Below are positions 1 to 64,000 of a stretch of 64,000 nt of DNA, one piece after another. The notes beneath the pieces were generated by a model. It was not told the DNA's origin. It saw only the letters and a list, made by a program, of their open reading frames with translations, and did not search any database. Made by a program: the position numbers and the translations under genes. The DNA is taken from NCBI GenBank assembly GCA_014728035.1, contig WJMJ01000101.1:57358-121357 (forward strand), written 5' to 3'. This DNA is from Promethearchaeota archaeon (GTDB lineage Archaea > Asgardarchaeota > Thorarchaeia > Thorarchaeales > Thorarchaeaceae). Position 1 is the stretch's first letter; the number at the start of each line of letters is the position of its first letter.

Positions 1-105
1 TTTAATGGGTGGGATAGAAACATAATCTCTCAATTGTAGATATTTAGATTCCCCGCATCAAAAATAATATGTAGGCGTCAGCAATCTTACCGTTTTGATG
101 GGGGT

Positions 106-243
106 ATGCAAATGCCAAGTTGCTGCAGGGAAGCGAAAGTATTACACGAAGCATATTATGATGGCCATTTGTTTAGATGGTTGAGATGTGATATTTGTGG
201 TGGTTTGCGTCTAGAGAAAGTGGACCATCAACGGGTTGCATAA
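106..243 (+). CDS. Small Cys-containing protein (45 aa, MQMPSCC...CDICGG), possible Zn-binding; below the ORF-track size cut-off
   Basis: Hand translation: ATG 106 (or 112) to TAA 243; GGGGG just upstream; CC and CxxC pairs. Confidence 0.4.
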   Translation: MQMPSCCREAKVLHEAYYDGHLFRWLRCDICGGLRLEKVDHQRVA

Positions 244-297
244 TTACACCCTATGTACAATTGATGTCGGCAATATATAATATTAACTAACAATGTC

Positions 298-355
298 AGG
301 CCCTCATCCTCGGGCCTAAGCTCACCCACGATGGTGAGTAATCTCCGGATGGAGA
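298..355. ncRNA. Three adjacent GC-rich hairpins in the CRISPR leader region (possible structured RNA)
   Basis: AGGCCC/GGGCCT (298-317), CTCACC/GGTGAG (321-338), TCTCC/GGAGA (342-355). Confidence 0.35.
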
Positions 356-373
356 CCATACAACGGGTGTAAT

Positions 374-700
374 GTGACGTCCACGTACGCATGGGAGGAT
401 GGAAAGGAGGGCCAGCCATGGCTTCGATCTACAAGTGACGTCCACGTACGCATGGGAGGATGACACGCCTTAGTCTCTCAGAGTCACAGTGGCCGGTGAT
501 GCCCACGTACGCATGGGAGGATGGCTTGATGTGGTTGCTTCGGCACAAAAACATTGCGTGATGCCCACGTACGCATGGGAGGATGGACTATGTAGCCGCG
601 TGCCGCTCTTTCCGAACGTGACGCCCATGTGGGAGGATGGCCGACGGCGAACGGTGTAGATTCGGCGTGACGCCCACGTACGTATTGTACGCGTGGATGA
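374..700 (+). CRISPR. Mini CRISPR array, type I-E-like geometry, no cas genes in window
   Basis: 28-nt repeat GTGAYGYCCACGTACGCATGGGAGGATG at 374, 435, 496, 558; 6-nt-deleted copy at 618; degenerate copy at 667; unique spacers of 33, 33, 34, 32, 27 nt; internal hairpin CCCACG-TACG-CATGGG; decay toward the right end. Confidence 0.88.
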
Positions 701-717
701 TATAGGAGGTATATATT

Positions 718-996
718 ATGGGATATTATATTCGTACATGGTTCGCTTGGGTGATATCGGCACACCATTTTTGCGATACTATTTCTTTGGCAGCAAGAAA
801 ATCCAAATTTGACAAAGGAATTGAATCATTGAGAATGATCTATCAAACAATAGACAATCTTGGATGGCGATATTATCCAATGAAATTATATATATATCTG
901 TATCATAATGATCAGATGGATCTTTTCTCATTATATAATGAGATGTCAATATATAAGGATTCGGACAAAAATATTAAAACAAAATTGCCTACATAG
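718..996 (+). CDS. Hypothetical protein directly downstream of the array
   Basis: 92-aa ORF with strong AGGAGGT RBS at 704-710. Confidence 0.45.
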   Translation: MGYYIRTWFAWVISAHHFCDTISLAARKSKFDKGIESLRMIYQTIDNLGWRYYPMKLYIYLYHNDQMDLFSLYNEMSIYKDSDKNIKTKLPT

Positions 997-1005
997 GAGA
1001 ATCAA

Positions 1006-1647
1006 ATGTCCGAGTCTAATGAAGTCATTGAAGAGCGCAAAGATCTTACCGAGATTCCTGGCAATCCAGCATTTGATGGTCGTAGGAAATGGGATCTCAT
1101 TATGTCAATGGAAGATCCAGAGGAGCTTGCAGAAACACTTCGCAATCTATTCACTGGTCCTGGTGCTGGTAAGTCTGCACAAAAACAGCTTGAAAACATT
1201 AGAGTGGTTATGGGTGATAGAGAACCACGTAGTGGTCAAGAATCGTTTTATTTGAGTCAGGCACACAGATATGGTCCAGTAGTTGCTCTTCAGGACATAT
1301 TTAAGAACTTTATTCTTGGGGCGATGGGTCTTGGTGGCGGGATAATTCGTAGAGAAGACCTTGACAAAGAATATATGATGGTTGGCGAGGACACTGAGAT
1401 AGAGATTGATGGTAAACGATTTTTATTGGAGAAGGGCGATAGGATTGCCGTGACTTCTAAATCGGTGGTATCTGAAGAAGCCATGCGTTTGTATTTGGTG
1501 TCTGGTGGTGATTATGGTATGTTTGAACAACCAGTTGTTGTATGCAATGAAGACGATCTGGATGATGCTATTGAGATGATGAGAACAAAAGTTGATTCGG
1601 TCACTGTGAATCCAATTGGCAATCCAGTATCAACGCGTGGTTATTAA
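1006..1647 (+). CDS. Hypothetical phage protein
   Basis: 213 aa, AGGAG RBS; contains G-x3-LLE-x-GD-x-I motif shared with the next gene. Confidence 0.75.
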   Translation: MSESNEVIEERKDLTEIPGNPAFDGRRKWDLIMSMEDPEELAETLRNLFTGPGAGKSAQKQLENIRVVMGDREPRSGQESFYLSQAHRYGPVVALQDIFKNFILGAMGLGGGIIRREDLDKEYMMVGEDTEIEIDGKRFLLEKGDRIAVTSKSVVSEEAMRLYLVSGGDYGMFEQPVVVCNEDDLDDAIEMMRTKVDSVTVNPIGNPVSTRGY

Positions 1648-1669
1648 ACACACAAATACGGAGAATAAG

Positions 1670-2002
1670 ATGAAAAAGTTGACTATGAATGAATTCGTAG
1701 TATCATCCGATTTTAAAGCCATTGTTGAAGGCGACACGATTCTGTTTGAACGTGGTGATATTGTTACATGTGGTAAAGGCAAGTCTCTTGATGCCGATGT
1801 AGAAGCAATATTGGGTGGGAATTCATACTTGCTTGAAGCCGGGGATAAAATTCAGCTGAAAGAATCAAAGAAAAAGCTAGTAAAAACTAAATCCCTGGGC
1901 AAAGATCAAGACCATGATGAATATGATGAAAAAGACAAGTACGATGAAAAAGATGAATATGATGAAGATGAATATGATGAAGAAGATTATGACGAGGACT
2001 AG
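1670..2002 (+). CDS. Hypothetical protein with duplicated G-x3-L(L/F)E-x-GD motif and DEY-rich acidic tail
   Basis: ATG 1670 with GGAG RBS; tail DEYDEKDKYDEKDEYDEDEYDEEDYDED. Confidence 0.7.
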   Translation: MKKLTMNEFVVSSDFKAIVEGDTILFERGDIVTCGKGKSLDADVEAILGGNSYLLEAGDKIQLKESKKKLVKTKSLGKDQDHDEYDEKDKYDEKDEYDEDEYDEEDYDED

Positions 2003-2042
2003 CAAGACATAGAATATATAATCAATTATTAGATGACGTATA

Positions 2043-2720
2043 GTGAAGAAGATAAGAACATGTGCTGATGCAGTTCTTATAGGTTCATCAGCTACACATT
2101 TTTGGTTCCCTGACTTCAGACTTAAAGATTATGATTTTTATGCATACCCCAGTTTTATTGGCAGATTTTTAAAAACCAATCCTAGTGCTGCACTCATAAA
2201 ACAGCACAAATCCATAAAATATTACGAGCTTAATGGACAGTCCATAGATATCGTTTGTGATACTGGTGTCAATGGTATTGGTGAAATAGTAGATGCCAAT
2301 TGTGGTTCAGCTATTATTGAATTATTTGGTCTTAAGGTGCTGGTAGCCAAACCAACAACATTGCTTCTTATAAAGAAGTTATATTCTTGTACGAATTCAC
2401 GTTGGCATAAGAACTTATCTGATTATATGTTCTTAAAGGAAAACGTAATGGAGGAACCTAGCCGCGATGAATTAGCGGCCATCACCAAAAGAACTGCATA
2501 TATGTGTAATGTGTGGAGAGGTAAAAATAATCGTAGATTCACGCCAGAAGATGTAATCAATCGACTAGAACATAGTCAAGACAGAGTAGCAGATTTATAT
2601 AAAATTGTAAAAGAAGCAGATTTTAATACAAATGAATGGATACGTGACAATATTGATCGCTTGCGTGAAATTCCTCAGTATAATTCTACTAACACCACAT
2701 TTACATCATTGGTGATGTAG
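2043..2720 (+). CDS. Pol-beta-like nucleotidyltransferase-fold protein
   Basis: N-terminal hGS-x12-DxD motif (LIGSSA...KDYDF). Confidence 0.55.
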   Translation: MKKIRTCADAVLIGSSATHFWFPDFRLKDYDFYAYPSFIGRFLKTNPSAALIKQHKSIKYYELNGQSIDIVCDTGVNGIGEIVDANCGSAIIELFGLKVLVAKPTTLLLIKKLYSCTNSRWHKNLSDYMFLKENVMEEPSRDELAAITKRTAYMCNVWRGKNNRRFTPEDVINRLEHSQDRVADLYKIVKEADFNTNEWIRDNIDRLREIPQYNSTNTTFTSLVM

Positions 2721-3070
2721 ACATACTTGTCACGATCAATAAATACGAATTGAAAAGGATAACCAAAAACATCTGGTATGTCGTGACCTCGCCAGTCTGG
2801 TAGAATCCATGCTGGCGAGAATGTTATATCAGACGCAATGTTGATTCGTCGGGCTTTAATGCTGTCGGGTGGCGGGGCCATCTTCCTATTGAGTTCAATG
2901 CATGTAATGGTGTAATCCGATATTATATATTTAACGCCAAGTCTGTCTCGGAAACATATCTGATCATCCTCGAATAGATTTGGGAATGCGTTCTGTTCGT
3001 GTATGCGATATATTTCACAGTCTTCGAATGGTTTGTCTCCAGATATGATCATTCTTTTAACTTTAACCAT
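2675..3070 (-). CDS. Hypothetical protein
   Basis: 131-aa ORF with GAGGAG RBS. Confidence 0.6.
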   Translation of the reverse strand: MVKVKRMIISGDKPFEDCEIYRIHEQNAFPNLFEDDQICFRDRLGVKYIISDYTITCIELNRKMAPPPDSIKARRINIASDITFSPAWILPDWRGHDIPDVFGYPFQFVFIDRDKYVYITNDVNVVLVELY

Positions 3071-3224
3071 GATGGCTCCTCATGAATTTTATCACATATC
3101 GTTGTAGGGTTTGATTTTCATTATTTTGTCGTAATTTTTCAATCATTTGGTCTTCGGATAAATTGGGGAATTTTACCAGATATCTCTTAGCCTTCGACAG
3201 CAGTCTTGCTGTGGGTGAATGCAT
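3063..3224 (-). CDS. Small hypothetical protein (53 aa)
   Basis: Hand translation MHSPTARLLS...; AAGGA RBS; fills the intergenic gap and its stop overlaps the next start. Confidence 0.4.
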   Translation of the reverse strand: MHSPTARLLSKAKRYLVKFPNLSEDQMIEKLRQNNENQTLQRYVIKFMRSHHG

Positions 3225-3299
3225 ATTTATCCTTAATCAGCAAGTATATTAATTACAACCATATATTATGTTTGATCACAAAAATAGTATGGAGATAAA

Positions 3300-3566
3300 A
3301 TGCCTGAATGGCCACGATCCAAGTCTGCCGATAATTTCATGATGACTTCAAAGGTGGGTATGATGCAACCAGATGATCAAAATCCAGTACCCGAGCAAGA
3401 CGTCATGCGCATAGCAGCAATGATGGATCAAGTGAATACAGGTCCATCTTCTACTGTACCAAAAGGCAGTGTGAACAAAGCAGATATAAAAATATCAAAC
3501 AATCAACAGCACGATGGGCAGCGTGTTTTGTATGCTAAGCGTAAGGGGCGCTTCAATTGTATTTGA
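3300..3566 (+). CDS. Hypothetical protein
   Basis: 88 aa, GGAG RBS, AAAnATA motif upstream. Confidence 0.6.
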   Translation: MPEWPRSKSADNFMMTSKVGMMQPDDQNPVPEQDVMRIAAMMDQVNTGPSSTVPKGSVNKADIKISNNQQHDGQRVLYAKRKGRFNCI

Positions 3567-3572
3567 TCAAAC

Positions 3573-4742
3573 ATGATAGAAGAATTACGTAGTCAATTAA
3601 AGCGTTACGAAAACATCATTGAAAACCGCAAAATAAATCCGGTTGAAGAAAATCCTGAATCTCAGCGTATATGGCAGAACCGTATTTGTGACCGTATGGA
3701 TGAGATCAGGGATAAAATCAAGTCACTAGAACAGAAACAAAATCATACCCACAGCAACGCCAAGAAAATCATTTTGAAAAATGAACAATCTCCAGGTGAT
3801 ATTGTGATGTTAACTGCGGCGGTACGTGATCTGCATCTGAGCCATCCTGGGAAATTTATTACGGACGTCCGCACCTTATTCCCAGATATTTGGTTGCACA
3901 ATCCATATATAACGTCACTTAATGAAGAAGACGATGATGTGGATGTTATAGATATGCAATATCCAATTATACATAATAGTAATGATGGGGCTTACCATTT
4001 TATACATGGTTTTAGCATGTTTCTGGAAGATCAACTTGGGATTAGAATTAAGGTGCATAAATTCCAAGGAGATATTTATTTAAGCGATGAAGAAAAATCC
4101 TGGGTCAGCATGGTCGAGGAACATTATACACACGAGGATACACCGTTTTGGTTAATATGTACTGGTGGTAAGACTGACTATACTGCAAAATGGTGGATTG
4201 CAGAATATGCACAAGAGGTGGTGGATCATTTTGTTGGCAAGATTCAATTTGTACAGTTTGGTGCGGAAGGAGAAGGACATTATCATCAACGTCTACATAA
4301 TGTGATAGATTTGATAGGCAAAACTGATATTCGTATGTTTATGAGATTGATGTATCATGCGGATGGTGTAGTGTGCCCCGTGACTATGGCCATGCATCTA
4401 GCTGCAGCAATACCAACAAAACCAGGAAAGCCAAAAAACAGGGCATGTGTGGTGACAGCGGGTGGTAGGGAGCCAAGTAATTTTACATTTTACACAAATC
4501 ATCAATATCTTCACACTAATGGCGCGTTGAAATGCTGTGATAATGGGGGTTGTTGGAAAAGTAGGACTGATAGACTGGGCGATGGAGACCATAAAGACAA
4601 CGAATTGTGCGTTGATACTGTGCAATTCAATGGTCGTAAGGTACAGCGTTGTATGTACGAATGCGTGAAGCCAATAGATGTGATCAGAGCAATTGAGAAA
4701 CATTATGATGGTGGGGCATTGAATTTTGGAATATCAACATAA
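3573..4742 (+). CDS. GT9 (ADP-heptose:LPS heptosyltransferase-like) glycosyltransferase with N-terminal coiled coil and Cys-rich C-terminus
   Basis: PGDIVMLTAAVRDL, DLIGKT, MHLAAA; paralog of 46314..47378. Confidence 0.8.
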   Translation: MIEELRSQLKRYENIIENRKINPVEENPESQRIWQNRICDRMDEIRDKIKSLEQKQNHTHSNAKKIILKNEQSPGDIVMLTAAVRDLHLSHPGKFITDVRTLFPDIWLHNPYITSLNEEDDDVDVIDMQYPIIHNSNDGAYHFIHGFSMFLEDQLGIRIKVHKFQGDIYLSDEEKSWVSMVEEHYTHEDTPFWLICTGGKTDYTAKWWIAEYAQEVVDHFVGKIQFVQFGAEGEGHYHQRLHNVIDLIGKTDIRMFMRLMYHADGVVCPVTMAMHLAAAIPTKPGKPKNRACVVTAGGREPSNFTFYTNHQYLHTNGALKCCDNGGCWKSRTDRLGDGDHKDNELCVDTVQFNGRKVQRCMYECVKPIDVIRAIEKHYDGGALNFGIST

Positions 4743-6153
4743 ACTGGGCATCGTATTGCCTACTAATATACGAGGAATCAGAGATAAGATTCTGATTAAG
4801 GAATCTGGTAGGTTCGTATCACAATGTCAAAGTAAACTTAATGCGCTTGTGGCAGTATCAAATTGTGACGATGATATATTGGGATTCAAGGCAGATGTTC
4901 ACATAAAATGTGATAAAGATGGTATTGTGAATCCAACTATCAGAATGATAGATAGATTGAAGAACAAATGTCAATATATAATGAGAGTCACACAAGACAC
5001 AATTATCGATTTTGATGAATTCATAAAGACATTCGATGAGGTTGATGGCACTGATAATTTTATATGTGGTGGCAAGGCATCGCTTAACAACATACAGATG
5101 GAACGCACTAAAGGTAGGGCCAATGCATTAGGAATATCTATTTCTGATGGTAGAGATTACGTGCAGGGCAATGTCATGTTGGCACCTACACGTGTGTGGT
5201 TGGAATATTATTATCGTGTGGCTCAGGTGGTAAAACACTATGGTGATGATTCATTATTGTCTCGTATAGCTAATAAAAATGGCATTGAATTGCGATTTGT
5301 GGAAAAGTTCTGGCAACATAAGCACATAAAAGTAGATAGAGTCAATATTAAGAAACCATTAATAGCTAGTTTCCCGAGATCTGGAACGCACTTTTTAATA
5401 AATACTATTAAAGATAACTTCATAGACGTTGATAATGGGTGGGTAGATGTTGTCCATGGTGTTAAGCACAGGTGGGTTAAAGATGTCAAACCAGATGGTA
5501 GTAATTTGTCAGAAAAGATCAGGGAACAGTTGATCAAATATGGCGAATCGCCCGTGCGCAAACCTCTTAAGACACATTATCAGTTTTACTTCCTGGAGCG
5601 CCATTGGGATGTGATAAAAGAACTCTATGATGTGTTCTATATAATTCGCGACCCAAGAGACGTAATGGCAGCATGCTTCAATTATTATAATAAAACTAAT
5701 TTTGAGATTTTCATAAAAGAGAAGAATTTCTCTAAATTTTTGCGCCATGAGCTTTGGAATGCACATTCAGAGACACAACCATTTTCTTTTAGCCTCGTTA
5801 AACCTCGCAATATAGTTGACAAATGGAATAAGCACGTCCATAGCTGGATGACATTTGTAAATAGAGGCGTGACTTTGATTAAATTTGAGGACTTAAATCA
5901 AAATCCGACAAGAGTAATAAATCATATCGAGAATGAAACGAGTCAGAATAAAATAAATGACAAAATTAAAATAGTTGACATTAATGATAAAAGATATCGA
6001 CCTGATTACGAGGGAGATAATCCGAGAGGTATTGGGTGCTGGAAGCATTATTTTAATTTAGATGACATTGACTGGTTGTATGGGGGAATCAATTTTGCAC
6101 AGATATATACAAATACGACAGCCGAAAACCAAACAGCACACAACATCCATTAA
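4726..6153 (+). CDS. Glycosyltransferase-like N-terminal domain fused to a PAPS-dependent sulfotransferase domain
   Basis: ASFPRSGTHFL (5'-PSB), LKTH, YIIRDPRDV (3'-PB), RGIGCWKHYF; GT-A call for the N-terminus is weaker. Confidence 0.75.
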   Translation: MEYQHKLGIVLPTNIRGIRDKILIKESGRFVSQCQSKLNALVAVSNCDDDILGFKADVHIKCDKDGIVNPTIRMIDRLKNKCQYIMRVTQDTIIDFDEFIKTFDEVDGTDNFICGGKASLNNIQMERTKGRANALGISISDGRDYVQGNVMLAPTRVWLEYYYRVAQVVKHYGDDSLLSRIANKNGIELRFVEKFWQHKHIKVDRVNIKKPLIASFPRSGTHFLINTIKDNFIDVDNGWVDVVHGVKHRWVKDVKPDGSNLSEKIREQLIKYGESPVRKPLKTHYQFYFLERHWDVIKELYDVFYIIRDPRDVMAACFNYYNKTNFEIFIKEKNFSKFLRHELWNAHSETQPFSFSLVKPRNIVDKWNKHVHSWMTFVNRGVTLIKFEDLNQNPTRVINHIENETSQNKINDKIKIVDINDKRYRPDYEGDNPRGIGCWKHYFNLDDIDWLYGGINFAQIYTNTTAENQTAHNIH

Positions 6154-6904
6154 AAAGAAGCTACTCGTCAGAAAATCAAATAAAATTCCGGTTGTGATTC
6201 GTAGTCGAAATAGATGCGAATTTCTAGATGTTACATTAAGAAGTATGATTTCAACCGGAATTTATCCTGATTTGATTATTGATGATGTTAGTGACGATAA
6301 ATTGACTAAACAATATTTGTTCACAGATCAAAAAATGCACATGAGAGTTAGATGGCCAACAGATGCCGAATGGATACAATACGTTGGAAAATTAAATAAT
6401 ACCTGGCACACAAAAGGTATCCGTTATTCTCATAAAGTAGTTCAGCCTACGAATCGCAAGGGTGTGTTGGGTGGTGTGTTTTGGTGTCTAACTTATGCAT
6501 TCAATAAATTTAACGCAGATGCTGTTATATTGATAGAGTCTGATGTACTGTTTTGCTATAAATGGTATGATACTTTAATACAAGAATACAATATAACACC
6601 GGATGCTGGCATTGTTGCTGGTTTTGTTTGCCAATCTGGATTCATACCAAATGTGTTGATACTGGTAACTAGAGATTTATATAACAAAAGATGTATGTCA
6701 TTTAATCGTGAGTATGATATTAATAAAACTGATGGCGATAGGGCATTGAGAAGAATGTGTAAAAATGTGGGGTTAACTGTTAAATGCACTGATAAATCTG
6801 TTTGTCAGCATATTGGATTTATATCATCGTGTCACATGAGGGCACGTAAAAAAGACCGTGCAATAAGTAAAAGCCTAATTGATAGTTTGTGTTTTAATGC
6901 ATAG
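6095..6904 (+). CDS. GT2/GT-A-like glycosyltransferase
   Basis: IPVVIRSRNR..FLDVTLRS, IIDD, LIESDVLF, CQHIG; likely TTG start at 6095 with GGGGGA RBS; paralog of 9238..10038. Confidence 0.7.
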   Translation: MHRYIQIRQPKTKQHTTSIKKKLLVRKSNKIPVVIRSRNRCEFLDVTLRSMISTGIYPDLIIDDVSDDKLTKQYLFTDQKMHMRVRWPTDAEWIQYVGKLNNTWHTKGIRYSHKVVQPTNRKGVLGGVFWCLTYAFNKFNADAVILIESDVLFCYKWYDTLIQEYNITPDAGIVAGFVCQSGFIPNVLILVTRDLYNKRCMSFNREYDINKTDGDRALRRMCKNVGLTVKCTDKSVCQHIGFISSCHMRARKKDRAISKSLIDSLCFNA

Positions 6905-7655
6905 ATATATTCAGATTTATAAACATAAAAGCAAATCTCGTCCTGTTAGGCATAAACAGAACGAAATTCGTATAATATTCAGTTTTATTGTTCCATATCG
7001 TGATAGACAAGAAATGATACCAGGATTGATCAAGAATATAAACAAATATTATAATAATTACGAAATCTTAATCATCGAGCAAAGAAATAATAAACCATTT
7101 ATGCGTGGTCAATTATGTAATCTAGGTTATCAAAGAAGTATTGGTAAATATGTAATATTTATGGATGTTGATGCCAGATTTTTATATAAGATTGATTTGG
7201 TTCCCAAAGACAGACCTATGGTAATGTTTACAACTGTAGTACAAGTGAAAGAAGATGGTGACAAACTAATACCATTAAGCGAAAGTCGTAGATTATCTGG
7301 GTTTGGTCTTTGTACTGCGTTTAGTAGGAAGCAATTTGAAGAATCGAATGGATTTTCAAATTTACCAATTGGGTGGGGATGCGAAGATAATATACTGCAC
7401 AAAAGAGCAAATCTCATACGCATGCCACATAAGATGGGTCATGTATGGCATGGTAATATTGGTTGGCGTGGAAAGACAACAAAGAAGGCACTGGCAAATA
7501 ATAGAAAGATACTAAATGCGGAACGTAATAAAGACACATCACACGATTCTTACAAACATACAACAGGTGTGAATGAAATCAAAAATGTTGCACATCAATA
7601 TGACTACAACCGGTATATTATATACTCATTTGAAGATATAGAAGTGAATAAATGA
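6897..7655 (+). CDS. GT7 (beta-1,4-galactosyltransferase-like) glycosyltransferase
   Basis: IVPYRDR, FMRGQLCNLG, FMDVD, NGFSN...GWGCED. Confidence 0.85.
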   Translation: MHRYIQIYKHKSKSRPVRHKQNEIRIIFSFIVPYRDRQEMIPGLIKNINKYYNNYEILIIEQRNNKPFMRGQLCNLGYQRSIGKYVIFMDVDARFLYKIDLVPKDRPMVMFTTVVQVKEDGDKLIPLSESRRLSGFGLCTAFSRKQFEESNGFSNLPIGWGCEDNILHKRANLIRMPHKMGHVWHGNIGWRGKTTKKALANNRKILNAERNKDTSHDSYKHTTGVNEIKNVAHQYDYNRYIIYSFEDIEVNK

Positions 7656-8473
7656 AGATATTTATCGGTGCACATTGGCCACACCATATACATAAATGGT
7701 TATTAAATTTAATAACGTATTTGCGCCATAATGGTATCGGTGTGGATTACCAAACAAAATTTAATGGTGGTGTTGACATGGCAGAAAGAGCTAGCAAATC
7801 AGATATTGTTATTATCTGGAATGGAGAAGAAGAATGTTATTTACCAACAAAATTGGTATGCAAGGAAAACAATATTCCGTGTTATATTGCAGAAGTTGGA
7901 TATTTTCCGCAGCATAAATTCTTTATATTGGATACAGTTGGAATTAATGCATCATCATCATTGATGAATGATGATTTGTCGTGGATAACAGAAAAACACA
8001 TGGAAAAAGCAAAAAAGAGAAAAGTTGCTCTCATGGGCAAAAGGAAGAGAATTGCTGGTGATTATACATTTGTGCCTCTACAATACTATAGAGATACTAA
8101 TATAACACATCATTCACCATTCAAGGATATGTTTTCTTTTATCAATCATGTTGAGATGAAATTTCGTGGTGATAATGTAATATTTAAAAGGCATCCGCGA
8201 GACAAAACGATATATAATAGTAAATTTCCAGTCGTTACTAGTGGTTCAAGTATAGATTATGTATTAAGATGTAAGAATGTATATGGTATTAATTCTACTG
8301 TGCTATTTGAGGCCGCACTTTTTGGTGTGCCTGTAGAATCAATTGGTGATGGTTTATTAAGGGCACATCGTGGTAATTACGATAAAATTGTTGCTGCATT
8401 GGTCGATAGGGAGATTCCAGTAAATACCACTAATCTTGATTATTGGATAAGACCGATCATAGAAGGACAATGA
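7652..8473 (+). CDS. KpsS/KpsC-like capsule biosynthesis glycosyltransferase (GT107-like)
   Basis: EVGYFP, FVPLQ...D, FKRHP, INSTVLFEAALFG. Confidence 0.75.
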   Translation: MKIFIGAHWPHHIHKWLLNLITYLRHNGIGVDYQTKFNGGVDMAERASKSDIVIIWNGEEECYLPTKLVCKENNIPCYIAEVGYFPQHKFFILDTVGINASSSLMNDDLSWITEKHMEKAKKRKVALMGKRKRIAGDYTFVPLQYYRDTNITHHSPFKDMFSFINHVEMKFRGDNVIFKRHPRDKTIYNSKFPVVTSGSSIDYVLRCKNVYGINSTVLFEAALFGVPVESIGDGLLRAHRGNYDKIVAALVDREIPVNTTNLDYWIRPIIEGQ

Positions 8474-9163
8474 TCACTGCGGCATAATTACCAACGTCCC
8501 CTGCCACTCATTTTGTTGGATTGTAGTTTTGCCTGAAATATCCATGATATAGATTGCAAGTTTGGTTTTGGTCTTATCTGAATATGATATGTACATGTTT
8601 GTTTTTGTGCATTTTGGTATGGGTATAGATGACGCCACATATATTGTGCCTTTCCCAGATACCACAATGGATGGTTTTCCACCGCCATCGATCATTGTAT
8701 ACTTCATACCAGAAAGTTCTTCAGGTACATGTAGCCACACATAATTTCTGTTCCGATAAGCTTTGCCATTCTTGGTTAGCGTTGTAAACGCAAAACCATT
8801 CCCTGTTACTTGAATTGGTGAACGGTCCAGTGCGTCATTAAGCTGCGTTGTAAACATTTCCTTCTTCAGGCGATCAATCTCTTTGAGCAGTACAGAGGCC
8901 GTCCGGATGTCACCCTTCTTGGTGTAGATCTTCATCGTGTCCTGATAGGCTTCGATTGTTTCCTGCTTGAGCTTATCAATCTTCTCAAAATGCTTCTGTT
9001 TGGCTTCTTCGAGTTCCCTATCAGCCTCCTCCTTGTCATGAGCGATACTTCTGATCTTTCGCTTGAGTTGAATGTTTTGGTTGATCACATCTTCCAGAGC
9101 ACCCTCTCCAGCACACACCATTGTACAACTAACACTAAGCACAAGAATAATAAAATAACGCAT
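8474..9163 (-). CDS. Secreted/periplasmic coiled-coil protein
   Basis: N-terminal signal peptide MRYFIILVLSVSCTMVCA, coiled coil, C-terminal beta domain. Confidence 0.7.
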   Translation of the reverse strand: MRYFIILVLSVSCTMVCAGEGALEDVINQNIQLKRKIRSIAHDKEEADRELEEAKQKHFEKIDKLKQETIEAYQDTMKIYTKKGDIRTASVLLKEIDRLKKEMFTTQLNDALDRSPIQVTGNGFAFTTLTKNGKAYRNRNYVWLHVPEELSGMKYTMIDGGGKPSIVVSGKGTIYVASSIPIPKCTKTNMYISYSDKTKTKLAIYIMDISGKTTIQQNEWQGTLVIMPQ

Positions 9164-9237
9164 AAAAGCCTCCTTTCTTTCTTAGGGCATTTTTATATAT
9201 AGATAATATTAATCTACTACGAGTTGTAAAATATACT

Positions 9238-10038
9238 ATGAGTTGTATGTGGATAGGTATAATGATATATAAAATCGCTCGTGGTTATGATCCTCTAGGT
9301 AAGATGGATTTTAATACTGGGCATATGCCAGTTATATTGCGCACTAGAAATAGGCACACATATTTACATATTACTATTAGTAGCCTAGAACTAAGTGGAG
9401 CAAAGCCGGATTTAATTGTAGATGATAGAAGCGATGATGATGATGCACACAAATATTTGTTTACTAATGATCCAGTTGATCTTAATCTAGATATGTGGCC
9501 ACGTATTGTAAGAAAACCACAGACAAACATTGTACGTGGAATATATGGTAAATATGAAACCATACAACCACCAACTAGAAAAGGAGCACGAGGTGGTATA
9601 TATTGGTCGGCTGCATATGGTTTTGCTCGGTTTCCACAGAGCGCAGCTATTATATTAGTGGAAGCAGACGTGTTGTTTTGCGATGGATGGTATCATAAAT
9701 TTTTGGAAGAATATCATAAATCATCTAGAGACGTTGGTATCATATCTGGATTTAAATGTTCCAGAAATTATACTGCACAATTATGGTTGATCACTCGTGA
9801 TGTTTATGTGCGTTCATATGATGATTTCCACAAACATTATAAGACACGTCAAACAGGTGGTGATATTGCGTTGAGAAAGAGTTGTGAACATGCTGGATTG
9901 AAGATTATTAAGACGCCCAGAGCATTATGTCAGCATATAGGATATCAGTCAGTGGCGCATCCACGCAGAGCTAGGAAAGGCAGGGTTCTTATGGTAAAGC
10001 CGAGTTTATTATACTCTAAGTTGTGTATTCCAACATGA
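9238..10038 (+). CDS. GT2/GT-A-like glycosyltransferase
   Basis: PVILRTRNR, IVDDRSDD, LVEADVLF, CQHIG. Confidence 0.7.
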   Translation: MSCMWIGIMIYKIARGYDPLGKMDFNTGHMPVILRTRNRHTYLHITISSLELSGAKPDLIVDDRSDDDDAHKYLFTNDPVDLNLDMWPRIVRKPQTNIVRGIYGKYETIQPPTRKGARGGIYWSAAYGFARFPQSAAIILVEADVLFCDGWYHKFLEEYHKSSRDVGIISGFKCSRNYTAQLWLITRDVYVRSYDDFHKHYKTRQTGGDIALRKSCEHAGLKIIKTPRALCQHIGYQSVAHPRRARKGRVLMVKPSLLYSKLCIPT

Positions 10039-10721
10039 AGTACAATGTCAATAAAGTGATTCCACATAAGATTCAATCTGATTCAATATCATTTTGTATT
10101 TTTTGTAAAGGTAGATTGAAATACGCATTAGTATGTATAAAAAATCTAATTGAATATATTTCAGATAAAGATGAAATCATATTTGTTGACTATTCATGTC
10201 CAGATAATAGTGGTGATGTTATATCGTCTATGCAAAATGAACATATAAATGTAATTCGTGTTTTAAACTGTGATAGTTGGCATATTAATCATGCGCGAAA
10301 TTGTGCTGGTGTTAATTCATCAAAGGATATCATAGTTATGTTGGACTGTGACATTATATTAAATCAAAATAATGTTGATGAGATAAGAAGATTGGAGCAG
10401 GGATATTACTTGAGGTCCAAACTACGAGGTAAAGGCTATGATGGTTTTGTGGCTGTATTTAGATCTGATTATATGGCAGTGTGTGGATATGAAGAAGGTA
10501 TATGTTGTTATGGTCATGATGATAAAGCTTTTTATCATTCTCTTGATAGATTAGGCTTAAAATGTGTCAGGATGAATTCTACGTTTAACCCAATGAATAA
10601 TACCATGGGTGAAAAGATTAGATTCGCACCAAAATCGTCTTTAAATAATGCAATCTATAGACTGCTGCGCAAGAGACATAAATATCGCAATAATGTTGGA
10701 CGTAACTGGGGTCGGGTGTGA
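10035..10721 (+). CDS. GT2 glycosyltransferase with GT7-like C-terminal motif
   Basis: IIFVDY, ARNCAG, LDCD, GYEE...YGHDD; ATGA overlap with the upstream gene. Confidence 0.8.
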   Translation: MKYNVNKVIPHKIQSDSISFCIFCKGRLKYALVCIKNLIEYISDKDEIIFVDYSCPDNSGDVISSMQNEHINVIRVLNCDSWHINHARNCAGVNSSKDIIVMLDCDIILNQNNVDEIRRLEQGYYLRSKLRGKGYDGFVAVFRSDYMAVCGYEEGICCYGHDDKAFYHSLDRLGLKCVRMNSTFNPMNNTMGEKIRFAPKSSLNNAIYRLLRKRHKYRNNVGRNWGRV

Positions 10722-11485
10722 AATATTTATTGGGCAGAAAACATCTGCCATCAATAAAGGTGACTAGAAAGGGCAGCAATATTGGTGATCAAATGCTGGC
10801 GTCATTATTTGTTCATGTTCTCACTAACAACAATATTGATGCTGTTTTAGAATGTAAATTTGATCATCTTTGTAATTGTCCCAAGCCTGTGTCGCATAAT
10901 AAATACACAAATTTTGAATTCAGGTATGAAGACAATAATTATGATTATGCTTACGGAAATATTGTGCAACGCGCTATAAACGCATTTAATAATCGTTTTC
11001 ATACTAATGTACATATGATATGCCCAGATCATATTCCAGTACATTTTAGAAAATTAAACACTCCAAATTATGATGTTGTAATGTCAACAAAATCAAGTGG
11101 TTGGACATTATATAAAGAGTGGCCATATTTTACGGATCTAAAGCACACCTTGCGTCAGATGGGCATTAGTAGTTGTGATATTTCTTATATTCATAATTAT
11201 GCATGTTTGAATTATGTAAACAATGCTAAAATTTATGTGGGGATTGACAATGGTATGGCGCATTATGTGTCACAATTTGCCAATAATAAAGCCATAATTA
11301 TACAAAGTGGGTATACAAATTCAGAATTTTGGTGCTACTATAATTATGATATTATTAAAAATAAAGTTCATTGTAGTCCATGCTCATTGCGTAGTGGATG
11401 TATATTTAACCATGCTTGTATGTCGGAAATCAAAGTAAATACGGTTATTGATCATATTAAACGTAAATTGACACAAATCATATGA
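10718..11485 (+). CDS. GT9-like glycosyltransferase (short)
   Basis: IGDQMLAS, YKEWPYF, VGIDNGMAH, CSPC...C...CM. Confidence 0.75.
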   Translation: MKYLLGRKHLPSIKVTRKGSNIGDQMLASLFVHVLTNNNIDAVLECKFDHLCNCPKPVSHNKYTNFEFRYEDNNYDYAYGNIVQRAINAFNNRFHTNVHMICPDHIPVHFRKLNTPNYDVVMSTKSSGWTLYKEWPYFTDLKHTLRQMGISSCDISYIHNYACLNYVNNAKIYVGIDNGMAHYVSQFANNKAIIIQSGYTNSEFWCYYNYDIIKNKVHCSPCSLRSGCIFNHACMSEIKVNTVIDHIKRKLTQII

Positions 11486-12248
11486 TACCACCAAATATTA
11501 ATTTAGACAAATAATGAGTTTCATCATCGAATTTGTCCATGAACCACGAAAGGTTTTTATATAACTTCCATCGTTCAAGTACTTTGAGTTCTTGACCAGC
11601 TTTATTGCGACCATCAAAACTACTGCCCCGACCAAATTTGCTTACGAAATTTAGACCATCATCATTCCATATGTCGCATAGATCGTTGCTTACTTTCTTT
11701 CTATAATTAATGTCTGATACCCACGAATTAAAATTTATTTTGTATTTATTATTAAGATATTTGGTAATGTCTAGATATTCTTTAGCGTGGGTTTTCCATA
11801 AATCTATATAATTATGGCGGTGTTCTGGTATGCCACGACGTTCTCTGCTTGCAGCCAAATTGAATGGATCCCTAAGTATGATGATATTCTTCATAATGTT
11901 GGTTGGCCCTATAAACCTGTTTATGTTGTTGCTTATTTGTTTTATGTGTGCGTCTTCATAATTTGTGAATAATCCATATTTTCTTGTCGATTTAAATCTT
12001 TTTGTGTCTCTGCGAGATTTTATAGCATTCACAAAATCTGGGTATTGTCTGCCGTGTTCCCATATTGGTGTCTTATATGGATCACCCATTGCATTATTTA
12101 TAAACAATACCTTTCTATGCATCTGTTTAGCAATCCACAATATTATTGCATGTTGACCACCTCTCTTGAGTGAATAGAAAACATATCCATAATGTTGTCC
12201 ACCATTATTGGTATCATGACCATATTTGTTGGTAATTAAATATTTCAT
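11478..12248 (-). CDS. Sulfotransferase-like protein
   Basis: SLKRGGQHAII (PSB-like), ILRDPFNLAASR (PB). Confidence 0.65.
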   Translation of the reverse strand: MKYLITNKYGHDTNNGGQHYGYVFYSLKRGGQHAIILWIAKQMHRKVLFINNAMGDPYKTPIWEHGRQYPDFVNAIKSRRDTKRFKSTRKYGLFTNYEDAHIKQISNNINRFIGPTNIMKNIIILRDPFNLAASRERRGIPEHRHNYIDLWKTHAKEYLDITKYLNNKYKINFNSWVSDINYRKKVSNDLCDIWNDDGLNFVSKFGRGSSFDGRNKAGQELKVLERWKLYKNLSWFMDKFDDETHYLSKLIFGGII

Positions 12249-12323
12249 AAAGTATGTTTGATATTATCATTCAAATATAATATCAAAGGATTCATTAACA
12301 ACCTCGATCTCTAGGAGATAATT

Positions 12324-12800
12324 ATGCGCAAGGTGCTAACTGAGCAAGAAGACATTGAACAAGCAGTGGCCGTTGCCACAGAGCCAGAAACACCAGACAT
12401 GCCCGATTTCGACGCCATTGCCAAAGACATGGATTATGAAATTGATGAACCAGAAGAGAAAGAGGATTTGATTTGTTTCAATCCTTCATCTCTCATTCGT
12501 GCGCTTGAGCATGCTAGGGAAGATTTTGAGGGTGAAGGTGGAGACACTGAACTTCATGAATTTGCAGAGATGCTTATTGAACTCGCTGAGGAAAAAGGCG
12601 ATGGTGAATGTATCTGCGTAGAGGATCTTGAAGATATGTTCGAAGAAAGTTCAGAGGAAGAAGCCGAAGAACTTGAAGCTGGCGAAGACATGGAAGAAGC
12701 AGAATTCGACGTTCTTGGCAACGAAGAAGAGGCCATGGAATCAGCGCAACATGATGACAATGTTATCACTGAGAAGACCGACAAAATCCAGTCAAAATAA
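12324..12800 (+). CDS. Highly acidic hypothetical protein (possible head scaffold/internal protein)
   Basis: D/E-rich; AGGAG RBS; N-terminal VLTE. Confidence 0.7.
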   Translation: MRKVLTEQEDIEQAVAVATEPETPDMPDFDAIAKDMDYEIDEPEEKEDLICFNPSSLIRALEHAREDFEGEGGDTELHEFAEMLIELAEEKGDGECICVEDLEDMFEESSEEEAEELEAGEDMEEAEFDVLGNEEEAMESAQHDDNVITEKTDKIQSK

Positions 12801-12841
12801 ATTGACTAGAGATAAATGATGCAAGATGTGAACCCCAGTCT

Positions 12842-13204
12842 TTATGGCTGGGGTTCTTCGTATATACGCACGTCTTTGATGTCTATAATCCTAATGACAT
12901 CTTCATCATCGAAGGGTGATATTATAATTGGTTTGATGGTGAGTTTGGAAATATCATAAGATTGGTCTATTAATTCTATATCCGCACACAATCGATTATC
13001 TTTGATATATAATTGATGCGTAACATGTGTGGCTGTACGATATCGTTGAATATGATCCCTATTCAAATACCCACCAACACATGGACAACCAGCGTTAAAT
13101 TTATCCATGGCTAACTTGGCATCATTTAGATTATATTTCCTGCCGCTTTCTGATATAATTAATGGTGGTTTTATATATAACTTAGCGTAGATTGTATGGT
13201 GCAT
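12842..13204 (-). CDS. Hypothetical protein, weak resemblance to the prohead protease fold
   Basis: SGRKY...THVTHQLYIKDNRLCADIELID recalls gp21-type protease segments. Confidence 0.4.
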   Translation of the reverse strand: MHHTIYAKLYIKPPLIISESGRKYNLNDAKLAMDKFNAGCPCVGGYLNRDHIQRYRTATHVTHQLYIKDNRLCADIELIDQSYDISKLTIKPIIISPFDDEDVIRIIDIKDVRIYEEPQP

Positions 13205-13240
13205 ATTAATCCTTTCTTATATTACATATCGTTAGAGTAA

Positions 13241-14428
13241 ATGCACAGAGAACCATTAGCATATAGACTCAGACCCAAAACCATTGATGGGTTCATAGGG
13301 CAGGACCACATCGTGGGTGAAGGCACTTTATTAAGACAGATGATAGAGAGTGACAGTCTGCGTAGCGTGATATTTTATGGTCCAGCAGGTACTGGTAAGA
13401 CAACACTTGCTGAGATCATAGCGAATCATACAAATTCTCACTTTGTGAGACTTAATGCGACAGCTGCTGGTATCAAAGACGTGCGCAATGCAATTCGCCA
13501 AGCTAATATTGAGTACGATTTAAATGAAAAACGTACAACGCTGTTTATTGATGAGGTACACAGGTTTTCTAAAAACGTGCAGGATGCGTTATTGCCCTCT
13601 GTTGAAGATGGTACAGTTACAATCGTCGCTGGTACTACTGAGAATCCGTTTTTCTCAGTGATAGGGCCACTAATCTCACGTAGTCATATCTTCCAATTTG
13701 AATCATTAACAGAGAAGGATCTATACAAAGTATTACTTGGTGGTATAAATCACTACAAGCAACAAAATCGCAATATAAGCATTGATGAGGACGCCGCCAA
13801 ATATCTAGCTGTCAAATCAGACGGCGATGCAAGAAAAATACTCCAATCGTTAGAATTAGCTGTAGAATCATTTGGGTCCGACCATATCGACATCAATTTG
13901 TGCAAACAAGTAGTACCCACAAAGTCGGTGTTTTTCGATAAAACTGGTAGTGCCAAGTATGATCTCGCTTCATGCTTGCAGGGGTCTATACAAGCAAGCG
14001 ACCCCGATGCCGCCATTTATTGGTTGGCTAGGTCGTTGGAATCTGGGGAAGATATTATTTATATAGCCAGGAGGTTGCTTGTATCTGCGGCTGAGGATGT
14101 TGGTGTTGGTAACCCAATAGCGATACCATTAGCTCATAGCGTTCTGGAATCATGCAAGATTGTTGGTAGGCCAGAATGTGACTTGCATCTTGCCACTCTG
14201 GTGGTATTCCTAGCATCTAGTAAACGCAATAAATCTGCTGCTATGGCAATTTGGGAAGCTCTTGGCGATGTAAGGAATGATTTTTCCGTTGTCATTCCTC
14301 CAGCAATGAAGGATTGTCATTATAAGGGCGCGGAACAACTTGGACACGGTGCGTATCATGATGGATCTAATCAAGACGCATATGTAGGCATAAGCAAGAG
14401 ATATTTCAAGCCTGAAAATTGGACCTGA
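13241..14428 (+). CDS. rarA: Replication-associated recombination protein A (RarA/MgsA AAA+ ATPase), C-terminus shortened
   Basis: PLAYRLRP, GPAGTGKTT, FIDEVHRF, TTENP, SDPDAAIYWL, AAEDVG. Confidence 0.93.
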   Translation: MHREPLAYRLRPKTIDGFIGQDHIVGEGTLLRQMIESDSLRSVIFYGPAGTGKTTLAEIIANHTNSHFVRLNATAAGIKDVRNAIRQANIEYDLNEKRTTLFIDEVHRFSKNVQDALLPSVEDGTVTIVAGTTENPFFSVIGPLISRSHIFQFESLTEKDLYKVLLGGINHYKQQNRNISIDEDAAKYLAVKSDGDARKILQSLELAVESFGSDHIDINLCKQVVPTKSVFFDKTGSAKYDLASCLQGSIQASDPDAAIYWLARSLESGEDIIYIARRLLVSAAEDVGVGNPIAIPLAHSVLESCKIVGRPECDLHLATLVVFLASSKRNKSAAMAIWEALGDVRNDFSVVIPPAMKDCHYKGAEQLGHGAYHDGSNQDAYVGISKRYFKPENWT

Positions 14429-14687
14429 TATAATTCTTTAGGTCATCATTCCTTTCGATATCACAAACCACACACAAATACTTATACTTGCCGGATGATG
14501 TTTCGTAGCATTCATCCATCCATTCCTCTATGTGTTCACTCCGCTTCATATCAAATCTTCGGGCAATATCATCCGGGTACGCATTAACCTTAACTATGGG
14601 TCTGCCCACACTCCCACCACCCCACACAAAGTCATAGAACTTGGGATCATTACTCCATACTAACGACATTTTCATTCTATTCTCCAA
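14406..14687 (-). CDS. Hypothetical protein
   Basis: 93-aa ORF. Confidence 0.5.
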   Translation of the reverse strand: MENRMKMSLVWSNDPKFYDFVWGGGSVGRPIVKVNAYPDDIARRFDMKRSEHIEEWMDECYETSSGKYKYLCVVCDIERNDDLKNYIRSNFQA

Positions 14688-14895
14688 ACGGTATGTGGGC
14701 CATATCGATGTCTACCCAATGCCAGTATTCTGCAAAACAAGATCGACAGCGTCTTGCTAATTGTATCTTACCATTGTTTTTTGTACCAAGTCCAATTGGT
14801 TTTGTCAACCCCTTACATGATGGGCATAGAACAGAATCATGTTCTATCCCATTCACTGCGATCTGAAGAATTTTAATAATATAGTTGTTAATCAT
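14677..14895 (-). CDS. Small Zn-ribbon protein
   Basis: CPSC...CRSC. Confidence 0.55.
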   Translation of the reverse strand: MINNYIIKILQIAVNGIEHDSVLCPSCKGLTKPIGLGTKNNGKIQLARRCRSCFAEYWHWVDIDMAHIPFGE

Positions 14896-14962
14896 ATGTG
14901 GTCAAATACAATAGTTATATGCCCACAGCAAAGTTAAATAAAATATAAATAAGAGAATATAG

Positions 14963-16657
14963 ATGTTTCCAAGAAAACCATATGATGGCCAGCAAATTAT
15001 TGATACACGAGGAATGCTGCACGAGTTTGATGCAGAAATAGATGCGTGGGTTGTAAAGGGATATGTAGATGTCTACAGTGATGTTACGGAACTAGATGAC
15101 GGCCTCGTCCCGCCATCGCTGAATAATTTCATTAAGTCTATAGACAATGCTGATTTTAATAGTGTAAAAATAGGTCACAGTGATGCGTATTTTTGTTTAT
15201 TTTATTCTGATGATCATTCTATTGCATTTAGAATTGAACATAATCCCAACAAGAATCTACGCATTGAATTAGGCAGTAAGGCAATCGTGCGTAAATTTTT
15301 ACGCACTGCATGTGTTGGGCCACGTGGTGAAAAAGGAATGGTCGGGGATGACGGAGATGATGGTGACCCAGCAGATAATGAACCGATATATAATATAGCA
15401 CCATCTGATGGGATTTTTACCGTTGATAACACCGCAGTATCATATCCTATAGATACTCCGGTTTCTCTTCGCCTTTATAAAGATAATAATTTAATTGCTG
15501 ATATACGAGTGACGCTTGATGACCAGGCGTCATTATATTTTGTACATGATGGTTATAATGTAACAAATTATGATATCAAACTTGGTAACAATAAAATATC
15601 TGGTGTTATTAATCTTGATGGAGATTTGTCTGGTGAATGGGATTATAGGGTTAGACAAGTAGGTCCTGACGGAGATCCTGGTCAGGATGGATCATCATTC
15701 CTGGAGATCCGACAGTCTGTTTTATCTGATCCAGATTTAGTTAGCAGAAGTGCTGTAGCTCATATATTTAAAGTTATAAATAATATTGCGCAGACAGCTA
15801 TTGATTTTTCATCTACTACTTGTGTGTCAAGATTAACATCAAGTGGATCTTGGCGTTTTAGTCTTGATAACTCATCATTACTATCATGCAAGATATCGAC
15901 GCAGGAGTGTAAGGATTTATGGTCATATAACTATGAGCATGAGGACATTAATTCTAGTGCGCTGGAAATGCCAACATGGGTGCCTAGTAGTAACTGCCCC
16001 AATTATAGAAGACATGATCAATTCAAATTTGAATGGACTGATCAGGCTACGTCAACTGTACCATATGATTTTATAAATGAACCGAGACCTGATGAACAGT
16101 GTTGTCAGGAAGACTTCTTCTTGTGTCCTAATCTTGGTGATGCGTGTCCTCCGGATGTGTCAATAGATCCACCATTACCACCATTTTTGCCACCTCTGCC
16201 TAGTCCTAGCTCATCCTCATCTAGTTCTGCAGTATCTTCATCTAGTTCATCTTCATCTAGTTCATCTTCATCTAGTTCATCATCTTCATCTAGCTCGTCT
16301 AGCTCATCTTCTATCTCATCATCTTCAAGCTCATCATTTTCGTCTTCAAGTTCATCGTCTAGCTCGTCTAGTTCCAATTACTCATCGAGTAGTTCTAGCT
16401 CCTCATTACTGCCATCTAGCTCGTCATTATCGTCATCTAGCAGTTCATCAAGTGGTTATTCGCCGCCAAATTGTGGATTTTGCATTATGTCTAGTGGTAC
16501 TGATTGTGACGATTGTTATAATAATTTTCTTGCTGAATGGGGTGATATAAGTTCAGTATGTGGATCTGGGTGTTCACCCAATTACGACTGCATATTCTAT
16601 TCAGGCATAGGCACATATTTGTGTGGATGTGTTGTAATTGATAGTTTGTGCCCGTAG
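14963..16657 (+). CDS. Collagen-repeat, poly-Ser, Cys-rich tail/baseplate fibre protein
   Basis: N-terminal FPxxPxxGQ domain, GXY repeats, poly-Ser 16208-16453, Cys-rich tip. Confidence 0.7.
   Translation: MFPRKPYDGQQIIDTRGMLHEFDAEIDAWVVKGYVDVYSDVTELDDGLVPPSLNNFIKSIDNADFNSVKIGHSDAYFCLFYSDDHSIAFRIEHNPNKNLRIELGSKAIVRKFLRTACVGPRGEKGMVGDDGDDGDPADNEPIYNIAPSDGIFTVDNTAVSYPIDTPVSLRLYKDNNLIADIRVTLDDQASLYFVHDGYNVTNYDIKLGNNKISGVINLDGDLSGEWDYRVRQVGPDGDPGQDGSSFLEIRQSVLSDPDLVSRSAVAHIFKVINNIAQTAIDFSSTTCVSRLTSSGSWRFSLDNSSLLSCKISTQECKDLWSYNYEHEDINSSALEMPTWVPSSNCPNYRRHDQFKFEWTDQATSTVPYDFINEPRPDEQCCQEDFFLCPNLGDACPPDVSIDPPLPPFLPPLPSPSSSSSSSAVSSSSSSSSSSSSSSSSSSSSSSSSSSISSSSSSSFSSSSSSSSSSSSNYSSSSSSSSLLPSSSSLSSSSSSSSGYSPPNCGFCIMSSGTDCDDCYNNFLAEWGDISSVCGSGCSPNYDCIFYSGIGTYLCGCVVIDSLCP
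16208..16453 (+). repeat. Poly-serine coding tract (~82 aa)
   Basis: Mixed TCN/AGY codons. Confidence 0.95.
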
Positions 16658-16713
16658 AATTAGAATGTAGTTGTCACAAATATACATATGGATTAGATTG
16701 ATGATGATAAATT

Positions 16714-19700
16714 ATGGCACGTAGCGCACAACCATATTTTTATAGATACCCGCACCAGAACAATCGTACTGGTTGGCAACCTGTATGGGTGGGTACGGTA
16801 CTAATAGCACCATGGCGTAGGGATAAGTTTGGCAATAGTATTTCTGGTTCGGGTATTATTGAGCTTACATTTGGCATAGAACAAATTGCTGGAGCCAGGG
16901 TTGCTGGTCATGACCACATTGGCGTTTTCAAACCAGATTTTAATTTATTAAATATTACCATCAGTCCAGTTGAACTAGAAGAATCATATATTGATCTGGA
17001 CACAGTGTCATTTTATACGGCAGATGGTACACCAATTGACAGATCAGAAGCTGATGAAGGTGATTATTTCGAACTTGTTATTGCACGCGGTGTTGTAGAT
17101 AGAGTACCATATTTACCAGATGCGGACTATTATGACTTATCATCGTATCAATTAGAAGTTGAAAATTTAGAGCACGATAGATATAATTTTGTATGGCAGG
17201 CTCAATATCATCCGAGAGTCGTCGATAGTAATGATGATTTTCTGTGTATCAATGTAGATCATGTGTCTCTGGCTCGTTTGGAATCCATTCTTGCACATCC
17301 TGGCGAAGTTCATGCCGAAATGGTGAGTAAGACTCCGCCGTTTTATTTCGAGTCAGAGGACAGGTCCAGCGACCCATTAATTCAATTATATAGACCGTTT
17401 GCTGATGCACTTCAGGACATCTTTGATGAGCAGACATTGCTGCGCGGTCTTAACTGGGTTGATAACATTCCAGGCCAGTTAATACCATATCTAGCTTATT
17501 TAATTGGCATTGACTTACCCTATTTCCAGACAGCAGATGATAAAATTCGTAGATCTATAGTTAGACGTGGTACATATCTTCAGAAGCTAAAGGGTTCCCG
17601 GCGTGCCATAATCGAATTGTTCAGAATATTTGGATTTACCATAGATCTTATTAATTTATGGTCTTCTCAAGATGGTAGTAGATTTATTGCACCAAATGAA
17701 AATATCAATGACTCCTCACAGCAAATAACCACAGAAGATATATGCCAAGTTGACCCCATACTTGTTGGATATACAGATGAGGGGTTCGGGCAATTAGACA
17801 TACCATTATTATATAGAAATAATAATGATGCTATAACAGTGGACATATGGTTGGTAAGAAATGATTCCAACCTTAAAACATCTCTTGATGATGCGTTGGA
17901 ATCCATTAATACTGATCCTGAGGCATTTGCTGACGATGTTTGTGTGCGTGATGCATCAGGTGCCATCATACCACGTAAGCTGCTTGAAGTAGTTCGTAAT
18001 AAATCCGGATCAATAGGATATAGTCATTTATATTTATCAGACAACGTTGTACAATCTGAATATCATACCGGATTGGCCCCATTAACTAATAATAGTATTA
18101 CATATGATCAAGATACCAATGTCATGAATTTGACGTTTGGCAGGTATCAGGAATTTGATGGATATTCTGCATATGCATTTGTGTCTTATGAACACACCAA
18201 GATAAGCATCCCAATATCATTACAAAATTTGCAGTCCAATAGATTCGACATAAATATTATTTCTCGTAGTGGCGTAGACATAGATTCTAATTTATATGAA
18301 TATCTTCTCGACTTATTATTTAATTTTAAAGCATTCCATTCACTGCTGCGCAAGATTAGTTACGTTGTCGATATACTTGATGTATACAATGTCACTGATT
18401 ATTGTGTTGGTGGTGCTAGTCAGGACGATCCGCGTTTTGATGCTGGTAATTTGCAAATACCTCCTGCCATACTTCCCACAGATGAAACAGATATTGATTG
18501 TGATGATGATATTAGAGATCGAGGGTTTAAGGAAGATGATCTAACATTACGTCAAAAAATCATCACATCCTTGCGTAACGAATATGAGGCATGGCAGTTT
18601 CTTATCAACACACATAAGATAACTTCTCAAGATAGGAATGATCTTAGTAAAGTCTCAGATCTTAGCGCGGCCAATGTAGATCCAGATGATGATGGATATA
18701 ACGAAGAAGGCCAAAATAGGGTCAAGTTTGAATCTGATTTTGATCCAGATCATGGCCCAGACAATAGAGAGATTGTAAGAGATGTAGATAATCCACCAAC
18801 AGATCATTGCTATAAGGGTAGAGTCGAGCAGAATCTGGTGGTTGAGCGTGTCATACCTCTTGTAGAACAGGTAAGATGTAAACCATGTACCTTAATGCCA
18901 GGTCGTGGTGTTTATTATACCCACAATATTAGTAATCCCACACCACAGGAATTTGGTTTTCTTGGTGGTTTGCAAAGTCGATATGGCAATTCCAACCTAC
19001 AGTTTGATACGCGTCATTTTGTTGACACATTTGATGCACGCCCAGCATACTTTAGACCAAGTCTTGATATCCAGAAAGATACATCACATTTTCCCGGACA
19101 TCGGTTTATATGCGGTAATCGACTTCTCACTGATTTTGTGCATCCAGAATGGCGTGCTCATCCATGGGATTATAACGAGCCATGCGATTGCGACGATAGT
19201 GAATTTAATCCGCTTAATGCCTATTTGACAGAGGGAACTGATGGAGATGAATGGTTAATATTTGATGATATTGCTCAGTCGTGGGAAGGCAATGGACTTG
19301 AACCTGACCTTGCCTCATTAGGTGATCAAACTACTGATTATAGTTTTACCCATGAATTATATACTACTCAACCTGAATCACACCCCTCTATAACCCTAGA
19401 TAGAGTAACTTTTACGGATGATGAGTCAATATATAGTGATGGTGAAGCTATATATGACTCCGCTTCTGAATGTGCTAGTTTTGGTGATTTTAGAGATGGT
19501 TATCCATCCGAGAGTGATAATTATACCATAAGTGCATATGAATTTGTGGTTAAGGTGGGTCCTCACGCTGATTTGTTTGAGGCTATGGGAATACCAGGAG
19601 TATATCTTGGATCATCAAGCTCATCGTCTAGTAGCTCATCATCTAGTAGTTTGAGCCTGAGTTCATCAAGTAGCTCATCTAATCTCTCATCAAGTAGTTC

Positions 19701-20511
19701 GAGTAGCTTATCGTCATCAAGTTCAAGTAGTTTAAGCTCATCATCAAGTAAATCAAGCAGTTTTTCATCATCGAGTTCAAGTAGTCTATGTGATTTTACA
19801 GGCGGCATTGATAGCAACACGGTGCTGATGCTGCATGCGGACGGCACTGATGGGTCGACTTCGTTCCCAGATGATTCTGATTCTAACCACACTGTTACTG
19901 CAAATGGCGACGCTCAGGTTGACACAGCAGTTAAGGTATTTGGAACCGGCTCCGCCCAATTTGATGGCACTGGAGATTATCTGTCAGTACCCAATTCTAA
20001 TGATTGGGATTTTGGTTCAGACGATTTCACGATTGATGGTTGGATTTACCCAACAGGCCCATCTAGTAATTTTGAGACTCCGCTTTGCATTGACAAGAAC
20101 GCACAGCACCAAGCGTACAGATACCTTATTGATATTTACATCAATTCAAGCGACATCTTCCGGGTGAATGTGTCGGACGGGGCGTCAACGTATGTGGCGA
20201 GCGCGACCACAGATGTCCGTGGCGCTTGGCACCACTTCGCGGCTGTCCGAGACGGCAACACCCTCCGGTGGTTTATCGATGGCGTGCAGGAGGACACAGT
20301 TGATGTTACCGGTGTAACGGTGAATTTTGATTCTTCAATGGTAGTCAATATCGGCGCTCGTACAGACGCTGCAGAACCATTCCAGGGTTATCTTGATGAA
20401 ATTCGAATTTCCAAGGGCGTGGCTCGTTGGACCAGTAATTTCACTCCACCATGTGGACCATATACCGCAGTTGAGAGTTCATCATCAAGCAGTTCGAGTA
20501 GCTTATCTTGA
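16714..20511 (+). CDS. Baseplate wedge / tail protein I-like protein with poly-Ser linker and C-terminal LamG (concanavalin A-like) domain
   Basis: LIPYLAYLIGI, LKGSRRAIIELFRIFG (P2 gpI-like); DFTIDGWIY, WHHFAAVR, GYLDEIRISKGVAR (LamG). Confidence 0.75.
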   Translation: MARSAQPYFYRYPHQNNRTGWQPVWVGTVLIAPWRRDKFGNSISGSGIIELTFGIEQIAGARVAGHDHIGVFKPDFNLLNITISPVELEESYIDLDTVSFYTADGTPIDRSEADEGDYFELVIARGVVDRVPYLPDADYYDLSSYQLEVENLEHDRYNFVWQAQYHPRVVDSNDDFLCINVDHVSLARLESILAHPGEVHAEMVSKTPPFYFESEDRSSDPLIQLYRPFADALQDIFDEQTLLRGLNWVDNIPGQLIPYLAYLIGIDLPYFQTADDKIRRSIVRRGTYLQKLKGSRRAIIELFRIFGFTIDLINLWSSQDGSRFIAPNENINDSSQQITTEDICQVDPILVGYTDEGFGQLDIPLLYRNNNDAITVDIWLVRNDSNLKTSLDDALESINTDPEAFADDVCVRDASGAIIPRKLLEVVRNKSGSIGYSHLYLSDNVVQSEYHTGLAPLTNNSITYDQDTNVMNLTFGRYQEFDGYSAYAFVSYEHTKISIPISLQNLQSNRFDINIISRSGVDIDSNLYEYLLDLLFNFKAFHSLLRKISYVVDILDVYNVTDYCVGGASQDDPRFDAGNLQIPPAILPTDETDIDCDDDIRDRGFKEDDLTLRQKIITSLRNEYEAWQFLINTHKITSQDRNDLSKVSDLSAANVDPDDDGYNEEGQNRVKFESDFDPDHGPDNREIVRDVDNPPTDHCYKGRVEQNLVVERVIPLVEQVRCKPCTLMPGRGVYYTHNISNPTPQEFGFLGGLQSRYGNSNLQFDTRHFVDTFDARPAYFRPSLDIQKDTSHFPGHRFICGNRLLTDFVHPEWRAHPWDYNEPCDCDDSEFNPLNAYLTEGTDGDEWLIFDDIAQSWEGNGLEPDLASLGDQTTDYSFTHELYTTQPESHPSITLDRVTFTDDESIYSDGEAIYDSASECASFGDFRDGYPSESDNYTISAYEFVVKVGPHADLFEAMGIPGVYLGSSSSSSSSSSSSSLSLSSSSSSSNLSSSSSSSLSSSSSSSLSSSSSKSSSFSSSSSSSLCDFTGGIDSNTVLMLHADGTDGSTSFPDDSDSNHTVTANGDAQVDTAVKVFGTGSAQFDGTGDYLSVPNSNDWDFGSDDFTIDGWIYPTGPSSNFETPLCIDKNAQHQAYRYLIDIYINSSDIFRVNVSDGASTYVASATTDVRGAWHHFAAVRDGNTLRWFIDGVQEDTVDVTGVTVNFDSSMVVNIGARTDAAEPFQGYLDEIRISKGVARWTSNFTPPCGPYTAVESSSSSSSSSLS
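19612..19785 (+). repeat. Poly-serine coding tract (58 aa)
   Basis: Direct translation. Confidence 0.95.
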
Positions 20512-21827
20512 ATGGTAGTGATGAATACCTCAGCAAGACACCAACAGCTGGTAATAGAACCACATGGACTTATTCAATATGGGCATTAAGGGATACACTT
20601 AGTACATCACAATGCTTGCTTGCTGGCGGTACAAGTGGTAATGATGATACAACTCTACACTTTAATTCAGATAAAATTCAAATCTATGATTATACCGGAT
20701 CAATAAACTTTAATTTAAATAGCACCAGCACATATATTAGCGTGGACAGATGGTATCACTTCTTGTTTGTTTATGATAGCACACAGGCAACAAGTAGTGA
20801 TCGTATTAAGATATATGTTGATGGTACACAAATAACTGCATTTGATACTGAAACTTATCCTTCACAGAATTATCAGAGTCGTATAAGTTCAAATAGTACC
20901 CATGCTATAGGGCGTAAGCATAATACTGGATCGGAATTTCTAGATGGTAAAATAGCAGAAGTATATTTCATTGATGGTCAGGCAAAAGCACCAAGTGATT
21001 TTGGTTATGATAATGGTGGCACTTGGACGCCTAAGGCATATGCAGGCACATTTGGATCAGAGGGATTTTATCTAGATTTTGAAAATAGTAGTGATCTTGG
21101 TGCTGATGTTAGTGGTAATAACAATGACTGGACTACCAACAATATTGATTCTTCCAATCAATCTACAGATGTGCCACCATCAATCATAGTTGATTTGATG
21201 AGTATTGATTTCAATACTACCACTAGAGGCGTGTATATATACGATGAAGTGACAACAACAATTACTGATAGTTTTGCGCATCCAAATAATAATCCTAGCG
21301 GTGCCACTTATGATGGATCCAATCTTATCACATGTGGAGAGGCCGGATCCACAGACAGAATTTATATTCATAGTGGCATATCTAGCACAATAAGTGATAG
21401 TTTTGCATCGCCAGATGCATCACCAAATGGCTTGACTTATGATGGAACAGATCTAATCAGTTCGAGTCGCGCTGCTGGCAATATATTTATACATGATGGT
21501 ATAACATCCACTGTACAAAGTAGTTATAATGGTCCTGATCTATATCATTCTGGTTTGGCACATGATGGCACTAACCTCATTAGCACTGGATTTAATGGCG
21601 ATAAGATATATATTCATTCTGGATTGAGTAGCACTATTACAGATAGTTTTTCTACACCAGGTACCGTCCCATATGGTCTAACATATGATGGAAAACATTT
21701 GTTATCATGTGATTATGGTACAAATAGAATATATATGCACGATGGAATTAGTTCCACCATAATTCATTCTTTTGCAACTCCGGGCAATGATGCTAGTGGC
21801 TTAGCAACTACTGGTAGCCCGTGGTAA
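20508..21827 (+). CDS. LamG domain plus 5-repeat beta-propeller, putative receptor/carbohydrate-binding protein
   Basis: WYHFLFVYD, DGKIAEVYFIDG, GFYLDF; five ~41-aa repeats of type GLTYDGxxLISxxxxxxRIYIHxGISSTIxxSF. Confidence 0.75.
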   Translation: MNGSDEYLSKTPTAGNRTTWTYSIWALRDTLSTSQCLLAGGTSGNDDTTLHFNSDKIQIYDYTGSINFNLNSTSTYISVDRWYHFLFVYDSTQATSSDRIKIYVDGTQITAFDTETYPSQNYQSRISSNSTHAIGRKHNTGSEFLDGKIAEVYFIDGQAKAPSDFGYDNGGTWTPKAYAGTFGSEGFYLDFENSSDLGADVSGNNNDWTTNNIDSSNQSTDVPPSIIVDLMSIDFNTTTRGVYIYDEVTTTITDSFAHPNNNPSGATYDGSNLITCGEAGSTDRIYIHSGISSTISDSFASPDASPNGLTYDGTDLISSSRAAGNIFIHDGITSTVQSSYNGPDLYHSGLAHDGTNLISTGFNGDKIYIHSGLSSTITDSFSTPGTVPYGLTYDGKHLLSCDYGTNRIYMHDGISSTIIHSFATPGNDASGLATTGSPW

Positions 21828-21851
21828 AATATACTCCAGAGGAAATTGATA

Positions 21852-22664
21852 ATGTCAGCTGGAACTGATGGCTATACTTTTGAATTTGTGGCGCGGATGG
21901 GTTCTGGTGTTCGTGTATATCAAGATGATTATAATTATCATAGATGGAAGGGGTATAGATTCGATTGTGGATGCCTGCAGTTTGAATGTGGCACAGAAGG
22001 GACTGGTGAGGTAACTGGTACAGAACCTATCACAAGAGATAGAATTTGTAATATTGGTTTGTTTCAGGATAATAATCAAAATGACTGGAATTGTGATAAG
22101 GTAGAAATTGAAGGCAAAATATTATTAGAAGAAACTTTTGGTGCACATATGCACCAAGCTGATGGTGAACTAGCCAATTTATTGGTAGCTGATGGGTCAA
22201 TCCCGCAAAATGGATCATATGATTATGTTGATGACTATGGACTCATATACCATGTGGAATGGGAATCGGCCAACAATAGAATTGATATTATCTCCGAAGT
22301 ATTCGACCCACGAGTATGGGGAGAGGATGAACAAGGGTTCATAGAAAACAGAAGAGTTTACAGGCGTGGTATTGTTACCATTACACGCCAGATAATAATG
22401 AACACGCCATACGGATATATGGTTACTGCAGAAGGATCAGAGCAATATATAGATACCAGGCAGACAAATTATATCTGTCCAGATACTAAACCAGATGATC
22501 CGTTTACCAAGCATTTAGATAGCATGGTAAGAGACGATATTGATAATATCGTGGTTACTGGTGCGCGGTGGGGTGATGTAGACGAATCAACAGATTCTGA
22601 TAATAAATGGTCTGGTGTGGGTGGTTCAGACGGTGGTATGTATTGGACAAATGTGTGGGCCTAA
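21852..22664 (+). CDS. Putative baseplate-associated structural protein
   Basis: ATG 21852 with GAGG RBS; acidic, Gly/Thr-rich. Confidence 0.6.
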   Translation: MSAGTDGYTFEFVARMGSGVRVYQDDYNYHRWKGYRFDCGCLQFECGTEGTGEVTGTEPITRDRICNIGLFQDNNQNDWNCDKVEIEGKILLEETFGAHMHQADGELANLLVADGSIPQNGSYDYVDDYGLIYHVEWESANNRIDIISEVFDPRVWGEDEQGFIENRRVYRRGIVTITRQIIMNTPYGYMVTAEGSEQYIDTRQTNYICPDTKPDDPFTKHLDSMVRDDIDNIVVTGARWGDVDESTDSDNKWSGVGGSDGGMYWTNVWA

Positions 22665-22688
22665 TGGTGCAAAAATAAGTAAGCAATT

Positions 22689-22964
22689 ATGTCTACTGAT
22701 CTTATAGAACTATTTCTTGATCGTATGAGCATTGAGGCACAGGACATAGATCCTGCAGGAACGGAATTTGTTTATGGTGATGCCGAATGCGAGATTAAAT
22801 CGGTCAATGAGGATACAGTGCAGCTGACTATTAATGGTAGTAATTTCGTGTCAGATGACATAAGTGAATTGGAATCTTACTTTGATACTGAGTTCGACAT
22901 AACACGCGAGAGGAATATTGACGAACTGGCGAGGGAGCTTCGTGTTGCATTCAAAGATGGATAA
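22689..22964 (+). CDS. Hypothetical protein
   Basis: 91 aa, co-linear in the structural block. Confidence 0.6.
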   Translation: MSTDLIELFLDRMSIEAQDIDPAGTEFVYGDAECEIKSVNEDTVQLTINGSNFVSDDISELESYFDTEFDITRERNIDELARELRVAFKDG

Positions 22965-23427
22965 TATATTAGAAGATCTCCAGGAAATTCGAAGTCAGAT
23001 GCGAGATCTGATTGCAACGAAGCGTGATTTGATGGATAGGTTGGATGCTGACCCATCCAATAAAGCATTACGATCCAAATTGGATGATATACAATTTAAG
23101 ATCAGATCTGCTAATGAACAATGGAAAGAAGAGGCTATTGTACAAGATCCAAACCCATCTAGGGAGGATATTAAACAATTATTCTTAGCACACGCCGCCA
23201 AGGCATCTGCCGGTGAATTGCGCGGATCTGATCTTAAGATATGGGAGAAGCTGAAAACCAAACTCCCCAATGGTGTTGTTGATAAGATAATCAGTATGTT
23301 ACGCGATGCTGCGACAGCCACAATGCAAGAGGATCAATATAAATATCCAAATCGCAAACATATTAGAAAGCAATCGTTATTCAGATCATCATTCAATAAG
23401 AGTAGATCATTCGGCGGAAGAAGTTGA
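22957..23427 (+). CDS. Hypothetical coiled-coil protein
   Basis: ATG 22957 overlapping the upstream ORF end. Confidence 0.6.
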   Translation: MDNILEDLQEIRSQMRDLIATKRDLMDRLDADPSNKALRSKLDDIQFKIRSANEQWKEEAIVQDPNPSREDIKQLFLAHAAKASAGELRGSDLKIWEKLKTKLPNGVVDKIISMLRDAATATMQEDQYKYPNRKHIRKQSLFRSSFNKSRSFGGRS

Positions 23428-23454
23428 TGTATTAAAGATATATAAGGACATTTA

Positions 23455-24087
23455 ATGACATTACCTGATAATAGAATAAAATTCCCATCAACAGAGGTTG
23501 ATTTCAACAATGACGTAGGTACTACTGGTCAGGACCACGATAATTATCCGGAAGAAGACACACAAGCCAGATATGATTGGATACGATTATATCTGATTGG
23601 ATTACTAGCAAACCAAGCATCATATGAAGAGCCTGTTAATTATCGTCAAGGCTCTATATGGATGAATTTAACCGATGGATACTTTAGATTCTATAATGGC
23701 AGTGATTTCTCACCAATGGCACATGCGTTGGGTGTGCCTGGAGACGTGGCATCTGCTACGGAAGAGAGCCTCTATAGTTGGATTGTAGCTGCCAACGAAC
23801 GATTATCAAGCATACGCAAGAATGCAACTTTTAGTGGTGTTGCTAATGTTGATGCCTCATCTATCAGTATCCCAGATGAGGCCAAAGATGCAGCAGCAGA
23901 TGATGGTACCCACCCATTCTTATATAAGAATGGTAGATTGGTTGATCCAAGATTGACATCATATAATGTTGGATGCCCAGTCGTGGTCGAACTTACCGGC
24001 AATGCTGTTTTAAGTAGTGGTGATACTTTCACAGTGATCATACAGCGCATGGATACAGTTGTGTCTGAATCCGTAATCATCGATTGA
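23455..24087 (+). CDS. Putative structural protein
   Basis: 210 aa, AAGGA RBS; GSIWMN..DGYFRFYNG fibre-type motif. Confidence 0.6.
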   Translation: MTLPDNRIKFPSTEVDFNNDVGTTGQDHDNYPEEDTQARYDWIRLYLIGLLANQASYEEPVNYRQGSIWMNLTDGYFRFYNGSDFSPMAHALGVPGDVASATEESLYSWIVAANERLSSIRKNATFSGVANVDASSISIPDEAKDAAADDGTHPFLYKNGRLVDPRLTSYNVGCPVVVELTGNAVLSSGDTFTVIIQRMDTVVSESVIID

Positions 24088-24095
24088 GGATAGAT

Positions 24096-25112
24096 ATGAA
24101 TATACTTAATCTAGAGGAAAAGATCGACCCAAAATATCGGGGTGAGATAGAAATTATTATAAAAGACCGCAATGGCAATGTGATAGAGCGTGTGGTTGAA
24201 CCAAATATCGTCAAGATATTTGCCAAAGAAATATTGTCACACACAATGCCATTCTCTAAGGTGTGGGATCCAAATGCATCCTCTGGATCTGGTGGGTGGG
24301 TAGATTCTGAAATAGACCCCAATGAAGATTTTGCTGTAAAGTACATCCTATTGGGGGCATCATTTGATGCCAATGGTATTCCATTGGATACCGAGGATAC
24401 AAGATTTTACACTCTAGACCCTGTGACTGATACATATAAACCAATACGGTTGGAACCTGGTGCCTGGTATGATGGTGGTTTGATAAATGCTATCCCCATC
24501 GCAGACCCAGACCGTCCTCTCAAGCGTATTGAGAGGTTTAGTTTTGAACCCACATATCAACCAGCTGGTTCGCCATTGTTGCAGGAAGACGTTAGAGCGA
24601 TCAACAATGTGTTGAAAGCAGAGACGACTTTGCGCACTGACGAGTATAATGGATTTGGTTTAACTGATACTGATTTTTTCACTATTACAGAAGTAGCACT
24701 GGCGGCTGGTAAGACTATTGATGGTCTGGACTCCTGTGATTGCACACCACGTGAATTATTCCTTGATGGCCCATACCCAGCCACTCTAACCGGTGGTGAT
24801 GTAGTTACTTTGGATGATACTTCTGATGTGTTGTCCATTACGGCAGGAGATCAAATCAAAATCACAGGTGCTGGTAGTGAGGAAGATTTGGATCAGGTCA
24901 CTCCATTTTATCTCGTTCTCGATAAAGCGGAGACTGGTAGAGATATTCAGCTTGATAGAGTCCCAGTTGATGCTGATAATGATCCACTTACCGGGTCGGT
25001 GCAGTTGTGGAGGGACACATTGCGCATATTTAGCCACCGAATATTATCAAGCCCAGTGAAGAAAAGTAATGTTTTTGAGATTACCATCCGCTGGTCGATA
25101 ATATTCAATTAG
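24096..25112 (+). CDS. Tail-collar/baseplate fibre-attachment-like protein
   Basis: GEIEIII...NIV, ITEVAL, KKS...IRWSIIF pattern. Confidence 0.55.
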   Translation: MNILNLEEKIDPKYRGEIEIIIKDRNGNVIERVVEPNIVKIFAKEILSHTMPFSKVWDPNASSGSGGWVDSEIDPNEDFAVKYILLGASFDANGIPLDTEDTRFYTLDPVTDTYKPIRLEPGAWYDGGLINAIPIADPDRPLKRIERFSFEPTYQPAGSPLLQEDVRAINNVLKAETTLRTDEYNGFGLTDTDFFTITEVALAAGKTIDGLDSCDCTPRELFLDGPYPATLTGGDVVTLDDTSDVLSITAGDQIKITGAGSEEDLDQVTPFYLVLDKAETGRDIQLDRVPVDADNDPLTGSVQLWRDTLRIFSHRILSSPVKKSNVFEITIRWSIIFN

Positions 25113-25129
25113 TATTGTAGGAGATCATA

Positions 25130-26851
25130 ATGCCACAAATAAATCCCAGTCTGGTGCCAACAGTAAGCCCAGGTAACCTGTTCAGTAGGCTTACTTCTGA
25201 CCCCAGTCTTGCTATACGTTGGTTAACTTCAGTTGATCCTGTATATTTTGAAGCATGGAATAGACCGTTAGCCGATGAGGCCATGCGTCAATTAATTATT
25301 GCCAAATCGCTGGATCAAGTTAGTCTTCGTTTAGGACACCAGACATATTTCCCATTCTTGGTTCAGCCAGTTATTACTGGTGGTATGGATGTGCCTCTAT
25401 CTTGGATATGGGATGTGCATTCATCAGTACCCGCAAAATGGGAGAATTTGAGATTAGCACGCATTAAGAGAGTGAGTGGTAGTAATCCTGGAGGGTCTGG
25501 TGGTTCTGAGGATTACACCGGAACTCTGAGATTGGTATTCACTGCCAATCAATCAGGGTCGACAACTGAAGTTGCCCTCTTTACTCTTGATTATGATATT
25601 GGTTCCACACTTACATATCAACGTGTGGATGTTGTTGTGTCTACCGAAGAGACCATTAACGTAGACCCAAGTGAAGCGGATACCATATCAGGTTTTGCGA
25701 TTTTCCGCACTCTTGATCTTAGTGACTCTACAGTACAGTCGTTTCTCGATTTTGTTGAACCACCCACAGATACGACTGATTCTGATAGTGACGGCGAATT
25801 TGATAATCCAGCAGTATATACGATAATCGATTCAAGCCCAGGTGTATTTGGTATGGCAGCATTGCCACATGGTACTGGTGTATTGGTGGATTCGGCATCC
25901 AATTCTATACCTGATACTGCAGCGCAGATAGCCAGTTGGGTTTCTGCATTTAACTATCCATTCAGATATACAGCCACCAGAAAATCGACTTCACCAGTAG
26001 TCATCGAAATACCAGCAGGTTTGTTCTATGAGTTTGATATTACAGCACCAGCTGGCGATGAGCCGGATGGAGACACATCTGGAACATATTATCCAGTGTG
26101 GATAAGTCGTGTCGTTCGTGAAGATGTGTCGGCTGATACTCTGACATTTTATTTTGCAACTTATGCTATTGTTGATGAAAATCCGTCAACAGCACCAGTA
26201 GAATTTGCCACATTGACTCTGGAGCGTACATTTACATCCGGGCAGGTGGTTGAAATTGAATCAATTGATAATCTATATAATGTAACTGGAACAAATTCTG
26301 ATTTGTTCAATCAGCATTTTGGCCGTGGACATGTGATGCTGAGCAGTCTGTGGGGTGGTACAGGCGATACTGTTACCGACTTTTTCGATGCATTTCTTAC
26401 AATAGTTGGAGATCCAGCACAAATCGAATTCGTTTCTGGAAACTCCATACTTTCTAGTTATGGAATCAGTCGTGTACCCAAATATGTACCAACATTGGGT
26501 GAGAATCAGGCACTGAAAGGTAGTAGTGCTACCAGAGAAGACAATCCAACACACCCCAGCGATGACAATCGATATGTAACACAAGATGATCAGGGACTTG
26601 GAGATCGGGTAGATTTTGAATCTATATCTGGTATTAGTAGTAATGCCGATATTGAACGATATGGTTATAAGGGTGGGCTTGTCTGTCGTAAGGTGAAGCT
26701 GATTGTGAATTCGTCTGGCACCAGCCATAATTATGAAGATGATGTGTTGCCGAGACTAAGGTGTTTGCTTGGCCGAGACCCAATATTTGGAGATGAATAC
26801 TGGGATGGTACTAGATGGTTCAAGTTCAATGGTGACACCTGGACCGGTTGA
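25130..26851 (+). CDS. Putative virion structural protein
   Basis: 573 aa, AGGAG RBS, S/T/D-rich. Confidence 0.65.
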   Translation: MPQINPSLVPTVSPGNLFSRLTSDPSLAIRWLTSVDPVYFEAWNRPLADEAMRQLIIAKSLDQVSLRLGHQTYFPFLVQPVITGGMDVPLSWIWDVHSSVPAKWENLRLARIKRVSGSNPGGSGGSEDYTGTLRLVFTANQSGSTTEVALFTLDYDIGSTLTYQRVDVVVSTEETINVDPSEADTISGFAIFRTLDLSDSTVQSFLDFVEPPTDTTDSDSDGEFDNPAVYTIIDSSPGVFGMAALPHGTGVLVDSASNSIPDTAAQIASWVSAFNYPFRYTATRKSTSPVVIEIPAGLFYEFDITAPAGDEPDGDTSGTYYPVWISRVVREDVSADTLTFYFATYAIVDENPSTAPVEFATLTLERTFTSGQVVEIESIDNLYNVTGTNSDLFNQHFGRGHVMLSSLWGGTGDTVTDFFDAFLTIVGDPAQIEFVSGNSILSSYGISRVPKYVPTLGENQALKGSSATREDNPTHPSDDNRYVTQDDQGLGDRVDFESISGISSNADIERYGYKGGLVCRKVKLIVNSSGTSHNYEDDVLPRLRCLLGRDPIFGDEYWDGTRWFKFNGDTWTG

Positions 26852-26974
26852 TCTGGTCAACAACAATCAATAAACTGTGTATTTGATGCACAAATGACAT
26901 ACATACAGTTGTTGTGCATGTTGACTCATAATATATCCAATTCTCACAAATATAATAAAGATTGGAGCGTATAA

Positions 26975-28519
26975 ATGAGTCAACTCCCCCAATTTCCATT
27001 TGCAGGACAAATACTGATTGATTTTTATGGTGTGCAGTGGCAATATGATCCAATAATTGATGGATGGAAGAGGCTGGGAGATAAAGAAGACGTTCCAATA
27101 GCTGATGGAACACAATCTGGCCTTCTCAGCCCAATACTGAAAAATAAAATTGATGGCATACCTGATAGGGGTGGTGGGTGTGGCATCATCGTAAAACCAT
27201 TGAAGAGAAATCTTGATAATTCAGATGGTATGTTGGTAGGCGATATCAATCTTACCAGTCATTCGTTGGATATTACGTGTGTCGATAGTAATGGTGAGGA
27301 AATAGCAGAGAACTGTTTACCAGATGTAGAAGTGTCTGCGGACGAACGCCAACCGGGATTTAACTTCCAAATAAAACAGAAGACATTGGATGGGTTATGT
27401 ATCAGAGTGCCTGGGATTCCAGGACCTAAAGGACCACAGGGAGACAAAGGAGATCCTGGACAACCAGGCACTGGTGATGGTCCACAGGGCGAACAGGGTG
27501 TTCCTGGTAAAGATGAAACAGAACCTGGGACATTTACGGGAGTGAAAATACTGGACGATCCCGGCATTTATGATAATGCTGTGGTGGGGTTGGATCTAGA
27601 TGCTGACAATGGCATTTTAAATGTCATAAAATCCAAAGTCAGAGTTCCAACAGACAACACACCCGCGAATCAGGTTATAGCTCAACAGATATCAAGAGAC
27701 ATTGTATTTACCGGTGATAGATGGGATTTTCAATTGGGTAGACCGTCTGGAGATCCGTTAGAGGAAACAGACCCAGATATTCTGCATATGCCAGCTGGGT
27801 TTGAACCAGATGGGAATACCAACACCGAACTTAGTTCTAAGAAATTAAGCACAATATTACAACATGTCATAAATAGATATGACGATGATCTGCAGATTGT
27901 GGAAGCACAATACGATAAAGAATTGAGAGATTATATTCTTTCCAAGGACGAGGAATGTCGTAATATTCTCGCTGCTCTAGCACAACAGTTATCAGAATGT
28001 GAATGGAAGCTACCCATAGACTTCTGTCTTGGCATTAGCCCCGGTGATTGTATCCCAGATGAATCTGGCACTGAAGGTGTATTGAATTGCATACGACGAG
28101 ATTCCATAGAAGTTATTGAATCGGTTCAAGATTTTGATTATGTGGATTATAGTAATCCATCGGCACCTGTACTTATTGATATTGACGCCACTGATGCACT
28201 GTTGAATGCTGGTGGTGGTGCAATAGAAGCCGTTGATGTGACTGTGGATTATGAAAATGGTGCTGGCCCAGATACCTGGGAAATTATATATATGGGCAAC
28301 ACTCTGGCCGAGCAGACTGATTCTGGTAGTGGGTCGTTCAGTGGGTCGGCTACTGGTAGTTCACCCATTGTGCAGATTAAGGTGACTCCTGGAGATAGTG
28401 GTACTGCGTGGTCAGGCACAATAACAGCAACATTTGATATATGTGTGTTTAGTAATCCTTCGCCAGGACCAATCACGGAAGCACCAGTCATAGTTGAATA
28501 TAAAGATGAGGACGCATGA
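26975..28519 (+). CDS. Collagen-repeat fibre protein
   Basis: GIPGPKGPQGDKGDPGQPG...; N-terminal domain shared with 14963 and 28516. Confidence 0.7.
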   Translation: MSQLPQFPFAGQILIDFYGVQWQYDPIIDGWKRLGDKEDVPIADGTQSGLLSPILKNKIDGIPDRGGGCGIIVKPLKRNLDNSDGMLVGDINLTSHSLDITCVDSNGEEIAENCLPDVEVSADERQPGFNFQIKQKTLDGLCIRVPGIPGPKGPQGDKGDPGQPGTGDGPQGEQGVPGKDETEPGTFTGVKILDDPGIYDNAVVGLDLDADNGILNVIKSKVRVPTDNTPANQVIAQQISRDIVFTGDRWDFQLGRPSGDPLEETDPDILHMPAGFEPDGNTNTELSSKKLSTILQHVINRYDDDLQIVEAQYDKELRDYILSKDEECRNILAALAQQLSECEWKLPIDFCLGISPGDCIPDESGTEGVLNCIRRDSIEVIESVQDFDYVDYSNPSAPVLIDIDATDALLNAGGGAIEAVDVTVDYENGAGPDTWEIIYMGNTLAEQTDSGSGSFSGSATGSSPIVQIKVTPGDSGTAWSGTITATFDICVFSNPSPGPITEAPVIVEYKDEDA

Positions 28520-31101
28520 ACTTCCCTGATAATCCAACTGATGGAATGATTTTTGAAAAATCTCCTGGTGTATACTTCCAATATAACAAGGGAACTAATA
28601 CGTGGACCAGACTGGATGGTTATAAGTCAATCCAGATAGCGACTAGCTTGCGTCCTGGTCTTATGTCATCAAACGATTTTACTAAACTCAATAAACTATT
28701 GGTACCACCATCAAGAACTACCCTAACGTCAGATCAATGTGATACAGTGTTTGAAACGGGGATTATCGGTCTTTATTCAGACGATGGTTCTCTAATCATT
28801 GACAGCAATCTAAGTCTCTATGATCATTCAACAGAAAGTCCTAACGCAATACCTACTGAATGGCAGATTCATGAAAACACCTATGGCTTCAATTTCAAAG
28901 TCAATATGAATCAGCTAATTAATACGTTAACTGACAATGGCAATTTGTATATAGAAACCATAAGAGGCGAGCGCGGTAATAAAGGAGAAAAGGGAGATCC
29001 TGGTGTTGATAAGTTAGACACTGGTCCTAAGGGTGAGACTGGACCATCAGGTTCTAATGCACCGTTCCTGGGCGACCTCATTGATGAACCTCTCCAGCTA
29101 GAATTAGTGCAAGACAATAATAAAGCCGTAATTGATATCAAGGTGGAATCGGTATCAAAACAAGAAAATTATCTAGTAATTACCAGAGCCACAATTGGAA
29201 GTGATGCTTGCCCCAGAGAAGTGTTACCACAATCGAAGCAGAGTTCATGGGTAGTAGCTGTTGATCCAAAATTAGGTGGGCAGTTACAATGTAATACTGA
29301 GTGTGTGAAATGCTCAATGCTGTTCCATCTGGATATAGAAGATTTAATTGACAATATAAAGGATAGATATCGATACTTATTGACACAGGCAAAACAGCAA
29401 CGTGAATCATTGGCGCGTGAATGGCTACAGACAATGATGACTGTTTTCAATCAACAGAAAGCAGCACTTTGCTGTGCATTGGAGAATTGTGAATCTAGGA
29501 AGAGAAACCAGGACACCAGAAGATTTATAGAATCTCAACGAATACAAGCAGCACAAGGTAATTTTCAACTCCATGTTGATAGTACGCCAGACCCTGAATT
29601 TACTATTGATATGGACGCTTATAAAGATTGTGAAGCTGAAGGGGGACAGGTTACTGAACAACCTGGAGATGGTGGGTGCGAAGATTGTGTTATGCGTGTG
29701 GTGGTTGAAGCTAAGAATGACTTTAACAATAAGGTTATTGCTAGCCTTCCCGGAGGAACCTATGCTGCTGAGATTGTGGATGGCTGTATTTATAATGGTA
29801 TTGAATGGAATTGTGAATTATCACTGAAATCCAATATTGCTCCTGCCGTAACTAAACAATATGAAATTCCAGCACGATCCACAGCTGATTATGATTTTGC
29901 TACCAATGAAGCTGCGAGAGAATACTTCCTTAACAGTGTAGTATTCTTCGATCACGTGGGCGGGGATATAGAGGCATGGGTAGCAAGTCCTCACCCACAA
30001 TCTGGATTAGTTACACTGTGTATATGGAACGCAGAATGTTTCACGGGTATACCTACTGGGATTGGTTATGAGGGTTATGATAACTGGTGCGTCATGACAG
30101 TTGAAAATATTGCATGGCATGAACGCACATTCAATACACAAACAACCAATGGTGGGTTGATACAGGTTGGTGGCACTAAATGGATAATATCTCAGCCATC
30201 ATTAAGCCCAGATTTACATTGTATGAGGAAATTCATAGGAGATGGATTCGGCACTCCAGCACTTGCTTGGCAAACTACTGACGGTGAGAATTTTGCTGGC
30301 CTTAAGTCTAGCGGTGCCTATGTACTTATATATGATGATAATATGAATACCCTGTTCAGGGATAAATTACATAATGATCCCATATCAACTGTGGGTGATT
30401 ATCAATCCATAGATACTATTATATTCCCATATGAACATGTTCAAGTTTCGGATTTCTATGCGCCATCTACTTCAACTAAAATACTGATCATTGATGACAA
30501 TCCATCCGCACAGATTTACAAAAGTGATATGGATAGACTAGGTTATGATGCGACTTGGCAGGATGATGCAACGAATATCAAAGATTATGCGGCTGTCATA
30601 TTGCTCAGTAACACGGCGGCGCGTGGCGATACTGATAATATTGAAATGTATGTTGCAAACGGCGGTGGGCTTATAACCATTGGTAGTACTATATATCATC
30701 TTGCGCGATCTCCTGGAGTAACTTCGCTACCTGATTGGGTCGGTGGGGGAGGTGCCTATTATACTATTAGGAACACTACACCCATAACGGCTACTGCTGT
30801 CAAAAATTTCGGATCTATATCATCAGGAGATGAAGTATATAGTATAAATAATGGGCTTGGATTGCCAACCATATTTGACCCAGACCCATCTGGAATTGTA
30901 GCCATATTTGATCAGAACGATATTGAAATCCCTGGAAGAGAATATGTAAATGATCCGCCAAGACCAGAATGTGCTGCATATATGGTTCGCACTGGTGCTG
31001 GCAGGGTGTTCTGGGCAACTAGACCATATTCAAGCCCAACAATCGCAAAATGGGATGCATTATTAGATAGTGCCATACAATGGGCTGCTGAGGGTAGTTG
31101 A
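28516..31101 (+). CDS. Collagen-repeat fibre protein with C-terminal class I GATase/ThuA-like domain
   Basis: GERGNKGEKGDPG; KILIIDD, YAAVILL, YVANGGGLITIG, GAGRVFW. Confidence 0.7.
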   Translation: MNFPDNPTDGMIFEKSPGVYFQYNKGTNTWTRLDGYKSIQIATSLRPGLMSSNDFTKLNKLLVPPSRTTLTSDQCDTVFETGIIGLYSDDGSLIIDSNLSLYDHSTESPNAIPTEWQIHENTYGFNFKVNMNQLINTLTDNGNLYIETIRGERGNKGEKGDPGVDKLDTGPKGETGPSGSNAPFLGDLIDEPLQLELVQDNNKAVIDIKVESVSKQENYLVITRATIGSDACPREVLPQSKQSSWVVAVDPKLGGQLQCNTECVKCSMLFHLDIEDLIDNIKDRYRYLLTQAKQQRESLAREWLQTMMTVFNQQKAALCCALENCESRKRNQDTRRFIESQRIQAAQGNFQLHVDSTPDPEFTIDMDAYKDCEAEGGQVTEQPGDGGCEDCVMRVVVEAKNDFNNKVIASLPGGTYAAEIVDGCIYNGIEWNCELSLKSNIAPAVTKQYEIPARSTADYDFATNEAAREYFLNSVVFFDHVGGDIEAWVASPHPQSGLVTLCIWNAECFTGIPTGIGYEGYDNWCVMTVENIAWHERTFNTQTTNGGLIQVGGTKWIISQPSLSPDLHCMRKFIGDGFGTPALAWQTTDGENFAGLKSSGAYVLIYDDNMNTLFRDKLHNDPISTVGDYQSIDTIIFPYEHVQVSDFYAPSTSTKILIIDDNPSAQIYKSDMDRLGYDATWQDDATNIKDYAAVILLSNTAARGDTDNIEMYVANGGGLITIGSTIYHLARSPGVTSLPDWVGGGGAYYTIRNTTPITATAVKNFGSISSGDEVYSINNGLGLPTIFDPDPSGIVAIFDQNDIEIPGREYVNDPPRPECAAYMVRTGAGRVFWATRPYSSPTIAKWDALLDSAIQWAAEGS

Positions 31102-31646
31102 TGGAATTAAATGTGTCTCTATTTTGTAGCTTGGCCAGGCAATCATACTGGAATGAATGGCTATCTGATTATGATGTGGGTTTGCATTCATTTCTTAAAT
31201 CCGCATTGAAAAAGGGTGGATGTAGACATGTGCGTCAATGTATGATTAGGATTATGGAAGAGATAAAGAAGAGAGGTGATGGCCGTAGGTTGGCCGCTTT
31301 TCTTATTCGAAAGTATCCGTCATTGATTAAGAATCGATTTAAATCAGTCAGTCATATATCTTCTAATATAGACAAGAAGTTTAGTGATATAAATAAAGTG
31401 TTTAGTTTTTATAATAGACATATTCTCACGTTTCCACACAGAATGATAATTTGTGATGATGATAAAAATCAATTGATGCATAAAATAGAGTCATTCTCCA
31501 AGGATAAACGTGATGTTGATTATGTTATTGTAGATGGATGTGCTTATCTGGAGTATTTCACACCAGAAACCGAATATATGTCAGATTCGATCCATCAAAA
31601 CGATAGAGAAGTAACTTTATATAAACAAAAGATTGGAGCAAAATAA
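31098..31646 (+). CDS. Hypothetical protein
   Basis: 182-aa ORF coupled to the upstream stop. Confidence 0.55.
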   Translation: MMELNVSLFCSLARQSYWNEWLSDYDVGLHSFLKSALKKGGCRHVRQCMIRIMEEIKKRGDGRRLAAFLIRKYPSLIKNRFKSVSHISSNIDKKFSDINKVFSFYNRHILTFPHRMIICDDDKNQLMHKIESFSKDKRDVDYVIVDGCAYLEYFTPETEYMSDSIHQNDREVTLYKQKIGAK

Positions 31647-31647
31647 T

Positions 31648-32118
31648 ATGAAATGTCCCATATGCGATAAGAAAGTCAAGAATCAAGGCGCATTGGTATC
31701 TCATATGCGCACACACGTAAAAAGAGGCGAGGTAATTGAATCTAAGGACCCCATATCCGGCAAGATGTTTTTTGATAAGGTTCCCGGTGAAATTGTAGAG
31801 GAAAAGACATTCACTGAAGATGCACCATTCGCCATGCTTGGTGATGAGCCAGTAGGTGGACAACCCAAGAAGGTATGGGAAGTACCAATAGACCAATATA
31901 AGGCTATTGATCCTAGACAATACTTTGTTACTACTGGTGAGGCCATAATCAAAATTGACCAGCTAATTGGTGATCTCAAAAATTTGCAATCTAATATTAA
32001 AAAATTGAGAACCAGATTATTGAAGGCAAAGAGTGAATCAAAATACCTCGAAACAGCTTGGGAGCAAAACAAACTTATTGTAAAGCGCAAGGATCCCAGA
32101 CGGAAAAGCTTGAGGTAA
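31648..32118 (+). CDS. C2H2 zinc-finger protein with C-terminal coiled coil
   Basis: CPICDKKVKNQGALVSHMRTH. Confidence 0.75.
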   Translation: MKCPICDKKVKNQGALVSHMRTHVKRGEVIESKDPISGKMFFDKVPGEIVEEKTFTEDAPFAMLGDEPVGGQPKKVWEVPIDQYKAIDPRQYFVTTGEAIIKIDQLIGDLKNLQSNIKKLRTRLLKAKSESKYLETAWEQNKLIVKRKDPRRKSLR

Positions 32119-32120
32119 TT

Positions 32121-33020
32121 ATGAAAAAAGAATTTGTTAATGAGTTGAATTCAATTTTAAGTGAGGCGGTGATTGACTGGACTCGTAGTCGTTTGGATCC
32201 ACGAATATTTGATCTGTTCAATGATACTTATATTATGAGGCCAGAAGTATCCAATTTCATCAATGATGTAGTAAAATCAATTAACGACAATATAATAGAT
32301 GTAAATAATTATTTTGTTAAGGGTAGTATTCTTAGTTTCCAATGGCTTGATCATAGTGATGTTGACGTGCTGGTTGAAATAGATGATGATATTGCCGACG
32401 ATGAACGAGATAGGCTGCAACGCGAAGTAGATGATGCATTCGATAATGTACTGATACCAAATACGGAACACCCCATTCAGATTTATTTAAATGTTGGTGA
32501 ATATGACCCAGACAATGCTGATGGTATTTATGTAATTGATTATGCCCGTAGGGGTATGTCAGATCCATGGGTGAAGGGTCCATATAATATTAGAGTTGAC
32601 ATTGATGATTATATGTCTAAATTCCAAAAAGTGGCGGGGTCTATTGACATAGATACTGGGGAGCTTAGACGCGACATTATTGATTATGAGTTGCTCAAGA
32701 AACTGCCTTATGAAGATATTAATAACCTCGAACATAGAATCAATAGTAAATTAGATGAAATCAATGATGGTGTGGATGATTTAGTATATCAATATAAACA
32801 CATACGCGATTTGCGCCACAAAGCTTTTAGCGATGAATTGACACCACAGGAAATCATTAAATATGGTAGCAAGAATAAACTACCAGAGAATGTTATATTT
32901 AAAATGCTGGAACGATACTATTATCTGTCTATGTTGCGCAATCTTAAGGATCTCACAGCACGCGATGATATAGATACTGATAATGTGGATGATGTGAAAG
33001 AAATAATTAAGGAGATATGA
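32121..33020 (+). CDS. Pol-beta-like nucleotidyltransferase
   Basis: KGSILSFQWLDHSDVDVLV (GS...DxD); GAGG RBS before ATG 32121. Confidence 0.65.
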   Translation: MKKEFVNELNSILSEAVIDWTRSRLDPRIFDLFNDTYIMRPEVSNFINDVVKSINDNIIDVNNYFVKGSILSFQWLDHSDVDVLVEIDDDIADDERDRLQREVDDAFDNVLIPNTEHPIQIYLNVGEYDPDNADGIYVIDYARRGMSDPWVKGPYNIRVDIDDYMSKFQKVAGSIDIDTGELRRDIIDYELLKKLPYEDINNLEHRINSKLDEINDGVDDLVYQYKHIRDLRHKAFSDELTPQEIIKYGSKNKLPENVIFKMLERYYYLSMLRNLKDLTARDDIDTDNVDDVKEIIKEI

Positions 33021-33535
33021 TGAAATCTTTAGATAAAAGATTAAATGAAGCTCTGGAGATTATTGAAGATTCTACAGCACTTGATCAGATGGTGGCTCTT
33101 ATAGAATCGATGGATGAGAATGAGCTTTGTCTTTTGGAAGATCTTATAGAAGAAGCAATTGATATATATCAATTGCTTAACAACATTAGAAATATATTGA
33201 AGAAGATCAAAGCCGAAGCACCAAAAGTCACCACCACAAAGGCGTACAGAAGTTTAGCTGAGTTTGCTAATGAAACCGATCCTAATAAGATTAGTAAATT
33301 GGCTGGCGATCAGGTCCTAACTGATAGAATAAACAGTCTGTCTGAAATGCTAGATAAAGTTGGTGCATCAGAATTGGCATCTGAATTAAATAAAATTGCG
33401 CCCAAGCCCAGTCTTGGTAAAAGGGCCGGGGAAGCGGCCAAGAAATTATTACAACCGAAAGCAAGCAAGAAAGAGGGAGTACCTCGTTGGTTGAGAACTC
33501 TTAGCGATATCGCCAAAACAGTTGGTAGACATTAA
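33017..33535 (+). CDS. Hypothetical helical protein (possible head-internal protein)
   Basis: AAGGAG RBS; multiple L/I-x-E sites. Confidence 0.65.
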   Translation: MMKSLDKRLNEALEIIEDSTALDQMVALIESMDENELCLLEDLIEEAIDIYQLLNNIRNILKKIKAEAPKVTTTKAYRSLAEFANETDPNKISKLAGDQVLTDRINSLSEMLDKVGASELASELNKIAPKPSLGKRAGEAAKKLLQPKASKKEGVPRWLRTLSDIAKTVGRH

Positions 33536-33571
33536 TATATATATTGATATTTACATCTTGGATCTAGCATC

Positions 33572-34525
33572 ATGATTCCTCTAAGTGATTTACATAGACA
33601 TCTTGGCGGGTCTACGGGTCTTGATTTTGTATATGCAACCGCCAGAAAACATGGTATGAATCTGTCGTATCAATATATTAACTCGTCAATGACATTCTTG
33701 CCTGGGGAACCATATGGTTTCTATGAGTTTCTTCGCAAATTTGATATTTTGAATCAGATACCATGGGATTGTGAAGATATTATCAGCCTAGCTTATCATG
33801 TGACGAATCAACTTGCTTGCGAGGGAATTGAATACGCTGAAATCAGATTTACTGTTAATAAATATCTAGAGTCTACGAAGTTTGATCATGTAGAAGCCAT
33901 TAAATTTGTGAAGCGTGCTTTCGATTCGGCTTGTGCAGAACTTGGGGTCAATGTTGGGTTGGTACTGTCTTTGAAGTATGAGACTGATAATTATGATGAG
34001 ATGCGTGCTGCCAGAGACTTGTCACGATATGATGATTGTGTGGTGGGAATAGATCTTGTTGGTGATGAGGCTAAATTTTCTGTTGATAAATTTAAACCCA
34101 TAATGAAAATTTGGCATGATGCTGGCAAAGGAATTATGGTACATGCGGGTGAATCACAACCATCATCAAACGTTCGTGATGCAATTAGGCATTTATATGC
34201 AAACCGTATAGCTCATGGAATTAAAGTAATACAAGAGCATAATATGCCACTTCTTGGCGAATGTATTGACCGCAATGTTTGCTTTGATGTAGCCATAAGT
34301 TCCAATATTATGACTGGGTTGGTGGCAGATGCTAAATCACATCCCGCCAAAATGATGTTTGATTGCGGTGCACCAATAACCATAGGCACGGATGATCCAG
34401 TGATTTGTAGGACATCATTGCTTAAAGAACTTGCGTTGGTTAAAGAACATTGGGGTCTATCTGACGATGATATAGATCGCATAAAAGCGAATTCTATAGA
34501 GTATGCATTTAATCATTTCAAGTAA
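33572..34525 (+). CDS. add: Adenosine/adenine deaminase (amidohydrolase)
   Basis: DLHRHLGGS, GIDLVGDE, HAGE, RIAHG, GTDDP. Confidence 0.92.
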   Translation: MIPLSDLHRHLGGSTGLDFVYATARKHGMNLSYQYINSSMTFLPGEPYGFYEFLRKFDILNQIPWDCEDIISLAYHVTNQLACEGIEYAEIRFTVNKYLESTKFDHVEAIKFVKRAFDSACAELGVNVGLVLSLKYETDNYDEMRAARDLSRYDDCVVGIDLVGDEAKFSVDKFKPIMKIWHDAGKGIMVHAGESQPSSNVRDAIRHLYANRIAHGIKVIQEHNMPLLGECIDRNVCFDVAISSNIMTGLVADAKSHPAKMMFDCGAPITIGTDDPVICRTSLLKELALVKEHWGLSDDDIDRIKANSIEYAFNHFK

Positions 34526-34545
34526 TACTTTCTCAAATATATAAT

Positions 34546-35262
34546 ATGAAATTAGATATACTCAGCAGCACACCTTCAGAGTATGCACCCATATTGTGCG
34601 AGGGATATGGTAGGGTATATTATTTTAGATATTTGCGGTGGAAACATGACCCACGACCTCGTGCTCTATTTCTGGGGAGATATCGACATCCTTCCACTAG
34701 AAATATGCTCATGTGCGCAATCAATCTGAATTATCTAACCGAATCACAAATTACGCGTCTACAGAGGAATTTATCCAAAGTTCTTAGTTTTTCTAGGAAT
34801 GGGTATTATAGATACTGGATGGCTCGTAGTCTCGGTCTTGGTGATATCCTGGACACGGCCTACCGCACATATCGTGTTGATGCCATTGATTCAGTTGAGG
34901 GAATTTCCCCATCTACATTGAGGTTCATAGCAGAAGGAATACAACAGGAAAGGGCCTCTGGAAAAGTCAAGAGGAAACCCATAAAACCAGATATCAAGGT
35001 GAGACAAAAGCCCAAGGTGTCAATAGAACCCGTGGAACCGGCAGAAGAGCCAGAAGAAGCCCCAGAAGAAAAACCAGAAGCTCCCGAGGTACCAGAACCA
35101 CCTGAAGAAATGGAAGAGCCGGAAGAGGCCACGGAAGAGCCAGAAGAAGGTACGGAAGAACTACCACCAGAGATTGAAAAAGCCAAAGTACCGCCGGAAC
35201 ATCCTGACGAAGAAATTGATATAGAAGAGAACCCACCGGAAGATATAAGTGAGGGTGAATGA
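34546..35262 (+). CDS. Protein with T4 gp2 (DNA end protector)-like N-terminus and Pro/Glu-rich tail
   Basis: YYFRY...HDPRP...AINLNYL resembles the gp2 D.FP...GLNLHYL motif; EP-rich C-terminus. Confidence 0.45.
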   Translation: MKLDILSSTPSEYAPILCEGYGRVYYFRYLRWKHDPRPRALFLGRYRHPSTRNMLMCAINLNYLTESQITRLQRNLSKVLSFSRNGYYRYWMARSLGLGDILDTAYRTYRVDAIDSVEGISPSTLRFIAEGIQQERASGKVKRKPIKPDIKVRQKPKVSIEPVEPAEEPEEAPEEKPEAPEVPEPPEEMEEPEEATEEPEEGTEELPPEIEKAKVPPEHPDEEIDIEENPPEDISEGE

Positions 35263-35969
35263 ATCGTAGACCAGCCAATGCTTCTCGTGAAGCTATGCGC
35301 GAGTGGCTTACATATCATAAGAATATGTCATCGCTACAATTGGCCAGACAGAGTGGCCTAACTATAGAACGTATCATCCAATGGCGTATCCAATATGATG
35401 TTATTGACATAAAGGATAAAGAACTATTCAAAGCATGGTTATTATATAAGGATTATACAATAGGTGAATCGGCAATTTTATTAAATGTCACCCAGCGCAC
35501 ATTCAGATATTATTTAAAGAAATATAATATCAAAAAATTCGAGAAATCTGATGAGCAGTTCAGTGATTATAGACATAAGCAAGTACTTAAGTATGTTGAT
35601 TTGGATAGAAGTGTGTTGCGTGATAAAGATATGCTTGCTGAATTATATAAGCACTATGGTAGAGTTGCATTGGCCAAGATGTTTGGAGTATCTAATACAA
35701 GGATGCTAGTAGTGTTGCGCAAATTTGGTATCATGGATCCCAATAGAAAATGGGATCCACCAAATGGATGTAAAAACAGGGAATGGTTATATCAGAAATT
35801 TGTGGTGGAAGCCAAAACATTAACTGAATGTGCAAACGAAGCTGGTGTATGCCCCCATACGATACGCAATTGGCTTATTAAATTTGGTATTAGACCTAGG
35901 GATTTAGGTGAAGCTACAAGATTACGATTTAATAAGAAAGACTCTAAAGTTCTTACATGCACAGCATAA
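35259..35969 (+). CDS. Multi-HTH DNA-binding protein
   Basis: About four HTH-like segments, e.g. REWLYQKFV...ECANEAGVCPHTIRNWLIKFGI. Confidence 0.7.
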   Translation: MNRRPANASREAMREWLTYHKNMSSLQLARQSGLTIERIIQWRIQYDVIDIKDKELFKAWLLYKDYTIGESAILLNVTQRTFRYYLKKYNIKKFEKSDEQFSDYRHKQVLKYVDLDRSVLRDKDMLAELYKHYGRVALAKMFGVSNTRMLVVLRKFGIMDPNRKWDPPNGCKNREWLYQKFVVEAKTLTECANEAGVCPHTIRNWLIKFGIRPRDLGEATRLRFNKKDSKVLTCTA

Positions 35970-36876
35970 TGTAGTCGAAGCACATGTTGTAAGATCCAAT
36001 CAAATAAGGGTAAGGTTCACTGACGGCATCATTGAATATTGGTGGTATAGGGTCGATGTGAGCAAGAATAACATATATAGAGTATATGTTATGCCCACTG
36101 ATAGCTATCCGTTTGATACAAATAATCATCCGGAGATATTAAGTCAATTTACACGCAATCCTCTTTATAAAGAAGAATATGATAGATCAGATGGTCAGTT
36201 CATGGTTAGATACAAATATTTAAAAAAGTTTAAATTCTGTAATGTTAGAATATTCCTACACGAATTTGCAAAAAAGTTAGACGATGAAGGGTGGATTGAT
36301 ATTTGGCATCCCAATGACCAATTGTCTCACATGATGCATAGATGTCGTAGATATAATTTAAATCGTCTAAGGCAATCTGATCATGAATACCTGGAAAGTA
36401 TATGGTGTTATAAGTTTTCACAACCTATCCTTGCTTCTCTGACTAATATGCGTGATCACACAAATGGTGTCATAGATAAAGCGTGGACTACAAAACCTCT
36501 TTTGAGGGCTATGAATAGATTGTATAGAAAGAAAAAATCTATCACAAGATTTAATTTATTTTGCGAATTGAAAAGCAAGTTTACTGGTTTGTCTCTTGGA
36601 TACCCAATGTCAATGGCTTCATTTCTTCAGAACCACACACGTGGTCCTATTGACGACCATACTTGTTCACCATGGATATCATTAGCTTGCACAATTGCCG
36701 GAATTCCATATAATAATGGTAATAGTAAGATCTTGATCACAGACAGAGAAGATGAATTGAATGATAGAAAGACTGTATTATATCTAGGGGATCTTGAAAA
36801 TCACACGGAAAAATTTTATATCTATGGCCCCAATGACCATTCAAAGACCAAAATTATCACCATCAAATATAATTAA
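35908..36876 (+). CDS. Hypothetical protein
   Basis: 322-aa ORF; true start uncertain. Confidence 0.6.
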   Translation: MKLQDYDLIRKTLKFLHAQHNVVEAHVVRSNQIRVRFTDGIIEYWWYRVDVSKNNIYRVYVMPTDSYPFDTNNHPEILSQFTRNPLYKEEYDRSDGQFMVRYKYLKKFKFCNVRIFLHEFAKKLDDEGWIDIWHPNDQLSHMMHRCRRYNLNRLRQSDHEYLESIWCYKFSQPILASLTNMRDHTNGVIDKAWTTKPLLRAMNRLYRKKKSITRFNLFCELKSKFTGLSLGYPMSMASFLQNHTRGPIDDHTCSPWISLACTIAGIPYNNGNSKILITDREDELNDRKTVLYLGDLENHTEKFYIYGPNDHSKTKIITIKYN

Positions 36877-36892
36877 GAACTAGGAGGATCCA

Positions 36893-37123
36893 ATGATGGT
36901 GATTACTATAGAAAGAAGGTTGCCAGTTATCAATGGATTTGTGCGTATCCCAGATGTTGGGAACCGCGCACTAACTTCATTGACCCCCGCAGCTGTGGAG
37001 TCATTGATACCAGTGTCTAGTGAGAGTACGATAGTGGATCAAAACTTTGTAGCATTTCCGGCATACTATGCCGACGAGGTAGTTCCAGAAGATTATTTTG
37101 GGACTTTGCGAGAAGCGGTATAA
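36893..37123 (+). CDS. Hypothetical protein
   Basis: AGGAGG RBS. Confidence 0.6.
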   Translation: MMVITIERRLPVINGFVRIPDVGNRALTSLTPAAVESLIPVSSESTIVDQNFVAFPAYYADEVVPEDYFGTLREAV

Positions 37124-37369
37124 ATGGCAAGCGTGAACATCTTAGATGATATTATGGAACGTAGAAATGTGGCAAGCACATTTCCTGAAGGTGGATTGCC
37201 ACACAGATTTATTGAATTGCTTGGCGGTGAAATTGTAGAAGTTACCGCATTTGAACCTGATGCTCGCACCTCTGATATGGATTTTTATTACAATGCTCGT
37301 GATAATGTGTTATATAAAAGAATAAAGAGCCGTTTTCCTCATTGGATGCGTGTGACAGACTACCATTAG
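37124..37369 (+). CDS. Hypothetical protein
   Basis: Directly abuts the upstream stop. Confidence 0.6.
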   Translation: MASVNILDDIMERRNVASTFPEGGLPHRFIELLGGEIVEVTAFEPDARTSDMDFYYNARDNVLYKRIKSRFPHWMRVTDYH

Positions 37370-37391
37370 TTGTTAGAGCAGGAGATGAATA

Positions 37392-39770
37392 ATGCTGTAT
37401 AAGATTCCACCGGCCAGTCAATTGCAGGACACTCAGTTCGTCCAAGTTGAGGGTCCTGATGGACTTACGACTGGATATCAATATAATGCTGAGAGTAGAA
37501 CATTATACTTTAAAGAATCCCAGATCATTATTCCCAGTTTCCATGGTGTTAGCCATGTTGCTGAAGATCCTGTTCCCAATGCTACTGTAGATATGCCTGG
37601 GTTGATGTCAGCCGATGATAAGGCTAAATTAGAATCTCTGATCCAGATGCGTTTGGGTGTGCTTGGTTTTATGGGCGCTGGATTCCCTGATGATGGTGGT
37701 TGGATGCAGGGTGACATAATTATGGCATCTGGGTCCGAATTGTTGTCCATAGAACGCATAGGCAATGTAGTACGATTCACTGTTGATTCACAAATTCCTC
37801 TTAACTGTAACTGTGAAGCATGTGCACAGATATATTGGATTCAAGATGAAACTGATGTCAAAGCAATAAGGCCACCTTCATGTGCAGGCGTGCTTCCCGA
37901 TGTTAACGCCTATGGTGAGCTTGCCGTTTATCTGTTCCCTGAATCTGTGGTCGTTGATCCAAACAACGTTGCCGATACCATTAAGAATAAAAATGATTAT
38001 CCAGCATTAATATTCAAGAGGTATGAGGATTCAACAACTCCAGCACTTGGCCAAATGGAGATGGTACTTCGTCGCTCCACTTCTGGTACAAGTACTGTTG
38101 GTTGGTCAATGACTCCTGGGGATCCAGCACAGAATGAATTTGCTGAATGCGTATGGTTCACAGGTACGGATACCGACGGCAACCGAATTCGTTTCGACTT
38201 GCAAAGCGAGGATGACCCTGGTCTATTTGGAGCGTTACTCTACAAGGGACACACTCTCACGCGAAAAATGGGGGTTATTACAGATTATCGTCCCACAGTT
38301 CTCACTACAAACCAATATGAGGTCAGATATTGGGATATCCAAAATCAATCTCCATCAGGTTCATCATTTACCGCAACGAATATATGGAGATATAATAATC
38401 CCGAAAACGCTTTCACAAATCCTAGTGCACCCAAATCTCTCGCTCTAGATGGCTATAGCCAAGTTCTTCAAATAGGAACTTTGGTGCAATTGTGGGAGAT
38501 GAAAATTAGTGACACTGTCACTCGTCGCTATTTCAATTTGGAGCCACATCTTAGTGCAAATGTGATTTATAATTTAACTAATGCGCAGAGGTTTGGCGAT
38601 GCGTTGACTACCGAGAGCGATACCGATACCGAGACTGGCGGTGCTGCAACCGATATTCGTTTGCTGGAGAAGAAGCTGTGGGGAACCACATGGTTTGAAG
38701 ATCCAGTTTATATCAGCGAATCATCTACTTTGGTTGGTCCTTTGGGCAATCAGTTTGTTGCAGATATTGATTATGACTTGCCCGGACTCAAGGTTATCGA
38801 CCTGGGTGCCACAGATGCAGATTTTCATTATCCAGTTTTCTTATGGGATAGGCATAATCACCAAAATTTCTATGCCAAAATCCTGCTGGGACAACCAGAT
38901 AGTAGTAACTTCCCACCAATTGATATATTGTTGAGAGCACCTATTGATAGCTATGGTAATGTGTTCATGCAGGTTATTGATAGCGCTACTCCAACTGGTT
39001 CTGATCCATATATAGTTGTTAGCAATGTGTCTTGGGATGAGCTTCCCAGCACGGGTACCCTACAGATTCTAAACAATGTGGTTGAAGATTCTGATCCAGT
39101 GTATACTTGGGAATATATTACTAAAGCATGGCATCCTTATGGTATCATGCTGATTGGCACCACATCATTCCCAGTGTCTGGGGTCACATCTGTTGATCCC
39201 ACTGTGGTTGGGTTAGTGCATGAAGACTACAACGCTCCATGTTTGCGGCTGGAATTCTCTATTAATAATGATTCCGAGATAGTCCAGTTGCAATTCAAGT
39301 ATGGCATACTTGATATGAACCAATCTTACTCATTATCAGATGGCAGTATTAATGATGATAAGGTAAAAGATTTTGAAGAAAATAATTATGTAGTAAGCCA
39401 ATGGTTGCAACAAAACGGGTTTATTACATCTACGGAGAATCCATCCAGTACACCTACAGATTTCAGAGTCTATGTGGGTGGCTATCTACCAGCACCAGTG
39501 GGTAGCGTAACTGAACGATGGAATACACTAGAATTACTGGTGAGAGATGACCAATTGTGGGTGTGGTGGAACGATCTCATTATTCCACCTAGCACAACTC
39601 TTTCACCCGTGGCCGTAAATACACCATACTTCCCATTTGATACTGATGTTGATTTAGGTAAATTCGGATTACGAATGTGGCCAGGTACTAAAGTTCGTAG
39701 TTTGGCTGTTTATGACCAGAATACCATGAAAAATGAATTTATTCATGGGCAGTTACAGATTACTGCCTAA
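37392..39770 (+). CDS. Large putative structural (baseplate/fibre) protein
   Basis: ATVDMPGLMSADDKAKL fibre motif; 792 aa; AGGAG RBS. Confidence 0.65.
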   Translation: MLYKIPPASQLQDTQFVQVEGPDGLTTGYQYNAESRTLYFKESQIIIPSFHGVSHVAEDPVPNATVDMPGLMSADDKAKLESLIQMRLGVLGFMGAGFPDDGGWMQGDIIMASGSELLSIERIGNVVRFTVDSQIPLNCNCEACAQIYWIQDETDVKAIRPPSCAGVLPDVNAYGELAVYLFPESVVVDPNNVADTIKNKNDYPALIFKRYEDSTTPALGQMEMVLRRSTSGTSTVGWSMTPGDPAQNEFAECVWFTGTDTDGNRIRFDLQSEDDPGLFGALLYKGHTLTRKMGVITDYRPTVLTTNQYEVRYWDIQNQSPSGSSFTATNIWRYNNPENAFTNPSAPKSLALDGYSQVLQIGTLVQLWEMKISDTVTRRYFNLEPHLSANVIYNLTNAQRFGDALTTESDTDTETGGAATDIRLLEKKLWGTTWFEDPVYISESSTLVGPLGNQFVADIDYDLPGLKVIDLGATDADFHYPVFLWDRHNHQNFYAKILLGQPDSSNFPPIDILLRAPIDSYGNVFMQVIDSATPTGSDPYIVVSNVSWDELPSTGTLQILNNVVEDSDPVYTWEYITKAWHPYGIMLIGTTSFPVSGVTSVDPTVVGLVHEDYNAPCLRLEFSINNDSEIVQLQFKYGILDMNQSYSLSDGSINDDKVKDFEENNYVVSQWLQQNGFITSTENPSSTPTDFRVYVGGYLPAPVGSVTERWNTLELLVRDDQLWVWWNDLIIPPSTTLSPVAVNTPYFPFDTDVDLGKFGLRMWPGTKVRSLAVYDQNTMKNEFIHGQLQITA

Positions 39771-40095
39771 TATAATTATTTACAAGCTTGTCCAGATTTA
39801 TATCCTTAAATGGACATAGGGATAAATTCTGATCCCTATTTATGATTTTGGACGTTTCGATCGTCCTCTCTTTAAATTTGGGAAACCATGTGTCTTTGGC
39901 CCTGAACATGACATTTGGCACTGTATGATCTTGGAAAATCCTTGTCATTATAACGTCTTTTGTCTTATTATTGGTTATCTCCCTAGCCAACTTCTCCGCA
40001 TGTCGTTTATCCTCGTGACATCCGTAAAAGTATGGACCCTTGATTTCTAACTGGTTGTTTTTCTCGCTTATTGATGTGTATAGTACTATATGCAT
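39760..40095 (-). CDS. Hypothetical protein
   Basis: AGGAGG RBS; 111 aa. Confidence 0.6.
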   Translation of the reverse strand: MHIVLYTSISEKNNQLEIKGPYFYGCHEDKRHAEKLAREITNNKTKDVIMTRIFQDHTVPNVMFRAKDTWFPKFKERTIETSKIINRDQNLSLCPFKDINLDKLVNNYIRQ

Positions 40096-40170
40096 ATCTT
40101 TATCCCCTCCTAAAAATATTTTTACTCAAATACCACACAAAGATACGGAAAGACATCTAGGAGCATAACT

Positions 40171-40638
40171 ATGAGTGATGGTGCCTGCCCCCAACATAAT
40201 CAGATGCTCAGAGATCTGATTGAAACGTCTACAGAAGTTAAAGAGATTAAAAGAGTCCAGATAGAACATGGTAGGACACTTTCTGAGCACGGCGCGGAAA
40301 TTTCCAAAATAAGGGGAATGTATGAAGGCGCAGTGCCAAATATGGTTGAAGACATGCGCAGGATCTTCAAAGATCAAGAAGCTGCTGAAGAAACGGCTAA
40401 CCTCTATTATGCACAAGTGCGCGATATGGCTGGCGAGCAGGAGTCTATAAATGAGAGATTGGGGAAGATAGCTTCCGATGAGACTATTGACGCACTTAAA
40501 AATCAAATGATTAGCAAAGAAGTGCATCAACAGTCTATCCAAAATATTATGTTATTTGTAAAATTGGGTTGGGTGGCTATAACCATCGCCATCTTGTCGC
40601 AAATTTTAAGATGGGTGTTCAGTAGCGGAGCCATTTAA
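40171..40638 (+). CDS. Coiled-coil protein with C-terminal transmembrane helix
   Basis: Heptad-like N-terminus; LFVKLGWVAITIAILSQIL. Confidence 0.65.
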   Translation: MSDGACPQHNQMLRDLIETSTEVKEIKRVQIEHGRTLSEHGAEISKIRGMYEGAVPNMVEDMRRIFKDQEAAEETANLYYAQVRDMAGEQESINERLGKIASDETIDALKNQMISKEVHQQSIQNIMLFVKLGWVAITIAILSQILRWVFSSGAI

Positions 40639-41009
40639 TGCACGCAATCATAGTGGACGACAATGAACATCATGCTCGTCTAGCGGCGAAAATCGTAGAA
40701 CATGCATGTGGCGATAATCCAGATGTATATACAGATCCATTTATGGCATTAAGAAATTCGATGACTGAGCATCCTGATCTTATAGTTACTGATATGATGA
40801 TGCCTAAGATGGATGGAATTACGCTATTGCGTGAAATGCGCAAGGAAGGAATTTTTGCGCCAGCTATCATAGTGTCTGGACATCTAAAGCGTGTATCCGA
40901 GAAATTGCTTCCATCTAACCACATTGCGGCCATTATTCCCAAACCATTTCAAATAGAAGAACTATCAAAAGCAGTAATAGAGGCCATAGCAAAGAATGCT
41001 AGTGCCTAA
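40638..41009 (+). CDS. Stand-alone response regulator receiver domain (CheY-like)
   Basis: IIVDD, DLIVTDMMMPKMDG, IVSG, KPF. Confidence 0.9.
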   Translation: MHAIIVDDNEHHARLAAKIVEHACGDNPDVYTDPFMALRNSMTEHPDLIVTDMMMPKMDGITLLREMRKEGIFAPAIIVSGHLKRVSEKLLPSNHIAAIIPKPFQIEELSKAVIEAIAKNASA

Positions 41010-42574
41010 TCAATTTGTATCGCACTAATGAACCAGTCTGGCAGAAGCCTCATGCTGTCACACTGATTAAAAAACTTGTCAAAGTCGGAATCTAGAATAT
41101 AGGTAGTTGCCCAATCTGATTCTGATCTTATGCTACGCCCATAGGATTGGCAAAGTTTAAGCGCGGCCAGCCACAGATAATATCCCCATGATTCCTTAGT
41201 TCTAATTTGCAATTGCTTGTTCCTACTCGTATCTGCATAAGGAACCTTGACAATTACTTGAAAGCGAGATAAATCATCCTTGAGGTCCAAACCTTCATGC
41301 ATGGCTGGTGCTATTATGACAGTATTATTGCTTCTAGCGTGCACATCAATCAGATCCTCGCGTCTTGGATACATTCTTTGATGAATGATTCGTTGTGCAT
41401 TCTGCTCTTTTAATCCATCAATAATGTCGTACATAATTTGGAATGACTGGGTGTGTATAATACCCTTGTGTGCATGATGTTGCTCCATGATGCTATTTAT
41501 CTTATCTATCATGCTTGGCATGGTTGATTTACGATTCGCAAATTTCATAGATCCAGCGTAGTCTAGAATAATTGGTCTATTTTTAGTGGGGAATGTCGAA
41601 GGCAATCTGATATATTTTGTTTTGCTCAAATCAAGGCCAATGCTACTTGCATATACTTTGTGATTTAATACCGTGGCCGACATTAATAATCTTTTCTCAC
41701 CAGCGTTGAATAATAATTTAGGTGCATGATAATGGGATCTAAGGGGCTTTATTTTCACTATATTATCACTTAACTCTGGAACACAATCTATTTTCCTAGC
41801 ATAATTCCTTAGAGCATAATATCTGCTGCTTATAGATTCCCACTTTTCTTTTTCTCTAATATCATCTGAACTTAATTCTGTCATTCCGTTGAATTGATTT
41901 AGCTTTTCTAATATTTTGTTCGATAATTCCACAGCATCGAAGTAAGCCATATATTGTTCAGTGGTGTCAAATTCGGGGATTTTTATATCAAAGTCATTCC
42001 CATTAATGCGTGTTTCTACAAAATCCATAATTTGTGATTCTACTTGATGACATTCGTCTATAACTAACAATTTCCTCGTATCAGTAAATCTTTTAGCCAT
42101 GGTGCGTTGGAATAGAAAACTAGAGAAATTAAATAATGAGTATGGTGCATTATCGCATAGTGCAATCTGTTTATAATAGAAGCACTTACCAGCACATTGC
42201 GGCAATTTTGATTTTCCTGCACGTGCACATCGCCCCCTATGTGCATATACCTTGTACTCGCTGTCTGGATTCATCTGCCCATCAAGCCAACATCTATATG
42301 CATTGCGTCCACGCAAATCAACTAGATTTCCATGATCACCACCGAAATCCTTCATCAACTGTTCTTGAAGTATCTTCTGAATGGTAAGATAATACATTGA
42401 CCCAAATGCTGCCCCGACGGTCATTGCGATCACCGATTTGCCGCTGCCGGTGGGTGCCTCCAAAACAACATTATCATAACCATTGGCAAAAGCCTTAATA
42501 ACGCTTATTATGGTTTCTCTTTGATATTCGCGATATTTTGGATAAGGAAAGTATGATTTTAGATGATCTACCAA
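41006..42574 (-). CDS. DinG/Rad3-like SF2 helicase
   Basis: EAPTGSGKS, four Cys (possible Fe-S), IDECH, MSAT, EGLD, QSYGRSIRS. Confidence 0.9.
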   Translation of the reverse strand: MVDHLKSYFPYPKYREYQRETIISVIKAFANGYDNVVLEAPTGSGKSVIAMTVGAAFGSMYYLTIQKILQEQLMKDFGGDHGNLVDLRGRNAYRCWLDGQMNPDSEYKVYAHRGRCARAGKSKLPQCAGKCFYYKQIALCDNAPYSLFNFSSFLFQRTMAKRFTDTRKLLVIDECHQVESQIMDFVETRINGNDFDIKIPEFDTTEQYMAYFDAVELSNKILEKLNQFNGMTELSSDDIREKEKWESISSRYYALRNYARKIDCVPELSDNIVKIKPLRSHYHAPKLLFNAGEKRLLMSATVLNHKVYASSIGLDLSKTKYIRLPSTFPTKNRPIILDYAGSMKFANRKSTMPSMIDKINSIMEQHHAHKGIIHTQSFQIMYDIIDGLKEQNAQRIIHQRMYPRREDLIDVHARSNNTVIIAPAMHEGLDLKDDLSRFQVIVKVPYADTSRNKQLQIRTKESWGYYLWLAALKLCQSYGRSIRSESDWATTYILDSDFDKFFNQCDSMRLLPDWFISAIQID

Positions 42575-42915
42575 TTATTGCACTCCAATACGAAACCTTT
42601 AGGCTTTTCCCAAACAAAATTGCCATATTTGAAAGCATAACCACTGGTCTTTTTGCTAGACCAGATTGTTGGATAATTAATGTTACCACCATTACGACTG
42701 TTTTGCATCATCGTAGCTAAAATTGTAGCTGTGTATAGATTGGCTGGTAATATGCTTATATGCTTTTTGCTTCTATTTATTGTGATTCTAATATGATCAA
42801 GTGGCTTATCTACCAAACCTTCTAATGCCTGCTTGATAATTTTAGACAATGCATTGTCAGATTTGTGGTGATTAATAGTAACTAGCTTGGTAATTATGTT
42901 TAGATGATCTTGCAT
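42568..42915 (-). CDS. Hypothetical protein
   Basis: 115 aa, overlaps the helicase start. Confidence 0.5.
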   Translation of the reverse strand: MQDHLNIITKLVTINHHKSDNALSKIIKQALEGLVDKPLDHIRITINRSKKHISILPANLYTATILATMMQNSRNGGNINYPTIWSSKKTSGYAFKYGNFVWEKPKGFVLECNNW

Positions 42916-42941
42916 ATCAAAAATAGTCCGGAGGTGTAAAT

Positions 42942-43193
42942 ATGAAACTCACGATACTACATGAACAGGGGCATTGGCAGATAATGGGCGGTCATCCTGG
43001 ATACCCAGGCAAGAAGAAAAAGAAGAGACAAATGTCATTTTTCGTTCACCCACCTAAATTAAAAGTTAAGAAGATAAAATACGAGACACGTGAAGACATT
43101 CCAGACAAACCAAAATGGCCAACTTGGTATTCTATGACTAAGGAAGCGATTCCAGCATCCGGGCGTGCTGATAACATGCAATATTGGATGTGA
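42942..43193 (+). CDS. Small basic hypothetical protein
   Basis: GGAGG RBS; MKLTILHE; poly-Lys. Confidence 0.6.
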   Translation: MKLTILHEQGHWQIMGGHPGYPGKKKKKRQMSFFVHPPKLKVKKIKYETREDIPDKPKWPTWYSMTKEAIPASGRADNMQYWM

Positions 43194-43194
43194 T

Positions 43195-43380
43195 CTACCA
43201 ACTTACGAAGAATTCTATAACGTGAATATCATTACGCTTAATGAGTCTTCTAAATCTGCCATACATCTTGGATATTGATTCGACCCCATCATCTATTTCC
43301 ATGGCAACCAAAGCATCTGATTTAGTAACTAGTTGTGATCTGGACCCATCTTTGTAAATAACACGCCATTGTTTCTTCAC
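43195..43380 (-). CDS. Hypothetical protein
   Basis: 61 aa. Confidence 0.45.
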   Translation of the reverse strand: MKKQWRVIYKDGSRSQLVTKSDALVAMEIDDGVESISKMYGRFRRLIKRNDIHVIEFFVSW

Positions 43381-43388
43381 GATATAAT

Positions 43389-43724
43389 TTACTTTACATA
43401 TCTAAATCCACGAAATCCATTCATTGGTATTGGATATTCAATATCATGAAATATCGGGTCTAATATAATACAGCAACCTTTATACTGATTTCCAGTGGTT
43501 GTACATTTCATATTAGTGTCAAATCCAACCACTTTATGATATCCTCGCATGGCTTTATTCCAGATGAAATACACCTTATCACCAATATGTAAATTCTTAG
43601 GTCTTTTAGACACACACCAAAAGTAATTTATACTTTTGCCATTTTTAATCGCGTCAGCAACCTTCTCCTCCTCTTTTTGTATATCATCTAATTTGTTGTT
43701 GGGTATAGTTACCATAATATCCAC
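43389..43724 (-). CDS. PUA-like (EVE/ASCH-like) domain protein
   Basis: GDKVYFIW...RGYHKVVG...GFRGFRY; AAGGAG RBS. Confidence 0.5.
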   Translation of the reverse strand: MDIMVTIPNNKLDDIQKEEEKVADAIKNGKSINYFWCVSKRPKNLHIGDKVYFIWNKAMRGYHKVVGFDTNMKCTTTGNQYKGCCIILDPIFHDIEYPIPMNGFRGFRYVK

Positions 43725-43802
43725 ATTATTCTCCTTGATTTATATTTGATATACTAGTAATAAAGTCAAAAATAACAGTAGCATAACATATGGGAGATCA
43801 TA

Positions 43803-44099
43803 ATGTATACCAATTTAACCTGTAGTCAGATTGAGAAATTATTACGTGAACGTAAAGACAAAATTGATGGGCATAGTATTCAGGATGAGCCAGCCGAAAC
43901 CCCACTTGAACGTGGTCTTAAATCTACTGGTCTGACACAAGAGAAGATAGCAGATAGAGTTGGTGTTCATTCAAGTAGTATATCAAGATATAAGAAACAC
44001 AGTGGTACTGGTAAGAGAAGACCATCATTTAAAACATTAAAGAAGCTTGCTAGTACCACGGGCAAATCGCCAGAACAGCTTTTCCCTGAACTTGACTAA
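43803..44099 (+). CDS. XRE-family HTH regulator
   Basis: GLTQEKIADRVGVHSSSISRY...RRPSFKTLKKLA. Confidence 0.85.
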   Translation: MYTNLTCSQIEKLLRERKDKIDGHSIQDEPAETPLERGLKSTGLTQEKIADRVGVHSSSISRYKKHSGTGKRRPSFKTLKKLASTTGKSPEQLFPELD

Positions 44100-44126
44100 A
44101 CCTACCAGTTATGTATTTTATCAATT

Positions 44127-44729
44127 ATGAATATTAGACTAGATACCGAATGTATATTCCATCCGGTTGAGTTGGTTAATGATGATGAGTTGACTCAGAT
44201 GCTTGAGGTTGGTAAAGAGTTAATAAAGGTTGCCAAATCTTCGAAGAATTGTGCATGTTTAACTGCAAATCAGATAGGCATATCTAAAAGAGTCAATATT
44301 ATTGTTGATCATGATAATCCTAATGGATACAATATTTATGTCAATGCTGATGTAATTTCAGGAACATCCCAGACGGGATTTGTGGATGGTCTGTGCATCA
44401 ATGTTGGCACCGAATTACAAACAATCTTTGTTGATTCTATATCATTTCCACAACACAAATTGCGCTTAGGGGTTATGCCACAAGCAACTGTGTCTGGATT
44501 TTCATTAATTAGTAATGATAGGGAAGAATTTGAGGCCGAAGGCGAACTTGCACATTATTGGCAGGCTATACAATATATGTTTAATGGTGTGAATAAAGAT
44601 GACATTGTTGATCGTGATATTATGACCTTAAAAGGTAAATCCAAAGTTAAACCAAATGCGCGTTGCCCAGAATGTGGTCGTAAATTCAAAAAATGTAGGT
44701 GCGAGATCAATGAGACCATTCTGTATTGA
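44127..44729 (+). CDS. Degenerate peptide deformylase fold with C-terminal SEC-C-like Zn knuckle
   Basis: ACLTANQIG (motif 1); motifs 2 and 3 altered; KPNARCPECGRKFKKC. Confidence 0.6.
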   Translation: MNIRLDTECIFHPVELVNDDELTQMLEVGKELIKVAKSSKNCACLTANQIGISKRVNIIVDHDNPNGYNIYVNADVISGTSQTGFVDGLCINVGTELQTIFVDSISFPQHKLRLGVMPQATVSGFSLISNDREEFEAEGELAHYWQAIQYMFNGVNKDDIVDRDIMTLKGKSKVKPNARCPECGRKFKKCRCEINETILY

Positions 44730-45042
44730 ATGTGCCATTAAACACATATCTAAAGCCATCATATTGCTACAAGAATCTGAATATGTTAATATTGAATTAA
44801 ATCCGGAGTTAAGTTTTGATGAGATTTTGGATGAATGTGGTCCAGAACGCAATAATGATAAACCATATGCGGCACATCGTTATCTGGCAATAGGCCATAT
44901 GTCAGAGGCAGCTGATGAGCTTATGGAAGAATTTCCCATTACTTCTAATGCCATAAGACAATGTTGGAAATTGATGGAATCCAACGAAGCATACGTGCCA
45001 CCACTCATGGAAATATTGAACAATTTATTGACGTTGTCCTAA
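44710..45042 (+). CDS. Hypothetical protein
   Basis: MRPFCIECAIKH... Confidence 0.6.
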   Translation: MRPFCIECAIKHISKAIILLQESEYVNIELNPELSFDEILDECGPERNNDKPYAAHRYLAIGHMSEAADELMEEFPITSNAIRQCWKLMESNEAYVPPLMEILNNLLTLS

Positions 45043-45254
45043 CGTTGTTGTCTTGCGTGTTCGACAATCCAACACAATGGGCAGACAATCCATAATATTG
45101 CTACAGATAACAACATCATGATGAAGGTGGGCGTGGTCCACCATTCATCCCACCTATCATATATGTAAAAAGCCCCATATAACATACCAATAGACACTAT
45201 CATCACCGTAATGCAACCAACCTTGAAGTCTTTGAACTTCTTTTCGTTTCTCAT
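45039..45254 (-). CDS. Small two-TM membrane protein
   Basis: Two hydrophobic segments; AGGAGG RBS. Confidence 0.6.
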   Translation of the reverse strand: MRNEKKFKDFKVGCITVMIVSIGMLYGAFYIYDRWDEWWTTPTFIMMLLSVAILWIVCPLCWIVEHARQQR

Positions 45255-45320
45255 TTTATCCTCCTATTTATTTTTATATGGGCGTGATATATTATCAAAG
45301 ATACGTTAAAGGAGATCATC

Positions 45321-46262
45321 ATGACAGATCGAATGGTGTATGTAGCAGGACCTCATGCTTGTGATGACACCACAATTATTACAAATACATCTGGAATACA
45401 TGGTGGTGTCTATTATGCTGGTGAGACCAAGCCTCATCGTCCACGCGATCTGCCACAAGATCGTATTATGCATCTCACTCTAAAACGAGATATTAGTGAT
45501 AGAAGAGATTATTTACTATCACAACCCAGGCAGGCACTGCCAACACAGATAGATTACACCAAAGACATGACTCCGGTAAAAGACCAGAGGAGACTTGGTA
45601 GTTGTGTTGCATTTGCCGCATGTGCCATGAAAGAATGGCAAGAGCGCAAAGAACATAGAGCAGAAGTAGCTGAAGGCAAGGATGATCATCGAGATGGCAA
45701 GATATATGATCTTTCTGAACAATGGATTTATTATATGTGTAAGAAGATAGATCCTTGGCCTAATCAAGAAGGAACTTCAATTAGATACGCGATGAAGGTT
45801 CTTAATAAGATTGGTGTTCCTACGGAGAAAGGATGGCCTTATAACGATCTGGATGTGGGCAAACCCAAGTCATGGGCCAAACTCGTTGCTAGATGGGCAC
45901 TTGGTGGATCATATTATAGAGTTAGCAGTATGGCACAATTACGTAAAGCTCTTACTGATATGGGTCCCATACCTATTGGTGTTGGAGTATATGAAGAATT
46001 CTTTTTTGTGGGCAAGGATGGTATTGTTGCTGATCCTCGTAGACCACATATCTGCTATGGTGGTCATGCTATCTGTGCCGTTGGATATGATGATAGGCGT
46101 GGCTTAGTTAAGTTTAAAAATAGCTGGGGTCCACGATGGGGTCAGAATGGTTATGGCTATCTATCTTATAGATATATAACCAACTATATGTGGGATGCTT
46201 GGGCATGTAATGATATTAGTGTTACTACTGATATGCTAAAAGGTAAGTATGTTGGATTATAA
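45321..46262 (+). CDS. Papain-family (C1A) cysteine peptidase
   Basis: DQRRLGSCVAFA, GGHAICAVGY, FKNSWG..WGQNGY. Confidence 0.92.
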   Translation: MTDRMVYVAGPHACDDTTIITNTSGIHGGVYYAGETKPHRPRDLPQDRIMHLTLKRDISDRRDYLLSQPRQALPTQIDYTKDMTPVKDQRRLGSCVAFAACAMKEWQERKEHRAEVAEGKDDHRDGKIYDLSEQWIYYMCKKIDPWPNQEGTSIRYAMKVLNKIGVPTEKGWPYNDLDVGKPKSWAKLVARWALGGSYYRVSSMAQLRKALTDMGPIPIGVGVYEEFFFVGKDGIVADPRRPHICYGGHAICAVGYDDRRGLVKFKNSWGPRWGQNGYGYLSYRYITNYMWDAWACNDISVTTDMLKGKYVGL

Positions 46263-46313
46263 CTAGATAGTATTTTATCAAATTATTAGTCATTGTAGAG
46301 AGTAATAAAATAT

Positions 46314-47378
46314 ATGGATCGTATTGCACTAGCACCAAATGTGAAACGAAAAAGACGTAAGCTCATACTGAACGCGTTTGAAGCACCAAAGCCAATAAAA
46401 TTAAGAATTCGACAGGCACAATGCCCAGGTGATATAGTCGCACTTACAGCAGCTATCCGAGATTTACATATATGCTATCCGCGCTGGTTTATAACAGATG
46501 TAAGGACTACGGCAGAATCCATATTTGAGAATAATCCGTACGTTACTAAAATTGATTTGGATGATAAGGATGTCATAGAATATGTAGCTAGTTATGAATT
46601 GGTACACTCCAGCTGTGAAGGTGCTCACCATTTCATCCATGGATTTATTAAAGATTTCAACGACTGTTTTGGATTAAACATAGAAGCTACAGCCTTAAAG
46701 GGTGATATTCATATCAGTGATCAGGAGAAATCCTGGTTTAGTCAGATATATGAGATACTTGGTAAGGACGTTCCCTATTGGATTATTAATGCTGGCAGTA
46801 AAAGCGATTATACTTGTAAGCAATGGGAACAAACCAGATTCCAAGAAGTTGTTGATGCATTGCCTGATATTACTTTCGTGCAAGTGGGGGCAAAAGATGA
46901 TGGCCATAATCACAACTCACTGCATGGCGACAATGTAATAGATCTAGTCGGCAAGACTGATATTAGACAACTAATCAGGCTGGTATATCATTCAGCCGGT
47001 GCACTCACATGCGTCAGCTTTTTGATGCATTTGACTGCTGCAATAGAGATGCATCCTCGATATCGCAGACGAAACAGACCATGTGTAGTTCTTGCCGGTG
47101 GTAGGGAACCAAGTATTTGGGAGATGTATACAAATCACGCATATTTACACACTTGTGGCATGCTTCCATGCTGTGACAATGGTGGATGTTGGTGTAGCCG
47201 AGTTGAACCCATAGGTGATGGCGATTCAAAGGATAGAGAAAATTTATGTCTGCTGCCGGTTGTGGGCAAAAGTGGGCAGAAAATACCATCGTGCATGGAT
47301 CTCATTAATGTGGAAGAAGTAGTCAATAAGATAAAAATGTATCATTTAATGTACAATTATAATCTGGAGACAAAATGA
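46314..47378 (+). CDS. GT9-like glycosyltransferase
   Basis: PGDIVALTAAIRDL, GGREP, CCDNGGCW; paralog of 3573..4742. Confidence 0.8.
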   Translation: MDRIALAPNVKRKRRKLILNAFEAPKPIKLRIRQAQCPGDIVALTAAIRDLHICYPRWFITDVRTTAESIFENNPYVTKIDLDDKDVIEYVASYELVHSSCEGAHHFIHGFIKDFNDCFGLNIEATALKGDIHISDQEKSWFSQIYEILGKDVPYWIINAGSKSDYTCKQWEQTRFQEVVDALPDITFVQVGAKDDGHNHNSLHGDNVIDLVGKTDIRQLIRLVYHSAGALTCVSFLMHLTAAIEMHPRYRRRNRPCVVLAGGREPSIWEMYTNHAYLHTCGMLPCCDNGGCWCSRVEPIGDGDSKDRENLCLLPVVGKSGQKIPSCMDLINVEEVVNKIKMYHLMYNYNLETK

Positions 47379-48439
47379 AAATCGGCATATTCAGCAAATT
47401 GGGTGCTTCCGGTGGATCTGAACATCGATGTGCAGAAATGGCCAATGGAATTGTCAGACATACCGACCATTCGTGCACCATACTCTGTGAAAAGGATCTT
47501 AATAGGCATATAGAAGATAAATTGGATGATAGGATAAATATTATTAAACGTGTGTTTAAACCCAAGCCAGAAAACGTTGAATGCCTGTATGACTTTGATA
47601 GTTTGCTTATAGTTAATAGTGATAGCTATTCATTTGCTAAGGCAGATTATTGGTTGGGTAAAACTGAACACCATGATTATGAGGTTGATTTATCACGTAT
47701 CAAGCAGATGGCTTTCTTATTTAATTTTGTAATATCACCATCCAAAAAGTTGGCATCACTAGAAAAATATGTTGATGATCTACGTATTATTTGTGCAAAT
47801 AAGAAATTTTTCCATCATATTACAGAGAAGAGTGGACATGCATGTGTTAGACACTTACCCAGAATTACACTTGATAGCCCAATTGATCCAGAATCTATAA
47901 CTGATGTCAAGACTAACAGCGATAAGATACGCATTGGCAAACATTCTAAGGCGCACGGTTATAAATTCAACGAAGAACATAAAAAGCTAATAGATATGGT
48001 CAATGATAAATATGGTGATAAGGTATCATGGGATTTTCTTGGCGTTCCTAGCGATCGTGCTGCCGAAATCTGTGATATTCCTAATGTAACAATCAGGAAG
48101 GAATATTCAGTGCCTGTTGGGGATTATCTCAGAGACATTGACATATTCTTGTTCTTCATTTCATGGGGTAGAAATGAGCCTTGGTCACGGGCTGTTGCAG
48201 AGGGACTTATGGCTGGTTGTCCAGTGCTAGCAACAAACAAAGCCGGAAATCTTGATCAAATATTACATGGTAATAATGGTTATCTATGTGATGATTTAGA
48301 CGGCTTTTACAAATGGCTGTGTTATTTGATAGAAAATCCAGATATGATTAATAAATTAGGTCGTAACGGAAGAATATACTCAAAGAGTTTTTCTTCAGCA
48401 AACATTATTCGACAGTATATAGAATTCATAACTGCATGA
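47375..48439 (+). CDS. GT4 (GT-B retaining) glycosyltransferase
   Basis: GGSE; EPWSRAVAEGLMAGCPVLAT (EX7E); NNGYL. Confidence 0.85.
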   Translation: MKIGIFSKLGASGGSEHRCAEMANGIVRHTDHSCTILCEKDLNRHIEDKLDDRINIIKRVFKPKPENVECLYDFDSLLIVNSDSYSFAKADYWLGKTEHHDYEVDLSRIKQMAFLFNFVISPSKKLASLEKYVDDLRIICANKKFFHHITEKSGHACVRHLPRITLDSPIDPESITDVKTNSDKIRIGKHSKAHGYKFNEEHKKLIDMVNDKYGDKVSWDFLGVPSDRAAEICDIPNVTIRKEYSVPVGDYLRDIDIFLFFISWGRNEPWSRAVAEGLMAGCPVLATNKAGNLDQILHGNNGYLCDDLDGFYKWLCYLIENPDMINKLGRNGRIYSKSFSSANIIRQYIEFITA

Positions 48440-49218
48440 ACACGTTCGTATTAACAGCCTGTAATGATGAGCACAGTAAACGAATCGATCTATGTATAAA
48501 AGCGATACGCAAATTCACTGATGACAATATTATTGTCATCACCACTAGATCCAACGTAGATATTAAAAATGATAAAGTTATACGATATAAATGTCCACAT
48601 AGATATAATGATGTACAATGTAGTAGGATATTAAAAACGGGCGCTATTAATATTATTGATGAGCATTATGGTCTGGATGGACGCTATTGCTATATAGATA
48701 ATGATGTTTTTGCTGTATCTGATGACTCTTCGTCAATATTTGATTTATATCAGCCACCAATCACATTTGGTTCAGATCCAGGTAAAACAGTTGCGAAATT
48801 TTCTGGTTATGCGATGCGCAAGGGAAAATTACAAGATAAAATTCGTGAGAAATTCGATATAGATGTTGATTTAGACTGGCATATATGGAATGGCGGGTTA
48901 TTTTTATTTGATAAGCAGTCACATGACTTTCTCAACACGTGGTACAATTATACTCTTGCGATATTTGATGATAAGGAATGGTCAGACCGAGATCAGGGTA
49001 CTCTAATTGCTGCGGTTTGGAAGCATAAGCTTGAATCACATTATACCCTACCTCGTGAATATAATTGGCTGCATAAATTACAAGGTGGTCTCAGACCTAA
49101 AGACGACCATTTTGATACCAAATGGGGTGATCGAGTTCGATTTGTTCATTTTCCTATTACTTATGGTGACGATAAATACAAGTCGTGGAAAACTTTGATG
49201 GGGATTTTAGAATGCTAG
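48436..49218 (+). CDS. GT8-like (GT-A) glycosyltransferase
   Basis: YIDND, NGGLFLF, DQGTL, YNW, FVHF. Confidence 0.75.
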   Translation: MNTFVLTACNDEHSKRIDLCIKAIRKFTDDNIIVITTRSNVDIKNDKVIRYKCPHRYNDVQCSRILKTGAINIIDEHYGLDGRYCYIDNDVFAVSDDSSSIFDLYQPPITFGSDPGKTVAKFSGYAMRKGKLQDKIREKFDIDVDLDWHIWNGGLFLFDKQSHDFLNTWYNYTLAIFDDKEWSDRDQGTLIAAVWKHKLESHYTLPREYNWLHKLQGGLRPKDDHFDTKWGDRVRFVHFPITYGDDKYKSWKTLMGILEC

Positions 49219-50597
49219 ATAAATTGATTAAGATGCAAGAGTCTTTGGCTGGTAAGACAATGAATCGGTGGGATTATGTACATCTGGCAGCACAGACGGC
49301 TGGTGTAAAGGCAGACAAGATTGTGGAGGTTGGCGTTTTTAGGGGTGAAATGTCACATAATCTGCGTAGGTTATTCCCAGATGCTGAGTTGTACCTCATA
49401 GACCCATGGTTAAGACATGATGAATATAATACTGGTCCCGCAGGCAATGCATATAGCCGCACAGGCATCAAAAAACAAAACGGCTATGATAAGATATATG
49501 ACGATGTGTGTGCAATGTTTGAAGGTGATAGCAAGACACATGTTATTCGTGGGTTTTCTAAAGAGGTATCATCGCTTATACCAGATGATCTAGATATAGT
49601 GTTTATTGACGCAAACCATGCGTATGAGCATGTGAAAGATGATATTAATATTTGGCTTCCCAAAGTCAAGAAAAATGGTTTACTGTGTGGTCATGATTAT
49701 CGGTGTTGGAGTGGTGTGACACAAGCGGTATCAGAGATGTTGAATTATGTGGCCTCTGGTAGAAACAAGGGCGATGTGTGGGTATCACCCAAAGTTGATC
49801 CAAGATATGAAGGTGATAATGTAGTTGTTCTAATTGCCTTTGGTGAAGTGTATCAAAATCTCGCTCGGATGCTTGTTAATAGCCTAAGGGCATTTGGATA
49901 TGATGAAGATATCATAGTATTTACTGACAAAAAGGTTGATATCGACGGAGCCATCGTCGACCCGATCATTGGTACTGATCGTCAGGAATATATTAGGAAT
50001 AAACAAGACCGGAAGATCTTTAGAAACACAACCGACGACCACGAATTTGATTATATCATGGCACGTACATGTATAGATTTATTTATGGATGTCTCTAAAT
50101 ATAGATATATCATGTATCTTGATTGTGATGTTCTTGCTGCTGGTAATATCAAGCCATTGTTTTATCGTGATGAAGAACGTGTACTGTGTATAGGACAGAA
50201 ACGCAGAACATTGATGGGTGGATGCGGCGAACATCTATTCGACAAATTATCAGCAAACGATCAAAATGCGGCTAAGAAACGCATCAAATCCAATGCTGGT
50301 GTGATTGGAATACCATCACACATGGCCAGCAAGATATTTTCTGAATGGCGTAATTTATATAAGCAGTACGTTGGTAAAGATATCATAGTTGATGGTGGTA
50401 AACAACTAAATGATGAACATATTTTGAACTACATGATAGCACGCGGAGACTTTGAACGTGTTCATGATGAACGTGTTGGGTATAATAAACGACGTAATGG
50501 TAAATTATTATATCATTTTATAGGTAAGGTGTCCAAATCCCAGGCAGAACAGACGGAGTTTTATAATCAGTATGTTGAAGATCATTTACTACGGTGA
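49212..50597 (+). CDS. Class I SAM methyltransferase fused to a GT8-like glycosyltransferase
   Basis: VEVGVFRG, IDPW, FIDANHAYE, GHDY; then YLDCD, NAGV, NDEHILN, YHF. Confidence 0.8.
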   Translation: MLDKLIKMQESLAGKTMNRWDYVHLAAQTAGVKADKIVEVGVFRGEMSHNLRRLFPDAELYLIDPWLRHDEYNTGPAGNAYSRTGIKKQNGYDKIYDDVCAMFEGDSKTHVIRGFSKEVSSLIPDDLDIVFIDANHAYEHVKDDINIWLPKVKKNGLLCGHDYRCWSGVTQAVSEMLNYVASGRNKGDVWVSPKVDPRYEGDNVVVLIAFGEVYQNLARMLVNSLRAFGYDEDIIVFTDKKVDIDGAIVDPIIGTDRQEYIRNKQDRKIFRNTTDDHEFDYIMARTCIDLFMDVSKYRYIMYLDCDVLAAGNIKPLFYRDEERVLCIGQKRRTLMGGCGEHLFDKLSANDQNAAKKRIKSNAGVIGIPSHMASKIFSEWRNLYKQYVGKDIIVDGGKQLNDEHILNYMIARGDFERVHDERVGYNKRRNGKLLYHFIGKVSKSQAEQTEFYNQYVEDHLLR

Positions 50598-51426
50598 TTG
50601 GCATGGCCAAGTTGCTCAAAGATTATTTGACCATCTTAAAAGTAAGAACATTGATGTAGAGTTATCATGCGAATCTAATTTTAAAAGTGGTGATAAGACA
50701 TTTGAGACACGTAAAGTAATCTATATAGAGGATGATTCTGCCGGTGGATATTATGTTCTAGATTTCAAAGATATGCTTGGTTATAAGAATAATTTTGTTG
50801 TAAGAGAAGTGGTTCATGATGACAGATGCTTCAAAATATTAAAAAGCCAATATCGTAAAGACCATTACATTGACCCACCATACAATAAGATAATTCCATT
50901 TACATACTTCGAGAAGAATCCAGAACTAGTACAATCATTGAGATTGAAAGATGGCCCATCCAAAAGCATTAAAAAGATGTTTTTTAGAGGACAACCATGG
51001 AAAAACAGAAACAAGGTACTAGATAGGATAGACGACATAATTATCCCCAATAGGCTTACTTCCATTGAAGATTACTATAATGATATGAGAAGTCATTGGA
51101 TTGGATTGGCATTACCTGGGTGGGGCAACATATGTCATAGAGAACTTGAATATTTTGCTTTTGATATTGCTGTAATAATGCCAAAGCTGAAAAATACATT
51201 TCATAATGATCTAATACCAGATTATCATTATATATCAGTAGATGTAAATACTACAAAGGATAAATCAAAAGTTATAGCAAGTGGTATCCGTGATGCTTAT
51301 GAATCTGTGGTAGATGATAGAGACAAATTAAACGAAGTAATTAGTAATGCACGTAGGTGGTATGAAGAAAATGTTATGTTTCCAAATAGTATAAAATTAA
51401 TAACAACATTACTGGGTATAATTTAA
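50572..51426 (+). CDS. GT-B glycosyltransferase (GT47/GT90-like)
   Basis: MFFRG, LALPGWGNICHRELE, LIPDYHYI. Confidence 0.6.
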   Translation: MLKIIYYGDWHGQVAQRLFDHLKSKNIDVELSCESNFKSGDKTFETRKVIYIEDDSAGGYYVLDFKDMLGYKNNFVVREVVHDDRCFKILKSQYRKDHYIDPPYNKIIPFTYFEKNPELVQSLRLKDGPSKSIKKMFFRGQPWKNRNKVLDRIDDIIIPNRLTSIEDYYNDMRSHWIGLALPGWGNICHRELEYFAFDIAVIMPKLKNTFHNDLIPDYHYISVDVNTTKDKSKVIASGIRDAYESVVDDRDKLNEVISNARRWYEENVMFPNSIKLITTLLGII

Positions 51427-51618
51427 ATCATCAATACATTTATTAGAGCATGATGCTCGTATGCGTTTTTGTTTTCGTATAAAATCAAGTCTACCATTGC
51501 ATAATGGGCAAGAGACCTCGCCTATAATATCATCATCTAACCTGTTCATCTCTGATAGATGTGATAAAATAGTATTTATTGCCAAACTTCGTTTATTGGT
51601 ATATGTATCCATTATCAT
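51409..51618 (-). CDS. Small Zn-ribbon protein
   Basis: CPLC...CSNKC. Confidence 0.55.
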   Translation of the reverse strand: MIMDTYTNKRSLAINTILSHLSEMNRLDDDIIGEVSCPLCNGRLDFIRKQKRIRASCSNKCIDDLNYTQ

Positions 51619-52334
51619 CTGACAAATTCATCCACAAGTGTATTGCAAGCACTGGGTCTGTGTGCCCTATCTGCGTCAATGTTGTTGAGCGATGATAATT
51701 GTTTACCAATAAATCCAGATATCCATTCAACAGCATGATTATGAGATTTAACAAAGAATTCAGCATCAACATCAAAATAATGTTTTGGTTTATAGCTGTT
51801 CATCATGCGCAATTGATAGAGTATGCTTGAGGCACGCATCTCAATTGGATCCAAACAATCACATTGAACACCCCATGAATTTAAATTGTCGCTAATATGC
51901 CAGCGACTCATGATGTGCATTGGATTTTTACTCCAATACAAGTACTTGGCATTGGGGAATATACTAATAATCCACGGCAACGAGAATATTGTTTCCGGTA
52001 ATTTCCACCCCACCATACCATCATGGCCTAACAATGGATATAGGTATTCATATAAATAACGCATATATGATTCGGTTGGTGGCATGTTCTTGATATGCCA
52101 CTGTAATGGCGGTACATATTCCACACATAGGCCAAATTCCTTGGCCGCATCATACATGTGATCCGCAGGAACCATGTCATAACTATCGTTGGTGTTACCC
52201 AAAAACACACCATTTTTCGATAGTAATTGTGTTATTAATCTGGTTCCAGAATGGCCCCGACCAACAATTATGACTGTAGATGGGTTGTTTAATCTATCTA
52301 GCTCATACCTTAAATTCATTTTCTTCTCTAACAA
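51615..52334 (-). CDS. Sulfotransferase family protein
   Basis: IVGRGHSGTRL, GWKLP, FPNAKYL..SKNP. Confidence 0.75.
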   Translation of the reverse strand: MLEKKMNLRYELDRLNNPSTVIIVGRGHSGTRLITQLLSKNGVFLGNTNDSYDMVPADHMYDAAKEFGLCVEYVPPLQWHIKNMPPTESYMRYLYEYLYPLLGHDGMVGWKLPETIFSLPWIISIFPNAKYLYWSKNPMHIMSRWHISDNLNSWGVQCDCLDPIEMRASSILYQLRMMNSYKPKHYFDVDAEFFVKSHNHAVEWISGFIGKQLSSLNNIDADRAHRPSACNTLVDEFVR

Positions 52335-52542
52335 TTACCCGAATATTAAACAACTCAGATGACTCTGATTCGTGTGATACTTGTAGCCTAATATCTACCT
52401 CCCTTTTGATATGCTTGGATAGAGTATTGGCTATTTCACCTTCCAGCCAATGTTGGATTGATTCAGTATTTCGCGAAGTATTGAGTAATTCGGCCAAACT
52501 TTCACGAACAGCTTTCCTAACAATGTCGTTATCAATTTGCAT
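52303..52542 (-). CDS. Hypothetical protein
   Basis: Probable start MQIDND at 52542. Confidence 0.5.
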   Translation of the reverse strand: MQIDNDIVRKAVRESLAELLNTSRNTESIQHWLEGEIANTLSKHIKREVDIRLQVSHESESSELFNIRVIVREENEFKV

Positions 52543-52756
52543 TGGCGGATACCTTAATCGCCTCCATTCCTTTTCGTCCTTTGGCAACTTCAAAAGATAC
52601 CCTCTGCCCATCTTTTAACGTTTTGAATCCATCCATGAGAATATTGGAATGATGAACAAACAAATCTTCGCTTTTGTCATCTGGAACGATAAATCCATAA
52701 CCCTTTTTGTCATTGAACCACTTCACTTTGCCAGTCACTTCTTTCTCCTTAATCAA
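52532..52756 (-). CDS. csp: Cold-shock domain protein (CspA family)
   Basis: GKVKWFNDKKGYGFI, DLFVHHS, GFKTL. Confidence 0.95.
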   Translation of the reverse strand: MIKEKEVTGKVKWFNDKKGYGFIVPDDKSEDLFVHHSNILMDGFKTLKDGQRVSFEVAKGRKGMEAIKVSANAN

Positions 52757-53229
52757 CTACGTCTCATCAATTCTGACTTCGATAACGTTACGAAATCATT
52801 TATTGCCACCATTGTTCTATGATCTTCAGACCAGTCTTCATATATAATTTTACCAGACCAATTGTGGTCTAGTATGAACTGTTGAACTATGCTGAGATCA
52901 CCGGTAAAATCTGTTACGTCCACACCCACCACATCCCCAAATTTAGATATTCTAATCCATTTAGATCGTATCTTTTCATATGCCTTTAGTAAATTGGTAT
53001 CATTATCTGGATATTCTGCTGTTTCATATAGTTGCTTTAAAGCCGATTGCTCTTCGTCTGTCAACTTGAATAATTCTTTGTTTTCATAGGCATATATGAA
53101 TCCAATATGGTCATTTGATCCATCACCAATATCCTCTGATATATTTATTACATCGCCACTCATTCTATTAATAAAGTATGCTTTGCGATCTACCATATTG
53201 ATCGCTTCGTGTAACTTTTCTTCGAACAT
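52753..53229 (-). CDS. Hypothetical protein
   Basis: 158 aa, GAGGA RBS. Confidence 0.65.
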   Translation of the reverse strand: MFEEKLHEAINMVDRKAYFINRMSGDVINISEDIGDGSNDHIGFIYAYENKELFKLTDEEQSALKQLYETAEYPDNDTNLLKAYEKIRSKWIRISKFGDVVGVDVTDFTGDLSIVQQFILDHNWSGKIIYEDWSEDHRTMVAINDFVTLSKSELMRRS

Positions 53230-53326
53230 AATATTGTATCCTCATGATTGTATCCTCACTCTGTATATATCTTTTCCTTGATGATTGTGACTAGTATTGT
53301 CAAATATATTGGTAAGGAGATAGATT

Positions 53327-54757
53327 ATGGATGTTGTAGCCAGATTATCTGGTGTGGTCGCTTATGCCGATGGTTCACATCAATCATTTGCTGTAATGAT
53401 GGACGATGAGGGCAGAATATCATATAATGACAGCACGGAATCCAATGATGCAATCGCCCAGGCGCAGGATGATACCACTTGGCTTCAGGATATGATGAAT
53501 TTGCTTGTGTATAATATCCCTTATCTATTCGGTCTGAAGGGACTCAAGTTCTACGGGATAACCAGCAGTAGCTCGTCAAGCATGTCATCAAGCCTATCAT
53601 CAAGCAGCTTATCAAGTAGTTCTAGTACTTCATCATCAAGTTCGTTATCTAGTTCAAGTTCGTCCTCCAGCTTGATATCAAGTAGTAGCTCATCAAGCCT
53701 ATCTTCAAGCTCATTATCGAGCAGTATTAGTTCAAGTAGCTCATCCAGTTATAGCTCAAGTTCATCCTCATCAAGTGTGATATCAAGTTCGAGTTCAAGC
53801 TCGTCATTGTCCTCATCTAGTTCATTGTCCAGTTCTCTATCTAGCTCAAGCTCTAGTTTGTCGAGTAGTTCTTCAAGTTCACAGTCATCATCTAGCTCAT
53901 TATCGTCATCTAGTTCATCATCTAGCTCGTCCAGTTCACAAATATCTAGTTCATCAAGTTCATTGTCTAGTTCAAGCTCGTTATCTAGTTCGTCTAGTTC
54001 TAGCCTTTCTAGCTCAAGTTCTAGCCTATCAAGCAGTTCATCTAGCTCTCAATCATCGTCTAGTTCTTCATCGTCAAGTAGTAGTAAGACCATACTGTGG
54101 GGCGGCGATAGCACATTGATCGCCCAAGAATCTAATATAAAATTGTATTTCCCATTTGAAGAATCTGCTGATCCATATTATGATGCAGTAAATGGTACAG
54201 AAACTCTCACAGATGCCGGTGGTGGTACTTCATTGGATGTTGCTGGTAAAGTTGGTAGAGCGGTAAGAGTACGTCATAGCTCAACACCACCAACAGATAT
54301 TATCAACACATGGGGCAGCGATTATATTGCTGCCAGCGATGACGCTACATGGAGTTTTTGGTTACGTACACCATCGAGTGGGACTGGAACTTTCATGTAT
54401 ATATTTTACCCGGCAACGGGGTATGTCCTTATTCCAGTTGCGGCCACATCAGTAAATATCTCTGATGATAATGGGCAGACTTATAATTTCTCAATACCAG
54501 CGATTGACGATGATGGATGGCATTGCTTCAGTTTGGTGATGCCCAATGCGTCAAATGCTACTCTATATATGGATGGATCATTACAGGACACAGCGGATAA
54601 GGTTCTTGAATTTCCCATCTCATCCGGTGATGCAATGGATATTGGAACTAGTTCTAGATATAATGCTGATCTTGATAGTTTTGGTATTTGGGCTAGTGCC
54701 TGGGGATTATCAGAACACCAAGCGTTTTATAATAGTGGCTCCGGGATAGCACGCTAA
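53327..54757 (+). CDS. Poly-Ser stalk protein with C-terminal LamG domain
   Basis: 174-aa Ser tract; LYFPFEE, WSFWL, GWHCFSLV, LYMDG, YNSGSG. Confidence 0.8.
   Translation: MDVVARLSGVVAYADGSHQSFAVMMDDEGRISYNDSTESNDAIAQAQDDTTWLQDMMNLLVYNIPYLFGLKGLKFYGITSSSSSSMSSSLSSSSLSSSSSTSSSSSLSSSSSSSSLISSSSSSSLSSSSLSSSISSSSSSSYSSSSSSSSVISSSSSSSSLSSSSSLSSSLSSSSSSLSSSSSSSQSSSSSLSSSSSSSSSSSSQISSSSSSLSSSSSLSSSSSSSLSSSSSSLSSSSSSSQSSSSSSSSSSSKTILWGGDSTLIAQESNIKLYFPFEESADPYYDAVNGTETLTDAGGGTSLDVAGKVGRAVRVRHSSTPPTDIINTWGSDYIAASDDATWSFWLRTPSSGTGTFMYIFYPATGYVLIPVAATSVNISDDNGQTYNFSIPAIDDDGWHCFSLVMPNASNATLYMDGSLQDTADKVLEFPISSGDAMDIGTSSRYNADLDSFGIWASAWGLSEHQAFYNSGSGIAR
53564..54085 (+). repeat. Poly-serine coding tract (174 aa)
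   Basis: Direct translation. Confidence 0.95.
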
Positions 54758-54773
54758 CCTAATCGGATTATAA

Positions 54774-57065
54774 ATGATATTTTACAATAATAATCCATAC
54801 TATCTCTATCTGATTGATGGAGATGGCAATGATATCCGATTGCCACCCAAATCCGTGGCTGAATTATCATCATTTTTCTTACGTTATGTGCCCAACCAAT
54901 TAAGTTTAAACCAGGATGATCTTGATCCCTATATAATAACTTCTATTGAAGTCGGTCAGGAAGTTATTATTTATAGTTCCAATTTATCAATAGACGGTTT
55001 ACGTTGTGTTGTTGTGGATAGGGATGAGGTTAATTACGCAGTAAATATTCCTGATGTGGGCAGAGTGTGGTTTCCATATCAAGTGGTGGCATTACCTTCA
55101 ACAAGTAGTTCTAGTTCTTCTAGTAGCCTAAGTAGTTCTTCGAGTTCATCTTCAAGCTCATCTAGCCTATCAAGCTCAAGTTCATTATCTAGCTCATCTA
55201 GTTCGTCTAGCTCAAGCTTTTCTAGCTCAAGTTCATTGTCTAGTAGCTCATCATCGAGCAGCTTGAGTTCTAGCTCATCATACTCTAGTTCATCATTTTC
55301 TTCTAGTAGTTCATTATCATCCTCGTCTAGCTCCTACTCTTCATCATCTTCTTCTAGTAGTTCTTTGTCATCCTCGTCTAGCTCCTACTCTTCATCATCT
55401 TCTTCTAGTAGTTCTTTGTCATCTTCATCAAGTTCATCAAGTAGTTCACTATCATCATCCTATTCTTCATCTAGTAGTTCAAGTAGAAGATCATCATCCT
55501 CGTCTAGCATAAGCTCTTCTAGTTCATCAAGTAGTTCATTATCATCCTCGTCAAGTTCATCTTCTTCATCCTACTCATCATCTAGTAGTAGAGTATCGTC
55601 ATCTAGTTCTAGTTTTAGTTCTTCGTCTTCATCAAGTAGTTCATTATCATCTTCATCAAGTTCATCAAGTAGTTCACTATCATCATCGTCAAGCTCATCG
55701 TCATCATCCTATTCTTCATCTAGTAGTTCGAGTAGGATATCATCGTCTAGTTCTAAATCGTCATCAAGTTCTAGTCTAAGTTCCTCAAGCTCGTCTTCAT
55801 CAAGTAGCTCATTATCATCTTCGAGTAGCTCATTATCATCATCGTCAAGCTCATCTTCTTCATCATATTCATCATCTAGCTCGTCTAGTAGGAGATCGTC
55901 ATCTAGTTCCAGCCTGAGTTCATCATCTTCCTCATCATTGTCTTCATCATCTAGCTCGTCAAGTTATTCTAGCTCAAGTAGTTCATCAAGTTCTCAGTCA
56001 AGTTCTTCTAGCTCGTCAAGTTATTCTAGTTCAAGTAGTAGGAGATCGTCATCTAGTTCAAGTCTGAGTTCATCATCTTCTTCAAGTAGCTCATTATCTT
56101 CCTCATCTTCGTCCTACTCTTCATCTAGTAGTTCAAGTAGTTCATTATCATCCTCGTCAAGCTCATCATCATACTCTAGTAGTTCAAGTAGAAGATCGTC
56201 ATCATCGTCTAGCCTAAGTTCTTCAAGCTCGTCTTCATCAAGTAGTTCATTATCATCTTCGTCAAGCTCTCTTAGTAGTTCAATATCAAGTAGTTCAAGT
56301 TCTAGTCTATCCTCATCAAGTAGTAGTTCTAGCTTATCTAGTTCAAGTAGTTCTAGCCTGTCCTCATCAAGTAGTAGTTCTAGTTCCAGTCTATCTAGTT
56401 CGAGCAGTTCAAGTGCAACAGTTGTTATTCCAGGTGATCTTATAAGTTCAGATTTCACGTCAGATAGAATTTATGTTCATGATGGCATTACTTCTACAGT
56501 AAATGATAGCTTTGCGGCACCAAATAACACAATTGGTGATATGGCCTTTGATGGTACCAATCTTATGAGTTGTGGTGAGGCTGGATCGACAGATAGAATA
56601 TATGTACATAATGGTATTTCTGTAACTATAAGCAATAGTTTTGCTGCTCCAGCATCTGGTCCTAAGGGGCTAACATATACTGGCACAGATTTAATAAGTG
56701 CAGATAGACCATCTGGTGTTATTTATATTCATGATGGTATTTCAAGTACTATACAAAGTAGTTATGCTGGGCCAGATGCCTATATGTCAGGTCTTGCATG
56801 GGATGGTGATAATTTAATTTCATGTGGATATAATAGTGATAAGGTTTATATCCACAATGGAACCTCCTCAACCATAACTAATAGCTTTTCTACACCAGGA
56901 TCAGTGCCGTATGGTCTTACATATGACGGAAATCATTTGATAAGTTGTGATTATGGAACTAACAGAATATATATTCATAGCGGAATAACTTCTACAATTT
57001 CCAACAGTTTTGCAGCACCTAACAATGATCCGAGTGGATTAACATTTAGTGGAGGACCATTATAA
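54774..57065 (+). CDS. Poly-Ser stalk protein with C-terminal 5-repeat beta-propeller
   Basis: 437-aa Ser tract; propeller paralogous to the C-terminus of 20508..21827. Confidence 0.8.
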   Translation: MIFYNNNPYYLYLIDGDGNDIRLPPKSVAELSSFFLRYVPNQLSLNQDDLDPYIITSIEVGQEVIIYSSNLSIDGLRCVVVDRDEVNYAVNIPDVGRVWFPYQVVALPSTSSSSSSSSLSSSSSSSSSSSSLSSSSSLSSSSSSSSSSFSSSSSLSSSSSSSSLSSSSSYSSSSFSSSSSLSSSSSSYSSSSSSSSSLSSSSSSYSSSSSSSSSLSSSSSSSSSSLSSSYSSSSSSSRRSSSSSSISSSSSSSSSLSSSSSSSSSSYSSSSSRVSSSSSSFSSSSSSSSSLSSSSSSSSSSLSSSSSSSSSSYSSSSSSSRISSSSSKSSSSSSLSSSSSSSSSSSLSSSSSSLSSSSSSSSSSYSSSSSSSRRSSSSSSLSSSSSSSLSSSSSSSSYSSSSSSSSSQSSSSSSSSYSSSSSRRSSSSSSLSSSSSSSSSLSSSSSSYSSSSSSSSSLSSSSSSSSYSSSSSRRSSSSSSLSSSSSSSSSSSLSSSSSSLSSSISSSSSSSLSSSSSSSSLSSSSSSSLSSSSSSSSSSLSSSSSSSATVVIPGDLISSDFTSDRIYVHDGITSTVNDSFAAPNNTIGDMAFDGTNLMSCGEAGSTDRIYVHNGISVTISNSFAAPASGPKGLTYTGTDLISADRPSGVIYIHDGISSTIQSSYAGPDAYMSGLAWDGDNLISCGYNSDKVYIHNGTSSTITNSFSTPGSVPYGLTYDGNHLISCDYGTNRIYIHSGITSTISNSFAAPNNDPSGLTFSGGPL
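55104..56414 (+). repeat. Poly-serine coding tract (437 aa) with internal 51-nt perfect tandem duplication (55317-55367 / 55368-55418)
   Basis: Direct translation and alignment by eye. Confidence 0.95.
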
Positions 57066-57370
57066 TGAAATTATGTAAGGTAAAAATCCGCAAGATAAGA
57101 GATGAAAATGATACTCAATGCCAATTTGTATATCCCGACGGTTATAGCGCTAAAATTATCAAACCATTTGCTTATGAAAATCGTGGCAATGAGTATGAAC
57201 ATTGCCTTGCCGAGGTACCAGATGATTTTATATTCTCTAATGATATGGCAGAGATAGATCCCTATACTGCCAAATTACTAGTACATGAATGGGCAGACAA
57301 TGATAAGGACATTTCCTCAGAGATAGATAGAGATAATCTCAAAATATCTAAGGAGAAGTATTGCAAGTAA
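57065..57370 (+). CDS. Hypothetical protein (possible fibre chaperone)
   Basis: TAATG coupling to the poly-Ser gene. Confidence 0.6.
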   Translation: MKLCKVKIRKIRDENDTQCQFVYPDGYSAKIIKPFAYENRGNEYEHCLAEVPDDFIFSNDMAEIDPYTAKLLVHEWADNDKDISSEIDRDNLKISKEKYCK

Positions 57371-57915
57371 TGATTGGCGTGCCCAATATGGGCATGATAA
57401 GTTCTGGCTTGGCGTCCTGGTTGATGACTCATGAAAGATTTGGTCATGACACCAAGATAATACCAATGCAATCATCAATATTTAGGCCATTGACCAAAAA
57501 CCGCAATTATATTAGAGATGTGTTTCTAGATTCTGGGTTTGATTTTTGTTTGCAGTTGGATAATGATATCATACCATGTGATAATCTTATTAATATGGTA
57601 GATAATGATGTAGATATATGTAGTGCACATTTGAGAACTGTAAAAAATTCTCAATTGATGACACTATGTATGCATGAAAGAGACGATGGTTATATACCAC
57701 AGAATGTTGGGAATGGGTTAGTGGAGTGTGATGCTATTGGCGGTGGGTGTATGCTTATCAAACGCGAAGTGTTGGAAAAGGTTGAATTTCCATATATAAC
57801 CAATGAATGTGCTTCCGAAGATTTTGGGTTTTGTAAACGGGCAAAAGAGTCAGGATTTAAAGTATATATGGATTTCAGATTTAAATGCAGTCATTATACT
57901 ATGTGTTATCTCTAG
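57361..57915 (+). CDS. Small GT2/GT-A-like glycosyltransferase
   Basis: IGVP, RN, LDNDI, GGGCMLIKREV, SEDFGFC. Confidence 0.8.
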   Translation: MQVMIGVPNMGMISSGLASWLMTHERFGHDTKIIPMQSSIFRPLTKNRNYIRDVFLDSGFDFCLQLDNDIIPCDNLINMVDNDVDICSAHLRTVKNSQLMTLCMHERDDGYIPQNVGNGLVECDAIGGGCMLIKREVLEKVEFPYITNECASEDFGFCKRAKESGFKVYMDFRFKCSHYTMCYL

Positions 57916-58013
57916 GATCTTCGCTATAATTTCTGTTAATCCATTCTACTTCTAATTTCCATTTCTCTCGCTCTTTCTTCTTGGTGTGTATTTCCTTTAT
58001 TTTCTTTAATCTT

Positions 58014-58679
58014 CTACGTTTTTTGGTCTTCATGTATTTCCTTCGAGGAAAGTATTAATGTATATATCCAGTCTACCATCATCAACATTGTACTGTCCTG
58101 AATCTTATCAGGAGTATCATAAACTGTGTGTAATTCTCTCCAAATCATGTGGCTATCTAGTTGATCTTCCGGCAACACACTTATAAGTGATGCTTTGTGG
58201 TTATTTAATGACAAGGCATAATCATCTGATGGTGGGGTGTAATGATTCAACACATCACTTGGAAGATAATCACCATGGCCAATAATGGTGTCGCCAATAC
58301 CACACACATCTAGCACCAAAATATGTGGTGATCCTTTGAGATCCATACCAAAAACATAAGAACCCATGTCTTCTATACGACCATTGCACAACTGTTCTTC
58401 TTGATCGAACAGAACTACGGCAGAATTCTGGTGTCCCTCGATTGCATGTTCCAAACAGACCACCACTGATGCTGTATTATCGTTGGCACCAACTGAATTT
58501 GTGACCACATCATAATGCGCACAGAAACAGAAATCAGCATTATCTGGGTCACCAATGATGACATTACATCCACAATGATATGGTTGTAGAGTGAACTTGA
58601 TACGATTTGTACATAGATATCCAATTATGCAACCCAGTCTATTTCGGGTACTGCACAATTCTTCCAACAGAGTTCTCAT
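58014..58679 (-). CDS. M28 family metallopeptidase
   Basis: CAHYD, GANDNTASV, DQEE, LDVCG, PSDD, LHTVYDT. Confidence 0.85.
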   Translation of the reverse strand: MRTLLEELCSTRNRLGCIIGYLCTNRIKFTLQPYHCGCNVIIGDPDNADFCFCAHYDVVTNSVGANDNTASVVVCLEHAIEGHQNSAVVLFDQEEQLCNGRIEDMGSYVFGMDLKGSPHILVLDVCGIGDTIIGHGDYLPSDVLNHYTPPSDDYALSLNNHKASLISVLPEDQLDSHMIWRELHTVYDTPDKIQDSTMLMMVDWIYTLILSSKEIHEDQKT

Positions 58680-58686
58680 ATGTCCA

Positions 58687-59409
58687 TTATACAAGATCAA
58701 GAAGAATCTCCTCCAATTGTGATGTGCCACCATATACAAGTTTGGTTTTATTCTTGCCAAATTTCATAATCTTGTTATTCAGAGCATGGGAAATGAACTT
58801 CGTCATTACAAGCACATGATCAACCTGATTAACAAGCTTCGGAATCTGTTTGAGATTTTTGGTGTTTTTGTCTGAGCTTATGTATGACAGTGACAATGAT
58901 TGGCTGAATATATTGTGTATCTCGCTGGCTTGTCTGTCTAGTAAACCAACAATCAACACCTTCTGCTGTGGCTCTATCTTGGGCTTGATCAGTTGCGATG
59001 CGGCATTAGTCAGATTCTTACTTAAGGATGTAATAACATGAGATGAGATTTGTTCAATTACCCTACAAGATACTTTAGATGATATTTGCTCCACGATTCT
59101 GTTCTTCAACTCGTCTAAGAGTTGTGTGTCGGTAAATTGGTCGAGAGTGTATTCGACCTCTACCTCTGGACTGGTTTGTTGTGCTTTATCTTTCTCGATC
59201 CAGTCACCTACCATCTGCTTTAACCATGGTACACTTGTACAAGCTACTATTCTTCTATGTCTATCTGATGGTAGTACTGCTTTTTGTGCACGCGACAATT
59301 CACGTAGCCATGAGAACTTCCCACCTGGACACTTCTTTCTGACTTGGGCAACCGATTCAGCGAGTGCCAGTTTTTCTTCTGTGGACCAGTGTACTCTCTT
59401 CTTCGCCAT
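58687..59409 (-). CDS. Hypothetical protein with Myb-like WSxEE N-terminus and a KFISH C-terminal domain
   Basis: HWSTEEK; VLVMTKFISH...GGTSQL. Confidence 0.6.
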   Translation of the reverse strand: MAKKRVHWSTEEKLALAESVAQVRKKCPGGKFSWLRELSRAQKAVLPSDRHRRIVACTSVPWLKQMVGDWIEKDKAQQTSPEVEVEYTLDQFTDTQLLDELKNRIVEQISSKVSCRVIEQISSHVITSLSKNLTNAASQLIKPKIEPQQKVLIVGLLDRQASEIHNIFSQSLSLSYISSDKNTKNLKQIPKLVNQVDHVLVMTKFISHALNNKIMKFGKNKTKLVYGGTSQLEEILLDLV

Positions 59410-59453
59410 ATGATTTCCTTTGTGGAAATTGAAATTATTACATATGGCCGTTG

Positions 59454-59699
59454 TCAATGTCGCACAGCAGTATGCATCTCTTCCATGATTTCATTTGTAT
59501 TATGATCACTGCCAACATCACCACCAGAGGCACAGATATTGCCCCCAAATAGCATAGCTTCATAAGTTGTCCATCTTGATCCACATCCACCAAGGTCTTT
59601 TGAACATTCACGACGCCTACGAAACACTGTCCTATTTTCTGTAGGCCTTCCAGTCACCACTACATCCACATTTGTTTTACCGCATACAGGACATTTCAT
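59454..59699 (-). CDS. NrdR-like N-terminal Zn ribbon, no ATP-cone
   Basis: MKCPVCG...RRRREC...CGSRWTTYE. Confidence 0.75.
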   Translation of the reverse strand: MKCPVCGKTNVDVVVTGRPTENRTVFRRRRECSKDLGGCGSRWTTYEAMLFGGNICASGGDVGSDHNTNEIMEEMHTAVRH

Positions 59700-59711
59700 G
59701 TTTTTCTCCCA

Positions 59712-60305
59712 CTATTCAATAGAAACATGGAAATCATGTTTCATTGCATCATATGCTTCATCAATACCATAATAACCCCAACAACTGTTGTCATATAGCT
59801 CCACATCGTGGCGATAATCTTCTATGTTATCATACAATTTATTGTCATCTCCATATTTGGCCTTGTATGCTTTAATCACTACGCCATAAACATCACCATT
59901 ACACCACTTTGTGTACACGTCACACGCTTGGTTAGCCCATTCGGACATTTTATTCTGTCTGTCCAGTTGTTTGAGACCCATGCTATCTGCATCGTCTAAA
60001 AGGTACTTGTCTGGTACCCATACCCCGCCCGTATCTACTGTGTCCCATGTGTCTGTGATACGTTCTGATCCGCGCACAAACCAGCGACAAAGGCCATGCT
60101 CATGGTAGGACAGATATATTTTGTCCTCTTCCATCTGCTTCACTTCTTCAGGATCGATGAAATTGCGGTGTTTGTTGCAGAATGAATAAATCGTGCCCAT
60201 AGCATCACTATCTTCGAGTGGGTTGGTTGGGCTATCATCCAATTCAATCAATCGAAACACAATGATGCCATTTTCTGTGACCTCAACATGTTTTTCTACC
60301 GACAT
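59712..60305 (-). CDS. Hypothetical phage protein
   Basis: 197 aa, AGGAG RBS, WCNGDVYG...SCWGYYG. Confidence 0.7.
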   Translation of the reverse strand: MSVEKHVEVTENGIIVFRLIELDDSPTNPLEDSDAMGTIYSFCNKHRNFIDPEEVKQMEEDKIYLSYHEHGLCRWFVRGSERITDTWDTVDTGGVWVPDKYLLDDADSMGLKQLDRQNKMSEWANQACDVYTKWCNGDVYGVVIKAYKAKYGDDNKLYDNIEDYRHDVELYDNSCWGYYGIDEAYDAMKHDFHVSIE

Positions 60306-60548
60306 ATCACTTCTCCTTTTGGTTATCTGTTTTTATAATCCTCTGCGATCAGATAAGATGACAAATCACCCTCACCCAGGTACAAACCATTGGCAGTAAA
60401 AGTTTTGCCATTCTCGACAGTGCCAAGCATAAGGCCCTGTGCATTACGTACCTGCTTAGTCTGCCCGTTCTGATTTGTGCTTCCCATAAACAATCCTCTA
60501 ATTCATGTGTTATCAGTATGTTGTTTATCTAGCCATTGTTCCCAGCCA

Positions 60549-61111
60549 TTAGCACGTGCTGACCACGGCCTCCTCCGGAACGCTATCAGGCTCCATCCTC
60601 GTTGTACCAAACTCGTGCATGACCTCTTTGAACCGCTTGGCCAGCGGCTCGGCACGCCGGTCAAGCCACTCGTCCAGGTCGTCCGCGCTCGGCATCTGGT
60701 CGCCCTCGACCTCGCCAAAGATCACCGTGCCCTTAAACGCTTGCTCAGGATCGGGATCCCATGACCTGTCCTTGGGCTTGCCAATCCGGTTAAACCAGTG
60801 CTTGCCGTTCGCCTTGTAGTGCATGGGCACGCCCATCGCGTCCACGAGATGCCACTTGATGAGCGGCTGAAGCTCGGGAAAGTGCCGGGCAATCTCCTCG
60901 TGCAGGCAGCCGCTGTCCTCGACAAACCTGGTGCCCTGCGGTCAATGTTGGCCGTAATCGAAAAGTACGGCAGCTGACTGCCCCGTAAGTGACGCAGCCC
61001 GTAGGTCACCGTGATCCGGTACGTCTCACCGTGCTCGTCGTATCTCAAACTGTCGGTGTTCTTCTTGACCCAGTACTCACGTGTCGCTGTCGTTTTCTTA
61101 AGTGTCGTCAT
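60549..61111 (-). pseudogene. Frameshifted GC-rich phage gene
   Basis: ...YFSITANIDR continues in another frame as GTRFVEDSGCLHEEIARHFPELQPLIKWHL...; shift near 60935. Confidence 0.6.
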
Positions 61112-61232
61112 GCTGCTCCTCCAGCCAACAGAACTCGGGTCCGCCTTTATGGTTTCATTTGACAATGCTTGCGCACATCTTCCAAAACATCTTTTAAGTA
61201 TAACCTACAGAAGGTATGATTAGAAACTGACA

Positions 61233-61442
61233 TCATCTGCTCCTATGGAATGCCCTGGTTGCCTGTCTCAACATCTCCTTGTTCTCGGGGTGCACCACGA
61301 TCAGATCCGATGTGTTTTTGTGGCTAAATGCCCGGAAGCACACAACTGGCTTTTCCGTTGAACAGTCTTTACACGTTGTTGTGTGCGGAAGAATGTCCAG
61401 TCTACTGCTAGGTATTTCTGATCCACATATTATACAGGTCAT
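61233..61442 (-). CDS. TraR/DksA C4 zinc-finger protein
   Basis: CIICGSEIPSSRLDILPHTTTCKDC. Confidence 0.8.
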   Translation of the reverse strand: MTCIICGSEIPSSRLDILPHTTTCKDCSTEKPVVCFRAFSHKNTSDLIVVHPENKEMLRQATRAFHRSR

Positions 61443-61556
61443 GAGTCCTCCTCTCATAACTTGTATAGCAATTACTATTCCAGAAATACCACTACCGGTT
61501 GTGTGTTTTATTGTGAATCACATACTACGGGTAGGTTGTCCAAGACAGATAAGTCA

Positions 61557-62099
61557 TCACGACATCATGATGGTAGGTTGTTTCAGTTTGATGAGATCAT
61601 CCATGATTTTGTTCAAGATATGGATATTATAAGTGGTATTTGGTTCGAATTTAATAAATTTGGCTTTCCCGTGTTCAAAGAGTATCTCCACGAGCATCTC
61701 ATTTACTTGCATGGTTGCCGAACTTTCCATCAGACACACAATTTTGGAGTCAAATCCACCAATCTTGAGATGATTGTTTTCCTCTCCGGTGGCTCTTTTG
61801 AGTATATCCTCATATCCTTGTGGTCGGTCGAAATCTTTGGCTTCTGTGTCTAGAAACCTGATGCATGCCTTATAAAGAGAAATCCCATTGGCGTTTTCTT
61901 CTATCCATCTATCTATACGGCTTTCTGTGTTTAACCCCACGGTAGAATTCATACCAGTAAACATACCAATGGAATTAAGAGCCTTGATCATATTATATCC
62001 GTCTACTACCATAATATTCACCCTCATTATTCGTTGTTCCGCCACCCAATCCGGCACAGGTGCCGAACCAAACGGTGGAGTATATTCGCTACCGCTCAA
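61557..62099 (-). CDS. Hypothetical protein
   Basis: 180 aa. Confidence 0.55.
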   Translation of the reverse strand: MSGSEYTPPFGSAPVPDWVAEQRIMRVNIMVVDGYNMIKALNSIGMFTGMNSTVGLNTESRIDRWIEENANGISLYKACIRFLDTEAKDFDRPQGYEDILKRATGEENNHLKIGGFDSKIVCLMESSATMQVNEMLVEILFEHGKAKFIKFEPNTTYNIHILNKIMDDLIKLKQPTIMMS

Positions 62100-62518
62100 T
62101 GCTCATCTCCGTCGTTGGCAGGCATGATTTCCAAGTCCTCGATATTCCACGAATAGAAACCGTCAAGTTGACGATCTAGGCGTACACCACCTTCGATGTC
62201 ATCGTAGACACGCTCAATCTTGGCAGTCTTACTCTTATCGCCAGGTTCGCCGTGACGGATCATACAGGTCTCGTCCTTGAGTCGAACCGTCCTGCCAACA
62301 AGGCGTCGGAGTTTACAATTCATTCCGCACATATCCTCTTCCCGTGCCTTGTATGCGCCGTTCGACCACGCGACTTTGCACAAAGACCGAATGCGCCTTA
62401 CCAAAGCGTCATCATCAATGTCGATTGTCTCCGCAACCCCATCGTCCTGCCACCACCGATAAAATGCAGAACAAGACGGTTGAGACGTACTGCCAATTCC
62501 GCTTCGCTCCATTGTCAT
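62096..62518 (-). CDS. Hypothetical protein (GC-rich)
   Basis: Probable ATG 62518 with GGAGG RBS. Confidence 0.5.
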   Translation of the reverse strand: MTMERSGIGSTSQPSCSAFYRWWQDDGVAETIDIDDDALVRRIRSLCKVAWSNGAYKAREEDMCGMNCKLRRLVGRTVRLKDETCMIRHGEPGDKSKTAKIERVYDDIEGGVRLDRQLDGFYSWNIEDLEIMPANDGDEH

Positions 62519-62522
62519 CCGC

Positions 62523-62792
62523 TCACCTCCACGGGTTATCCTCTGCGCGTTCATACGTCTGCTCGAAGATGTCGGGCTTGCACGGGTAGTATTCACCTGC
62601 GACACCTTTGATGACGAAATCACCCTCACTGACTATGTGGTCGCCCTTCAGTGTCGTGATGATGAACGCTTTGCTACCCATCGGCCCCGGCTTCCACGGG
62701 ACATCTCCCATCGCCATGATTTCATCCCACGACTGTTTTGTGCCTTGCCACTGCACGGCTTCGATCACTACGGGCTTCTTGCGGTACTTCAT
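62523..62792 (-). CDS. Widespread phage protein of the MKYRKKPVVIEAVQW...GEYYPCKPDIF type
   Basis: Recognisable motif; AAGGAG RBS before ATG 62792. Confidence 0.85.
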   Translation of the reverse strand: MKYRKKPVVIEAVQWQGTKQSWDEIMAMGDVPWKPGPMGSKAFIITTLKGDHIVSEGDFVIKGVAGEYYPCKPDIFEQTYERAEDNPWR

Positions 62793-62878
62793 GCCGTCTC
62801 CTTGCGAAACACCCGAACGTCGTACAGGCAATCTCGCACACCTGCTTCTTGACGTGCGCTTAATGCAACGTACCCTCA

Positions 62879-63124
62879 TTATTCTACCAACGTTGTATTG
62901 TCAACCCATCTACCATCTGATTTATTGATTTTGCTTGATATTATCCACCATGGTATATCAATATCATAACGTGGTTTTGCCAATACCATACGTGAATTTG
63001 GATTACGACCTTTGTATCGTTTTGTTGCCTCACGTTTTGCGTTAGTCGGTGTTGTGGCCTTGCACGGTTCCCACTGCCCATATTTACCATTACGCTCAAT
63101 AGTCATATAATATTGTGTATTCAT
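62879..63124 (-). CDS. Hypothetical protein flanked by 15-nt direct repeats
   Basis: 81 aa; GCTTAATGCAACGTA at 62858 and 63136. Confidence 0.55.
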   Translation of the reverse strand: MNTQYYMTIERNGKYGQWEPCKATTPTNAKREATKRYKGRNPNSRMVLAKPRYDIDIPWWIISSKINKSDGRWVDNTTLVE

Positions 63125-63129
63125 AAGTG

Positions 63130-63915
63130 TTAGCTGCTTAATGCAACGTATTGATATTCAGGGTGTATATCACCACCCCGTCTTATCATGTTTATGAGAT
63201 ATCCATTTGATGACAATTCTAGCATCATACCATGATTTATGGACCAGCTATAGGCTGTGCGTTTGCAGGGGAATAGGTTGGGAGCACCACCACCACTGAT
63301 GAAATAATGATTCCCATTGATTGCTTTGTGAGCAAATAAATGGGCGTGGCCGAAAAATGTAAGATCAGCCATGTGTAGTACAGTTGCCCCCTTATCATCA
63401 ACCATCTTCTTGATAATGTTGGGGTTGGCCTCTAGATTGTCATCGAATAATTGTTTTATTGGTGCATGAGTAAATACACATGTTTTTAGAGTAGTGTCTA
63501 ATTCTTGTTTCAGCCAATCAATCTGATTGGATTTAAAACCATAACCAAAACGCCACGTATTACGAACAATAATTATCTTCCAATGTTTCATTTCGATTGA
63601 CAGGTCCCAATCACCAAAATAATGCGCAAAATGACGAGGCCCAAATAACCTGTCATCATGGTTGCCAATTACATGTAACGATAGGATGTCAAATGTGTTC
63701 AACTTCTCCACATAACTTGCATATTCTCCACTTAGGGACCAATCTGTAAAATCACCACCATTGACAATCACATCGGGCTTATGGATAGATGCCATCTCTG
63801 ACAACATTTCTGGCCAGATATGTCCTGATACTGGTCTGGTATCAGATAACACCCCGATTTTTATTTTGTCGGAGTCAACAACTTCTAATGCAGACTTCGT
63901 AAAATTGTTGAGCAA
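63130..63915 (-). CDS. Calcineurin-like metallophosphoesterase
   Basis: LSDT, GGD, GNHD, TH, GHAH. Confidence 0.85.
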   Translation of the reverse strand: MLNNFTKSALEVVDSDKIKIGVLSDTRPVSGHIWPEMLSEMASIHKPDVIVNGGDFTDWSLSGEYASYVEKLNTFDILSLHVIGNHDDRLFGPRHFAHYFGDWDLSIEMKHWKIIIVRNTWRFGYGFKSNQIDWLKQELDTTLKTCVFTHAPIKQLFDDNLEANPNIIKKMVDDKGATVLHMADLTFFGHAHLFAHKAINGNHYFISGGGAPNLFPCKRTAYSWSINHGMMLELSSNGYLINMIRRGGDIHPEYQYVALSS

Positions 63916-64000
63916 GCGATCATCCTTATTGCCTAATAATAGCAGCTACTTTTGTATATTTTTGATATGCCTGTGTGGCCATCTTTTTAATGTCTGTGTC

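Follow-up and report, generated by a model that had tools for sequence, protein, structure and literature searches.

Natural nuclease-dead Cas12f proteins have only recently been shown to work as RNA-guided transcription factors, in Bacteroidota, and dCas12f-sigmaE activators have been described by Hoffmann, Wiegand et al. (Nature 2026, PMC13472631). The same paper mentions in passing (text and Extended Data Fig. 1a,b) a distinct dCas12f cluster located near CRISPR arrays, with putative scaffolds upstream and possible repression as its role; knowledge of this array-associated branch has so far been limited to its genome context. In the TnpB family, TldR proteins provide a precedent for nuclease-dead RNA-guided repressors, and bacteriophage is mentioned in the corresponding preprint (Wiegand et al., bioRxiv 10.1101/2023.11.30.569447). 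In case of the type V-F CRISPR-Cas12f systems, the repeat pairs with a separate scaffold (tracrRNA) region. Our literature search has returned no paper on a phage-borne, array-associated dCas12f or on dispersed arrays led by scaffolds.

The window of the present study is a 64-kb stretch of DNA, the right part of the 121-kb contig C70, which belongs to a bin of 4.3 Mb in 173 contigs. Close to its left end lies a short repeat-spacer array, for which the original prediction had proposed a type I-E signature. Our study has led to another reading, which we consider likely, namely that the array is a remote guide-RNA array of a phage-encoded dCas12f (P0001, on contig C131), carrying a promoter and a scaffold copy of its own and placed far from the effector gene.

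By description only, P0001 is like the array-associated dCas12f cluster of PMC13472631, being C-terminally truncated, RuvC-dead and encoded beside arrays, with a scaffold upstream. The present system differs from that cluster in its T4-like phage of lytic type, in its six scaffold-led mini-arrays, four of which lie away from the gene, and in its conserved partner protein. The dCas12f-sigmaE systems (PDB 9n9c, 9n9m) are alike in fold (E 1e-16), in the dead RuvC domain and in the position of the guide at the 3' end of the scaffold. They use single chimeric guides and an operonic rpoE, whereas arrays are found here, and no rpoE, HTH or sigma-factor domain was detected among the ORFs adjoining P0001. 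The best structure and sequence matches of P0001 are those to type V-F proteins (AsCas12f 8j12/7wju, OsCas12f 9nzq, Un1Cas12f1 7c7l). In comparison to these, the catalytic residues and the zinc finger/RuvC-III segment have been lost, the scaffold stretch complementary to the repeat is only 7-8 nt long and forms the loop of a hairpin, the array is fused at its 5' side to the scaffold, and neither Cas1 nor Cas2 nor Cas4 was found near the P0001 arrays. TldR and TnpB carry one guide per locus and belong to another protein family, whereas the phage units are arrays. In the ISDra2 TnpB structures a guide-adjacent segment pairs with an upstream loop, and the window unit would be similar in this respect.

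Results

Anatomy of the window array

The window array comprises four clean 28-nt repeats, which vary only at positions 5 and 7, and two decayed copies to their right (Table 1). The proposed mini-array of 28-nt repeats and its rightward decay are hence confirmed, and none of 100 dinucleotide-preserving shuffles yielded any repeat match. Each spacer is unique, and the first bases of spacers 1 to 5 read G, A, G, G and G, in agreement with the earlier statement that G opens four of the five. The repeat also has the AGGATG 3' end and the C.A mismatch in the plus-strand stem which had been reported for it. The GC content is 0.565-0.59 over 301-700 (57-59%) against 0.275-0.43 in the flanks, with a background of 35-40%. 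Tandem Repeats Finder did not report the array, as is expected from its unique spacers, and in an Rfam search of positions 1-1200 no family, CRISPR-DR families included, covered the repeats at E <= 10. Small ORFs overlapping the array (e.g. 489-659 on the plus and 484-768 on the minus strand) were rejected as spurious, because the 61-nt period is incompatible with a reading frame.

The extent of 374-700 given by the original prediction holds for the array itself; the feature as a whole begins further left, with a promoter-like site and a 78-nt scaffold ('leader') RNA which abuts the first repeat. Transcription from this site would begin a few bases 5' of the scaffold (about 290-296), and minimum-energy folding predicts three hairpins in the scaffold, the loop of the first carrying the putative anti-repeat. 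The promoter and scaffold are bracketed by a 15-nt inverted repeat (87% complementary, 243-257 and 359-373), the left arm of which overlaps the -35 box; weaker echoes of it occur before the units at C70:19.3 kb and 19.9 kb. Further upstream, nrdD (anaerobic RNR) ends near window base 34 and is followed by a 45-aa ORF (106-243) with a CC...CxxC cysteine pattern. On the other side of the array, the ORF 718-996 has no family match. It may be co-transcribed with the array, since no terminator-like site lies between them, and this would not imply that it is a member of the system.

Repetitive tracts of another kind were also noticed in the window. An 18-nt tandem repeat at 1914-1992 encodes an acidic tract rich in Asp, Glu, Tyr and Lys within the ORF 1616-2002. 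At 16288-16414 and 55297-56364 (C70:73645-73771 and 112654-113721), short words recur at 40-95 nt spacing inside long ORFs; one 11-mer is common to both places, and the words are probably a repeated protein motif.

Table 1. Positions of the features of the window array and of the effector locus on contig C131 (L014).
Feature	Sequence	Position	Strand	Remarks
Sigma-70-like promoter	Window	254-281	+	10/12 consensus positions, 16-nt spacer; putative function
Scaffold ('leader') RNA	Window	296-373	+	78 nt; abuts repeat 1; three hairpins by minimum-energy fold
Scaffold hairpin 1	Window	stem 299-303/312-316, loop 304-311	+	minimum-energy fold
Anti-repeat	Window	304-311	+	loop of hairpin 1 (8 nt); complementary to the 7 terminal nt of each repeat and the base behind them
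Scaffold hairpin 2	Window	321-326/333-338	+	minimum-energy fold
Scaffold hairpin 3	Window	342-346/351-355	+	minimum-energy fold
Scaffold linker	Window	356-373	+	after hairpin 3
Repeat 1	Window	374-401	+	28 nt
Spacer 1	Window	402-434	+	33 nt; first 21 nt match RBS/start codon in two GC-rich IMG/VR contigs, possibly by chance
Repeat 2	Window	435-462	+	28 nt
Spacer 2	Window	463-495	+	33 nt; no match in searches
Repeat 3	Window	496-523	+	28 nt
Spacer 3	Window	524-557	+	34 nt; no match in searches
Repeat 4	Window	558-585	+	28 nt
Spacer 4	Window	586-617	+	32 nt; no match in searches
Repeat 5, decayed	Window	618-639	+	22 nt; 6-nt deletion inside hairpin; 4-bp stem base and 3' end retained
Spacer 5	Window	640-666	+	27 nt
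Terminal degenerate repeat	Window	667-699	+	33 nt; insertion and altered 3' end
92-aa ORF	Window	718-996	+	strong RBS; directly 3' of array
Scaffold and variant-repeat array	C131	6886-7110
dCas12f gene (P0001)	C131	7211-8602		between two arrays
245-aa ORF	C131	8701-9438		weak Csm4/RAMP-like matches
Small ORF	C131	ends 9641
Scaffold and array B	C131	9648-9990
Partner-protein homologue, 230 aa	C131	10076-10768		directly after array B

Six copies of the scaffold on phage contigs

A nhmmer search of the whole bin returned exactly six copies of the 78-nt element (E 2e-27 to 4e-20), and its conservation begins abruptly at a single base, window position 296. All six copies stand directly before an array. 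Five of these arrays are of the same repeat family, found outside the window at C70:19.4 kb, C70:about 19.9-20.0 kb, C131:9.7 kb and C74:9.4-9.6 kb; the sixth copy, C131:6886, has a variant repeat behind it with only the 3' end in common. Between the window scaffold and the other copies, 0-3 of the 78 positions are different, and a TATAAT box is located directly 5' of the scaffold in four copies. The polarity is alike in all arrays, with promoter and scaffold on the left and decayed repeats on the right, and decay is further advanced in those at C70:19.4 kb and 19.9 kb than in the window array. Searches of IMG/VR with scaffold and repeat patterns gave no match, or one chance match within a coding region.

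Contig C70 is viral, as seen from a P2-I-type tail protein domain, a T4-type clamp loader and virion proteins; the nearest relatives of the clamp loader are those of uncultured gut phages and Bacillus phage G (about 40-44% identity). The claim that the array sits on a large phage with no adjoining cas gene is thus borne out. The tetranucleotide composition of C70 correlates with that of C131, C74 and C27 at r of 0.95-0.96, against 0.81-0.82 with the chromosome of the bin. For C70 and C131 together, r is 0.96, against 0.81-0.86 with the host contigs, and the only gp23 major capsid gene of the bin is on C131. From composition, identical scaffolds and non-redundant core genes, C70 and C131 would appear to belong to one T4-like phage; the assignment does not come from an assembled join, and contig-end overlaps link C70 with C97 and C122 and no others, and C131 with C27 alone. 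The first 6 kb gave no near-identical match among GenBank phages. Beside the phage array on C74 (L015), an HsdM-type N6 methylase, an RNA ligase and an RlaP-type RNA-repair nucleotidyltransferase are encoded (4966-6621 and 3652-4737).

A second, related phage is represented by C152, with NrdD 61-74% identical to that of C70 and a clamp loader 49% identical. At its positions 1-300 (locus L016, minus strand) there is a divergent unit, the repeat of which has in common only the GGAUGG-type end. In this scaffold hairpins 1 and 2 are retained in altered sequence; stem 1 shows a C-G to A-U exchange, and the 6-bp stem 2 is entirely different. The 8-nt loop still pairs with the end of its own repeat. 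No dCas12f gene of the C152 phage was found in the bin.

The effector protein P0001

The ORF of P0001 (463 aa) on C131 is flanked by two scaffold-led arrays, and it is single-copy in the assembly. The protein matches the PADLOC profiles Cas12u3 (3.6e-19) and Cas12f (9.1e-19) and, by sequence, OsCas12f 9nzq (1.5e-6). The model predicted from a 40-sequence alignment has a pLDDT of 87.3 (34 for the single-sequence AlphaFold model), and its best PDB match is AsCas12f 8j12 (E 1.3e-18), with the dCas12f-gRNA complex 9n9c also matched (E 1.0e-16). The RuvC-I Asp position is occupied by Ala275 and the RuvC-II Glu position by Phe385. The chain ends 16 residues past the last RuvC strand, so that the zinc finger and RuvC-III are absent. 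Among the 39 closest relatives, the RuvC-I position never has Asp, the commonest residues of the RuvC-II position do not include Glu, and the tails are 0-33 residues long. Alignment and model together argue that P0001 is a nuclease-dead Cas12f (dCas12f), with the RuvC D-E-D triad lost across the 40 aligned members. An exhaustive HMMER search has placed 189 representatives in its family at E <= 1e-3; a word-indexed protein search, and a search of IMG/VR, found no relatives. As a fallback, an effector encoded left of the window had been suggested. This comes close to the finding in so far as the effector is encoded elsewhere; the place is C131, and not C70 to the left of the window.

Homologous loci and covariation of loop and repeat

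The DNA of five P0001 homologues (L065-L069), which lie on unrelated metagenome contigs, was compared. In L065 (37% identity) the gene is followed, after about 160 nt, by an array of 32-nt repeats. L066 has the order gene, 205-aa partner, scaffold and array of 36-nt repeats, and in L069 the gene and a 219-aa partner are accompanied by three units, each of a scaffold and a mini-array (29-nt repeat, period of 61 nt). In L067 and L068, a 29-nt repeat with a 61-nt period lies upstream of a 463-aa homologue, and it is visibly similar to the repeat of the window; L067 shows the array alone, without the scaffold, because the contig is cut there. In L066 and L069 the partner gene comes after the effector gene, and the L066 partner matches the 230-aa ORF after array B on C131 (E 8.7e-15). 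No significant Pfam match was obtained for this conserved partner protein.

In L065, L066, L069 and both phages, a GC-clamped scaffold hairpin presents a loop of 7-8 nt which is complementary to the last 6-8 nt of its own repeat. When the loops of these five lineages were set against all repeat ends, own combinations scored 8, 8, 6, 6 and 6 (G.U allowed) against 2-6 in the cross combinations, and the own-pair sum was reached by one of 120 permutations, the true assignment only. For the window unit alone, the longest complementary run anywhere in the scaffold is not significant against shuffled tails (295 of 2000 shuffles), and the case for pairing therefore rests on position and covariation. 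Of 23 units, 19 have G and 4 have A as the base that follows the repeat, and none has C or T. Pairing with the first U of the scaffold loop would account for this leading purine no less well than a base derived from the PAM.

Composition and possible targets of the spacers

The mean GC content of the spacers is 54.5%, compared with 39.5% in the bin and 39% in the phage contigs, and among 5000 draws of 18 random 33-mers from the bin the mean GC was never above 46%. A host- or self-targeting role leaves this high GC content unexplained. When the first 20 nt of the spacers were compared with the bin, no site with two or fewer mismatches was found, except for one array B spacer at two mismatches, which was equalled by a reversed control. 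The spacers matched no GenBank phage or plasmid, and the seeds of spacers 2-4 are absent from IMG/VR. The first 21 nt of spacer 1 (402-422) are identical to L071 3303-3323 and L072 1283-1303, on two near-identical GC-rich IMG/VR contigs, where they form the RBS and ATG of a small HExxH-motif gene between a head-protease/scaffold gene and the capsid gene. The remainder of spacer 1 is unmatched at these places and no other spacer matches L071 or L072, one extra match lying in the repeat. We treat the 21-mer as a lead, as it may mark a target or could be a chance match resembling a Shine-Dalgarno sequence with a start codon.

Discussion

The guide-array reading is built on the anatomy of the locus, the scaffold and repeat held in common with the effector locus, the Cas12f fold, the lost catalytic residues and the covariation of loop and repeat; transcription, processing, use of the scaffold in trans, DNA binding and a biological target and effect are its predicted elements. 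The transcript would begin with the three-hairpin scaffold at its 5' end, followed by repeat, spacer and the further units. The loop of hairpin 1 would pair with the last 7-8 nt of the repeat, directly 5' of the guide, forming a pseudoknot as in the omega-RNAs of TnpB and the guide RNAs of Cas12f. The first unit would thereby fold in cis as a natural single guide, and the later repeat-spacer units would recruit the scaffold in trans; such use would explain why six scaffold copies are kept by the phage for about 22 spacers. Together with the conserved partner of about 205-230 aa, dCas12f would bind, and not cut, DNA that corresponds to the spacer in its repeat-proximal part. Binding would most likely block transcription, possibly via the partner. 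Several observations speak against the dCas12f model: the effector gene is on a contig other than that of the array, the searches yielded no convincing target, the spacers are rich in GC, the longest-run statistic is not significant for the window unit alone, and decay has affected the final two repeats.

The same decay suggests that the locus might be a non-functional relic, i.e. a duplicate of the effector-side arrays which is decaying at a remote site. Damage is present in two of the six repeats, the searches brought up no target, the spacers have retained a foreign GC content, and the decay is still further advanced at C70:19.4 kb and 19.9 kb. However, the 0-3 scaffold differences per 78 positions, the intact promoter and the four clean repeats are found although an AT-rich genome should erode unconstrained GC-rich DNA. 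Moreover, the effector gene has drifted to 41.7% GC whereas scaffolds and arrays remain at 53-58%. We judge a relic to be unlikely.

A structured 5' leader or regulatory repeat of non-CRISPR nature, acting on downstream genes (e.g. by protein-binding GGA motifs or as an attenuator), would fit with the absence of a terminator-like site between the array and the ORF 718-996 and with the recurrence of GGAUG at the ends of the repeats and within hairpins 2 and 3 of the scaffold. However, the six units precede different genes, and the repeat-spacer architecture, the polarity and the link to Cas12f homologues on unrelated contigs speak for guide RNAs. We hold such a leader to be very unlikely. A CsrB-like GGA sponge, iterons and a 5'-UTR element were likewise ruled out by the repeat-spacer architecture and the link to the effector.

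The window array resembles type I-E arrays in repeat length, period and the hairpin in mid-repeat, and the spacers of which four in five open with G could accordingly be taken for those of a cas-less phage array which loads its crRNAs into the type I-E Cascade of the host. The repeat may also bear a loose resemblance to GC-rich I-E repeats. The geometry of I-E arrays (28-29-nt repeat, 32-33-nt spacers, period of about 61) is indeed found here, but it is not specific, as the same geometry (29-nt repeat, 61-nt period) occurs in L067 and L069 beside dCas12f homologues. The stem is mismatched and the 3' handle is different from those of type I-E, and no I-E proteins accompany the array. Searches for Cas6e (PF08798), Cas7e (PF09344) and Cas3-HD (PF18019) gave no match at E <= 0.1 in the 97.9%-complete bin, with a sensitivity that is limited, the Cas6e and Cas7e controls having rung only in Thermus. 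The bin's only Cas1 adjoins a 37-nt repeat which is unrelated, and in the other host arrays the repeat is 31 nt long. The CRISPR loci of the bacterial part of the bin are located on C104, C36, C83 and C143, with Cas1 and the 37-nt repeat, and with arrays of the 31-nt repeat at contig ends; the host spacers (n=8, from three arrays on C36, C83 and C104) match nothing on the phage contigs.

The proposed search for the repeat in other collections has identified neither a host nor a subtype. None of 85 genomes of the host family contains the repeat, and it is likewise absent from IMG/VR and from GenBank phages. In JGI metagenomes only one chance match in a gene was obtained, and a pattern of two repeat ends gave 29 matches among GTDB species representatives, all of them 8-nt microsatellites or unrelated repeats. 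The repeat and scaffold of the window array, on the other hand, are also those flanking the dCas12f gene of the phage. The type I-E reading of the window array is thus largely refuted, and the use of host Cascade, as put forward originally, is barely credible. An RNA anti-CRISPR, i.e. a repeat mimic or decoy titrating host Cas proteins, would suit short, cas-less, phage-borne arrays in several copies, but it is hardly tenable when the host arrays have unrelated 31- and 37-nt repeats and no match elsewhere offers a repeat to mimic, when a decoy needs neither unique spacers of constant length nor a co-varying scaffold loop, and when a cognate effector gene is present.

Returning to the proposed guide arrays of a phage dCas12f, a wider proposal can be made tentatively, as a possibility on which we would not rely. 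The lytic T4-like phage may run a distributed, programmable gene control, in which six mini-arrays at various sites, possibly with various times of expression, feed one dCas12f and its partner, silencing or redirecting transcription of specific DNA in a rival mobile element or in the host. The first guide would use the scaffold in cis and the remaining guides in trans, and the purine at the repeat/spacer boundary may mark either a TAM-linked acquisition or a pairing rule.

Conclusion

If the proposed reading is true, RNA-guided gene control would extend to the biology of virulent phages, in the form of a dCas12f, a partner protein and six separately promoted units. It would also provide a compact programmable DNA binder of 463 aa, with a simple rule of co-varying scaffold and repeat which can easily be tested and re-engineered. 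For annotation, it would mean that 'orphan' phage arrays with type I-E geometry can serve an effector derived from type V and encoded far off.

Follow-up and report, generated by a model that had tools for sequence, protein, structure and literature searches.

The window, by which we mean the whole 64,000-nucleotide stretch analysed here, lies on a 121-kb contig which belongs to a bacterial phage and was mis-binned into a Thorarchaeota MAG. The phage is large and tailed, the contig representing part of it; its bacterial host is probably of the Planctomycetota/Verrucomicrobiota/Acidobacteriota kind, and by its contig it looks like a lytic T4-like phage. The contig carries more than 20 glycosyltransferase (GT) domains and five sulfotransferases in total, of which at least 12 GT domains and two sulfotransferases lie upstream of the window, together with two methyltransferases and one radical-SAM enzyme. 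Within the window, six GT domains lie above the Pfam cut-off, and for about five others the support is weaker. The first-pass annotation, made from the sequence alone, had counted about 14; genes 10718 and 48436 and the N-terminal part of 4726 were not confirmed as GTs, and instead of three GT9 genes there are just two in the whole bin.

Many of these enzymes are found in two clusters, glyco-islands C and D, with all features on the forward strand unless stated otherwise. Glyco-island C begins with the GT9-like gene g3573 (3573-4742; PF01075, 3.1e-6, above cut-off). The adjoining two-domain protein (4726-6153) carries Sulfotransfer_1 at residues 212-401 (PF00685, 2.2e-11) and an N-terminal half for which no family was found. 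A probable GT-A/GT2-like enzyme (6062-6904), which has no Pfam match, was assigned from protein-atlas features, which place it with viral GT2 clusters (0.97), and its paralogue g9238 (9238-10038; 37% identity) is a probable GT-A on the grounds of that paralogy. Other genes here encode a GT7/GT2-like GT-A enzyme (6879-7655; Glyco_transf_7N 2e-9, 7C 2.6e-8), a KpsS/Capsule_synth-like glycosyltransferase (7652-8473; PF05159, 1.9e-10), a GT2 enzyme (10023-10721; PF00535, 1.4e-7) and a protein without an identifiable family (10718-11485). Glyco-island D is headed by a papain-like C1 peptidase (45321-46262; PF00112, 4e-21), followed by the second GT9-like gene, g46314 (46314-47378; PF01075, 2.7e-6; 51% identical to g3573), a GT4 enzyme (47375-48439; PF00534, 1.4e-8), a gene of no recognised family (48436-49218) and the expected methyltransferase (49185-50597; Methyltransf_24, PF13578, 3.5e-14), whose C-terminal domain has a weak GT8 match (PF01501, E 0.032). 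Next come a GT90/GT47/Glyco_trans_1_2-like enzyme (50572-51426; atlas features 0.97, structure TM 0.79) and, on the reverse strand, a sulfotransferase (51615-52334; Sulfotransfer_3, PF13469, 1.3e-8).

Three sulfotransferase domains had been proposed for the window, and all three were recovered: those at the C-terminus of 4726 and in 51615, and a third in g11478 (11478-12248, reverse strand), a protein without a Pfam family that was assigned by its fold and PAPS motifs. Its conserved motifs are RSGxH and RDPxxxxxS, its best 48 Foldseek matches are all PAPS sulfotransferases, and it has a paralogue at C70:24323-25108. Given that 10 of the 50 viral records with GT9 also contain PF00685, several of these occurrences falling within the GT9 locus itself, and that the g11478 family adjoins GT9 in 13 viral loci, sulfation of a glycan in this phage is plausible. 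As had been noted, Pfam finds no flippase, polymerase or sugar-nucleotide genes in the window, nor any lipid-carrier or export genes, and genes for ADP-heptose (GmhA-like) or PAPS (APS kinase) are absent from the phage contigs. The claim that the enzymes lack membrane segments holds for every enzyme with an above-threshold Pfam match, none of which has a TM-like segment, but the putative GT 6062 contains one hydrophobic 19-mer (KD 1.98). The non-GT gene 8474 has a signal-like N-terminus.

The window also encodes the four proteins with long serine tracts that had been described, with tract lengths of 58, 82, 174 and 437 residues. The first (14963-16657) consists of an N-terminal domain with short collagen-like GXY runs, an 82-residue tract (residues 416-497, 88% Ser) and a Cys-rich C-terminus, and has diverged copies on bin contigs C27 and C140 and in viral record G001. 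The second is a baseplate protein (16714-20511; Tail_P2_I, PF09684, 3.1e-8) with a 58-residue tract at residues 967-1024, a LamG domain (PF13385, 3e-20) and short terminal poly-Ser. It is interrupted by an insert which includes a gene for a LamG and repeat (propeller-like) domain protein (20508-21827; PF13385, 1.6e-13); the C-terminal piece of the ancestral protein (21846-22664) corresponds to about residues 1000-1280 of a single baseplate ORF in G001-G003, and in relatives residues 1-961 are joined directly to the g21846 part. The third (53327-54757) has a 79-residue N-domain that shares 94% identity with an ORF of contig C74, a 174-residue tract (residues 80-253) and a LamG-like C-domain, while the fourth (54774-57065) has a 110-residue N-domain, a tract of 437 residues (111-547, 87% Ser) and C-terminal repeats of about 42 residues (propeller-like), its C-terminus being 66% identical to the last 211 residues of the 20508-21827 protein. 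The tracts use all six serine codons in about the proportions seen elsewhere in the phage and are thus kept at the protein level rather than as a simple DNA repeat. Only one of the four, the baseplate protein, is demonstrably of virion type; by our proposal the other three would reach the virion as well.

The two longest tracts belong to one operon. Here a 101-residue protein to which we assign no function (57065-57370) has a start that overlaps the g54774 stop (TAATG), and a small GT-A glycosyltransferase (57361-57915), whose likelier start is ATG 57370, overlaps the stop of g57065 in the same way, bearing out the proposed translational coupling. The assignment of 57361 is based on phrog_1574 (1.6e-10), a PHROG annotated as glycosyltransferase (7.7e-4) and a DxD-type LDNDI motif, with Pfam GT2/Anp1 matches falling below threshold; only two homologues were found among 5.8 billion proteins. 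A promoter-like motif, CAAA[N]ATA, recurs 25-37 nt upstream of glyco-island D, of the operon with the Ser tracts and of the gene for the baseplate protein (for example CAAAGATA 25 nt upstream of 45321, and CAAATATA 26 nt upstream of 53327).

The association between the two kinds of genes extends well beyond this phage. Homologues of the GT9-like genes g3573 and g46314 are present at 79 IMG/VR loci. A poly-Ser tract lies within 10 kb of the GT9-like gene in 36 of these, whereas among 57 control windows (20 kb each, placed far away from GT9 on 19 of the same contigs) just 2 contain one (p = 9e-9). The difference persists for dereplicated loci (23/59, p = 1.5e-6) and within those 19 contigs (7/19 near GT9, p = 6e-4). 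From GT9 to the closest poly-Ser ORF the median distance is 640 bp, with 17 of the 36 loci below 500 bp, and same-strand orders at these loci include polySer-GT9-GT4 (L092, L095/L114), polySer-GT9-GT4-MT-MT-GT2 (L105) and polySer-GT9-sulfotransferase-like (L064/66/67). Other genes of the islands recur there as well: homologues of the GT4 enzyme 47375, a conserved partner, adjoin GT9 in 25 viral loci, those of 49185 and 10023 are present in 19 and 18 GT9 loci, respectively, and a homologue of 50572 directly follows GT9 in L065. On the GT9 tree the poly-Ser neighbour requires at least 10 changes on well-supported branches, meaning that many lineages show it; the viral tracts beside GT9 are up to 722 residues long and likewise draw on all six Ser codons, and GT9-like genes adjoin poly-Ser ORFs in bacterial contigs too. 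Against this, 43 of the 79 loci have no poly-Ser tract within 10 kb, and three phage relatives (baseplate protein 35-39% identical) carry GT9, GT4 or GT2 genes and no Ser tract longer than 22 residues, so at least some of the enzymes need no tracts. The neighbourhood may also arise partly from both kinds of genes sitting in variable fibre regions.

This bears on an alternative in which the targets are glycans of the host envelope (LPS core, O-antigen, capsule or another surface polysaccharide), remodelled during infection, e.g., for superinfection block or progeny release, with the tracts being plain linkers and their adjacency that of accessory genes in a variable fibre region. GT9 is the family of LPS heptosyltransferases, which also lack TM helices, the window encodes a KpsS-like capsule enzyme, and the tract-free relatives retain GT9/GT4. 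The AF2 model of g3573 (pLDDT 95) has VIA Z scores of 24.0 to 3tov, 21.0 to WaaF, 20.3 to TibC (over 264 residues) and 19.3 to WaaC; as modelled, it fits the LPS enzymes and TibC about equally, and the fold search cannot separate the two. Long, near-pure Ser linkers with mixed codons also connect independent domains in secreted carbohydrate-active enzymes of Saccharophagus and Teredinibacter, for which we know of no dedicated neighbouring GT. Those linkers are read as flexible spacers (PMC2386152, PMC2699552), which counts against glycosylation of the phage tracts, and a preprint classes the GTs of huge phages as envelope-associated (10.64898/2026.10.24.761521). However, envelope remodelling leaves unexplained both the frequent immediate same-strand pairing of poly-Ser and GT9 in unrelated phages and bacteria and the low control rate within the same genomes. 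There is also no Gtr-type or other membrane component, and seroconversion would be of little use to a phage of lytic T4-like appearance. We consider it unlikely.

The nearest precedents for modification of the tracts themselves are the serine O-heptosyltransferases TibC and AAH of the bacterial autotransporter heptosyltransferases (BAHT; PDB 4RAP/4RB4; PMC4358343), which are likewise soluble GT9-type GT-B enzymes and which hyper-glycosylate, in the cytoplasm, many serines of an adhesin encoded alongside. The phage family keeps five Cys in the C-lobe, the lobe that holds the Cys4 iron finger of TibC, to which they may be equivalent. On the other hand, the N-terminus of the phage model is a helical hairpin, in place of the beta-barrel of TibC, the phage acceptor would be a disordered homopolymeric Ser tract rather than a beta-helix, and the phage-borne system includes many extending GTs and methyl- and sulfotransferases, whereas TibC and AAH add single heptoses. 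A second precedent is the SRRP/SD-repeat adhesins of Gram-positive cocci (GtfA-GtfB, SdgA/SdgB; PMC8561734, PMC3794999), whose long Ser-rich regions similarly lie between anchor and binding domain; dedicated GT4 enzymes, encoded close by, attach O-glycans to them in the cytoplasm. Among PDB sequences, GT4 47375 is best matched by SdgB (4.5e-5), an enzyme that transfers GlcNAc to serine in SD repeats, the match being limited to the C-terminal 95 residues; Pfam detects no DUF1975 in 47375. Unlike those systems, which have SD or SAS repeats and no sulfation, the phage has near-pure Ser tracts and no accessory Sec system, signal peptide or LPXTG.

Phages and viruses are known to glycosylate their own particles at other sites. 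Mycobacteriophages, as cited in PMC12619734 (Freeman et al. 2023, Cell Host Microbe 31:1216), use their own GTs on their own particle proteins, as proposed here, with 2-4 GTs acting on capsid and tail-tube C-termini, in contrast to the more than 20 GT domains, GT9-led and with sulfotransferases, and the presumed fibre/baseplate poly-Ser acceptors of the present phage. A further alternative is that the enzymes do glycosylate phage proteins, of the virion or otherwise, but wholly or mainly outside the poly-Ser tracts (possible targets being a collagen-repeat protein, the capsid or the tail tube), or that they make a free or protein-primed polysaccharide coat. A 982-residue protein with four GT2 domains is encoded two genes downstream of the collagen-repeat protein, and GTs occur in relatives without Ser tracts; yet the GT9/poly-Ser adjacency indicates the tracts, at least for the GT9 module, and we regard other targets as a quite unlikely general explanation, which can be true for other islands simultaneously. 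Very improbable, in our view, is hypermodification of phage DNA against restriction by some or all of the GTs (T4-type glucosylation or more complex relatives). DNA modification is the classical role of phage GTs, glycans of diverse kinds occur on DNA (Pyle et al. 2024, as cited in PMC12619734) and the contig has many nucleotide-metabolism genes (UDG, adenosine deaminase), but the more than 20 GT domains, five sulfotransferases and sugar-type methyltransferases far exceed what is known of DNA glycosylation, the scanned ORFs contained no hydroxymethylase, and the poly-Ser adjacency would have no reason. Giant viruses (chlorovirus capsid glycans, mimivirus fibrils) offer another comparison, in that their many soluble GTs and sugar methyltransferases, some multi-domain, build complex virion-protein glycans without the host membrane pathway. 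These viruses infect eukaryotes, make N-linked or fibril glycans and synthesise their own sugar nucleotides, and to our knowledge poly-Ser acceptors and sulfotransferases are not part of giant-virus glycosylation.

Our preferred reading, to which we assign a probability of roughly 0.55, is that soluble GTs, sulfo- and methyltransferases encoded by the phage build O-glycans on the poly-Ser linkers of its own fibre and baseplate proteins. We found no published description of such a poly-Ser glycosylation/sulfation system in a phage in the searchable literature. The first-pass idea of glycan-decorated tracts gains from the GT9/poly-Ser adjacency in many lineages; for the initiating enzyme the GT9-like protein, together with the GT4 enzyme, is a better candidate than the small GT 57361 that had been stressed, and in fact the best one, and the picture of LPS- or capsule-mimicking glycan stalks is speculation. 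The tracts, the genes with their families and folds, and the recurring proximity of GT9 to poly-Ser genes are shown here; from these we infer glycosylation and sulfation of the tracts, serine as the acceptor, the glycan as the site of the sulfate, the identity of the sugars and the order of the steps. Late in infection, the enzymes would act in the host cytoplasm on linkers that lie between an N-domain serving as anchor and lectin-like tips (LamG, propeller-like or Cys-rich). GT9-like 3573 and 46314, perhaps with GT4 47375, would place the first sugar onto serine, a step analogous to those of TibC/AAH and of the GT4 enzymes SdgB/GtfA, many GT-A and GT-B enzymes would then lengthen the chain, and methyl- and sulfotransferases would cap the glycan last. 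Overall, the core idea, that cytoplasmic phage GTs may decorate the phage's own poly-Ser proteins, is supported by comparative genomics.

The contig that carries these genes is best placed first, since the window is its terminal 64 kb. The contig itself (C70, 121 kb) was assigned by binning to a Thorarchaeota MAG, a 4.3-Mb bin with a contamination of 8.5%. We take C70 for a large tailed phage with a bacterial host, mis-binned with the archaeon: it encodes a bacterial-type RecA (8e-117), a DnaB-like helicase, PolA, a 5'-3' exonuclease, a UDG, a peptide deformylase plus response-regulator receiver and a Tail_P2_I baseplate protein, and it has 49 ORFs in common with three IMG/VR phage records of 234-395 kb. 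Contigs C27, C74, C131, C140, C26 and others of the bin are parts of the same phage or of related phages, and some small contigs bear copies of window genes that are 36-50% identical. The host of C70 is probably a bacterium, the bin being contaminated by at least one large phage; the GT9 genes of C70 reach 69% identity to genes on Planctomycetota and Verrucomicrobiota contigs. Among GenBank phages, no relative was found of the region 25130-31101, of gene 3573 or of gene 16714 (plain gene numbers are start coordinates in the window). The contig also carries a 683-aa ORF with an intein that holds a LAGLIDADG homing-endonuclease domain (C70:29476-31527, L002:9476-11527), while a C2H2 zinc-finger protein (window 31633-32118; PF00096, 5e-6) and a full adenosine deaminase (33572-34525; 1.2e-53) lie amid genes without known function.

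All four serine-tract proteins named by the first-pass annotation were found in the translated window, with tracts of 82 (14963), 58 (the baseplate protein 16714), 174 (53327) and 437 residues (54774) that are 85-88% Ser. The tracts use all six Ser codons in about the same proportions as other genes of the phage, which indicates that the run is maintained in the protein and is no simple DNA repeat; a TCN-only poly-Ser pattern had no match in the window. Non-Ser residues within the tracts are one step from Ser codons in 65 of 101 cases against a background of 55%, which is uninformative. Each tract connects an N-terminal domain with a C-terminal module, namely LamG in 16714 and 53327, a Cys-rich domain in 14963, and propeller-like repeats of about 42 residues in 54774, where the module is 66% identical to the C-terminus of 20508. 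One clear case of how such modules are placed is the baseplate gene. In three relatives the baseplate protein is a single ORF, equal to 16714(1-961) plus 21846; in the window (16714-22664) a poly-Ser, LamG, poly-Ser cassette and the LamG-propeller gene 20508 lie between the two parts, and the C-terminal piece 21846 is a separate ORF, so that lectin cassettes bounded by poly-Ser are inserted into a baseplate gene. More poly-Ser ORFs occur on other phage contigs of the bin, frequently right at contig ends: several of the phage-like contigs C131, C140, C26, C74, C164 and C165 (L004, L006-L010) end within poly-Ser tracts, and C165 is almost entirely one Ser/Thr/Gly/Leu-rich ORF exceeding 700 aa. 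Assembly seems to break at the tracts, in which case the true number of tract proteins exceeds four. Locus searches with the single proteins 16714 and 57361, or with an alignment of 14963 (A2), returned no match.

The two longest tracts share an operon into which a small putative glycosyltransferase (GT) is coupled, and the translational coupling proposed for 54774-57065-57361 is borne out by TAATG overlaps at 57065 and 57370; the true start of the small GT is more likely the ATG at 57370. A search for a conserved pair of small GT and poly-Ser gene led to a GT2-like gene beside poly-Ser on C131, which was rejected because neither it nor its neighbours are homologous to 57361 and its surroundings. 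A promoter-like octamer, CAAA[N]ATA, clusters ahead of gene starts, in that 10 of its 17 plus-strand copies fall within the 8% of the sequence lying 12-100 nt upstream of plus-strand starts (copies for example at 16677, 26947, 45296 and 53301). At a distance of 25-37 nt it precedes the baseplate gene 16714, gene 26975, the operon of Ser-tract genes (53327) and gene 45321, with which glyco-island D opens, a placement that fits common control, probably with late timing.

Turning to the enzymes, about 14 GT-like domains had been proposed for the window. Six have Pfam support (GT9 twice, GT7/GT2, KpsS-like, GT2 and GT4), and five more have weaker support: 57361 (PHROG matches, a DxD-type motif and subthreshold GT2/Anp1 matches), 6062 with its paralogue 9238 (atlas features like those of GT2), 50572 (similar to GT90/GT47 in features and predicted structure) and the C-terminal part of 49185 (GT8, E 0.032). 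No family was found for 10718, 48436 or the N-terminal half of 4726, and the supposed three GT9 genes are two in the whole bin. The proposed three sulfotransferases and single methyltransferase stood, the latter by Pfam, as did two of the sulfotransferases, 4726 (PF00685, 2.2e-11) and 51615 (PF13469, 1.3e-8). The third, 11478, matches no Pfam family and is assigned to the sulfotransferase fold, of PAPS-dependent type, by motifs and a predicted structure: an alignment with 13 relatives conserves RSGxH and RDPxxxxxS, which are PAPS-binding motifs (5'-PSB, 3'-PB), and the best 48 Foldseek matches of a model with a pLDDT of only 73 are all sulfotransferases. A PDB sequence search with the 11478 profile (A7) gave no match, and hhalign comparisons of this profile with single sulfotransferases of the contig were not significant, though the motifs aligned. 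The claim that the enzymes have neither TM helices nor signal peptides holds for the Pfam-supported ones, all free of TM-like segments; the putative GT 6062 has one hydrophobic 19-mer. In glyco-island C (from 3573), a non-GT protein of 229 aa on the minus strand (8474-9163), for which no family was found, is the only one with a signal-peptide-like or lipoprotein-like N-terminus.

The window is only part of the glycan-related repertoire of C70, which includes no fewer than 18 GT domains with Pfam support, five genes of sulfotransferase type and three methyltransferases. Island A, upstream of the window at 14.3-19.3 kb of C70 (L001:14335-19345), encodes a two-GT2 protein, a Glyco_trans_1_2 protein, a GT2 and a GT32/Gb3_synth-like enzyme. 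Island B, on the minus strand at 20.4-26.7 kb (L002:422-6744), encodes a methyltransferase-GT32 fusion, a GT1-like enzyme, a methyltransferase, a Sulfotransfer_2 protein, a paralogue of 11478, a radical-SAM enzyme and a GT2. Also upstream of the window (C70:47784-52984, L003:7784-12984), a collagen-triple-helix repeat protein (PF01391, 2.7e-27) is followed by one gene without known function and then by a 982-aa protein made up of four consecutive GT2 domains; the two may form a second substrate-enzyme pair. No genes for sugar-nucleotide, PAPS or ADP-heptose synthesis were found on the phage contigs.

The GT9-like enzymes are central to our argument. Genes 3573 and 46314 are assigned to glycosyltransferase family 9 (PF01075, heptosyltransferase-type GT-B) by Pfam scores of 27.1 and 27.3 bits (cut-off 22) together with a predicted structure. 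A PDB sequence search with 3573 alone or with a 4-sequence profile (A3) gave no match, and a further profile (A4) matches WaaF 1psw at 3.9e-5. The model of 3573, built from 61 sequences with a pLDDT of 95, is a two-lobe GT-B whose best structural matches are all GT9 (3tov Z 24.0, WaaF 21.0, TibC 20.3, WaaC 19.3), the next unrelated families lying at Z of about 11. TibC, the founding autotransporter heptosyltransferase, heptosylates numerous serines of an adhesin whose gene adjoins its own, has a Cys4 iron finger (C339, C342, C358, C370) inserted in its C-lobe, and begins with a flattened beta-barrel of residues 1-97 (PMC4358343). The model of 3573 lacks this barrel, residues 1-61 forming two long helices, and its alignment with TibC begins at chain residue 96. 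In the C-lobe, all 61 GT9-like sequences have C321 and C327, and at least 90% of them have C322, C346 and C360; the spacing is similar to that of the TibC iron finger, of which these residues may be the counterpart. Further hallmarks of the TibC/AAH (BAHT) enzymes are a dodecameric ring and serine heptosylation, demonstrated there. The predicted fold thus allows a protein-serine transferase without proving one, and LPS heptosyltransferases match the model as well as TibC does, which speaks for envelope remodelling as the function. With no GmhA-like gene on the phage contigs, an ADP-heptose donor would need to be supplied by the host.

A second comparison concerns the GT4 enzyme 47375. SdgB is an enzyme that GlcNAcylates serines of staphylococcal SD repeats; it is the best PDB sequence match of 47375, over the generic C-terminal 95 residues only. 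The GT4 enzymes of serine-rich repeat and SD-repeat adhesins have an inserted DUF1975. With 354 aa (SdgB chains have 504-505) and Pfam matches to GT4 C-terminal families only, 47375 may, to judge by its length, lack the insert. The adhesins have a signal peptide or accessory Sec export and an LPXTG anchor, whereas inspection of the four tract proteins revealed no signal-like N-terminus and Pfam detected no SecA2/Y2-type genes in the window.

The strongest evidence comes from gene neighbourhoods. A search of IMG/VR with the window's two GT9-like proteins, aligned with two relatives, yielded 79 loci, and a poly-Ser tract (score of at least 12) lay within 10 kb of the GT9 gene in 36 of them. Many tracts are very large (722, 568, 505, 400 and 398 residues); they belong to long ORFs, mostly on the GT9 strand, in which each of the six Ser codons occurs. 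In 57 control windows of 20 kb, placed 1/4, 1/2 and 3/4 of the contig away from the GT9 gene on the 19 longest contigs, a tract was present twice, against 7 of 19 around the GT9 gene on the same contigs (p = 6e-4; all loci against control, p = 9e-9; dereplicated set, p = 1.5e-6). In a GT9 protein tree, tract-positive loci are scattered and well-supported branches force at least 10 changes, so the pairing is not one clade counted repeatedly. The nearest poly-Ser ORF lies at a median of 640 bp from the GT9 gene and within 500 bp in 17 viral loci, an adjacency like that of BAHT enzyme and substrate genes; in the window itself, about 6-10 kb separate each GT9 gene from the closest tract gene. Gene orders that recur on one strand are polySer-GT9-GT4, polySer-GT9-GT4-MT-MT-GT2 and polySer-GT9-(11478-like sulfotransferase), and the 79 loci contain homologues of the window's GT4 in 25 cases, methyltransferase in 19, GT2 in 18 and 11478 in 13. 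PF00685 occurs in 10 of 50 GT9-bearing viral records, several times inside the GT9 locus. The link of 11478-like neighbours to tracts is not significant (9/13 vs 27/66, p = 0.058). The non-Ser parts of the neighbouring ORFs are varied (fn3, Ig-like, LamG, Gly_rich_2, DUF2460), as would fit fibres or adhesins. Contigs of Planctomycetota, Verrucomicrobiota and Acidobacteriota also carry abundant GT9 family members, at identities of up to 69%, and 26 of 80 bacterial loci have a tract within 10 kb, a figure that stands without control windows; these loci give a hint of the host range and show that bacteria, too, have the module. Adjacency underestimates genome-level co-occurrence, as in a 108-kb viral record (G038; L195, G038:1-20000) with a GT9 homologue and three poly-Ser ORFs (250-448 tract residues) some 70 kb away.

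We put the probability that the phage enzymes glycosylate the poly-Ser tracts of their own proteins at roughly 0.55. It is no higher because over half of the GT9 loci lack a tract in reach and because of the fit to LPS enzymes, the absence of donor-synthesis genes and the genomic rather than chemical nature of the evidence. Virion glycosylation of the mycobacteriophage type is defined by mass-spectrometric detection of glycan on virion proteins, and the phage of this contig is uncultured. Moreover, poly-Ser linkers can be simple spacers, and the three closest complete relatives carry GT9, GT4 or GT2 genes, yet their longest tract has at most 22 residues and PF00685 is absent. Envelope remodelling with a coincidental GT9/poly-Ser neighbourhood we consider unlikely. 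Sulfation of the tract glycan is rated below tract glycosylation. Only tentatively do we extend the tract-glycosylation reading to a widespread system, shared by phages and bacteria of the PVC/Acidobacteriota type, whose GT9-type enzyme, bearing a metal finger, would place the first sugars densely on homopolymeric serine linkers. In this phage, more than 20 GT domains would then extend the chain, and methyl and sulfate groups would cap it, yielding sulfated, mucin-like brushes on baseplate and fibre proteins.

As the first-pass annotation supposed, such a system with sulfation appears not to have been described in a phage: a full-text literature search found no paper tying phage GT9 or sulfotransferase genes to poly-serine proteins, and recent surveys take the GTs of huge phages as DNA-modifying or envelope-related (PMC12619734; 10.64898/2026.10.24.761521). 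What is distinctive here is the sulfation arm, with three sulfotransferase types of which the one without a family is a conserved GT9 neighbour, together with the extreme number of GT domains and the multi-GT2 protein beside a collagen-like gene. Eukaryotes are the main known source of sulfated glycans, next to a few lipids and polysaccharides of bacteria. If our reading is true, the phage would be the first bacterial virus with a sulfated glycoprotein coat, adding virus particles to the carriers of such glycans, which would bear on adsorption, on resistance to proteases and on how hosts or grazers recognise the particles. A serine run and its enzyme would then also offer a portable "tag plus enzyme" pair for glycoprotein production in bacteria. 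Besides the BAHT enzymes, family GT9 would have another large branch that modifies proteins. Furthermore, many large phages would possess their own protein-glycosylation machinery, whose acceptor is a simple, recognisable serine run, and the fibre and baseplate proteins of uncultured phages would have to be read differently.
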